The notes under the pieces: model-generated | Told to the model about the DNA's origin: nothing | Database searches by the model: none | What the model saw: only the letters and a program-made list of their open reading frames with translations | Assembly (NCBI GenBank): GCA_018985235.1 | Contig: JADGIG010000001.1 | Span: forward strand, 62,001-91,304 | Reading direction: 5' to 3' | Origin: Sanchytrium tribonematis | Lineage: Eukaryota | Length of the DNA stretch: 29,304 bases | Shown: piece by piece, positions 1 to 29,304 of the stretch | Layout of the letters: every line of letters begins with the position of its first letter | Numbering within the stretch: the first letter of the stretch is position 1 | Position numbers and translations under genes: made by a program

Positions 1-2742
1 GATGCAGATTTCAATTGTGCATATGTCGCATCGTAGCCGGTCTCTTCTAGATCTGCCAGATCGTCGCTTTCTTTAGTAGAAAAAGTTTTTGGGCCAGTTT
101 GAGTCAAATTGATTATTATATCAACAAATTGAGCATAGAGAGATGGCTCTGCCTCCATCATATATGACGAGAGAGCTAGATTTCCAAATCCAACGATACA
201 AATTTTTCTTTGCACTATTCCAACTATATCTTTGGACTGGGGTATTAAAATGCCAGATATGATACTATAAAACATTCTAAATTAAAATGAAATACCCTGG
301 TTGAATGCTCTCCATGGTCTTCACAACATAATCTGGGCCAAAAGCATTATTAGCCAACAAATATGAAACGAATAAAGTGAACTCAACAGCAAATCTTGTC
401 TGCTTATTTGTTTGCAATTTTCCAAGTAGGATGGAAAAAATTTGTTTTGAATGATCTCTAAAAGATTCAAATGGAGTGTAATGGAAAAGTGCTGTCAATA
501 ATTTTAGTGCAAAAGACTCATTCACACGACTATTAAGAAGATTTTGGAAGACACCAAGTAGAGGCAATACTAAATTTCTATCCTGAAAAATATTAGGAGA
601 ATTAATCATGTAGGCTTGAAAAAGACGCACCAACGATTGAACATTAGAGTTAGCTTTCCAAACATCGGGTTTGACCAAAAAACTGAGCAATTCCTTCAGA
701 TTTAGCGGAAGCTGATTTCCAGGATGGGCGTCTAAAAGAACAGTCAAAATCTGGAATATATAAGGGCTAAATTCTATAATTTCCATGTTTAAAATACTCA
801 AGAATATTGGAATGAGCTGTTCATCAAATTGTTGAACCACTTGTGGATTGTTGTTACAACTAAATCGTAATACCATTCCAATCGCCTCAAAAAGGTAGTG
901 GTTAAATTTTGGATTAACCGGGTTTTTGCCAACTCTCTCTAAAAAGTTAAAGAATGTTGTTAATAATACATTATTGTAAGGGCTTACATCTTGCTTTAGA
1001 ACCATTATTAGTCTTACCATGACCTTGAGGTAATAATCATTTTCACTTAAATAAACACCTTCCTTTTTATTTAAGATCGTAAAAAAGGCGGTAAAAATTG
1101 GTTCAATGAGTGTTTGGATGTCTTTACTCTCAAACAACATAATACCATTCTGTTTGACACTCAAGATACGCTCGTAAGCATTAGATATAAAGGTGCACAC
1201 CACAGTATTTGGATTTTCAGATTGTATTTTTAATATATTGGTCAAATTTTCCATAACATTAAAAAGTTGATCCTTTTGGAACAATCCTCTAAAATGTGTT
1301 ATAAAATAAATTGCATCTGCTAGCAATATTGGCGTTGTAGTGGCTGCAAGGTCTGGCATGATGTTTTCTGTTAAAAAGGAACTAAGGACCTCGGCGTAAG
1401 CTGCGGGGTCAATACATACCGAACAAATTAATCTTGTTGCGGTGCTTTTATATTTCCATGAATTAGGATCGTTTTGATTATATAGCTTCAAGAACTCTTT
1501 GACAAATCTCAAACAAGACTGTGTAATGCTAGAGCTTATTGGTGATGATTCTACTAAAACTTTGACAAGCTCTGATGTGGATTTTGTAATGCTGATTGAG
1601 TCACTACCTTCAATTTCTCTTTGGGCATATGTCAGTGGCTCATCTTCAAACAATTCTATATCCTCCCGTCTTACTAATACATTCCCGACAATGACTTTAT
1701 TTACCATAAAATCTATTTCTTCAGTATTTCCATTCCCAACAAAAATGTGGATACCCTTATTTAATTTTATGCACAAAGTAACAACTTGAAGTGCTTTAGA
1801 CATCATTACGTCCCTTGTACTAGTAATCATAATAGAATTATTAAGGGATTCTTCAACTGTGAATGAATATTCTAAAACCAAGTCCCAAACACTTTGAATA
1901 ATCCCATCCAGATATTTGTCAATATCGTCCATGTACTTCGATATCAACGTTTGAATAATATCCAAGATACTTCCTCTAAGCTTCGTCAGCTTTGTTGACT
2001 CGTTTATAAGGCTTTGCTCATGATTTTTATAATTGGCATCTTTCCACAAAAGAAAATAACACCATATTTCACAAAATCTAGGAAGAAAGCCGAGAATTTC
2101 TTCGGGAATGTCGTGAAATATGAAGCAAAGAAATATTTTTGATATATTAATAAATAGCTCCAGTTGAAGATCTCTTTGTTCGATCGGCATCTCATTTGGG
2201 TAATTTGAAAACAAGCTGTCCATATATGGCAGAAGAAGCGGCACAAAAAAAGAGTTGACAGATCCTTTAATATCAGAAACAATCCCATGAGTCAAATCAT
2301 AACTTTTCCAAAGAGAAACATAAGTGTAAATAGTTTCCAATAATAGCATTTGAGTTTCTAAATTACTTTGAGAAAGATATTCTCCTAATATTTTAGGAAG
2401 TTCACTCCAATTATCGGAATCGGCAATAGTTGATATGCAAACACTAATCTGTTGTTTTACGATTTTTGAACAATTTTGTGCAGTCAAAAGATGTAATAAT
2501 TTTTGCTTCAGCATATTCCTAGATTCCAGGTCCATATAGTCATTTTGATGATAATGCCGAATAATAGCGTTTTTTAGAAATACGCTTGCGGTATGAGATA
2601 TAATTTTGTCTGGGTTTGTGGATAAGTCTACAAGGGATAGAAGGGTTGCTGGTTGGTTTTCTACTGAAGACATCAGTGAGGCAGTCGCAGCTTGTTGTGT
2701 TGCAGGATTGAGAGTTTGTTGCAATAATTCTGACAAGCTCAT
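1..2742 (-). CDS. CSE1: Exportin-2 / importin-alpha re-exporter Cse1 (3' partial; exons 2742-296 and 276-<1)
   Basis: Importin-beta N-terminal-like start (ASVFLKNAI), DIELFEDEPLTY, ENDYYLKVMVR and KNPVNPKFNHYLFE motifs. Removing intron 277-295 continues the frame as IQPGMFYSIISGILIP...RKICIVG...TGYDATYAQL, typical of the Cse1 C-terminus, open to the window edge. Confidence 0.95.
277..295 (-). other. 19-nt spliceosomal intron in CSE1 (GTATTTCATTTTAATTTAG)
   Basis: GT..AG ends. Removal joins CCA GG|A ATG and restores the conserved C-terminal reading frame. Confidence 0.9.
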
Positions 2743-2882
2743 TTCAAGGGGGAAAAGATTCCAATGTGTCCTACTGTGTTTATGATATGATTGTTAAAGG
2801 AACTAGATTCATCCAGAGTGAACACAGTGATTAATTATCTCCCGCAAGGCTCATCTATAGTCAAACACAACTTTTTTGAAAC

Positions 2883-3512
2883 ATGGCAAAGGGTGATGCA
2901 TCTACAACAGAAATACTCAAATATTTAAAAGAGACAAATCGTCCATATTCCGCTACAGATATATCATTGAATTTACAACTAAAGAAAACTGCTACTGTCA
3001 AGACATTGGCAGAAATGGCAGAGAATGGAACTTTAGCATTTAAAGAAAATGGAAAACAAGTGATATATTATATGCCACAATTGGATGATGGTCAAACAGC
3101 GGAAGAAGTAGATCAAGAAAAAAATACCATCAAACAATTGATGGAAGACATCACAGTGCTAAAAATCACAGAGCAAGAAAACAATCTTAAGATCCATGAA
3201 ATTAAGAAGTATCCTGATGATGATGACCTGGATCTTCAAATTTCTCAAATGAAAGAAAAAATATCCAAATTATCTGCAAGTTTAGAGGAATTCCAAAAGA
3301 ATCCAATTGATCCGAAAGAAAAAGATCGCATAAACAAGTCTTACACTGATATGATGAAATTATGGAAATCTAGAAAAGCAAAGTGCAAATTTATTGTTGA
3401 AGAACTGGCTGAGAAGATGGAGAAGAAACCAACTGAAATCGTTGAAGTAATGGGACTAGAAACTGATGAAGATTGCGAACAGCTATTCGAAAATTACAAT
3501 AAATACTTATAA
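2883..3512 (+). CDS. HOP2: Meiotic homologous-pairing protein Hop2 (TBPIP/PSMC3IP/Meu13)
   Basis: Winged-helix N-terminus ILKYLKETNRPYSATD...KENGKQVIY, a coiled coil, and C-terminal WKSRKAKC...GLETDE. Confidence 0.92.
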   Translation: MAKGDASTTEILKYLKETNRPYSATDISLNLQLKKTATVKTLAEMAENGTLAFKENGKQVIYYMPQLDDGQTAEEVDQEKNTIKQLMEDITVLKITEQENNLKIHEIKKYPDDDDLDLQISQMKEKISKLSASLEEFQKNPIDPKEKDRINKSYTDMMKLWKSRKAKCKFIVEELAEKMEKKPTEIVEVMGLETDEDCEQLFENYNKYL

Positions 3513-3513
3513 T

Positions 3514-4190
3514 TTATTTTTTACCTCGACCCGTTGGGGATTTTTCATCTGGTTTGTCTGACTTAAAGATAATGGCTGGCTGATTCGAAGATTCGCTTTT
3601 TTGACTTAATGGCAAAAATAATTTGTATTCAGTTGGAAGTTCTTCCTCGCTATATAATCTTTCGCTGAAATATACTCTTCTAATTCGGGTGTTAGCATGA
3701 ATGTCTACTCTTAATGCCTCAATATAGTTTGTGCCATATGCTCTTTTACAGAAATCTGCAAGATTAAACTGAATTTGATTCCAGCCTGGGTCTAACCTCA
3801 TTGGCATTGTGGTGACAAATGGATTTACCTTAGTACTAGAGGTATAATTTGATGCCAAAAATCTTCTTCTTATATTTTGATCGTCTTTAATCTAAATTAA
3901 TATGAAAATACAGCCACCTCAAAGGAAAAACTTTTGTTCATATTTTTGACAATAAGGACAAGGTATGGCAATTTGATACCCAAAGTCTCTTTCTCATTTT
4001 TTGGGCAAGTAATATAGGTAGTAGATGTATTAGCACCAACAATTTCGACAACAGAGCTTTGAATATCATCATCAGTGATTCTCTTAATTGAACCATTTTT
4101 GACATGAGAGTCGTCCCAAATGCCAAGAGGTTTCGAGCCTATAGAGTACATTATGGATAAAAATCCAGATTGAAATGTATTAGCAAACAT
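3514..4190 (-). CDS. CFAP20: Cilia- and flagella-associated protein 20 (Bug22), 218 aa after splicing; exons 4190-3912 and 3891-3514
   Basis: [22 protein letters not shown], and after the intron [16 protein letters not shown]...[15 protein letters not shown]...[18 protein letters not shown]. Very close to canonical CFAP20. Confidence 0.97.
3892..3911 (-). other. 20-nt intron in CFAP20 (GTATTTTCATATTAATTTAG)
   Basis: Removal gives [15 protein letters not shown], collinear with canonical FEVQVLDDKNVRRRF. Confidence 0.95.
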
Positions 4191-4252
4191 TTCAACAAAT
4201 TCAAGCTTTGGCCGATTTCAATTTCTAATTTTTATTTTTCCAAACAAAATTA

Positions 4253-5807
4253 ATGAATTTAGAAGCTTTACCTGTCTACGCAGCACCTGATGCCTACATA
4301 ATGTGCTTGAATCTATTTAATCAAATACAACACAACTCTATAGTTCAATACGGCTGCACCTTTAAAGATAATATTTTAATTATTGGCTGTTTAAAACATA
4401 CAAAGATAGAAAATGCAAATCCCGAATATTTTAATGACTATATTCTACAGCTAGTGCACGCTTTAAAATACCTTGTAGAAGAGGAAATTAATCCAATTTA
4501 CGCCTCAATTAGATTTGTCGGTAGGAAGCTTCTATTAGAAAACTGGTTTTATTCTTTGATTCAAAATTCTGTCGATTCTTTGCCGAACGTAAGCTCTGAG
4601 CACACTATCCAGCGGTTGGTAAAGGAAGTTGTGAATGCATGTGGCCTACGAGAGAGCGACATACCACAAGATTCGAACATATATTATGCTGTACAAGGAA
4701 TGCTGAAAAATGATAATATTATAGATTCAATCAAACAAGCATATGTGATATTAGAAAACAACCACCTTCTACCATTTTCACCAGAAGATTTATTTTATGC
4801 ACCTTTGTCAGGTTATCATTTTTTGTCCTGGGCCATGCAATTTGTAAACATTAAAAAAAACAAGCAGCCAATTTTGTTTTCAATGGAGCCTACATTTGTA
4901 CCAGCTAGGTCCGAGTTCTCTCCACCAACTGTAAGTGGCCCGCTATCTGTTATCAACTTTGACATTATTAACACTTTCAATCAGCACAAAAATTCGGAAA
5001 TTTTCCAAAATGGGTGTACCATCTTAAACAAACTACCTACAAATGATTTGACTTTTGATATTCACAACATTCCTCCTTGGATACGATCTGACGTATATCG
5101 TACTGTCTTTCGTGTGCACAGCAATGTCCAAAGCGATTATTTAAAATATTTAAAAATCATAGATCCCGAAACGACTTCGCAGATAGCTCTAGATGTTCCA
5201 CGCTGTCACAGCTACCATTCTGTATTAAGTTGTCCGACCGGCAGGCATATGCTGAGGAGGATTTTAGAAGTTTGGTGCAATGAAAACAAAGATTTAGAAT
5301 ATTGGCAAGGAATAGACTCGATCGCTGCAACTTTTTTAAATATATTTCTTTTCGATGAATCTATTGCGTATCATTGTTTTTCTACCTTTATAAGGACAAG
5401 ACTTGCTGGTTTATTTAAAAAGGGAGCTAGTGAATTTCCAATGCTTCTGAAATCATGTCAGGACCAAGTCACAAAAGAAATACCAAGACTTCAAGAATTG
5501 GATATTCAACCTGATTTGGTCACAGTTCCATGGTTTCTGACTGCTTTTTCTCGTATCACATATTTATTTAGACGTTTTACCATTTAGGCAGGTGTTTCTG
5601 ATTTGGGATACCCTAATATTCACATGCAATTCGCAAGATGAAACTACACAATTTTTGGTTGATCTGGGTGTTAAAATAATCCAGCACAGTCTTGGTAATT
5701 TGGAAGGCAGTAGTTTTGAAGATGGCCAATCTATGATTGATAAGCTATATGATCTAAGGGACTCAGACCTTCAAAAAATTCTTATAGAAGTAAATTCAAG
5801 CCCTTAG
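4253..5807 (+). CDS. TBCK: TBCK-like Rab-GAP TBC-domain protein, 511 aa; exons 4253-5552 and 5572-5807
   Basis: QIALDVPRCHSY...GRHMLRRILEVW...YWQGIDSIAATFL, and after splicing PWFLTAFSHVLPFRQVFLIWD, match the TBCK-type TBC domain. The N-terminus may be a degenerate pseudokinase. Confidence 0.8.
5553..5571 (+). other. 19-nt intron in TBCK-like gene (GTATCACATATTTATTTAG)
   Basis: Removal yields TCT C|AC GTT TTA CCA (SHVLP) and joins the 5592-5807 ORF in frame. Confidence 0.92.
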
Positions 5808-5823
5808 GTTAATCATAGGATCT

Positions 5824-6873
5824 TTATTTCCAGGTTATTTCGTCAGCAATTCGGAAAATATGGCAAATATTTTCATCATCTACAGAAGCCATCTGGAATG
5901 GTTTGGTAGGATGAAAATCAAAGTCTCCGATCCTGGCATTGTGACCGCCATGTAAAAACAACAATTCTGGAGGAGCTTCGTCATCCGTCATGCCGTTGAT
6001 TTTCATTATATCCCATACAAGCAATCGATTTCCCGCAATACTAGTGAATATACTTGGATGTGTGGGACTATATTTACATTTTAGTACCTCATCGTCGTGA
6101 TATTCGAACTTATGAACTGGAGTTTCGGCATATCTAATATCGTGAAATTCTATTGCATTCCCACAGGACAACAATAAACTTGAAGCGATTGACGGATGAG
6201 TATCGCAGGCTTTTGCATTTGAAGTCGGCAATTTGACAGCTACTTTGTCCGATCTAACATCGAGGATATATGATTTAGGACCAGCAGCTACAACAAGTGA
6301 ACTGTGACTTTTGACCCAGGTTGCTGCCTCGATTTGAGTTTTGTAGTGATACCTTGGACTTATCTTTTGAGAAAGTTGCTCTTCTTCAGTCAAATCCATT
6401 ATTTGGTAGACAGATAGACCCAAGTCGTCACCTACTAAAAGTTGGCCCGGTATCATTGACGAAAACTCAATAGTGTAACCTTCAGCGTCATTTTTGTGAA
6501 TAAGCTGAGGATTGGGTTTCTGGTCAATTTTGTGAGTCACATGCTTGGTTCTATCAAAGATACACACATCTTTCATTTTAGTTGCAATGATTTGATTATT
6601 TTGTGGCATCACATCAAGCGCATTTACCTCAGTCGAATGCGTAATGGACTGATAAATTTTGAAATCTTTTCCATCCTCAAATACATGAACATTTTCAGTG
6701 TCCTGACCAGAAGTATGAGTTCCCAGTACCAAGTAATCCTTTTTTGGGGTAGTATAATATTTACAAGTTAAACTAGGCCACTTGAGAACATGAACTAGTA
6801 GTCTGTCATAGAGAAATGGAGTGTTTTTCTTCCAGCATTTGTATTGTTCCAAATTTTGATCTTGCACCAACAT
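5824..6873 (-). CDS. Histone-binding WD40 protein, RBBP4/Hat2/Msi1 family (divergent, short)
   Basis: YKCWKKNTPFLYD...LKWPSLT, LVLGTHTSG, PPELLFLHGGHNARIGDF and SVDDEN are CAF1C/RBBP4 hallmarks. First ATG is at 6873. Confidence 0.9.
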   Translation of the reverse strand: MLVQDQNLEQYKCWKKNTPFLYDRLLVHVLKWPSLTCKYYTTPKKDYLVLGTHTSGQDTENVHVFEDGKDFKIYQSITHSTEVNALDVMPQNNQIIATKMKDVCIFDRTKHVTHKIDQKPNPQLIHKNDAEGYTIEFSSMIPGQLLVGDDLGLSVYQIMDLTEEEQLSQKISPRYHYKTQIEAATWVKSHSSLVVAAGPKSYILDVRSDKVAVKLPTSNAKACDTHPSIASSLLLSCGNAIEFHDIRYAETPVHKFEYHDDEVLKCKYSPTHPSIFTSIAGNRLLVWDIMKINGMTDDEAPPELLFLHGGHNARIGDFDFHPTKPFQMASVDDENICHIFRIADEITWK

Positions 6874-6975
6874 TTCGACAAGAAACAAGAAACAATAAAG
6901 GGGTTACGTAAATATCGTTCCCCAACTCTTGGCAAGATTTATAGACAATTAGAACATACATTATATAATTCTTCT

Positions 6976-7329
6976 TTATTTTGGAGTAAATTTGAATGTT
7001 AAGACATCATCCAATCTTGATATTTCAACATTTTTGGTCTCTACAGGACGTTGCCATTTATCCTTGAGTTCTGGTAATAAGTCAATCTTTTCGTAGTCTC
7101 CATTTTTTTCAGTCAGAATTGACTGCCATAATTTTTGATCTTGCTTCTTAATATTAACAATCAAAAAATCAGTGAACTGCTCCGTTGAGTAGGTAAACGG
7201 AAATGGAAAGATAAGAACAATGCTCGAGAAATACAATGAGCAACGCTCTTTATGAGTAGGAGGTTCAACACATTGTATCTTTAAAGTATCGATTGTTTGC
7301 CAAAATTTAAATGGGGATCCTTGTGTCAT
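6976..7329 (-). CDS. Small CS-domain (p23/HSP20-like) co-chaperone-like protein
   Basis: FKFWQTIDTLKI and LIVNIKKQDQKLWQSI resemble the first and last strands of CS domains. First ATG is at 7329. Confidence 0.5.
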   Translation of the reverse strand: MTQGSPFKFWQTIDTLKIQCVEPPTHKERCSLYFSSIVLIFPFPFTYSTEQFTDFLIVNIKKQDQKLWQSILTEKNGDYEKIDLLPELKDKWQRPVETKNVEISRLDDVLTFKFTPK

Positions 7330-7464
7330 GCGATGGTTCCTAGTTTTCAATTTATAAGCTAAAAACGAAATCCGATGAGGGAAGTATCTATGCAACGCCA
7401 ATGGATCAGTCGATTCCAATAAGGATCTTGTTGAAACAAAGTTTTAGAATAAAACCATCATCAA

Positions 7465-9869
7465 ATGAGTAGCGAAACTATTATATCTTATCATCAAGTC
7501 TTTGCGACTTACCTTGGCGAAAAAATAGATCCTTCTTCCCGGACAAATGCTAGACAAAAATTATCATTACTTTCAGAGAACCAATTTGGGGAACTAGCCA
7601 CGGATATACATGATGAATTGAAAAGACGTATATCTGTTGAAAAAATTCCATTTTTACAGGTCAGAAGCGATTTTCATCCAAAAAGAAATCAAGCTAGACA
7701 AAAATTGGCTACTTTACCAGAAAAAAGATTTAGAGATTTAGTAATTGATGTTATCGTGGAACTCGAAAGAAGATTTCCAGAACTTAGCACAGAAGAAACG
7801 AGTAGGCAGTCTACCCTTAAAAAAAGTGATCCTGTATTATCCCAAAAACCAGAAACTATTTTGAGTCCTAAAAATGAACTATCACCTTTGACAAAAGCAG
7901 ATGTCGTCCGCGAAGCTTATAATAAAGAATATTTGAGGGAAACGAAAAGTGTACAGGGTTCAGGTGACTTGAATTTTGCCAGCTTAGATTCTCTTATGAA
8001 AGACTTGGGAGATTTGGTAACAGGAAAATCAGATTCGACTGAAGATATTGTTCCTCAAAAGAAGAAGAAAGTCACTGAATCAGTGTTGTCGCTAGAAAAT
8101 TTACCGAAATCAGAGGACACTGCTAAAATTAGGAAGGAAAAAGAACTTTTGGAAAAGAAGTACCGGCAGGTAGAGTCAGATCTTGAGAAAGAAAGATCAA
8201 AAGTTCTTCAATGCCAAAAAGAACTCGGTGCAGCTCAGATTGAGTTGCAGAAGAGTAAATCTGAATTGGAAACCCTGAATTCTAAAAGAGGTGTTATTGA
8301 GAAGGAAGTAGATAGAGTTAAAGAATTGTTGGACAAGGAAAAAGCTCTTAGGCAAGCTGAAAAGCGGGAGCTTGAGCAGAAACTATCTTCAAAAGATTTC
8401 GAAATCCAAGAAAAGCAAAAAATTATTTTAAATATGGAGTCGATAGCGAACCAAAGTCAAAAGGCGCTCGATAAATATTTGAAGGAAATTGACCAACTCA
8501 AGACTGATAATTTGAGGCAGCTAGGAGAAATGAATATATTAAAGAAGAAATTATCCGAATTCGATTCCAAATCAGGCAATTTACACGAACAAGGCAGTCA
8601 AACAAATCTACTCACTGAAATAGATACTAAATCGAAAGATTTAGATCGAGCTTCTTCTCAAAAGCAGAAATCACCTTCTAAACTTGGAAAAAGCGAAGCC
8701 AAATTGGAAGGTGTCCAAAAAAGTTCCGAGAAGGATATCAATGGAGATATTAACAAAACTGATAGTAAAGTTTCAGATAAGAGTGAAAGCGTATCACCAA
8801 ATAAGTTAAAGTCTAAAGTACCAGAATCTTTATCAAAGGCCCCCTCGAGTTCGAAATTGAACGTCGAGAAAAAACCTAATGTTGACATTAACAATCTTCC
8901 ATGGGAAGTTTCACGTAAAACAATCGTTGTGTCGCAATTTTTAGACTCTGTAACCATTGATGATATAACTCCGTCAGTCAAAGGTGGGGTTGTTCCCTCA
9001 AGGCTTGGGGCATTCCAAAATTCTGTAGACACACTTCTCGATTCTCAGAAAAGCGGAGTGCCTGCTGATATTTTAGTAGCTATGAAGTCCATAGTGATAG
9101 CTTGCAAAAACATCACTAACGACATTGAAAAGTTCGAGTCCACGAGTGCTAGCGAAACTGCAAAAGAATCATTAACAGGTTTAAAAACTCAACTTTCTTC
9201 TTCCTTAACGGCATTAATGACTGCGGCCAAAAGCCACGCCACAGGGCTAGCAAAAGGCTCAAGCAAGTCGACTTCTGAGGACATCGAGAGAGGCTGTGAA
9301 GATTTAACAAAAGTGATTATCAATATTTTAAAAATTGCTAAAGTTAAGGCAGAAAAAGTCGATGAAGATGACATACCACTCAAAAAACTAAAAGATATGT
9401 CTCTAACACCGTCTGCAGAAACAAGCCCTCAAAAACAATCCAAATCAGTGATGTCTTCTGCGGATTTGAAAGTAATAATTTTTTAATTTAGACATTTCTT
9501 GAGAAACAGACAGATGTTATTGTTCAAAACATACAGCAATTACTATCACAAATGCGGACGGGAACCTTTGAAAACGAATTTCGGAATACAGTATCTGATA
9601 TATCAATTGTAGTTAAAAATTTATGTACAGTTTGTGAGGATGCCATTATAAGGAGTCCCGGCTATGAATCTCTTCGCACAGGTTCAAAGTCAATTGTGGA
9701 AGATCTGCAAAGAAGTAATGTTGAGCTTTCAAAGCTTGCTGACGAAGTCGTTGCTGCCTACTCAAAAGAGGGTGCTACATCTGAAATTGTACGCGGACTT
9801 AAACAAAAACTCGCTTCATCTAGCTATGAAATAGCAAAATACACCAAAGAACTAGTCAACCTTTTATAA
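7465..9869 (+). CDS. SPA2: Polarisome scaffold Spa2 (GIT/SHD repeats, coiled coil, C-terminal helical domains), 794 aa; exons 7465-9471 and 9492-9869
   Basis: Two Spa2-homology repeats (ARQKLSLLSENQFGELATDIHDELKRR; RNQARQKLATLPEKRFRDLVIDVIVELERRFP). After splicing: LKTFLEKQTDVIVQNIQQLL...KQKLASSSYEIAKYTKELV. Confidence 0.92.
9472..9491 (+). other. 20-nt intron in SPA2 (GTAATAATTTTTTAATTTAG)
   Basis: Removal puts the 9552-9869 ORF in frame and restores the C-terminal domain start. Confidence 0.92.
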
Positions 9870-10169
9870 TTTTAATAGCTCATACGAATAAAACTTTCTA
9901 ACTGATTTTTTAAAATCAGGCTGACGACGTCCTTGCATAATGAGGCTCCGATTGGATCGCCAAATATCCGGTAGTTTCAAAAAAATACGTCATGAGAGCT
10001 TTAAACCTCGATTCAGTTATTTCATGTACTATGGAAATATTTTAACTTTGATTTGGCTCAAAGTTTAGGATGACGCCATATCAAAAATTCAAGCCTTGTC
10101 AAATTTTACTGTGTCCATTATATCTCCTTGTTTCGTGTTTTTTCTTTGTTTCTAATAAATATTCAGAAC

Positions 10170-10301
10170 ATGATAAACATGAAATCTCAGAAAAAAGTCA
10201 ACAAGCCTACTAAATCCTATCGAGACGAAGATCTGGTAAAGAAAATTCAAGAATTTGACCATAAATTAAATGCATTGCAAATGTTCGAAAAGTTTCAATA
10301 A
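10170..10301 (+). CDS. Possible 43-aa small protein or uORF (MINMKSQKKVNKPTKSYRDEDLVKKIQEFDHKLNALQMFEKFQ)
   Basis: ATG-TAA frame below the ORF-track cutoff, heptad-like C-terminal half, followed by TAAATT a few nt downstream. Confidence 0.35.
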   Translation: MINMKSQKKVNKPTKSYRDEDLVKKIQEFDHKLNALQMFEKFQ

Positions 10302-10339
10302 AAAATAAATTTTTTTCTCCACAAAACTTCACAGCCTCT

Positions 10340-11386
10340 ATGACTCAAACTCTCGACGCTTCAACCTTACTAATCGAAGACAAAGAGAATATACCCATCA
10401 AGTCATTGAGCAGCTGCTCCTTCGCAAGGCCAGTAGTGCGACGAATTTGTCCGTCTAGCTGCCCGTTAGCTGCCAATTTTTACTACCTTCTATTTGATAT
10501 CCAATATCAAATGATCATGGTAGAGTCGCAAAACATTCACATTTTCCAAGAGTGTGAGGATAGACAATTTTATGGTTGGATAAAAAAAATGGCATTATGC
10601 CAATTAGAAAGATCGACGGTCTGGCGCGCTTGGTTTATATATCTTTGCACACACAAAAAGTTTATGATAAACGATACCTACTTGGCTACTTGCACTTGGA
10701 TTGCAATAAAATACGACGAAGATGTAGCTCCTGCATTTCATACAATTTTGAAATTATTTGACACTAATCCTAAAGATATCCAAGCCAAAGAAAGGGAAAT
10801 TCTCTGTTCTGTAGATTACAAACTTAACCTATTTACGCCAAACGAGTGGTTAACCTTGTATCTCAGAATGGCAGTTTTACGAACTCCATCTTTGTTTTCT
10901 GAAAAAAATCCCGCTGCTACTGCTAGCTACTTTGAATCCAGAAAAGGCTTAGATCCATACCATGTTCACTATTTGCCTGACATGGCTACGCTTTCTCGTG
11001 CATTTTTTCTCTTGGATATCTTGTCTTTGCACCCGAGCACTAGGCGTGTACCTTACTCTAAAACTGCTGCTGGAATCTTCATGTACATGTTTAATGATGG
11101 TAAATTTTAGTAATATAGACGATTATGTGAAAAAAGTCACTGGTTATCCTGCCCAAGTCCTTGAAGACATTATTGAGACACTCGACGACATTTTAATGTC
11201 ACAGCATATCCCGGAAAATTATATCTTCGATCCCAAAGACCCAGAATGGTAATCTGTAATTTATTTAGGGTCCATGTTCAAAAAATACCAATTTCAAGAA
11301 ATGACATGGAAAATTTGGAAAAGCAACAATTTGAGAACGATTGTATGTTGACGCCAAAAGACTCACCATGTCGAGCATATTCTTAG
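10340..11386 (+). CDS. Divergent cell-cycle cyclin, 335 aa; exons 10340-11099, 11119-11248, 11269-11386
   Basis: Cyclin-box helices LERSTVWRA...ATCTWIAIKYDEDVAP...AKEREILCSVDYKLNLFTPNEWL, then YSKTAAG and KKVTGY in the C-terminal box. Two introns give a continuous frame. Confidence 0.8.
11100..11118 (+). other. 19-nt intron in cyclin (GTAAATTTTAGTAATATAG)
   Basis: Removal gives GAT G|AC GAT TAT GTG AAA AAA GTC ACT GGT TAT (DDDYVKKVTGY). Confidence 0.85.
11249..11268 (+). other. 20-nt intron in cyclin (GTAATCTGTAATTTATTTAG)
   Basis: Matches the intron consensus. Removal extends the ORF by 38 codons to a TAG followed by TAAATT. Confidence 0.75.
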
Positions 11387-11415
11387 TAAATTCCCTCCAT
11401 AAATTTTTTGATACA

Positions 11416-12762
11416 ATGGATGTTTTGTTGTGCATTATTTTAGTTCTTATATTCATATTTTTGTATATTATAGCGGCAATGGCTTTATTTATCACCGTCA
11501 GTGTTCTAGTGATATCTTATGTCATATTTAAGCCAATTTGGACACGTAATTTTGCAGTCTTATTAATTGCATATGTGCTGGTATTGTATACAAGTTTAGC
11601 TCAATTTTTTGTAAAGGTAGAAGATTTGGAGTTCTTCAGAGTGGGACATCTAAGTGGCTCTGAAGTCGTGTTACATTTTCGAGTATTAAACCCAGTAGAG
11701 CTCCATTGTTATGGAAATGGGGATTTGATCCAAGATGTTATAGTTCCTGCCAAAGATAAAGACAATATCGTATTCAAATCATTAAGAATTAAAGAGAATA
11801 CAAGCTATGGTTGCAGAGTACTTCAACATGGAAATGTAAAAGGAATTCTAAAGTTCAAATCACCATCATATTCAAAAGGTTTATTTCGTATAGCGTTCGG
11901 AAGTTGTACAAAATTTAATTTCCCATTTAATAACCAAGGAATCAGTGGTTTTAAAACTATTGTTCAGCAGCAGCCGGATTATTTAATAATGCTAGGGGAT
12001 TTCATCTATTCGGATTCACCTATGATTGGTGGAAGCAATTATGAGAGCTTCGCAAAGCTCTATAGACAAACTATTAATTTTCCAGAAACTAAGGCTATTT
12101 TTCAAACAATTCCATCATATTTTGTTTTCGACGACCATGAAATTCGGAATGATTGGAAGAAGGGCGTTTCTCCTCCATACAATGAAGCTATAAAAGCGAA
12201 TTACAATTATGCTTCAGGAACCAATCCATCTTCCAATACCTATTTCAACTTTACTGTTCAAAAGGCTGGTTTCTACGTTCTAGATACGAGGACCTATCGT
12301 AATGATACTACCATACTTGGACAAGAACAGAAAAAGCATTTTTTTAATTGGATAGACTACGCCAAAGACAATTTCGAATTCACTTTTATATGTGCTAGTG
12401 TTCCATTTACCGACAATTTCTGGTTCAATCATCAGGACACGTTTTCCAATTTTAAAACTGAAAGGAAGGAAATATTTGACTACTTGGGAGACCATCAAAC
12501 AATACTACTTACCGGGGATCGGCATGAGTTTGGAGCCGTTAAATTTAAGCCAGAACTTTATGAATTCTCAGTATCACCTATTCATCAATTTTATATTCCT
12601 TTTTATAAATTTGCCAATTTTGACGAAACCATATTCTACACTGAGAAAGGGCAGAATAAAGTTGGAATTTTTGATATCGACACTCTCAATGGCTATGCAA
12701 ATTTCACATTATTGGTAGATGACATTCCAATTTTTAATTATAGCATTAAAAAACAAAAATAA
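11416..12762 (+). CDS. Membrane-anchored PhoD-like alkaline phosphatase
   Basis: N-terminal hydrophobic helices, then FGSC, GDFIYSD, DDHEIRND, LDTRTYR and GDRHE PhoD motifs. Start set at ATG 11416, after the cyclin stop. Confidence 0.9.
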   Translation: MDVLLCIILVLIFIFLYIIAAMALFITVSVLVISYVIFKPIWTRNFAVLLIAYVLVLYTSLAQFFVKVEDLEFFRVGHLSGSEVVLHFRVLNPVELHCYGNGDLIQDVIVPAKDKDNIVFKSLRIKENTSYGCRVLQHGNVKGILKFKSPSYSKGLFRIAFGSCTKFNFPFNNQGISGFKTIVQQQPDYLIMLGDFIYSDSPMIGGSNYESFAKLYRQTINFPETKAIFQTIPSYFVFDDHEIRNDWKKGVSPPYNEAIKANYNYASGTNPSSNTYFNFTVQKAGFYVLDTRTYRNDTTILGQEQKKHFFNWIDYAKDNFEFTFICASVPFTDNFWFNHQDTFSNFKTERKEIFDYLGDHQTILLTGDRHEFGAVKFKPELYEFSVSPIHQFYIPFYKFANFDETIFYTEKGQNKVGIFDIDTLNGYANFTLLVDDIPIFNYSIKKQK

Positions 12763-12764
12763 AT

Positions 12765-15700
12765 TTACTCGCTTAACTGCCGTCTAAGATTGGATTTGCG
12801 TATGTATCTGACAAACCCGTCATAACCAGTAGTGTAGATATTGAGCTTAGAACTACAAATGCTACTAAGACCACTTGTTTCCGTATTTCCAAGAAACTTT
12901 GAGCCATGTATCTTCTTGTAATTACTTATCATTGATCTATCAGTTAAAGTAAACTGTTTTAAGCTTCCTTCAACACTTCCTGTGAAAAAGCTATTTAGCT
13001 CTGGAGCTACCCAAACAGTGTTGATCGAAGAATTATGAGCGTGGAATGTATCAATCACTTTTCTTTGCCTCAAGTCAATAGTAGTAATCTCTCCTTTTTT
13101 CCCTACACTAATGAGATGATTGTAAGCGGCGGAATATGCAATCCTATGAATGCAATGTTCTGAAACATTAAAAGTATCTATTTCTGCTGTGGAATGTGGA
13201 AGCAAGCTATCATATATAGAAACTTTTCCATTACTACTCGAGTACATTCCTGATGTAGCTAATAAACTACCCGAATTCAGAAAGCAAAAATCTGAACTTG
13301 TTTTATACTTCATCTGGTTTTTAAGTACTGGAGTAGTTCCATGAATCAAATCAAATAGATAAAGCGTACCATCAGAACCCAACGAACCAAATTTTTCTCC
13401 AAAAGGGTCAAAACTGACGCGAACTACAGGTATGTTTTCGATAGGAAATTCTATCATGGTTTTGGTAAGGCCAAATTGGAAAACACCTATCTTTTTTGTA
13501 TCCTCAGACGTGTAGTCGCAAGCATAAATTTTATACTTAGGATTTGGAGCAATATCTTTAGTCAACAATGGTCGACTGAGTTTCACGATGTCATTTATAA
13601 AATGATCACTCATGGAACTAGCGTCGCCACTTTTTTTGACAAATTGCGGCATGGCCCGGTGGAATCCAACATTATTAAGAAAGCTATTATTTCGAGGAAG
13701 TGTCGCTGGTGGATGCTGGCCAGTGTATTCCTCCAATTCAGCTTGAGAGCTCATTTGAGTTAAACTTTCCTCAAATGTATTCTTAGGCACACTCGAAAAA
13801 ATTTCTGAATTCTTACTTTCTGAATTGTTTTGAGATGATTTTGAAGCCATGCTGGCATTATCTGTATCAACATCTTTGTAACAGCACCAAGCATAGTTGA
13901 TATCAATTTCCCACAAGCCTTTACTAGTTGCCATTACCATTTCATTCTCATTTACAACATTCAGGGCACTGGCAAATATACTGGCACCTAATTTGACAAG
14001 ATCCTCAACATAATTGTCATCTGCTTCCACAATGACGTTGGTCTTGGGCTGCTTGGCTTCTTTTTTGCTCAATAGATTTTTTACCAGTCCTTGCATTTTA
14101 GCCCATTCGAAGCACAAATCCCAAACATCTTCCTGACTAGTCGATTGTAAATTGTTTCGAAACTCAATTAGGTCTTTCTCATCCCACAGTAAGTAAAGCT
14201 TCTCTTCTAATGAACTACATTTAATCAACAAAGGCTGAATAATTGCGTCAGAACAGTAATTTTGAAAGCCAATATCTAGTTGGTATTCACCATGGAACAA
14301 TATAATCTCGTGTAGTAAATATCTATAAATAAATAAATCTCCACATATCTTTGATTGCTCACCAGACACTGTATCCGGAAATACATCTTCATGAAATGGC
14401 TGCTTCAAGGATTTGATCAATTGATGTAGCACGTCTTTACAGCAAACCTCCTCTTTTAATAGCGCGAACAATGTTGGTAAACAATTGAGAGCCAGCGCTA
14501 CAGGGCAGTATTTCTTTAGATGAATTCCTGATTCAACCAATACGACAACACCAGTTAATATTAATTGGGGAATACAGGTAAAATTAGATTGATCAGAACA
14601 ATCCATAGCCGTTTTCAAAAGATTGATACTATTCTCATGTAAATACTGCTGCAATTCTATAGGGTTATTTTGCCTTATATTCAGATCAATTAGTAAATTA
14701 CAATACAGTATTAACTCGTTTTCAAAATAGGCTAGTGTCTCGGGGTTTTTGCTCGATATCAAATCAAAAAATAAGGCAAAAGCTCGGTCGTTGATGCAGT
14801 ACCAGAGCATCAATTCGTCTAATATAGAATGATCAATACTTAAATTCATACTCAGCTCATCTAATGATTTCCCAAGACTATCTTTATATGATTCAGCCAA
14901 AATATTCTCATTCTCAACCATTTCGGTAAAAGCAACGACGCTATCAATCAATATAGGAATCCACGAAATTGCCAGCACTTGCTTCGACAGCTCGCTCCAC
15001 TCATCAAGTAGGTCGATTCCGGTAGTCGATAAATCGTATTCGTGAATAGCAACAAGACTCAAAATAGGTGATGAAAGTCTTTTATATGTATTGACTACCT
15101 GATTGATTAATTGCTTTAAATTAAAGTCTAAGTCCATAAAGTGTTCGTTCTTCAACTTAGTTTTGAGTTGACAAGCAATAATAAAAGCACTGGCATCATT
15201 TTCTGTCGACTTTAGTAAAGCAAACGACTGATCAAATTTTTTCAATTTCCACGAGGCCATACTAGCCAAAAATAAATCAGCGCTTGATGACAACTCTTTA
15301 TAGATTTTGTCGGCCAAATCTTGTCTATTTAGAAGGAAGCAGATTGTCAAACTGAGCTGAAAATCACTTAAGTGGTTCGTGCAGATATTTAGGCATTCTT
15401 CAACTGCATTTCCAAGAAGAAAAAATGAAGCAGCCATATGATACTTTTGTTTACCAAGTAACACAAATGCATTTTTACACGCAATTGTTTGATTTTTGAC
15501 GTCTGTAAAGTCTAGTGATAAAAATTTAACAAGTTTTTCTTTTTCAGGATGGCTGTGTTGCTGTTTCCACAGAGCCAAGCATATATTTTTCTTTTGTAAT
15601 GCCAAATACAATATCATAGAGAAAGTAGGATCCTGTTGTTTTATATATTCTTGTTTGGCAACCTTTTCGATGGTAGATTTGTCATTGACAAAATGTATCA

Positions 15701-18641
15701 TTTGATATTGAGAAAATTTAGCCCAGCTAAGTTCCTGAGAAAGCAGATTAATTAGATTTTCCTTTGATTCAGAACAAAATGCAAAATACGCTAATTCTCC
15801 TAGTGACTGATTAAAGTTGTAATTTGGCTCGATCTCCAAAATCTGAGCCTTTTGCAGATTGATATATTCTTGTAGTCTCAAAATCACAAGATACCTAAAT
15901 GCAAACGAGTCTACAGAATGCTGAGCATGTTTAAGTTGTTTGAAACTAATAACAATACCTTTAAGCATTATATGGTCAATGCTAGTCAAGTATTGAAGAC
16001 AATTGCTCTCTAATTTTGATATCAAATATGTCTGCATTTCATCCGTGTAGTCAGTCATTGCCGTTATATCTGTTGTTAAACTAAATCGAACTTGATTCTG
16101 CTGCTCAATAATTTGCGAATAAGTTGTTGGTGGAAACGCACCTCCATGTAAAAAATGATAATATAACCGGATCAAAATACTTTCTACAATGTGCAATTTC
16201 ATCCACATTAGATATTGTATGATAATATTGGGGTGATAATCTGGCAAATATTTTATATTATCGACGATAAATTCTAAAATGTTTGGACTAAATTTGTCAC
16301 CTTGTTGGACACAATTCACAGGGACGATTGAATCTGAATCAATAATGCACAATCTTTGCTGTTTCATCAAACAAACTCCACCATTTTGAAGCCAAGTAAG
16401 ACGGTCGTAAGTTTGATTCAAGGGAAGCCGGCTAAAGACTCTATAGTCATATTGCAAAACATTGTAAGTTTGTTGAGATTTATACTGGCAAACAATTACA
16501 AGCTCGTCATTCGTTAAGACAGCTAGAACATCGCTCTCGTTGGTGCAACTGATCCAATCGATATCACAAACATTAGAAAAAGTGAAAGTGCTAAGTAGTA
16601 TAATTCGCTTGTCCAATATTGAAGCACCGAAAATTAAAACCTCGCAAATGTTAGATTTAGACACAACAATAGCTATATGTTTGGGACTGCATTTGATCAT
16701 TAGTATTCGACCGCCACTTAAATAATCTTTGATATTTAATTCCGACAAAACATGGATTTCACTGTCCACGTGAAAAATTAGTAGCTTGTCTTTTGACAAT
16801 GAAATAAATAAAGCTTTAGATTTCAAATTAGATATAGCCATTTTAGCTTTGTACTTGAGATGTAGAATTGAAGGAGATAAAAATATTCGCATCAAATAAT
16901 CAGACTCAAACGTAACCGAGCTTTGAATTTCAAATTTGAGCTTGTCGTCTGAGAGCGTAAGTTGACCGGTTTCAAGAACATTTTCATTAAATAAAATTAA
17001 TTCTAAATTGAGATTCTCAACAGTAGTTGAAGGAGGACTCATAAAAAATAAATGATTGTTGTAGTCTATAGGAACATAACATTTGGCAGTCATTTCCAGG
17101 TATTCTTTGTTATCTTTAAACTTAATTCGAAAAAAATAAATTTTGAATAAACTAACCAGTATGAAAGCAGGATCGCTAACAATCCATCTCAAGTTTTTTG
17201 GATTAAATTTGTGATCTATTGCTATTTTATCTATTTCTTCTAGAGGCTCGTGAATATCTCTGCCTATTTGATGCGTTACTACCTTCCACAAAATCACGTC
17301 TGTGTCTCGATAAGATAATACATAAGGATATAATTGATCTGGGTGTCTTGTAAAACCAAATGACTCAACATTTTCTTGGAGCAAATGACCCTGAAATTTG
17401 GCAATCAAAGCAACTTTTCTATTTGGGGACTGCCTCATGAAGGCATCTATAAAATCCAAGAAATAAATATGAATATGTCCATTTCTCAAATTTTGAGCGA
17501 TCATGTATAATTTGTACGGACTCATTTCCTCATCAAGAACAACCGGCGGCATGGTATGAAACGTATACACTGAAGAAAAGAAGTAATGGTAATCGGGATC
17601 GTGTTCGTATTTTTCGAATGCATCAGGAATTTTCATCAGAGGAACCACTTTCGCAATGCTACGCGGTTTGGTTTGCATATTTTGTAAAGACCAAAGTAAA
17701 AACTCACCGTTTTTAGAAACTCCAAAAACAAGAACAGGATGCTCGTTGAGCATAAGTCTTACTTTCTGTTGCCAATAGTGTAGAGATTCATCCATAATCA
17801 GAGCAGGGTTAGGTAAATTCTGATTCATAAAAGATATCTCATCTTGCTGTTTTGTGGCAGTCAAATGCTTCACCTTTGAAGTATCCACCATTTTCTCCAA
17901 AACAGATTTGTTAAGCCAATGTAAACTCACGAAATCTTCCTTACTAATATCTGAAAATTTAGAAGGCTCAATTAAACAAGACAGGACTAGTCGATTGTCA
18001 TCTTCCTGGTAAATTCTGGTGGTATTGTCCATGCAGTTTGTCAATAAAATATGTTGGTCATCGCGCCATTCTATATGTAATACAGGTTGAGGATGTTTTA
18101 AATAAATGAATGAATAATCGATGCGCTTGTTTCTTAGCAAATGATGTTTTAATCTCCATACTTTTAGCAAATGGTCTTGGGCGCCGCCACTTACAATAAA
18201 TTTACCATCTTTTGAACATTCTAATAAATGAATTGGGAAAGGCATTTTCATCGAGAACAACCTGCTCAATTGAAAGTCATAAACCCCAAACTCATCCGAT
18301 CCTGCAAACAATCGCTCATTTGAACAACATAATGAATGAACTTCCGAATCGAGTTGAATCTTTTTAACCAACTCACCCGTCATTGTTATCATGGCAATCG
18401 AATTACCATATGAGATAAAGAAATAATCTTTGATTGCTGCTATGGAAGAAATTAGTTGAAAACTCGTATTGCCTAATGTCTCTGCCGGAATTGTTTGAAC
18501 GTATTCTATTTTGTAATCGCATTTGTACAAAATAACAGAGGATCCACTTGCATAAATTAACTCATTGTTGCTACTTAATGAGTAAGATTTGGCATTTGGC
18601 TGTCCTGCTATGGTGTGAAAATTTAGCTGTGCATGACTCAT
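12765..18641 (-). CDS. RAV1: RAVE subunit Rav1 / DmX-like (rabconnectin-3 alpha) WD40 protein
   Basis: N-terminal WD40 propellers (FIYLKHPQPVLHIEWR, LLTNCMDNTTRI), Rav1p_C motif ACKNAFVLLGKQKYHMAASFFLLG, and a DmX-type C-terminal WD40 propeller. ATG 18641 chosen because the ATG at 18692 overlaps UBA4. Confidence 0.9.
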   Translation of the reverse strand: MSHAQLNFHTIAGQPNAKSYSLSSNNELIYASGSSVILYKCDYKIEYVQTIPAETLGNTSFQLISSIAAIKDYFFISYGNSIAMITMTGELVKKIQLDSEVHSLCCSNERLFAGSDEFGVYDFQLSRLFSMKMPFPIHLLECSKDGKFIVSGGAQDHLLKVWRLKHHLLRNKRIDYSFIYLKHPQPVLHIEWRDDQHILLTNCMDNTTRIYQEDDNRLVLSCLIEPSKFSDISKEDFVSLHWLNKSVLEKMVDTSKVKHLTATKQQDEISFMNQNLPNPALIMDESLHYWQQKVRLMLNEHPVLVFGVSKNGEFLLWSLQNMQTKPRSIAKVVPLMKIPDAFEKYEHDPDYHYFFSSVYTFHTMPPVVLDEEMSPYKLYMIAQNLRNGHIHIYFLDFIDAFMRQSPNRKVALIAKFQGHLLQENVESFGFTRHPDQLYPYVLSYRDTDVILWKVVTHQIGRDIHEPLEEIDKIAIDHKFNPKNLRWIVSDPAFILVSLFKIYFFRIKFKDNKEYLEMTAKCYVPIDYNNHLFFMSPPSTTVENLNLELILFNENVLETGQLTLSDDKLKFEIQSSVTFESDYLMRIFLSPSILHLKYKAKMAISNLKSKALFISLSKDKLLIFHVDSEIHVLSELNIKDYLSGGRILMIKCSPKHIAIVVSKSNICEVLIFGASILDKRIILLSTFTFSNVCDIDWISCTNESDVLAVLTNDELVIVCQYKSQQTYNVLQYDYRVFSRLPLNQTYDRLTWLQNGGVCLMKQQRLCIIDSDSIVPVNCVQQGDKFSPNILEFIVDNIKYLPDYHPNIIIQYLMWMKLHIVESILIRLYYHFLHGGAFPPTTYSQIIEQQNQVRFSLTTDITAMTDYTDEMQTYLISKLESNCLQYLTSIDHIMLKGIVISFKQLKHAQHSVDSFAFRYLVILRLQEYINLQKAQILEIEPNYNFNQSLGELAYFAFCSESKENLINLLSQELSWAKFSQYQMIHFVNDKSTIEKVAKQEYIKQQDPTFSMILYLALQKKNICLALWKQQHSHPEKEKLVKFLSLDFTDVKNQTIACKNAFVLLGKQKYHMAASFFLLGNAVEECLNICTNHLSDFQLSLTICFLLNRQDLADKIYKELSSSADLFLASMASWKLKKFDQSFALLKSTENDASAFIIACQLKTKLKNEHFMDLDFNLKQLINQVVNTYKRLSSPILSLVAIHEYDLSTTGIDLLDEWSELSKQVLAISWIPILIDSVVAFTEMVENENILAESYKDSLGKSLDELSMNLSIDHSILDELMLWYCINDRAFALFFDLISSKNPETLAYFENELILYCNLLIDLNIRQNNPIELQQYLHENSINLLKTAMDCSDQSNFTCIPQLILTGVVVLVESGIHLKKYCPVALALNCLPTLFALLKEEVCCKDVLHQLIKSLKQPFHEDVFPDTVSGEQSKICGDLFIYRYLLHEIILFHGEYQLDIGFQNYCSDAIIQPLLIKCSSLEEKLYLLWDEKDLIEFRNNLQSTSQEDVWDLCFEWAKMQGLVKNLLSKKEAKQPKTNVIVEADDNYVEDLVKLGASIFASALNVVNENEMVMATSKGLWEIDINYAWCCYKDVDTDNASMASKSSQNNSESKNSEIFSSVPKNTFEESLTQMSSQAELEEYTGQHPPATLPRNNSFLNNVGFHRAMPQFVKKSGDASSMSDHFINDIVKLSRPLLTKDIAPNPKYKIYACDYTSEDTKKIGVFQFGLTKTMIEFPIENIPVVRVSFDPFGEKFGSLGSDGTLYLFDLIHGTTPVLKNQMKYKTSSDFCFLNSGSLLATSGMYSSSNGKVSIYDSLLPHSTAEIDTFNVSEHCIHRIAYSAAYNHLISVGKKGEITTIDLRQRKVIDTFHAHNSSINTVWVAPELNSFFTGSVEGSLKQFTLTDRSMISNYKKIHGSKFLGNTETSGLSSICSSKLNIYTTGYDGFVRYIRKSNLRRQLSE

Positions 18642-18667
18642 TGCAAAGTTTGAAAAATTAAAATTTA

Positions 18668-19738
18668 TTATAAAAAATTCGCTTCGTCGCATAAAGTTTT
18701 ATAGCCGCCTAAAAAATTGTAAGTAGACATATCAAAATTCAAATTAGAATATGCTATAAAAGAATCATGGCCTCTGCGGCAAATAAAAATTATGTGTTTT
18801 TGAAAGCTAACGTGACTTAAAATTAAATTTTTGCATTTTTCAGGATTAAATATGATGTGATTAATTGGAACATTTATGGAATTTGGAATATTATATACGG
18901 AATATTTCTCCGCCGGCCTGACATCGACAATTAAACTGTTGTCTTTAATGGACAGAAATGTATCAAGGTCGATCCCTTCATAGGATTTTTCACACACAGG
19001 CGATTCTATAGGATATTTTTTAGTACCGCAAGCACCACAAGATGATTGGATGGGTCGAAGCTTCACCTTTCGTATATCCCATGTATTGAATTGGATCCTG
19101 AGCAAGGTAGATTTCAAATTTGAATTTCCAAGGAGAATATTGTTGACTTCAATAGCTTGAAGACACCCGAATGTTCCTGGTACTGATCCAATTACTCCCA
19201 TATCATCGCAACTGCTTATAATGGGAGGCAGGCAAGGATTAATGCATCTATAACATGCAGAATTCGGAAAAAAAGTAGTAATTTGTCCTTGTAGTGCTAC
19301 AGCGCTTGCAGATACCCAAGGCTTTTTATAAATTAGACAGGCCTCGTTGATCAGGTACTTTGACATCGGGTCATCCACGCAATCCACTATGACATCGTAA
19401 TTTTCAACCATGTTGGAATTTTCTTTAGTGAAATGCGATTCTATTTTCAAGTTAGGCATTGATTTTAGTAAAGACTCACTTTTCTTCACCCCAATGTTGT
19501 TTGAATGCAAATATTGTCGATGAATATTAGATTCTTCAACTAAATCGTCATCAGAAACTCCAACAGTAATTCCAGAGAAGTAGAGGTATGGAATGCATGT
19601 ATTACCTAACCCGCCACAACCTATTACAAGCACTTTGGAATTACGTAGTATGTTGTGCTTTGTTAAACCGAGAATTCCCATTTGCCTAGCATAGAGATTT
19701 AAATCGTGAGTAGCAACTGTTGAAAATTTTGGTTTCAT
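18668..19738 (-). CDS. UBA4: Adenylyltransferase/sulfurtransferase Uba4/MOCS3
   Basis: YARQM, VLVIGCGGLG, SNIHRQ, CYRC, SCDDMGVIG, CGACG and rhodanese CRRGHDS. Confidence 0.93.
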   Translation of the reverse strand: MKPKFSTVATHDLNLYARQMGILGLTKHNILRNSKVLVIGCGGLGNTCIPYLYFSGITVGVSDDDLVEESNIHRQYLHSNNIGVKKSESLLKSMPNLKIESHFTKENSNMVENYDVIVDCVDDPMSKYLINEACLIYKKPWVSASAVALQGQITTFFPNSACYRCINPCLPPIISSCDDMGVIGSVPGTFGCLQAIEVNNILLGNSNLKSTLLRIQFNTWDIRKVKLRPIQSSCGACGTKKYPIESPVCEKSYEGIDLDTFLSIKDNSLIVDVRPAEKYSVYNIPNSINVPINHIIFNPEKCKNLILSHVSFQKHIIFICRRGHDSFIAYSNLNFDMSTYNFLGGYKTLCDEANFL

Positions 19739-19855
19739 CCACTCGAGGGATATTTCGCAAATCAATTAGATAAAGCAATTGCATATTATGAATGCGAATA
19801 CTTAATTTAAGAACATGATAGCAATCAACAGAATTTCCTGAAACACCTAAATCTT

Positions 19856-20434
19856 ATGGATGACAAACAGATGATATCAGCAGGACTAGCTGGCAGCCCG
19901 GACCCTTCAAAATCTTTGGTAATTAGCAAGCTTACAAATTTAGTTTTATCTGATCAATCTACTGACTTTATAGAAAAGCAAAAGAAAATCAATGAATTTA
20001 GTCTTGAATTACACCATCAACAGCAGACAGATACAGCCCTGCTGCATCACAGGATCCATTTTTTAACAAGGATAATCATGGTAGGTGCTCATTATGTTAA
20101 AAAAATGCAAGAAACTGTTGTAATTTTAAAGAAAGATCAAGTACAATTGTCGGAGCGTGTTGAAAAGCACGATTCTGAAGTAAACCAATTGAATCACAAT
20201 ATAGATCAATTAAGGGATCAAATGACAAATGAACTGGGACGAATTGAAAAACTTGAGGCTTCCTTCAGAATTGCAAATATTTCAAAATATTTATTATACG
20301 TTATTATCTCGTATTTAATTTTGAGACGCAAGTATAAAAGCTTAGGGTCGTTGGCCGCTTTTTATGGTTTATTGAACCAAAAGGATTTGATAGTTAATTC
20401 TTTAAAAGACAAAATACTGAAATATTACATTTAA
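19856..20434 (+). CDS. Hypothetical coiled-coil protein with a C-terminal hydrophobic segment
   Basis: 192-aa ORF filling the space between neighbours, with heptad repeats and YLLYVIISYLIL. Confidence 0.7.
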   Translation: MDDKQMISAGLAGSPDPSKSLVISKLTNLVLSDQSTDFIEKQKKINEFSLELHHQQQTDTALLHHRIHFLTRIIMVGAHYVKKMQETVVILKKDQVQLSERVEKHDSEVNQLNHNIDQLRDQMTNELGRIEKLEASFRIANISKYLLYVIISYLILRRKYKSLGSLAAFYGLLNQKDLIVNSLKDKILKYYI

Positions 20435-20435
20435 T

Positions 20436-20714
20436 TTACTTCTCCAGCATTTTGTCTTTGATTTGCAATGAAAATGTGTTGGGCTTCGTTTCCTTTATTT
20501 CTGCGACATGATTATTAAGTAAATAAATTACTCCATTGGCATGTTCGATTTCCTTTTTAATATCATCATCACTGGTCAATTGTTTGTTATTTTTAAAAGA
20601 AGTTCTAGTTCGATCTAAAGCCCCTCGAAGAGCTTCTGGACTATTCTTAAAAAGCAGGCGTTCAGTTTTTAAAAGCTTTTTATAGAGTGACAGAATTTTT
20701 AACTTTTTGCTCAT
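20436..20714 (-). CDS. MZM1: LYR-motif protein, probably complex III assembly factor Mzm1/LYRM7
   Basis: ILSLYKKLLK..LF.N...L......R..F, then LLNNHV and FSLQI, fit the LYRM7 layout. Confidence 0.7.
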   Translation of the reverse strand: MSKKLKILSLYKKLLKTERLLFKNSPEALRGALDRTRTSFKNNKQLTSDDDIKKEIEHANGVIYLLNNHVAEIKETKPNTFSLQIKDKMLEK

Positions 20715-20727
20715 AACAAGGGGTGAT

Positions 20728-21298
20728 TTATTTGACTTTCTTTGACTTAACGTGCAAATTATATACTCTTGATACAGCTAAGTTATGATTAATTACTGAC
20801 TTGCAAAGTGGTGATTATTTTTTTTAAAAGTTTTCTTTGATCTCCAATAGATTTTTTCTTACTTTCAACTTCTTCTTGTCTAATCTCTAGCATTTTTATA
20901 GCGTCATCTAATGGATATTCAACCATCAGGGTATTGCTAAGCCAGATATTAACGTTTTGCAATGGTTCCACAGTTCCATCTGCATACAATGAATCAGCCA
21001 ACTGAAATTTAGTTTTTAAAGTTTTTTGTTGCTTTAAATCAGTAATGACTTCTATATCTTTCTCAAGCTCTCTCTTCTTCTCATTTAATTCACTTACTGT
21101 GGAGACTGTATATGTTTCTTGCTTTTGGGCCATTTGTAATAAGTTTTGCAGATGGTTAATTACAATTGCTGCTGAACTTTCAGTCAACTTTTCTAATAAA
21201 TTTTGTTCAACATGTTGAACAGCTTGGATAGTCTGCCATTTGTTAAAAGGTGAAGGCAAATCTTCAACTTTGACAAATCTAGGTTGTTCTTTGGACAT
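20728..21298 (-). CDS. PAC10: Prefoldin subunit 3 (Pac10/VBP1), 183 aa; exons 21298-20797 and 20777-20728
   Basis: TKFQLADSLY, VNIWL...MVEYPLDDA, and after splicing ITTLQVTVSRVYN (canonical TT.EV.MARVYN). Confidence 0.88.
20778..20796 (-). other. 19-nt intron in prefoldin 3 (GTAATTAATCATAACTTAG)
   Basis: Removal restores the conserved RVYN C-terminal motif. Confidence 0.9.
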
Positions 21299-21339
21299 TC
21301 AAGACTGACACGAGGGAGATTCGGCAAGCTTAAAATTTA

Positions 21340-21795
21340 TTATGCCAATATTATTGCTACTAAAAGTATGGCAAAAAAGTCAAGCGTGGCTACTATGTCA
21401 TGATTACTGTCGTTTCTTGAGATTTCGCGGTGTTTCTCAATTACTCTTTTACCAAAAAACGAATACAACTCATATATTGTCAAATCATCGTCAGAGAGAT
21501 CAGATGATAATATTGAATTTTGTTCCTCAAAATCCTCATTTTCAAACTCTAGCTCTACAATTGTGTTCGACATTTTGGAGTCTTGCTTTTTAAATTGTTT
21601 GCTCAAGCCTATATTTTGAATTTTTCTATCTAGATATAAAACGTTTGTCTCTTGATTTATTATACCCTGTTTCTGGAAGACGATTTGCCGGTATAGCATT
21701 TGAATCTTTTCGGCGTGGAGGTTAAACTTTGCTTTCCTTAATTTTATCCGCTCTTCTAAAAGATCATTTTCAACCATATTTATTTCCATTAACAT
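21340..21795 (-). CDS. Hypothetical coiled-coil protein with C-terminal transmembrane tail
   Basis: 151-aa ORF ending FFAILLVAIILA, with the stop followed by TAAATT. Confidence 0.6.
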   Translation of the reverse strand: MLMEINMVENDLLEERIKLRKAKFNLHAEKIQMLYRQIVFQKQGIINQETNVLYLDRKIQNIGLSKQFKKQDSKMSNTIVELEFENEDFEEQNSILSSDLSDDDLTIYELYSFFGKRVIEKHREISRNDSNHDIVATLDFFAILLVAIILA

Positions 21796-21829
21796 GACCT
21801 AGAACATTTTGAAAGAATTTTTATGATAT

Positions 21830-22423
21830 TCACAATTTATTGATTTCGTTTCTCATTCTTACAGTTTCTGAACGCCATTCGTCCGCTAACAGACGATTTT
21901 TAGGGTTCAATTTAAATTGCGCTAATTTTTCATCCCTGGCAGCATTTCTTAGTTGTCTTATAGCATTTCTAGCCTTGAGTGCCGATGTAACTGGTCCATC
22001 TTTATATTCTTGAAATGTTGGTATATCTGAAGTTTCAGTTAATGTTCTCTCGACTCGTTTTCTTCCAGTAGAAGGAATCGAGGAATGAATCGAAATCGAG
22101 GTTTCTGATTTAGCATCATATTGCTTAAGTTGTGGATATATATCCATAACAACAGCGCAAATCACATCATTTAAATATTTTAGATGCAATAAATCTTTCT
22201 TTACAACTAGTTTAGCGTCTATGTGTGACAAATCTAGTTGGGTAAGAACACTTAAAAAGTCGATTATCATTTGCATTGATTGTATTGGGTCTAGGGATGC
22301 TTTAAATTTAATTTGTAAAATGTCTTCCAATAATAATAGCCATAATGTAGAAGGAACGTCTCTCAAATGATAAATATAAATTGGCCAGTTGAAATACTCA
22401 AATATCGAATTCAATAAAAGCAT
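21830..22423 (-). CDS. DUF5745 / CEP95 N-terminal-like domain protein
   Basis: I..L.D....W..L.E.IL...MQMIIDFL...LDLSHI....VVK.D...LK.L resembles the CEP95 N-terminal domain. The start is uncertain (first in-frame ATG is 22423). Confidence 0.6.
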   Translation of the reverse strand: MLLLNSIFEYFNWPIYIYHLRDVPSTLWLLLLEDILQIKFKASLDPIQSMQMIIDFLSVLTQLDLSHIDAKLVVKKDLLHLKYLNDVICAVVMDIYPQLKQYDAKSETSISIHSSIPSTGRKRVERTLTETSDIPTFQEYKDGPVTSALKARNAIRQLRNAARDEKLAQFKLNPKNRLLADEWRSETVRMRNEINKL

Positions 22424-22606
22424 CGCGTTCCAAAAATATTTCTGAGCCAACTTTTCCTGGTTATGAAACCATGAAATACAAATCTGGAATAATCAACAAT
22501 TTAAATTTGAATGAACTGTGCTTGACTTAACCTTGGATGAAGATCATTTAATTGTAGCCCAAATAGATATGCCCAGTCTTGTAGATTAATTCAATCTCCT
22601 TGAAAT

Positions 22607-24385
22607 ATGTTTACTTTGTTTGCAGACATAGACGATAGTTTGCCCTCGACCAGCATGACGGGTTACCAAATTTATTTTGTGGAAGAGTTTGTTTGTCAGC
22701 AGTTACAATTCAAAAGTATTTTGATTTACACTGGAAACAACCAAGATGAAGTGAAATTATATCAATACCCGATTAGCAACAAAGTTCCACATATTTCCAA
22801 TTTACCCAATATTCAAATGAAAAAGACTGAATACGGAAATCTTTTTTATTTTGAATTTCATCAAGTAGGATTAAAAATTATTCATAGTCAGACTTTTGAT
22901 CTTGACTTAATGCACCAACATATTACTCTTCAAAAATTTGGGATAATTGACAAGCTTCCGTTTGCATTAAAGCCAATATCCGAGTCAGTTGTTACTAAAT
23001 TAAACCATATGTACAAATTGCAAGCAACTACGACAAATTATAAATCATTTTTACATTTAATGCTACAAATATTATCATCAGCAATCAAGGCATTTGGCAT
23101 AAGTATACCGGTATGTTCATTTTTCAGCAACTCATTATTGAATTCGTATCAAGCCTGTCTCACATTGTTGAATGTTCCTTTAACGTTGATAATCTCCCCT
23201 AAATATTTTTCCTTAATAGTTTCGAAAGTTTTAGGATACAGAAACAAGCTCAACTTGCTGCTAAAAGATGTCACTAAAGACCCGTTCATAGACATTGAAA
23301 ATCTTCTTAAGGCCATATCCAGTTTTCAAAAAAGCAAAGATCTTTATAGATCAGGATATCTTGATATTAAGACAATGAAGCAAATAGACTTGTCATATCA
23401 AAAGCACAAGGAAAGGCACATACCAAATAAAATAAAATCCAAACTCGAGGATCTTAGCGGGATTCAGCAAAAGATTTTATTTGTTTCCGTTGATTCTATT
23501 GAAGAGCTTCTGGAATATCAACTAGGGGAAAAGTTAGGATTGCTATGGTCAAAGGAAGAAAAAGAAGTTGAAGGATTGCTTAAAGGCGGAAAAGAATTTG
23601 GGAAGTCGTTAATCAAAAATGTTCAATCAAAGACCCTTATTTCAGACGGTGAGAGAGTTCTTTCTATCAGTCATCCCCTAAACCCGCTAAGCAAGAAAAG
23701 AAAAAGCTCAACCAAGAGCTCTGATATACCAGAATCTCCACGATTGCAAGAACCGAGGCGTGTGGCCGAAATACAAACAAGCAATGATCAGAATCACTAT
23801 GAAATTTACGAACTAAGTTTACTAAAAATGAAAGCAAAGTCAACAGAAAACTTAGTACTGGTCAACAAGGCACTTCGAAGAACATTTTCTGAGACAGATT
23901 TACAATTATTATATGCAGCAAAAAGTGAAAGTCAAGATGCTCTTTTGCTAAATGAAGTGAATGATTTATTCCAAGTATTAAACTCTAAGGAGTCGGCTTT
24001 AGAAGATAATTTGAGATCGCTTCAGCAACTTGAGCTTGAATTACAAACAGAAAAAGATGCTCTTTTAAAGAAATGTGATTCGAAAAAGTCAATTATAGAT
24101 GGATATGAGTCTGTGGTAAATGCACTGCTTAGTACTCAAAATAAAATTTCTAAGAATTCAGAAGAAAATGGGAAGCGATTAAATCAAGCGAAAAAAGAAA
24201 TGCAACAATTTGAAATGCAACTAAGCAAAGTTGAAGACACAATAAGCATTCTTTCTAGTAAAATTGCTGACAACGCAGAAACTGAAAAAAAGCTTATCGA
24301 ATCGGCTAAGCCTGTTTCCTTGATTTCGACCATTATAAAATGGAGTGTGAATATGTTTTACAACAGCCAAAAGTCACCGAAATAA
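22607..24385 (+). CDS. Stb6/Stb2-like protein with C-terminal coiled coil
   Basis: GYQIYFVEEFVC...ILIYTGN, TEYGNLF, SKVLGYRNKL and KDPF resemble the fungal STB6 family. Confidence 0.75.
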   Translation: MFTLFADIDDSLPSTSMTGYQIYFVEEFVCQQLQFKSILIYTGNNQDEVKLYQYPISNKVPHISNLPNIQMKKTEYGNLFYFEFHQVGLKIIHSQTFDLDLMHQHITLQKFGIIDKLPFALKPISESVVTKLNHMYKLQATTTNYKSFLHLMLQILSSAIKAFGISIPVCSFFSNSLLNSYQACLTLLNVPLTLIISPKYFSLIVSKVLGYRNKLNLLLKDVTKDPFIDIENLLKAISSFQKSKDLYRSGYLDIKTMKQIDLSYQKHKERHIPNKIKSKLEDLSGIQQKILFVSVDSIEELLEYQLGEKLGLLWSKEEKEVEGLLKGGKEFGKSLIKNVQSKTLISDGERVLSISHPLNPLSKKRKSSTKSSDIPESPRLQEPRRVAEIQTSNDQNHYEIYELSLLKMKAKSTENLVLVNKALRRTFSETDLQLLYAAKSESQDALLLNEVNDLFQVLNSKESALEDNLRSLQQLELELQTEKDALLKKCDSKKSIIDGYESVVNALLSTQNKISKNSEENGKRLNQAKKEMQQFEMQLSKVEDTISILSSKIADNAETEKKLIESAKPVSLISTIIKWSVNMFYNSQKSPK

Positions 24386-24407
24386 ATTTTGTGTTTACAA
24401 AAGGGGG

Positions 24408-25253
24408 ATGGAAAATATTCGACGACCTCTGGAACTTTACTCAAAGAATTATGCTTTGCATGAAGTGTACAACCCATGTCAATCAAATGGATATTATCTT
24501 CGTGACAAACATCAAGAATTAATTATGATTAGAAACCGTACATCAACCATTGATGGACCCCTATTTTACATTATTGGACAAGAAGGTGTAGAATTAAAAT
24601 TAATAGATATTTTTGGGCGATTAAAATGCCCTGGCTGTTGTACAAATCATAAATCGTTTAAAGACTTAACGGACCATGTGAGATTATCCTTTGTGGGGAA
24701 AGCCAAACTGATTGATTTGGGTGTGGATGTTGTTTTAGCAATTTTCTCTTATAAAGATTCCAGAAATTATTGGTCATGTGCGGAATGTGTCAGACCTACG
24801 GGAAAGCTAGAGCTTGAGGTCATTCCTATACCTATACCATCAGCTGTGAACCCTGTTTATCGATACAAGACGTACTTGAACATCAAAAACGCTTGGAATA
24901 ATGCCTTTAATAATTTTTGTGGAGAAAAAAATGAAAATTTTTATGCTGATCCTAGGGCTTTATTAATTCACATCTACTCAGTGTCTATGGATACTATTTT
25001 GAGTCAATTACACATTCCAACTTCGAAGCCTACAAATTCTTTCATATTTATTTTGTTGACATGCCACATTGGAGTAATGTTGGTTGAATTAGATTTTTTA
25101 AAATATTACAAAATTTTACTTTTGGAATTATACTCTAAGAGAATGATCAGCCTTAAATACGTTGAAGAATGTATAAAGATATTATCAGCTGTTAAAAGCT
25201 TCACTTTGCCATGTAAAGATGAAGATTATAGAAAAAAAACTAAATATATGTAG
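24408..25253 (+). CDS. Hypothetical protein with CxxC motifs (possible zinc binding)
   Basis: 281-aa ORF with CPGC-x12-H and CAEC. No family recognised. Confidence 0.6.
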   Translation: MENIRRPLELYSKNYALHEVYNPCQSNGYYLRDKHQELIMIRNRTSTIDGPLFYIIGQEGVELKLIDIFGRLKCPGCCTNHKSFKDLTDHVRLSFVGKAKLIDLGVDVVLAIFSYKDSRNYWSCAECVRPTGKLELEVIPIPIPSAVNPVYRYKTYLNIKNAWNNAFNNFCGEKNENFYADPRALLIHIYSVSMDTILSQLHIPTSKPTNSFIFILLTCHIGVMLVELDFLKYYKILLLELYSKRMISLKYVEECIKILSAVKSFTLPCKDEDYRKKTKYM

Positions 25254-26280
25254 CAACTTTTCGAAGTTTCTTTACGGGTCCTTCAGTAAATTGTATGGCT
25301 TCTTCTTTCTTTGGCACGTTTGTCAATCTTGAGACTGCTTGCAAACTAACATATTCTAAAGCAAAAAATTTTGATGGCATTGGAGGAGATCTTTCGTAAA
25401 CAGACCGACCATCCACGATAAATTTAAGGGAAGCGCTTGAGTCGCTATGTAATTCAAAATTATATTTTTCTTTATGTAATGATATAAATAGTAGAGTCGA
25501 GGACGTTTTGCTTGTATGAGTACCCAATTCAGTCACCTCTAGCAAATTGTCTGGAATGCCTTTTTTCAAAAACTGAGGATTCAACTTTAAAAAATCAAGA
25601 GCCTCGCTTGCTAAAGTTGTAGCACAGTAAAATTTGTTTTTTAGAGTAGAAGTGAATCGCTTCGAAGCAATTTGAATATAAGAGAATTTGGCTTCTAAAT
25701 TTATGCTCACTTCTAAATGCCAATACTTAAAATAAAGCTCAAATAATGGATTGTGAGTGGAAAGTATTTCAAGCAAATCTTTTGCACATTTCTCGATATT
25801 ACAAGGTTCAAACGGCGCATGAATCTTCAGGCTTGGTATTTCCAAAAAGTTGGAATCAGTAGTCATTTTAATTCCGATAGCATCACAAAGTGTTTGAAGT
25901 GTACTGAAATGCATAGCACAGGCATTCCCAATTTCGCCATTGTCCATATGATCAATAGAAGTACTACTGTCGGTGTCCTCATTTAAGGCCTGGCGAGACA
26001 ATGATGGCTTATATCTATTGATTTCTTCAGTTAATAAAACTGAAGTGCTTTGAATAATATCTTTTTTGGATTTTCCAAGTTGTATTACATCTAAAACTTT
26101 CAAGCATACATTTGACTTTGATTCCTTCTTAGTTGATCGGACATCCCCATAGACATCTAATTTCAATTGCTGTATTGTAGCTTTACATATAAATCCATTT
26201 TCAAATGGGGTAATTGCAAACAATATATTGTACTTATTTTTTTGGCAATATTCATTGAGCTTTATTTTAAGTATTGGCAT
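25240..26280 (-). CDS. dsRNA-binding-motif (dsRBD) protein, probably with additional degenerate dsRBDs
   Basis: KIKLNEYCQK...GFICKATI...YGDVRSTKKESKSNVCLKVL is a recognisable dsRBD. Later segments (NPLFEL...TLASEALDFL; FIVDGRSVY...SKFFALEYVSLQAVSRL) look like degenerate copies. Confidence 0.75.
   Translation of the reverse strand: MPILKIKLNEYCQKNKYNILFAITPFENGFICKATIQQLKLDVYGDVRSTKKESKSNVCLKVLDVIQLGKSKKDIIQSTSVLLTEEINRYKPSLSRQALNEDTDSSTSIDHMDNGEIGNACAMHFSTLQTLCDAIGIKMTTDSNFLEIPSLKIHAPFEPCNIEKCAKDLLEILSTHNPLFELYFKYWHLEVSINLEAKFSYIQIASKRFTSTLKNKFYCATTLASEALDFLKLNPQFLKKGIPDNLLEVTELGTHTSKTSSTLLFISLHKEKYNFELHSDSSASLKFIVDGRSVYERSPPMPSKFFALEYVSLQAVSRLTNVPKKEEAIQFTEGPVKKLRKVATYI
25698..25742 (+). 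repeat. Left arm of perfect 45-bp inverted repeat (AATTTATGCTCACTTCTAAATGCCAATACTTAAAATAAAGCTCAA)
   Basis: Exact reverse complement of 26255-26299, checked base by base. Confidence 0.95.
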
Positions 26281-26299
26281 TTAGAAGTGAGCATAAATT
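26255..26299 (-). repeat. Right arm of perfect 45-bp inverted repeat; spans the TAA-ATG junction at 26283-26278
   Basis: TTGAGCTTTATTTTAAGTATTGGCATTTAGAAGTGAGCATAAATT on the + strand, with a 512-nt spacer to the left arm. Confidence 0.95.
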
Positions 26300-26607
26300 G
26301 AGATCTTTTCAATGGTATTAATTTTTGGATTTTCGTTCCATTTTTCACTCTCACTTTTGAGCCATTTTTTTCCTACCTCGGATTTCATATATTCTAGACC
26401 AAAATTAGATAATATACACTCAATTAGTGTTTCTCGTTCAATAAAGTAACAAGGACTAACGGGTTGACAATAAACCCACAATTGTGCTTTGAATCCACTC
26501 TTAGAATTATTCAACAAGTGTTTTTCCTTTTTAAATTGATAAGGAGCATTAATAGAATTCATAGATACCTCAAAAGATTTAATATCTTCAAAGGTAGCCA
26601 ATTTCAT
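26281..26607 (-). CDS. 108-aa ORF, possibly a degenerate dsRBD, in frame with and directly abutting the dsRBD gene
   Basis: YQF.....GFKAQLWV....E....S..GLEYM has dsRBD-like spacing. The ATG is preceded by CCTTG, like other starts. Confidence 0.55.
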   Translation of the reverse strand: MKLATFEDIKSFEVSMNSINAPYQFKKEKHLLNNSKSGFKAQLWVYCQPVSPCYFIERETLIECILSNFGLEYMKSEVGKKWLKSESEKWNENPKINTIEKISIYAHF

Positions 26608-26652
26608 AATCACAAGGAGAACATAAGAACTTTAGTCAGATCAAATTAAAAT

Positions 26653-27978
26653 TTATTTTCGGTGCACTCGATACGGCTCGAAATTGTTCAACGTAGATGA
26701 GCCAGTAGAAGCACCGCTACTATTGCTATTTAGAGTTCTGTTGGAGGAACTAGTTCCAGCACCTCTGTAATTTCTTGAGGGTCCTGCAGGCCGATTAGTT
26801 CTTCCTGGCCTACTAGAATTTTTGTTTCCTCTAGCATGTCGTGCTGAAGCCGGTGGCAAGTTATAGTCTGAAACATGAGAACTCACCATTGTGTTAATTC
26901 TATCTGACACTTGAGACGACACCATTGTTGGAGTTTGGACATGCGGAACGGGTGGATAACTGCCTTGAGAGAAACTGTAGTCAAAACTTTTCGCTTGGTT
27001 GGATGGATGAGGAGAATAACCAGGATCATAACCCACTATGTGTTCCTCCACATATCCGACATCTGGCAAAGTTGCCTCAAAATTCTCAGAAGCAATAGAG
27101 CTTGACGTTTCTAGGCCTAATAGTTTTTTCTTTTGCTCATTTGCTAGCATTCTTTTCTTTCTTTTGTGCAAGATCTGAGTGATTCTCTTATCGATTTTGT
27201 GAGTAGCATAGCCGCGAACTGAACCTTGGATATATGTAGTTATGAGCGGTATATATATAGCAATTGCGGTTAAAAACCTCAGTATACTCAAAAACCACAG
27301 AAAAACAGTAAATATAGAACCATATGTCGACAATATTTCAAACTTCAACCCATTTTTTAATTGTGTCGCTTCGGAAAACATATTAGAAAAACTACCGCTT
27401 TGCTGATATAGCGCAAATATAGACACTATATTCAGTATACGACGTGGAGTCTCCGCTGCTGTAAATTTCCAATTTTTAAACGAAAAAAACACAAAAAAGG
27501 CTAGATTATCTCTTAATTTTGTACTATTCGATACAACTTGAAAGAAACAAAAATGAGAGTAGCTTCTAATTGAATAATATGTTGAAGCCATTTCTGATGT
27601 GAATGCACTAGCAATATCGCCTGACCTTATAATCTTTTTAGCGTTTCTCCATTCATAAACCAGAAGCGCTGTAGATAAGATAACCGACACAATATACAAA
27701 TACGGTCTATAAATATAAATTTTTAAATTTTCTGCCCATTGTACCTTATTTTCGTTAGATGTATCACCTTCGTCTCTTGAAGCTAGTTGCTTAAAATATA
27801 GATACATAATAAACAAATCCGCTACAAAAACTCCAACGCTTTTGAAAACTAAAGCATAAAGAACGCTGTATTTTATCCGTAGAACGACATTATTTGATTT
27901 GAAATCAGTAATTCGAATATCTGAAAATTTGTGCTCCACTACGTTTTCTTTTTTCCATTTGGCGTCGAAAAATCCCAT
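26653..27978 (-). CDS. KCH1: Fungal low-affinity potassium transporter, Kch1 family
   Basis: EHKFSDIRITDFKS, VFVADLF, ILSTALLVYEW..A..II..G, AFFVFFSF..W...AETPRRILN and HKIDKRI, followed by a disordered tail. Confidence 0.8.
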   Translation of the reverse strand: MGFFDAKWKKENVVEHKFSDIRITDFKSNNVVLRIKYSVLYALVFKSVGVFVADLFIMYLYFKQLASRDEGDTSNENKVQWAENLKIYIYRPYLYIVSVILSTALLVYEWRNAKKIIRSGDIASAFTSEMASTYYSIRSYSHFCFFQVVSNSTKLRDNLAFFVFFSFKNWKFTAAETPRRILNIVSIFALYQQSGSFSNMFSEATQLKNGLKFEILSTYGSIFTVFLWFLSILRFLTAIAIYIPLITTYIQGSVRGYATHKIDKRITQILHKRKKRMLANEQKKKLLGLETSSSIASENFEATLPDVGYVEEHIVGYDPGYSPHPSNQAKSFDYSFSQGSYPPVPHVQTPTMVSSQVSDRINTMVSSHVSDYNLPPASARHARGNKNSSRPGRTNRPAGPSRNYRGAGTSSSNRTLNSNSSGASTGSSTLNNFEPYRVHRK

Positions 27979-28200
27979 TTCTACGAAAGTGTATCTGTTC
28001 TTTTTCACTAAGAGATGACCAATCATTGTCAAAATAGAACTGCTTTATCAGTTTACCACCAATCAGCGAAATATTTCAATTTTATCACAATTCAACTATA
28101 AATCTATGATCTTTTAGCAGTCCCATTCTCTGTCCCACCATTTTAATAAAAGTAGAATTTTATCATTTGTGCGATCAAATGGCTCGAAACAACTTCTCCA

Positions 28201-28698
28201 ATGAATTTTTTCAAATATAATTTTTTACCCGACTCTTTAAATATGAATCGAATAACCGGCGAAGTTAAGCAAAAGAAACTAATTTGGAATGATGGGGAAG
28301 AAAATTATTCCTTTAGTATCGATAAAGAAGTGAACCCGCAAAATGAGTATGTATTGTTAAAGAACAAAAAGAGCGGAAAATTTATATTGCAAAAAATAGA
28401 TATATCCAGAACACTTAGATATGATAGAAACGTCATAAAGAGGTCACCTTCGCCATACAAGCATTTAGATGGCTCTCCAACTTTTTCTTCTCTTTCGGCA
28501 CGCACGGGTTTATCTCTAACTCCAACTTTGATTGAAGAGGAAATCTTATCGCCGCCTGTGAAGAAACAAAAAATCGCTGCAAATGGATCTGCGGGTAATT
28601 CTTTACATAGTGCTATTTTCGGTGATGTATTGGAGAAAGAGGTTGGTATTATAGAGGAGGATCTAGCCCCGAAATCTTTAAATGCTATTTATCAATAA
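28201..28698 (+). CDS. ELL-associated factor (EAF) domain protein
   Basis: KYNFLPDSL and EYVLL.NKKSGKFILQKI match the EAF domain pattern (YDFKPASI; CVLIINHDTGEYVLEKL). Confidence 0.7.
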   Translation: MNFFKYNFLPDSLNMNRITGEVKQKKLIWNDGEENYSFSIDKEVNPQNEYVLLKNKKSGKFILQKIDISRTLRYDRNVIKRSPSPYKHLDGSPTFSSLSARTGLSLTPTLIEEEILSPPVKKQKIAANGSAGNSLHSAIFGDVLEKEVGIIEEDLAPKSLNAIYQ

Positions 28699-28758
28699 AA
28701 TGAAGCCCTTGAGACTTTTTTAATGCACAAGATATAGGGGGTATTTCTTGAAACAATA

Positions 28759-29124
28759 ATGTGGCAAAGATATTTTTTCAAGAGATTTCAATCATTAAAA
28801 GCCACAGGTTCAACTCACTGGACCTACGAAAGAGTGTTAAGTGCAGCTCTAATTCCTTCTGTAGGTTTTGCATTGTATACTGGAGAATTGCCAGCTCCTT
28901 TAAATTACATTACAGTCTCAGCCTTAGTACTTCATTGCCATTGGGGCCTAGAGCAAGCTCTGATAGATTACGTACACGTTCGTAAATTTGGCGCAATTGG
29001 GACTAGTGCTTTGTATGCGACCAAAGGTTTATCAGCATTGACGTTGTTGGGAGGTTGGTATCTCTGCGCACATGACATTCCACTTGAAGGACTCAAAGCG
29101 TGGTGGCACAGGAATGATTCCTAA
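28759..29124 (+). CDS. SDH4: Succinate dehydrogenase cytochrome b small subunit (CybS)
   Basis: Short mitochondrial presequence, GSTHWTYERVLS and LHCHWGLEQALIDYV. Confidence 0.93.
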   Translation: MWQRYFFKRFQSLKATGSTHWTYERVLSAALIPSVGFALYTGELPAPLNYITVSALVLHCHWGLEQALIDYVHVRKFGAIGTSALYATKGLSALTLLGGWYLCAHDIPLEGLKAWWHRNDS

Positions 29125-29130
29125 TAAAAT

Positions 29131-29304
29131 TTACTGGGAGAAAATACAAACTGTATCTGTTATTTTAAATACGTTTTCTGTTTCTTCAAAAAATATTCCC
29201 AAATGTAAGTTTTTCTTAATCTCTTTAAAATCATTTAAAAGCAATATGGGATTTGGGGAGTTTCGATTCCTTTCAGGGCGAGGAACATGGCCAAAAAATA
29301 AGCT
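29131..29304 (-). CDS. 3' end of an unidentified gene entering from beyond the window
   Basis: Frame open from the window edge (SLFFGHVPRPERN...DTVCIFSQ) to a TAA in TAAATT, convergent with SDH4. Confidence 0.55.
   Translation of the reverse strand, partial: SLFFGHVPRPERNRNSPNPILLLNDFKEIKKNLHLGIFFEETENVFKITDTVCIFSQ

Follow-up and report, generated by a model that had tools for sequence, protein, structure and literature searches.

Seven 19-20-nt segments with the features of spliceosomal introns in a likely sanchytrid genome

The window, the whole 29,304-nt stretch of DNA analyzed here, holds 23 genes, six of which are interrupted by very short segments that an earlier note had proposed to be spliceosomal introns. 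The coordinates and lengths given there agree with the sequence for all seven segments (four of 19 nt and three of 20 nt), as do the GT..TAG ends, which were confirmed on the coding strand in every case. The segments, numbered as introns 1 to 7, and the genes that carry them are as follows.

277-295, minus strand: a 19-nt phase-2 intron (intron 1) of CSE1/exportin-2, whose exon 1 is 296-2742 and whose exon 2 extends past the window start
3892-3911, minus strand: a 20-nt phase-0 intron (intron 2) of CFAP20, whose two exons, 3912-4190 and 3514-3891, encode 218 aa once spliced
5553-5571, plus strand: a 19-nt phase-1 intron (intron 3) of a TBC-domain gene that we take to be TBCK-like, with exons 4253-5552 and 5572-5807
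9472-9491, plus strand: a 20-nt phase-0 intron (intron 4) of a Spa2/GIT-like gene, whose exons, 7465-9471 and 9492-9869, encode 794 aa once spliced
11100-11118, plus strand: a 19-nt phase-1 intron (intron 5) of a cyclin gene, whose exons, 10340-11099, 11119-11248, and 11269-11386, encode 335 aa once spliced
11249-11268, plus strand: a 20-nt phase-2 intron (intron 6), also of this cyclin gene
20778-20796, minus strand: a 19-nt phase-1 intron (intron 7) of prefoldin subunit 3, whose exons, 20797-21298 and 20728-20777, encode 183 aa once spliced

This corresponds to ~0.25 introns per kb across the 29-kb window. The segment interiors contain G or C at only 9 of 108 nt (92% A/T), compared with a GC content of 34.7% for the window. 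All seven share a GTAW donor, a T at -8, an A at -6, and a T at -3, and in two the putative branch region reads TTAT instead of TAAY. Left unspliced, each would place a stop codon within the segment or directly after it. The introns lie at 0.43-0.91 of the coding sequence, six of them in the final quarter, and none of the six genes encodes a ribosomal protein.

The nearest named relative of the source organism is Amoeboradix gromovi (Sanchytriomycota). The CSE1 protein is 52% identical to that of A. gromovi and 25-28% identical to others, prefoldin 3 is 77% identical, and a single A. gromovi contig carries CSE1, SPA2, and prefoldin 3. The closest named orthologs and this gene linkage uphold the earlier assignment to a fungal-type genome and narrow it to a likely sanchytrid. 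The sanchytrids are small fungi that parasitise algae.

Most of the segments had been said to restore a conserved motif exactly when removed. Compared with homologous proteins, the join is exact in CSE1, CFAP20, and Spa2, and the prefoldin and TBC alignments end at the junction. In CSE1, the Pfam CAS_CSE1 family is matched at positions 1-292 upstream of intron 1 and 290-382 downstream, while the CFA20_dom family runs from 1-93 in CFAP20 exon 1 to 93-184 in exon 2. When candidate introns in these two genes were scored against profiles of full-length homologs, intron 1 was the top-scoring of 95 and intron 2 the top-scoring of 133. The CFAP20 junction is aligned without a gap in 68 of the 72 homologs that span it. 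Similarly, 88 of 89 homolog alignments crossing the Spa2 junction are ungapped, and the GIT1_C domain begins at the intron 4 acceptor; among 57 more distant Spa2 homologs that lack the last domain, five terminate in a tail resembling a read-through at this site, a loose pattern. Since 26 of 120 CFAP20 homolog ORFs begin exactly at residue 94, and two carry a read-through insert there, this intron position is one that distant eukaryotes also have.

For the TBC-domain gene, PDB alignments of the TBC domain stop at the intron 3 junction, exon 2 alone gave no Pfam or PDB match, and intron 3 is the shortest of 22 frame-restoring candidates. The Pfam Prefoldin match to prefoldin 3 ends at position 112 of 120, and when the A. 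gromovi ortholog is aligned with prefoldin-3 in the PDB, that alignment also stops at the junction. Support for introns 5 and 6 comes from the motif and the reading frame. Exon 1 of this gene was recognized as a cyclin by ESM Atlas, an assignment limited to that exon; no homolog spanning the introns was found with Pfam and PDB searches of exons 2-3, and a PDB search with the cyclin gave no true match. An alternative of 22 nt also restores the frame at intron 5 and lacks the motif. Intron 6 is the weakest case among the seven, since the gene may instead yield an unspliced product of 297 aa.

The same break codon is present in all nine close-ortholog proteins of three genes, taken from A. gromovi and from ENA records (CSE1, 3/3; prefoldin 3, 4/4; Spa2, 2/2). 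Introns in these orthologs were decoded from the read-through tails of the proteins, with the stop taken as the acceptor TAG, rather than read as DNA. Six decoded tails gave introns of 19-20 nt with the same 3' motif. The decoded length was 19 nt for P0004, 20 nt for P0151-P0154, and 19 nt for P0156, whose reading continues past the junction in the +2 frame of exon 2; the A. gromovi CSE1 tail is among those that give 19 nt. All four prefoldin 3 orthologs stop 20 nt past the donor and end in L/F-I-stop. This ending, equivalent to a T at -8 and an A at -6, is present in five tails; with an A/T-rich null model, its chance is ~0.004 for each tail. The A at -6 occurs in 6/6 decoded tails, as it does in 7/7 window introns. 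The prefoldin orthologs are 66-82% identical and their tail interiors differ. In searches for relatives' DNA, a first metagenome scan confirmed 0 of 457 pattern matches; a second yielded one of 138, L001, on a contig of 65% GC, which proved to match an unrelated gene and was dropped.

These comparisons bear on whether the segments could be assembly or amplification frameshifts, or marks of decayed genes, that mimic introns by chance. One likely assembly fault does occur elsewhere in the window, at 26263-26292, and whole-genome amplification was used for sanchytrid genomes. However, a break at the identical codon in proteins from separate records largely refutes such an origin, and the motif common to all segments and the exact homolog joins also argue against it. 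The seven sites are also free of indels in the contigs of DNA run X1, which is a possible source of the window and not independent of it. We consider artefact or decay exceedingly improbable.

A scan of the two strands of the window covered every GT/GC..AG segment between 14 and 60 nt in length (n = 12,532). Removal of 599 of these extends an ORF, and only 10 of the 599 carry all four motif positions. Those 10 are the seven introns and three segments of 26-50 nt that are antisense to real genes; therefore no further intron of any length from 14 to 60 nt was found on either strand of the 29-kb window, consistent with the earlier statement that no longer intron was needed. At five junctions the intron is the shortest frame-restoring GT/GC..AG segment among 13-59 candidates per junction. 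As the motif was built from the same seven introns, its use as a filter is partly circular, the independent test being the ortholog tails, and in leave-one-out scoring two of the seven reached no more than 1.2 and 1.6 bits. The window contains no strict-motif match of 18 or 21 nt. A match to the motif is not enough to identify an intron: three more 19-20-nt matches are present in the window. Several segments were rejected. The eighth strict-motif match (22995-23014, minus strand) is antisense to a 593-codon ORF, joins nothing, and was taken as chance. Removal of 25074-25092 (plus strand, in sense orientation within an open ORF) or of 28595-28610 (plus strand, 16 nt) would shorten the ORF concerned, and 20417-20439 (minus strand, 23 nt) lacks the A at -6. 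All seven introns and the six decoded ortholog introns are 19-20 nt long and no other length was needed in the 29 kb, a sample too small to give a genome-wide length range.

Removal might instead be non-spliceosomal, of the Ire1/tRNA-ligase type, or be carried out by the minor U12 spliceosome. Fungal HAC1 introns are ~20 nt, a length like those seen here, and a branch point close to the acceptor is also a trait of U12 introns. HAC1-type introns, however, have a stem-loop at each end that holds the Ire1 cleavage consensus, and U12 introns have an extended donor consensus. The former is absent from the boundary sequences of all seven introns, and the latter from all seven donors, which show GTAW only. 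The GT..AG ends and A/T-rich interiors of all seven, and the much longer introns that other eukaryotes have at the CFAP20 position, make either route very improbable. The annotation of A. gromovi lists the core factors Prp8, Brr2, SF3B1, U2AF1, U2AF2, BBP, and U1-70K, which indicate a major spliceosome in the lineage, and it also lists Upf1 (eggNOG sheet, PMC8371127 supplement). The modified spliceosome that the earlier note had deduced from these lengths would be a conjecture, given these factors and the still shorter introns that Stentor splices with largely conserved machinery. Slu7 and Prp18 have no entry in that annotation, which we treat as a weak lead. An Rfam search of the window gave no matches, and thus no snRNA was found there.

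Homology, conserved position, and motif support the original proposal that the segments are spliceosomal. On this sequence evidence, they are very probably U2-type introns shrunk to 19-20 nt in a likely sanchytrid, most of them at old positions that were probably inherited. We propose that the whole intron is recognized as a single unit. The A at -6, judged by its position, would be the branch point, giving a lariat loop of 14-15 nt and a 5-nt tail. The acceptor would be the TAG five bases past this A, and length and the fixed branch-to-AG distance would therefore stand in for a polypyrimidine tract. Nonsense-mediated decay would clear transcripts left unspliced. The genome is that of a parasite and is compact, with a median intergenic gap of 41 nt, and a bias toward deletions likely drove the introns to a floor near 19 nt.

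Real introns could still be poorly spliced, with truncated read-through products also made or decayed in bulk. According to published reports, the short introns of Encephalitozoon cuniculi are spliced at under 20% and the 16-17-nt introns of Mikrocytos mackini at 63% and 37%. Truncation is also cheaper late in a gene, where six of the seven introns lie. Against this, the CFAP20 domain is halved by its intron, conservation persists in the exon 2 sequences, and nucleomorph introns of 18-21 nt are reported to be mostly spliced at 90-100%. Inefficient splicing is thus an unlikely description of these genes, and we retain ordinary U2-type introns as the preferred explanation.

Five of the six intron genes are present in EukProt as truncated, unspliced proteins. 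Neither piece of CFAP20 (97 aa each) was found there, and the gene appears absent. The earlier note had predicted mis-annotation by tools with a minimum intron of 20 nt or longer; the truncated proteins bear out the outcome and not the cause, which is ORF calling without any intron model, the method behind the published sanchytrid proteomes. The authors of those proteomes also checked for missing proteins with additional BLAST runs. Because five genes are truncated and CFAP20 is missing in EukProt, comparative work on the reduced flagellum and metabolism of the phylum may need re-annotation, although no specific published absence is overturned. A literature search found no description of sanchytrid introns. 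A wider set of claims, which we think somewhat doubtful when taken jointly, is that all Sanchytriomycota splice only 19-20-nt introns, a ruler-defined class of independent fungal origin and the shortest genome-wide class in opisthokonts. The spliceosome would then have shed the second-step factors Slu7/Prp18 owing to the distance of five bases between the branch A and the AG. With about a quarter of genes split, ORF calling blind to introns would therefore have produced some of the published absences of flagellar or metabolic genes, which would be artefacts like that of CFAP20.

Published lengths agree with the suggestion that these introns are among the shortest in opisthokonts, with the caveat of the 20-27-nt length classes of myxobolids, and if spliced they would be shorter than the fungal introns described in the literature found. 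Short GT-AG introns also occur in two fungal relatives, at ~25 nt in Encephalitozoon cuniculi and at ~30 nt in Rozella, and are longer than those here (PMC6349667). Microsporidian introns lie just past the start codon of ribosomal-protein genes, whereas ours are mostly late and in varied genes. Yarrowia lipolytica has a fixed branch-to-AG spacing like the one proposed here, with its branch motif two bases 5' of the AG, and no polypyrimidine tract, but its introns have a median length of 204 nt and carry a strong ACTAAC motif (PMC2483917). Myxobolids and dicyemids, also opisthokont parasites, share the GTa donor, ancestral positions, and the lack of a real polypyrimidine tract. Their median lengths are 22-27 bp, the 22-bp myxozoan median being reported in 2026 as the animal record (PMC13644364); in their 20-27-bp classes the A residues shift away from the AG as length grows, whereas here the introns are 19-20 nt with A fixed at -6.

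Outside the opisthokonts, the Bigelowiella natans nucleomorph has the same length class (18-21 nt, mode 19) and GT-AG ends (PMC6009652; bioRxiv 10.64898/2026.07.09.736142). These sources describe no discernible branch A and several introns per gene, in contrast to the fixed -8/-6 motif, ~0.25 introns per kb, and normal nucleus here. Mikrocytos mackini is likewise a parasite with a narrow size range and conserved intron sequence. It belongs to Rhizaria, and its introns are shorter (16-17 nt) and its spliceosome has 17-19 proteins (PMC10245619), whereas U1-70K, U2AF, and BBP are still annotated in A. gromovi. A parallel in geometry is offered by the unrelated Stentor coeruleus, whose 15-16-nt introns are spliced by largely conserved machinery (PMC9505925). 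Both have a GUA start, AU-rich sequence, two adjacent lengths, and an intron in about one gene per four to five. The branch A of Stentor is six bases from the 3' end, leaving a 5-nt tail, and the putative branch A here has the same placement. The introns here are 4 nt longer with a conserved T at -8, the lariat loop would be 14-15 nt rather than 10-11 nt, and introns are 3'-biased in this window and 5'-biased in Stentor. Ultra-short introns mark the lower limit of the spliceosome, and each independent origin tests how universal that limit and its geometry are. The present introns would add a fungal case: their 19-20-nt class would belong to a true fungus whose sister group is Blastocladiomycota, and their putative branch A is placed as in Stentor.

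The seven segments of the window that the earlier note called ultra-short introns were confirmed at their coordinates: four are 19 nt long and three 20 nt, and three of the seven lie on the minus strand.

Probable introns of the window, with the unspliced open reading frames (ORFs) carried by EukProt, a public protein collection
277-295, minus strand, CSE1; unspliced ORF of 821 aa
3892-3911, minus strand, CFAP20
5553-5571, plus strand, TBC-domain gene; unspliced ORF of 444 aa
9472-9491, plus strand, Spa2/GIT-like gene; unspliced ORF of 673 aa and a separate 105-aa piece
11100-11118, plus strand, cyclin, first intron; unspliced ORF of 256 aa
11249-11268, plus strand, cyclin, second intron
20778-20796, minus strand, prefoldin subunit 3; unspliced ORF of 169 aa

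All seven segments read GT..TAG on the strand of their own gene, begin with GTAW, and carry T at -8, A at -6 and T at -3, counted back from the 3' end; their interiors hold G or C at only 9 of 108 nt. No length is divisible by three, and without splicing a stop codon is met inside six of the introns and 11 codons downstream of the seventh. The strict motif matched four times at 19 nt and four times at 20 nt, compared with ~0.1 per length in 200 shuffles, an enrichment that is partly circular; the remaining 25 lengths from 14 to 40 nt gave five matches in total. The eighth match at 19-20 nt is antisense, joins nothing and was rejected. Removal lengthens an ORF for 599 of the 12,532 GT/GC..AG segments that measure 14-60 nt; the four motif positions are present in 10 of these, namely the seven introns and three longer antisense segments. 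This screen for ORF extension and motif found no further introns, and within it the earlier claim that no longer intron is needed held. No indels occur at the seven sites in the contigs of X1, a DNA sequencing run that is possibly the source of the window and not independent of it. We regard it as very probable that the seven segments are real introns. Within their coding sequences, six of the seven fall in the final quarter (post hoc p ~0.001; 0.005 by gene, n = 6 genes). The RAV1 ORF, of 1,977 codons, is intronless.

The earlier statement that splicing restores conserved motifs was borne out for CSE1, CFAP20 and Spa2. The Pfam domains of CSE1 and CFAP20 run on across the junction, and the GIT1_C domain of Spa2 starts at the acceptor. 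The CSE1 intron ranked first of 95 frame-restoring candidates (460.8 bits versus 447.3 for the runner-up) and that of CFAP20 first of 133 (361.9 versus 355.1 bits). The CFAP20 junction is spanned by 72 of 120 homologs, 68 of them gap-free. Another 26 of the 120 start exactly at residue 94, in most cases following Gln, and in two a read-through insert occupies the junction; the intron position is thus common to distant eukaryotes. The last domain of Spa2 is present in 93 of 150 matches, 89 of which cross the junction, 88 without a gap. For the TBC-domain gene, probably TBCK-like, alignments to solved structures stop at the junction, and exon 2 alone found no match in Pfam or PDB. The two cyclin introns were placed by motif and reading frame only.

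The nearest named relative is Amoeboradix gromovi, with 52% identity in CSE1 (other eukaryotes, 25-28%) and 77% in prefoldin 3. We take the window to come probably from a sanchytrid, a member of Sanchytriomycota, the sister group of Blastocladiomycota (PMC8371127). One A. gromovi contig carries CSE1, SPA2 and prefoldin 3; P0002 (a CSE1 ortholog) and P0156 (a Spa2 ortholog) both list a longest ENA contig of 13,847 nt, and the linkage may persist in another relative. The relatives' collection proteins are unspliced ORFs, so their tails translate into the intron, and ortholog introns were decoded from these tails rather than from DNA. The break falls at the window's codon in all nine close orthologs (CSE1 3/3, prefoldin 4/4, Spa2 2/2). 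The stop lies 19 nt past the donor in A. gromovi CSE1 and 20 nt past it in four prefoldin orthologs, which are 66-82% identical among themselves. All five tails end in L/F-I-stop, which occurs at a frequency of ~0.004 in random A/T-rich tails and, should this stop be the TAG of the acceptor, places T at -8 and A at -6. Translation of P0156 passes through 19 nt and on into an exon 2 that is recognisable in the +2 frame, and -6 is once more A. The other Spa2 ortholog, P0155, ends at intron bases 13-15, which is also where the unspliced ORF of the window ends. The CSE1 orthologs P0002 and P0003 stop immediately, so intron length is not readable in them. Two metagenome scans for relatives' DNA found no relative. 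As decoded from protein tails, at least five lineages appear to have both the 3' motif and the tiny size in common.

The prediction that such genes would be mis-annotated was well founded, as EukProt carries the unspliced CSE1, TBC, Spa2, cyclin and prefoldin ORFs (8 of 10 sequences found by exact look-up). Neither 97-aa piece of CFAP20 was present by exact look-up, and the top match of the CFAP20 homolog search was not a window-encoded protein; the default ORF floor of 100 aa would account for both missing pieces. Published sanchytrid proteomes came from TransDecoder run on genomic contigs, with additional BLAST checks by the authors, and the one occurrence of "introns" in the main text is within a reference title (PMC8371127). 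CFAP20 gave no match in the supplement sheets searched. A. gromovi BBP/SF1 appears as two ORFs on one contig, as from an unrecognised intron (rows 1135-1136 of the supplement of PMC8371127).

The window is 94% genic, with a median intergenic gap of 41 nt and 6 of 23 counted genes interrupted. Compaction is extreme, with convergent genes 1-2 nt apart at 3512/3514, 12762/12765 and 20434/20436; an overlap spans the 14 nt of 25240-25253. CFAP20 (3514-4190) is 70-78% identical to typical homologs with a C-terminal extension of ~30 residues; it and a DUF5745 protein (21830-22423), presumably centrosomal and CEP95-like, are retained despite the non-motile flagella of sanchytrids. The cyclin gene (10340-11386) was confirmed as Cyclin_N only, and it seems to resemble the animal-type cyclin E retained by some zoosporic fungi. 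A 54-nt inverted repeat (25694-25747 and 26250-26303, 94% complementary) makes a stop codon and a start codon adjoin at 26280/26281 inside a dsRBM gene. An X1 contig replaces 26264-26291 with 88 different letters, so an assembly fault is probable here, and a single gene may underlie ORFs 25240-26280 and 26281-26631. Minor-allele bubbles in X1 (15060-15171, 19915-20002 and 26487-26611; 4-6 substitutions each, depth share 1/5-1/4) include none at intron sites.

From the ends, motif, joins and conservation observed here, we favour a mechanism of U2-type splicing in which recognition is by intron definition and the geometry is fixed. We infer that branching would occur at A -6, giving a loop of 14-15 nt and a tail of 5 nt, that the acceptor would be chosen by distance, and that unspliced RNA would be decayed. 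In the supplement of PMC8371127, the 3,755 annotation rows for A. gromovi include Prp8, Brr2, SF3B1, U2AF1, U2AF2, BBP, U1-70K and Upf1. Slu7 and Prp18 gave no matches there by name or identifier, which is weak evidence of absence because the sheet covers about half of the proteins and split genes are missed. In yeast, both factors are dispensable at short branch-to-acceptor distances, and the natural minimum is 10 nt, compared with 5 from the putative branch A here. The joint reading, in which a 19-20-nt ruler is phylum-wide, Slu7 and Prp18 are lost and some published gene absences are artefactual, is put forward tentatively, with the balance somewhat against it.

Sanchytrid introns were not described in the literature searched, which omits most subscription journals. 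Introns measure 15-16 nt in heterotrichs (PMC9505925), 16-17 nt in Mikrocytos (PMC10245619), 18-21 nt in nucleomorphs (PMC6009652; bioRxiv 10.64898/2026.07.09.736142), and ~25 nt in E. cuniculi and ~30 nt in Rozella (PMC6349667); myxobolid medians are 22-27 bp (PMC13644364). By testable features, the introns of the window behave like and belong to the ultra-short U2 class, and are apparently a separate origin of it inside Fungi. The 3' bias in the window is opposite to the 5' bias described for Stentor and yeast introns. In Stentor the branch A lies as far from the 3' end as the putative branch A does here (PMC9505925), and in Yarrowia lipolytica, too, two bases separate branch motif and AG (PMC2483917). 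Fungi thus offer a precedent for the 3' geometry; the extreme feature of these introns is their predicted short 5' loop.

What the first reader, a model, noticed from the sequence alone, without database searches (positions are those of the whole stretch)
3892..3911. Fixed-position branch point fused to the acceptor: GTAW...TWAYWTAG
Seen: all seven introns start GTA(A/T). They end TAATTTAG (x3), TTATTTAG (x2), TAATATAG or TAACTTAG, giving invariant T at -8, A at -6 and TAG, with no polypyrimidine tract. Known: Stentor tiny introns branch at an A six nt from the 3' end. Inference: convergent architecture, with a lariat loop of only 14-15 nt and the 3' splice site set by distance from the branch A.
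Basis: partly seen in the sequence, partly recalled or inferred. Interest (0 to 1): 0.7.

Follow-up and report, generated by a model that had tools for sequence, protein, structure and literature searches.

The report
19–20-base introns in a sanchytrid fungus
Six genes in this stretch of a likely sanchytrid (algae-parasitic) fungus are broken by seven predicted introns only 19–20 bases long, each with an A six bases from its end that likely serves as the splicing branch point; this design is known from ciliates, a yeast and microsporidia, but I found no report of it in this fungal group, whose public protein sets stop short at these introns.

Summary
Observation confirmed. 3892-3911 is a 20-nt GT-AG intron on the minus strand of CFAP20, and six more (19-20 nt) split Cse1, a TBC GAP, GIT/Spa2, a cyclin (two) and a prefoldin. 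Each is the shortest GT-AG removal that restores the frame, and three junctions are colinear with homologs. All seven have T at -8 and A at -6; that register pairs best with canonical U2 (34 of 42 pairs, shuffles 22.7). The nearest named relative is Amoeboradix gromovi (Sanchytriomycota). Read-through peptides of relatives decode to 19-21-nt introns at the same sites with A at -6. The CFAP20 intron position is shared with many other eukaryotes, so it is likely an old intron that shrank. Not shown: splicing in RNA, the lariat, or whether the acceptor is set by distance or is simply the first AG. U2AF and SF1 are annotated in A. gromovi; Slu7 and Prp18 are not (weak). Fixed -6 spacing is known (Stentor, Yarrowia), so this is a new member of a known kind. 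Earlier scan notes describe longer tiny introns in Rozella and Neolecta; none mentions sanchytrids.

The parts
3892..3911 (-). 20-nt phase-0 intron in CFAP20 (the finding); predicted branch A at 3897
   Evidence: Removal gives a 218-aa CFAP20 with no gap at the junction against an intronless homolog, 135 identities in 191 columns; the 23- and 26-nt alternatives open gaps. Pfam CFA20 profile 1-93 then 93-184 on the two exons.
3514..4190 (-). CFAP20 gene: exon 1 4190-3912, exon 2 3891-3514
277..295 (-). 19-nt phase-2 intron in Cse1/exportin-2 (exon 1 2742-296; exon 2 runs off the window start)
   Evidence: Pfam CAS_CSE1 1-292 then 290-382; spliced product colinear with three full-length homologs at the junction; three relatives end at the same place.
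5553..5571 (+). 19-nt phase-1 intron in a TBC Rab-GAP gene (exons 4253-5552, 5572-5807)
   Evidence: Spliced 511-aa product matches relative P0134 without a gap at the junction.
9472..9491 (+). 20-nt phase-0 intron in GIT/Spa2 (exons 7465-9471, 9492-9869)
   Evidence: Joins the GIT_SHD/VBS ORF to the GIT1_C ORF in frame; junction not aligned to a homolog.
11100..11118 (+). 19-nt phase-1 intron 1 in a cyclin gene (exon 1 starts 10340)
   Evidence: Shortest frame-restoring GT-AG removal; no homolog check.
11249..11268 (+). 20-nt phase-2 intron 2 in the cyclin gene (exon 3 ends 11386)
   Evidence: Shortest frame-restoring GT-AG removal; no homolog check.
20778..20796 (-). 19-nt phase-1 intron in a prefoldin subunit gene (exons 21298-20797, 20777-20728)
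   Evidence: Pfam Prefoldin 3-112 of 120 on exon 1; shortest frame-restoring removal; no homolog alignment.

Best explanation
These are seven predicted major-spliceosome (U2-type) introns of 19-20 nt in a likely sanchytrid fungus, likely old introns shrunk until the 5' site (GTAW) and the branch helix nearly touch, with the A at -6 predicted to be the branch nucleotide and the acceptor being the first AG after it. U2's GUAGUA would pair with intron positions -11 to -5 (majority bases T A T T A A T: the yeast-type branch sequence with both C replaced by T, so G-U wobbles). Branching would make a 14-15-nt loop with a 5-nt tail. With so short a tail the AG could dock without scanning, which would make Slu7 and Prp18 dispensable. 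Shown: sequence pattern, frame repair, homolog colinearity at three junctions, fit to canonical U2. Inferred: splicing itself, branch use, docking mode, loss of Slu7/Prp18.
For: Motif-blind enumeration: at each of 7 junctions the shortest GT/GC-AG removal that restores the frame is the 19- or 20-mer (3 to 25 options per junction). Colinear with homologs for CFAP20, TBC, Cse1. Register test over -11 to -3: only -6 has A in 7 of 7, and it gives the most pairs to GUAGUA (34 of 42; next 27); shuffles holding GTAW, the A and TAG fixed average 22.7, P = 1.1e-4. The A is at +14 or +15 from the 5' end but always -6 from the 3' end. Relatives: A. gromovi CFAP20 read-through decodes best to a 19-nt intron ending NAAYYTAG and regenerates three exon-2 residues; its Cse1 read-through fits 19 nt ending TNATHTAG; ENA protein P0132 carries an in-frame 21-nt read-through ending NAAYGTAG. 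107 of 118 listed non-sanchytrid CFAP20 ORFs leave the family sequence at the same junction, and P0015 reads through an intron exactly there. A. gromovi annotation holds Prp8, SF3B1, U1-70K, U2AF1, U2AF2, SF1, Prp17, Prp22, Cwc22, Cwc25, Yju2, Isy1, Dbr1. Yeast exon ligation needs no Slu7/Prp18 at a 7-nt branch-to-acceptor distance (PMC3683925).
Against: No RNA or lariat evidence. Only 7 introns from one window, found through frame breaks, so stop-free 3n introns could be missed. The introns are 79-90% AT and T pairs with both A and G of U2, so the pairing score is soft; the organism's own U2 was not seen (no Rfam hit in the window). No intron has C at -9, unlike WCTRAY. Decodes from relatives are not all unique: A. 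gromovi CFAP20 also allows 25 or 30 nt, its Cse1 has no downstream check, its TBC could be 17 nt (A at -6, no T at -8) or longer. They are orthologs of the window's introns, not an independent sample. P0134 shows no intron at the TBC site (lost or already spliced by a gene caller). The cyclin, GIT and prefoldin junctions lack a homolog alignment. Cyanidioschyzon lacks Slu7/Prp18 despite long branch-acceptor distances (PMC10158995), so such a loss would not prove the mechanism.
Confidence: 0.8

Rival explanations
1. TWAYWTAG is an extended acceptor consensus read by proteins (as TTTCAG is in Caenorhabditis), and branching happens at a variable upstream A.
For: U2AF1, U2AF2 and SF1 are annotated in A. 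gromovi; A occurs at -10 and at -12 in 4 of 7 introns each; an extended nematode acceptor is described in PMC2483917.
Against: Register -10 has A in 4 of 7 and 19 of 42 pairs, against 7 of 7 and 34 of 42 at -6; an upstream branch would need a loop of 11 nt or less.
Confidence: 0.08
2. Intron ends are measured from the 5' site (pure length ruler), and T-8/A-6 is kept for another reason such as in-frame stop codons that send unspliced RNA to decay.
For: Lengths are only 19 or 20; 6 of 7 introns carry an in-frame stop within themselves when retained.
Against: The A tracks the 3' end in both lengths; the triplet is TTA (not a stop) in 2 of 7; it occurs in all three phases; the stop-free 21-nt insert of P0132 keeps A at -6.
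Confidence: 0.06
3. The branch is the -7 A or alternates between -7 and -6.
For: A at -7 in 5 of 7.
Against: Two introns have T at -7; register -7 gives only 12 of 42 pairs.
Confidence: 0.04
4. They are not spliceosomal introns: assembly frameshifts, pseudogene breaks, or IRE1/tRNA-endonuclease-type introns.
For: No RNA confirmation; about 20 nt is also the size of fungal HAC1-type introns (recalled).
Against: GT-AG ends in 7 of 7; clean junctions in conserved genes; the same breaks in three relatives; no shared hairpin, folding z from -1.6 to 1.0.
Confidence: 0.02

Closest known systems
Tiny introns of Stentor coeruleus and other heterotrich ciliates (PMC9505925; parts 1-3 of 6 of the text read)
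   Same: AT-rich GTA...AG introns in two adjacent lengths; putative branch A at position 10 of 15 or 11 of 16, i.e. -6, with a 5-nt tail; weak U-rich branch context; the commonest Stentor intron ends in the same TWAYWTAG pattern.
   Different: 15-16 nt and a 10-11-nt loop there, 19-20 nt and 14-15 here; unrelated supergroup; the -6 A is 7 of 7 here in a tiny sample.
Fixed branch-to-AG introns of Yarrowia lipolytica, Trichomonas and Giardia (Irimia and Roy 2008, PMC2483917; passages read)
   Same: No polypyrimidine tract; branch anchored to the AG; Yarrowia's 2-nt spacer puts the branch A at -6, as here, and in a fungus.
   Different: They have strong ACTAAC branch sites and longer introns (Yarrowia median 204 nt); here the branch is a degenerate TWAY and the whole intron is 19-20 nt.
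Microsporidian introns, Encephalitozoon cuniculi (PMC2483917, PMC6349667; passages read)
   Same: Reduced parasite related to fungi; TAAYTT hexamer; short GT-AG introns.
   Different: About 25 nt or more (median 32), strong GTAAGT donor, a few dozen introns biased to gene starts, much-reduced spliceosome; here about 0.3 introns per gene, mostly late in the gene, bare GTAW donor, and a fairly full spliceosome in the relative.
Bigelowiella nucleomorph (18-21 nt) and Mikrocytos (16-17 nt) introns (PMC10245619, section 7 read)
   Same: Same narrow size class; Bigelowiella overlaps in length.
   Different: Endosymbiont nucleus or rhizarian parasite; PMC2483917 reports no branch signature for Bigelowiella, whereas a fixed A is seen here.

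Membership tests
U2-type spliceosomal intron | GT...AG ends | tested here: met
   7 of 7
U2-type spliceosomal intron | Removal restores a conserved reading frame | tested here: met
   7 of 7 by frame; 3 of 7 also by homolog alignment
U2-type spliceosomal intron | Removed from RNA through a lariat | not testable with these tools
   No RNA holder listed
U2-type spliceosomal intron | Branch site pairs with U2 snRNA | tested here: inconclusive
   34 of 42 pairs to canonical GUAGUA at -6; the organism's own U2 not seen
U2-type spliceosomal intron | Major spliceosome present | tested here: met
   In the relative A. gromovi only, from a published eggNOG table
U12-type intron | RTATCCTT donor and TCCTTAAC branch (motifs recalled) | tested here: not met
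   0 of 7 carry either (sequences)
Fixed branch-to-AG introns (Irimia and Roy 2008) | Branch-like A at one distance from the AG, no polypyrimidine tract | tested here: met
   A at -6 in 7 of 7; three bases before AG
Fixed branch-to-AG introns (Irimia and Roy 2008) | Strong WCTRAY branch consensus | tested here: not met
   C at -9 in 0 of 7; T at -7 in 2 of 7
Ultra-short uniform introns (Stentor, Mikrocytos, Bigelowiella nucleomorph) | Length under about 22 nt in a very narrow range | tested here: met
   4 of 19 nt, 3 of 20 nt; 19-21 nt decoded in relatives
Ultra-short uniform introns (Stentor, Mikrocytos, Bigelowiella nucleomorph) | Holds genome-wide | not testable with these tools
   No genome held for this window; no sanchytrid locus in two metagenome scans
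IRE1/HAC1-type or tRNA-type intron | Conserved hairpins at both junctions, non GT-AG ends (recalled) | tested here: not met
   Folding z -1.6 to 1.0, no shared structure

The most novel reading that the evidence does not exclude
Sanchytrids have shrunk essentially all their introns, including ancestral ones, to 19-21 nt, the shortest in Fungi, so that donor and branch helix fill the whole intron; their spliceosome kept U1, U2AF and SF1 but shed the acceptor-docking pair Slu7/Prp18 because the AG always sits five bases behind the branch. The intron-blind public proteomes would then hold many truncated or missing genes, so some reported sanchytrid gene losses could be artefacts.
Probability: 0.3. 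Interest if true: 0.65.

Novelty: new member of a known kind. Interest (0 to 1): 0.46.

Why it matters
It adds a fungal lineage to the short list with near-minimal introns, arriving at the same -6 spacing as heterotrich ciliates and Yarrowia, which suggests a geometric floor for the branch-to-acceptor tail. Because at least one intron position is shared with other eukaryotes, shrinkage of the same intron can be followed against long-intron orthologs. Practically, the published sanchytrid proteomes were made by TransDecoder on genomic contigs (PMC8371127 methods): A. gromovi Cse1, CFAP20 and TBC are truncated at these introns and its SF1 appears as two adjacent ORFs, so gene-content claims for this phylum deserve a re-annotation with a minimum intron near 15 nt.

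Tried and rejected
No whole genome is held, so no genome-wide logo. Sequencing-run search: no RNA holder listed; one DNA run, X1, possibly this DNA's source; its contig covers 1-15000 in one piece with no differences or joints, which is not independent support. Metagenome scan with the Cse1 alignment: 457 pattern hits, none confirmed. Scan with the CFAP20 alignment: 7 loci, none sanchytrid-like; L001-L006 are intronless CFAP20 at 53-54% GC, used only as a colinearity control, L007 is spurious. Rfam and ARAGORN: nothing in the window. A possible counter-example, a 64-nt GT-AG stretch 21799-21862(-) joining the DUF5745 ORF to the next ORF, was rejected: relative P0136 (195 aa, 61%) ends at the same place and conserves residues beyond the supposed donor. 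A matrix scan of 2275 GT-AG stretches of 16-30 nt ranked the seven training introns on top (leave-one-out 10.5-18.8 bits) and showed no sense-strand 3n candidate among the best 25. One alignment (Cse1) used a wrong start and was redone. Searches of the supplements for CFAP20 names gave 0 hits, so I cannot say whether this gene was scored as lost. The Stentor genome paper (PMC5659724) is not held.

Full report
What is at the coordinates. The window is a gene-dense eukaryotic contig of about 34% GC read with the standard code. Positions 3892-3911 on the minus strand are a 20-nt GT-AG stretch that splits the CFAP20 domain: Pfam profile positions 1-93 lie on the upstream ORF and 93-184 on the downstream one. 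Removing it gives a 218-aa protein that aligns without a gap at the junction to an intronless CFAP20 from locus L001 (135 identities in 191 columns); the 23- and 26-nt alternatives open gaps.

The other six. Four are 19 nt, three 20 nt; that is 7 introns in 6 of the 23 genes or ORFs I counted by hand. To avoid picking by motif I listed every GT/GC-AG removal of 10-120 nt (10-60 for prefoldin) that joins the flanking ORFs in frame: 16, 13, 8, 16, 25, 16 and 3 options, and the shortest was the 19- or 20-mer each time. Cse1 and TBC junctions are colinear with homologs; GIT, prefoldin and both cyclin junctions rest on frame, Pfam layout and motif only.

Is the pattern more than chance? Columns from the 3' end: -11 T 6/7, -10 A 4/7, -9 T 5/7, -8 T 7/7, -7 A 5/7, -6 A 7/7, -5 T 6/7 (C 1), -4 T 6/7, then TAG 7/7; the 5' end is GTA 7/7, then A or T. 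The strict motif occurs 7 times at 19-20 nt against 0.21 in 300 shuffles (circular). Shuffling intron interiors gives any all-A column in 0.33% of trials. Testing every branch register from -11 to -3 against the canonical U2 motif GUAGUA (taken from PMC9505925), -6 is the only one with A in 7 of 7 and has the most pairs, 34 of 42 with wobbles; shuffles that hold the ends and the A fixed average 22.7 (P = 1.1e-4). The T-rich make-up softens this test, and the organism's own U2 was not seen.

Which organism. Cse1 exon 1 found 8 proteins at E <= 1e-50 among 7994 candidates scored; after the window's own, the best are two unnamed ENA proteins (57%, 55%) and Amoeboradix gromovi (52%), then a drop to 29%. 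TBC gave the same trio at 53-57% and CFAP20 exon 1 is 86-95% identical to them. The three genes share a contig name in A. gromovi and share longest-contig lengths in the two ENA relatives, which suggests synteny. A. gromovi belongs to Sanchytriomycota, parasites of algae (abstract). I infer a sanchytrid other than A. gromovi and did not determine the species.

Relatives carry the same introns. Because these database proteins were called without splicing, their tails are intron read-through. The A. gromovi CFAP20 tail decodes best to a 19-nt intron ending NAAYYTAG, which also regenerates three exon-2 residues (25 and 30 nt are allowed with one or no residue checked); its Cse1 tail fits 19 nt ending TNATHTAG, unchecked downstream. 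ENA protein P0132 has a seven-residue insert at the TBC junction that decodes uniquely to 21 nt ending NAAYGTAG: A at -6 again, G at -4, and a stop-free 3n intron of a kind my frame-break search would miss. P0009 and P0010 stop at intron positions 13-15, as the window does. Against: the A. gromovi TBC tail is undecidable (17 nt without T at -8, or longer), and P0134 shows no intron there. All of these are orthologs of the window's introns.

Origin. Of the 118 non-sanchytrid CFAP20 ORFs listed (best 120 of 413 hits, limited to 53-170 aa and so enriched for truncated forms), 107 leave the family sequence at this junction and 11 continue; P0015 reads through an intron exactly there. The position is therefore likely ancestral and the intron shrunk rather than newly inserted. 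I tested this for CFAP20 only.

Mechanism. Inferred: U2 pairs with -11 to -5, bulging the -6 A; in a 19-mer that helix starts at +9, so donor region and branch helix nearly abut; the lariat loop would be 14-15 nt with a 5-nt tail. In 7 of 7 the acceptor is the first AG after the A, the next AG ending 7-30 nt further on, so a ruler and first-AG choice cannot be told apart. In purified yeast spliceosomes exon ligation at a 7-nt branch-acceptor distance needs Prp16 but not Slu7/Prp18, though these raise the yield (PMC3683925, passages). In the published eggNOG table for A. gromovi (supplementary file 4 of PMC8371127; the stored copy is cut early in the second species' sheet) I found Prp8, SF3B1, U1-70K, U2AF1, U2AF2, SF1 (two adjacent ORFs), Prp17, Prp22, a Prp16-class helicase, Cwc22, Cwc25, Yju2, Isy1 and Dbr1, but no row for Slu7 or Prp18 by name, KOG or KEGG number; U1C and a U11/U12 protein were also not found (numbers recalled). 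Only about half the proteins are annotated and ORFs were called without splicing, so absence is weak, and Cyanidioschyzon lacks both factors with long distances (PMC10158995, passages).

What is known. Stentor: 15-16 nt, putative branch A at -6. Yarrowia, Trichomonas, Giardia: branch anchored to the AG, Yarrowia at -6; E. cuniculi: TAAYTT hexamer (PMC2483917), introns of about 25 nt, and Rozella about 30 nt (PMC6349667). Mikrocytos 16-17 nt, Bigelowiella nucleomorph 18-21 nt; myxozoans 22-27 nt median (PMC13644364, part 1 of 3). PMC13685798, PMC8476143 and the Entamoeba preprint were seen as passages and gave nothing on sanchytrids in those passages. The architecture is thus known; the lineage is new.

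Not in print? Searches 'Sanchytrium + intron' (8 papers listed), 'Amoeboradix + intron' (9) and 'sanchytrid + introns' (0) showed no title or abstract start on nuclear introns in this phylum. The genome paper's main text has 'intron' once, in a reference title, and 'splic' never; the TPPP paper likewise; I did not open the other listed papers. Its main supplementary PDF and one data file were too large to read and one PDF had no text, so a mention there is not excluded; subscription journals are not searched. These introns are shorter than any fungal ones in the passages I read, but I recall unverified reports of very short microsporidian introns and do not claim a record.

Verdict. Real, likely spliced, conserved across at least four sanchytrid genomes; a new member of the known class of ultra-short introns with a fixed -6 branch-like A. 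Interest 0.46; up to 0.65 if it holds genome-wide with loss of Slu7/Prp18.

Noticed in passing
window 25694-25747 and 26250-26303: A 54-nt inverted repeat (94% complementary, 502 nt apart). One arm lies inside the coding ORF 25240-26280(-); the other straddles its start and the stop of ORF 26281-26631(-). Local inverted duplication or an amplification chimera.
   Followed up: no
window 28595-28610 (+): A 16-nt perfect match to the intron motif inside the open EAF-domain ORF; removal would shift the frame. Probably chance or an unused decoy; if unspliced in RNA it would bound the minimum length above 16 nt.
   Followed up: partly
window 24258-24278 (+): A 21-nt in-frame GT-AG stretch with a CTGAC branch-like motif inside the unannotated ORF 22604-24385; no T at -8; untested.
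   Followed up: no
window 277-5807: Cse1, CFAP20 and TBC appear syntenic with A. gromovi and two unnamed ENA relatives. The collection holds the window's Cse1 and TBC as truncated exon-1 read-throughs (P0001 821 aa, P0131 444 aa).
   Followed up: partly
window 3514-4190 (-): CFAP20, an axonemal inner-junction protein (role recalled), is intact and well conserved although sanchytrid flagella are described as non-motile; its exon-1 read-through is only 97 aa and was not in the protein collection.
   Followed up: partly
window, all seven introns: All are non-3n, 6 of 7 contain an in-frame stop when retained, and most lie in the 3' part of their genes, unlike the 5' bias reported for microsporidia and Stentor; partly a detection bias.
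   Followed up: partly
L001-L006: Six distinct intronless CFAP20 loci of 53-54% GC from one metagenome: several related eukaryote genomes or paralogs.
   Followed up: no

Follow-up and report, generated by a model that had tools for sequence, protein, structure and literature searches.

Two adjacent reading frames are very probably a single multi-dsRBD-like gene interrupted by a templated 28-nucleotide patch

The two open reading frames (ORFs) that meet at a TAA-ATG junction in the window, as the whole stretch of 29,304 nucleotides analysed here is called, are very probably parts of one multi-dsRBD-like gene that was broken by a templated patch. The intact gene likely encodes a single product that has several dsRBD-like domains in about 475 residues. 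The patch itself is likely an artefact, introduced by a template switch in vitro during amplification or library preparation or by the assembly, rather than a product of the living organism. As biology, the locus is most likely an ordinary orphan multi-dsRBD-like gene that was wrongly cut in two. Both gene fragments, of 108 and 346 aa, have already entered the protein collection, where they are listed as separate proteins.

The earlier note had described a 108-aa ORF ending in CAC TTC TAA and followed immediately by the ATG of a dsRBD gene. This junction is present in the window sequence, where the 108-aa ORF (26607-26281, minus strand) is followed with zero spacer by the ATG at 26280-26278 of the 346-aa ORF, which shares its strand and frame, and read-through of both ORFs gives 455 residues, as had been calculated. 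The 45-bp duplex reported for the region exists as well, and the stop lies near the middle of one arm. The junction is true of the assembled window; the DNA run X1 has a different, longer sequence at exactly the same spot. A TTG pre-start motif was found, as claimed, not more than 13 nt before the ATG at 26607, and none was found before the ATG at 26280. The motif is real but weak, being present at 10 of 21 other first ATGs and at 25 of 116 internal ATGs (p 0.026). The TAA at 26281 lacks the A-rich end context that is present at 12 of the 18 other stops in the window. A stop without this context and an ATG without the TTG motif both fit signals that were never real. The statement that no GT-AG intron could remove the stop did not hold formally, since six in-frame GT..AG pairs of 117-198 nt could do so, as could six GC..AG pairs. 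It did hold for introns of the size that appears to be used in the window (19-22 nt), none of which spans the stop, and removal of the stop by an intron was rejected on size.

X1 was the one DNA run found for the region; it is possibly the window's own source and is not independent. It was compared as assembled contigs, and contigs drop rare variants. An X1 contig of 6,574 nt with a depth of 45.2 matched the window at 22000-26263 and 26292-26516, with one other letter over 4,264 + 225 aligned bases. Where the window has the 28 letters 26264-26291, including the TAA and the ATG, this contig carries 88 letters; it is a near-identical sequence that represents the unswitched state, with the one other letter over its flanks. 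The depth bin 26148-26391, which takes in all 10 X1 records including 3 that are absent from the joint table, reads 40.0. This value equals 45.2 x 216/244, and none of the contigs of X1 therefore covers the 28 letters. The difference between 88 and 28 letters amounts to +60 nt and keeps the frame; that the frame is open through the 88 letters was deduced from their number alone.

A second haplotype was observed in X1 at 26517-26581, 28923-28998 and 29037-29143, with a divergence of about 9-10% within patches. At these three bubbles it made up 28%, 40% and 36% of the local depth. The changed codons of the second haplotype were silent in 16 of 17 cases in CybS and in 3 of 6 cases in the 108-aa ORF. 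The CybS count indicates that the second haplotype is real, and its presence at three places that the X1 sample was heterozygous or mixed. The window takes the deeper X1 path at all three bubbles seen. The X1 contig is unbroken through both repeat arms, and the patch form left no contig. The lack of a contig of its own and of any break in the existing one suggests that the patch form is rarer in X1 than the second haplotype, or absent. This step draws on the general way in which contig builders handle a side path of low depth.

The inverted repeat has a perfect core of 45 bp (25698-25742 / 26255-26299). The next longest perfect inverted repeat in the window measures 18 bp, and in 30 of 30 Markov simulations the longest had 14-18 bp. 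The mRNA-sense strand folds into the 45-bp stem with a z of -8.8, and 0 of 20 shuffles folded as well. A length of 45 bp against a simulated maximum of 18 bp, together with this fold, shows that the repeat is not due to chance. The 18-bp repeat (10309-10326 / 24915-24932) just reaches the largest size seen in the simulations and is probably a chance occurrence.

The 45-bp core splits exactly into 9 + 28 + 8 nt, that is, the patch and its short matching flanks (Table 1). All of the 28 patch nucleotides, with all four bases represented, are complementary to 25706-25733, where at least 10-14 nt are asked of a template switch. This 9 + 28 + 8 structure is what a template copy made by switch and return leaves behind. 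More generally, an inverted repeat within coding DNA that is long and perfect and holds a stop in one of its arms can serve as a sign of a templated patch. The TAA ATG is the antisense of the donor codons CAT TTA (His-Leu). As the stop-start pair is these two codons read backwards, no selection is needed to explain it.

In the proposed mechanism, the growing strand would leave its template at one of the short matching flanks. The polymerase would then copy 28 bases from the donor, which lies in the opposite sense at a distance of about 530 nt within this gene, and the strand would rejoin its template at the second flank, 88 bases beyond, with the switch points in the order 3-2-1-4. Either strand could have served as the template. 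Such a switch would create the 45-bp repeat with a net loss of 20 codons, and the stop-start pair would arise by chance. The organism itself would presumably make a single uninterrupted mRNA and protein, free of the hairpin and of an internal stop. Once the stop is left out, the patch has an unremarkable codon usage, at the 14.6th percentile of 6,250 blocks. No block other than the one at the junction had a strongly negative codon score; this signal came from the stop itself and was not used.

Table 1. Features of the interrupted gene and of the patch (positions in the window)
Feature	Position	Strand	Evidence or remark
108-aa ORF, very probably the N-terminal part of a single gene	26281..26607	-	BLASTP to the N-termini of the relatives; in-frame codon score like that of other genes
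108-aa ORF, composition	26281..26607	-	codons 1-105 native; codons 106-108 and stop from the patch
346-aa ORF, very probably the C-terminal three quarters of the same gene	25240..26280	-	aligns to P0005 residues 148-486
346-aa ORF, start	25240..26280	-	first residues MPILKI derive from the patch
TAA-ATG junction	26278..26283	-	sequence; antisense of donor His-Leu codons
28-nt patch with TAA and ATG	26264..26291	-	reverse-complement copy of 25706-25733; 88 other letters in X1
8-nt flank, putative switch point	26292..26299	-	in X1 contig; perfectly complementary to 25698-25705
9-nt flank, putative switch point	26255..26263	-	in X1 contig; perfectly complementary to 25734-25742
Donor arm, native coding sequence (YFKYWHLEVS region)	25698..25742	-	X1 contig coverage without listed difference; ungapped against both relatives
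Best-conserved dsRBD, residues 116-173 of the joined frame	26089..26262	-	Pfam dsrm, E 0.0028, 18.6 bits
Putative C-terminal dsRBD-like unit, about residues 360-430, transferred from P0005	25318..25530	-	P0005 model; alignment to the window

Relatives were sought among 1.84 billion protein representatives at a threshold of E 0.001, and five proteins passed. Two of these were the window's own ORFs. P0007, a repetitive fish protein of 2,278 aa that matched in 12 stretches and had no dsrm, was dropped. The true relatives are P0005 (512 aa, E 1.7e-34), which matches both ORFs, and P0006 (497 aa, E 8.8e-19), which matches in one stretch over query 2-428. In BLASTP, the 108-aa ORF aligned to the N-terminus of P0005 with 39% over 96 aa (E 1e-20) and to that of P0006 with 33% over 97 aa (E 1e-13). 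The earlier note had proposed a check of whether orthologs are a single ORF, and both relatives are indeed single proteins that cover both ORFs of the window. They are two only, with 27-31% identity, and were compared as predicted proteins. The linker between NP and LNE has 47 and 45 residues in the relatives and 24 in the window; with the 20 extra codons of X1 it reaches 44 residues. In both relatives the 13th residue after NP is a Gly, and at the corresponding place the native base of the window is a G. The linkers of the relatives share the motif PY.SEPQVY..WK with a score of 73, which was reached by 0 of 2,000 shuffles. This motif had no match in the window, and the best tblastn hit (E 0.12) lay elsewhere. 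Because the relatives have this longer conserved linker, the read-through protein would still be about 20 residues short and would lack the linker motif.

Further searches added no members. A word-index search with the read-through protein yielded only the window's own ORF (1 of 3,790 candidates), the family profile found P0005 and P0006 among 7,996 candidates and nothing else, and 0 of 597 pattern hits were confirmed in a metagenome scan. Among the titles listed in literature searches, none concerned this locus or protein family, which is no proof of absence. The proteins form a small unnamed family of about 500 aa, in which one dsRBD is clear and several others are likely degenerate, and which has three members in the 1.84 billion representatives.

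The assignment of the 346-aa ORF as a dsRBD protein in the earlier note was supported by Pfam dsrm with an E of 0.0018. In the window, dsrm (PF00035) scored 18.6-19.2 bits (E 0.002-0.003), which is below the cut-off of 23 bits, while the relatives pass this cut-off with 28.9 and 31.6 bits. The family profile matched the dsRBD of R2D2 (E 0.0018). A model of P0005 built from three sequences was poor overall (mean pLDDT 42) and showed the order helix-three strands-helix up to five times. Residues 410-481 of this model matched solved dsRBDs with a Z of 8.6 and an rmsd of 1.4-3.0 over 63-70 aligned residues. The 108-aa part corresponds to a model region with the same order of elements and a pLDDT of 27-72; the 108-aa ORF itself had no Pfam match at E<=1, and its best Atlas score was 0.76. 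Comparison of the units with each other by profiles gave probabilities of at most 2.2%, phmmer against PDB sequences gave 0 hits, and modelling of the read-through protein from its sequence alone gave no usable structure (mean pLDDT 32.6). A Foldseek search with the model of P0005 found nothing at E<=0.001, with dsRBD proteins filling most of the top rows. Among the Atlas neighbours were Loquacious, TRBP, Staufen and DRB clusters at 0.84-0.87, which are leads only. The protein would likely act as a non-catalytic dsRNA-binding or Dicer-partner protein. The closest known proteins are tandem-dsRBD proteins without a catalytic domain (R2D2, Loquacious/TRBP/PACT, Staufen and plant DRBs). The likeness consists of one dsrm and a C-terminal dsRBD fold and, in the predicted model, of the repeated helix-three strands-helix order; full-length sequence similarity to these proteins is lacking.

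That a template switch wrote the stop into an ancestral single gene had been the first alternative of the earlier note, and the evidence supports it, with the event possibly in vitro or in the assembly. Consensus assembly normally outvotes single chimeras, which counts against an artefact. In favour of an artefact, the second haplotype left visible bubbles at 28-40% of the depth and the patch form left none, and the patch is inverted, local (about 530 nt) and joined at matches of 8 and 9 nt, as are chimeras of the MDA type. Amplification chimeras have been described as 85% inverted, local and primed on matches of 2-21 nt (PMC1855051), and elsewhere with overlaps mostly of 5-8 nt and distances that peak at 250-300 nt and range beyond 5 kb (PMC4595205). 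The deletion of the intervening sequence is a further likeness to the MDA chimeras of both reports. The patch differs from them in needing two switches, out and back; such 2-level chimeras are rare and made up 564,397 of 24,595,400 and 445,861 of 15,664,038 chimeric pairs, or 2-3% (PMC4595205). The same patch could also be a real recent mutation, a possible but clearly less probable origin, in which a template switch during replication or repair in the organism placed a broken allele beside the intact 88-letter allele, carried by one haplotype, a sub-population or a sister isolate. The second haplotype at three places in X1 shows that the sample was mixed or heterozygous, as this origin would need, and contigs can drop a variant. 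The order 3-2-1-4 is moreover a type known from nature that gives rise to inverted repeats without needing one beforehand and that, together with its mirror, makes up 31% of the human-chimp events of high confidence in the report of Loytynoja and Goldman 2017 (PMC5453318); in yeast, 39 genes with coding DNA altered by template switches have been reported (PMC8604942). Like the events of PMC5453318, the patch is a reverse-complement copy of nearby sequence and leaves a new perfect inverted repeat together with an indel; it is larger than the local clusters of a few tens of bases that were to be explained there, with its donor at a distance of about 530 nt and a loss of 88 nt. Against a real allele, the 28 letters occur in no contig, although the known minor haplotype leaves contigs, and the window otherwise follows the major X1 path. 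The 45 bp have zero mismatches and hence give no sign of persistence, and the allele would knock out a linker motif that is kept in both relatives. A real allele would show in a clean form how one template switch can produce a gene fission and an mRNA hairpin at once. It is improbable, though conceivable, that such a young allele, split in frame by a single switch over about 530 nt and carrying the 45-bp duplex in its own mRNA, is regulated by its own dsRBD product binding this duplex or is translated by restart.

The main proposal of the earlier note, in which A-to-I editing of the stop, read-through or restart at a junction fixed in the genome would switch between short and long isoforms, is very unlikely. 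In its favour are the high stability of the duplex, the in-frame position of the stop directly before the ATG, and the presence of the TTG motif at the upstream ATG only. A Trp placed at the stop was aligned by MAFFT with a Trp common to both relatives; this alignment was discarded as noise, as it needed split gaps and as 3,617 and 2,705 of 5,000 patch shuffles scored as well, and Trp was not the best residue at the stop against either relative. The proposal is weakened by the absence of the junction from the X1 contig and by relatives that are single proteins with a longer linker. According to the account in PMC11156358, A-to-I mRNA editing in fungi has been reported only in Pezizomycotina, prefers loops and a U at -1, and turns UAA into UGA, which is still a stop. 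The stop in the window is a UAA in a stem, unlike the loop preference, and the gene content (fungal KCH channel, CFA20, tiny introns) points to an organism outside Pezizomycotina. Stop-correcting editing of the PUK1 type in filamentous ascomycetes also concerns an in-frame stop inside a single gene, but there UAG is edited to UGG with loops preferred, whereas here a UAA lies in a stem within a non-homologous patch (PMC11156358). The PUK1 stop is encoded in the genome; here it is absent from the X1 contig, with the reservation that contigs can drop rare variants. By our own reasoning, correction of the stop should also restore a collinear full-length protein, and the linker would still have 24 residues against 45 and 47. 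That these are two genes had been another alternative of the earlier note. Two genuine neighbours, produced by a fission in the lineage and with a true stop and a true start on either side of a short spacer within the 88 letters, must likewise be regarded as highly improbable. Tandem spacers are short here, for example 45 nt from the KCH stop at 26653 to 26607, so that 88 nt could hold one, and the listing of the ORFs as separate proteins agrees with two genes, although it mirrors this assembly only. On the other hand, the additional 60 nt are in frame and bring the linker back to 44 residues, both relatives are unsplit, a search with the family profile found short forms in 0 of 779 shorter candidates, and the stop lacks the end context of most other stops of the window. 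That the window is right and the X1 contig wrong, or a foreign path from a paralog, another strain or a mis-join, can hardly be credited. Joints at a likeness below 95 can come from other organisms or repeats, and the likeness was set to 85; the contig nevertheless showed a single other letter over both aligned stretches, of which the shorter has 225 nt, and two independent relatives agree with it in the additional length.

The window is compact, has a G+C content of about 34% and contains genes for a fungal KCH channel, CSE1, CFA20, Rav1 and CybS. At 295-277 (-), 3911-3892 (-), 9472-9491 (+) and 11089-11110 (+) the window probably contains very short introns, which are AT-rich, of the GT..AG type and 19-22 nt long. 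Introns of this size are unusually small for a fungus-like genome. With the 20-nt intron 3911-3892 taken out, the two parts of the Pfam CFA20 match (1-93 and 121-184) come to lie in one frame, and taking out 9472-9491 connects a GIT-like gene with its GIT1_C domain; longer intron alternatives likewise keep the frame. The genes are tightly packed. Between the ThiF-rhodanese ORF and the first ATG of the Rav1-like ORF there is an overlap of 25 nt (18668-18692), and the end of the dsRBD gene overlaps a convergent 281-aa ORF by 14 nt (25240-25253). This ORF (24408-25253, plus strand) and the adjacent ORF of 592 aa (22607-24385, plus strand) had no Pfam match at E<=1, and the codon score of the 281-aa ORF was normal.
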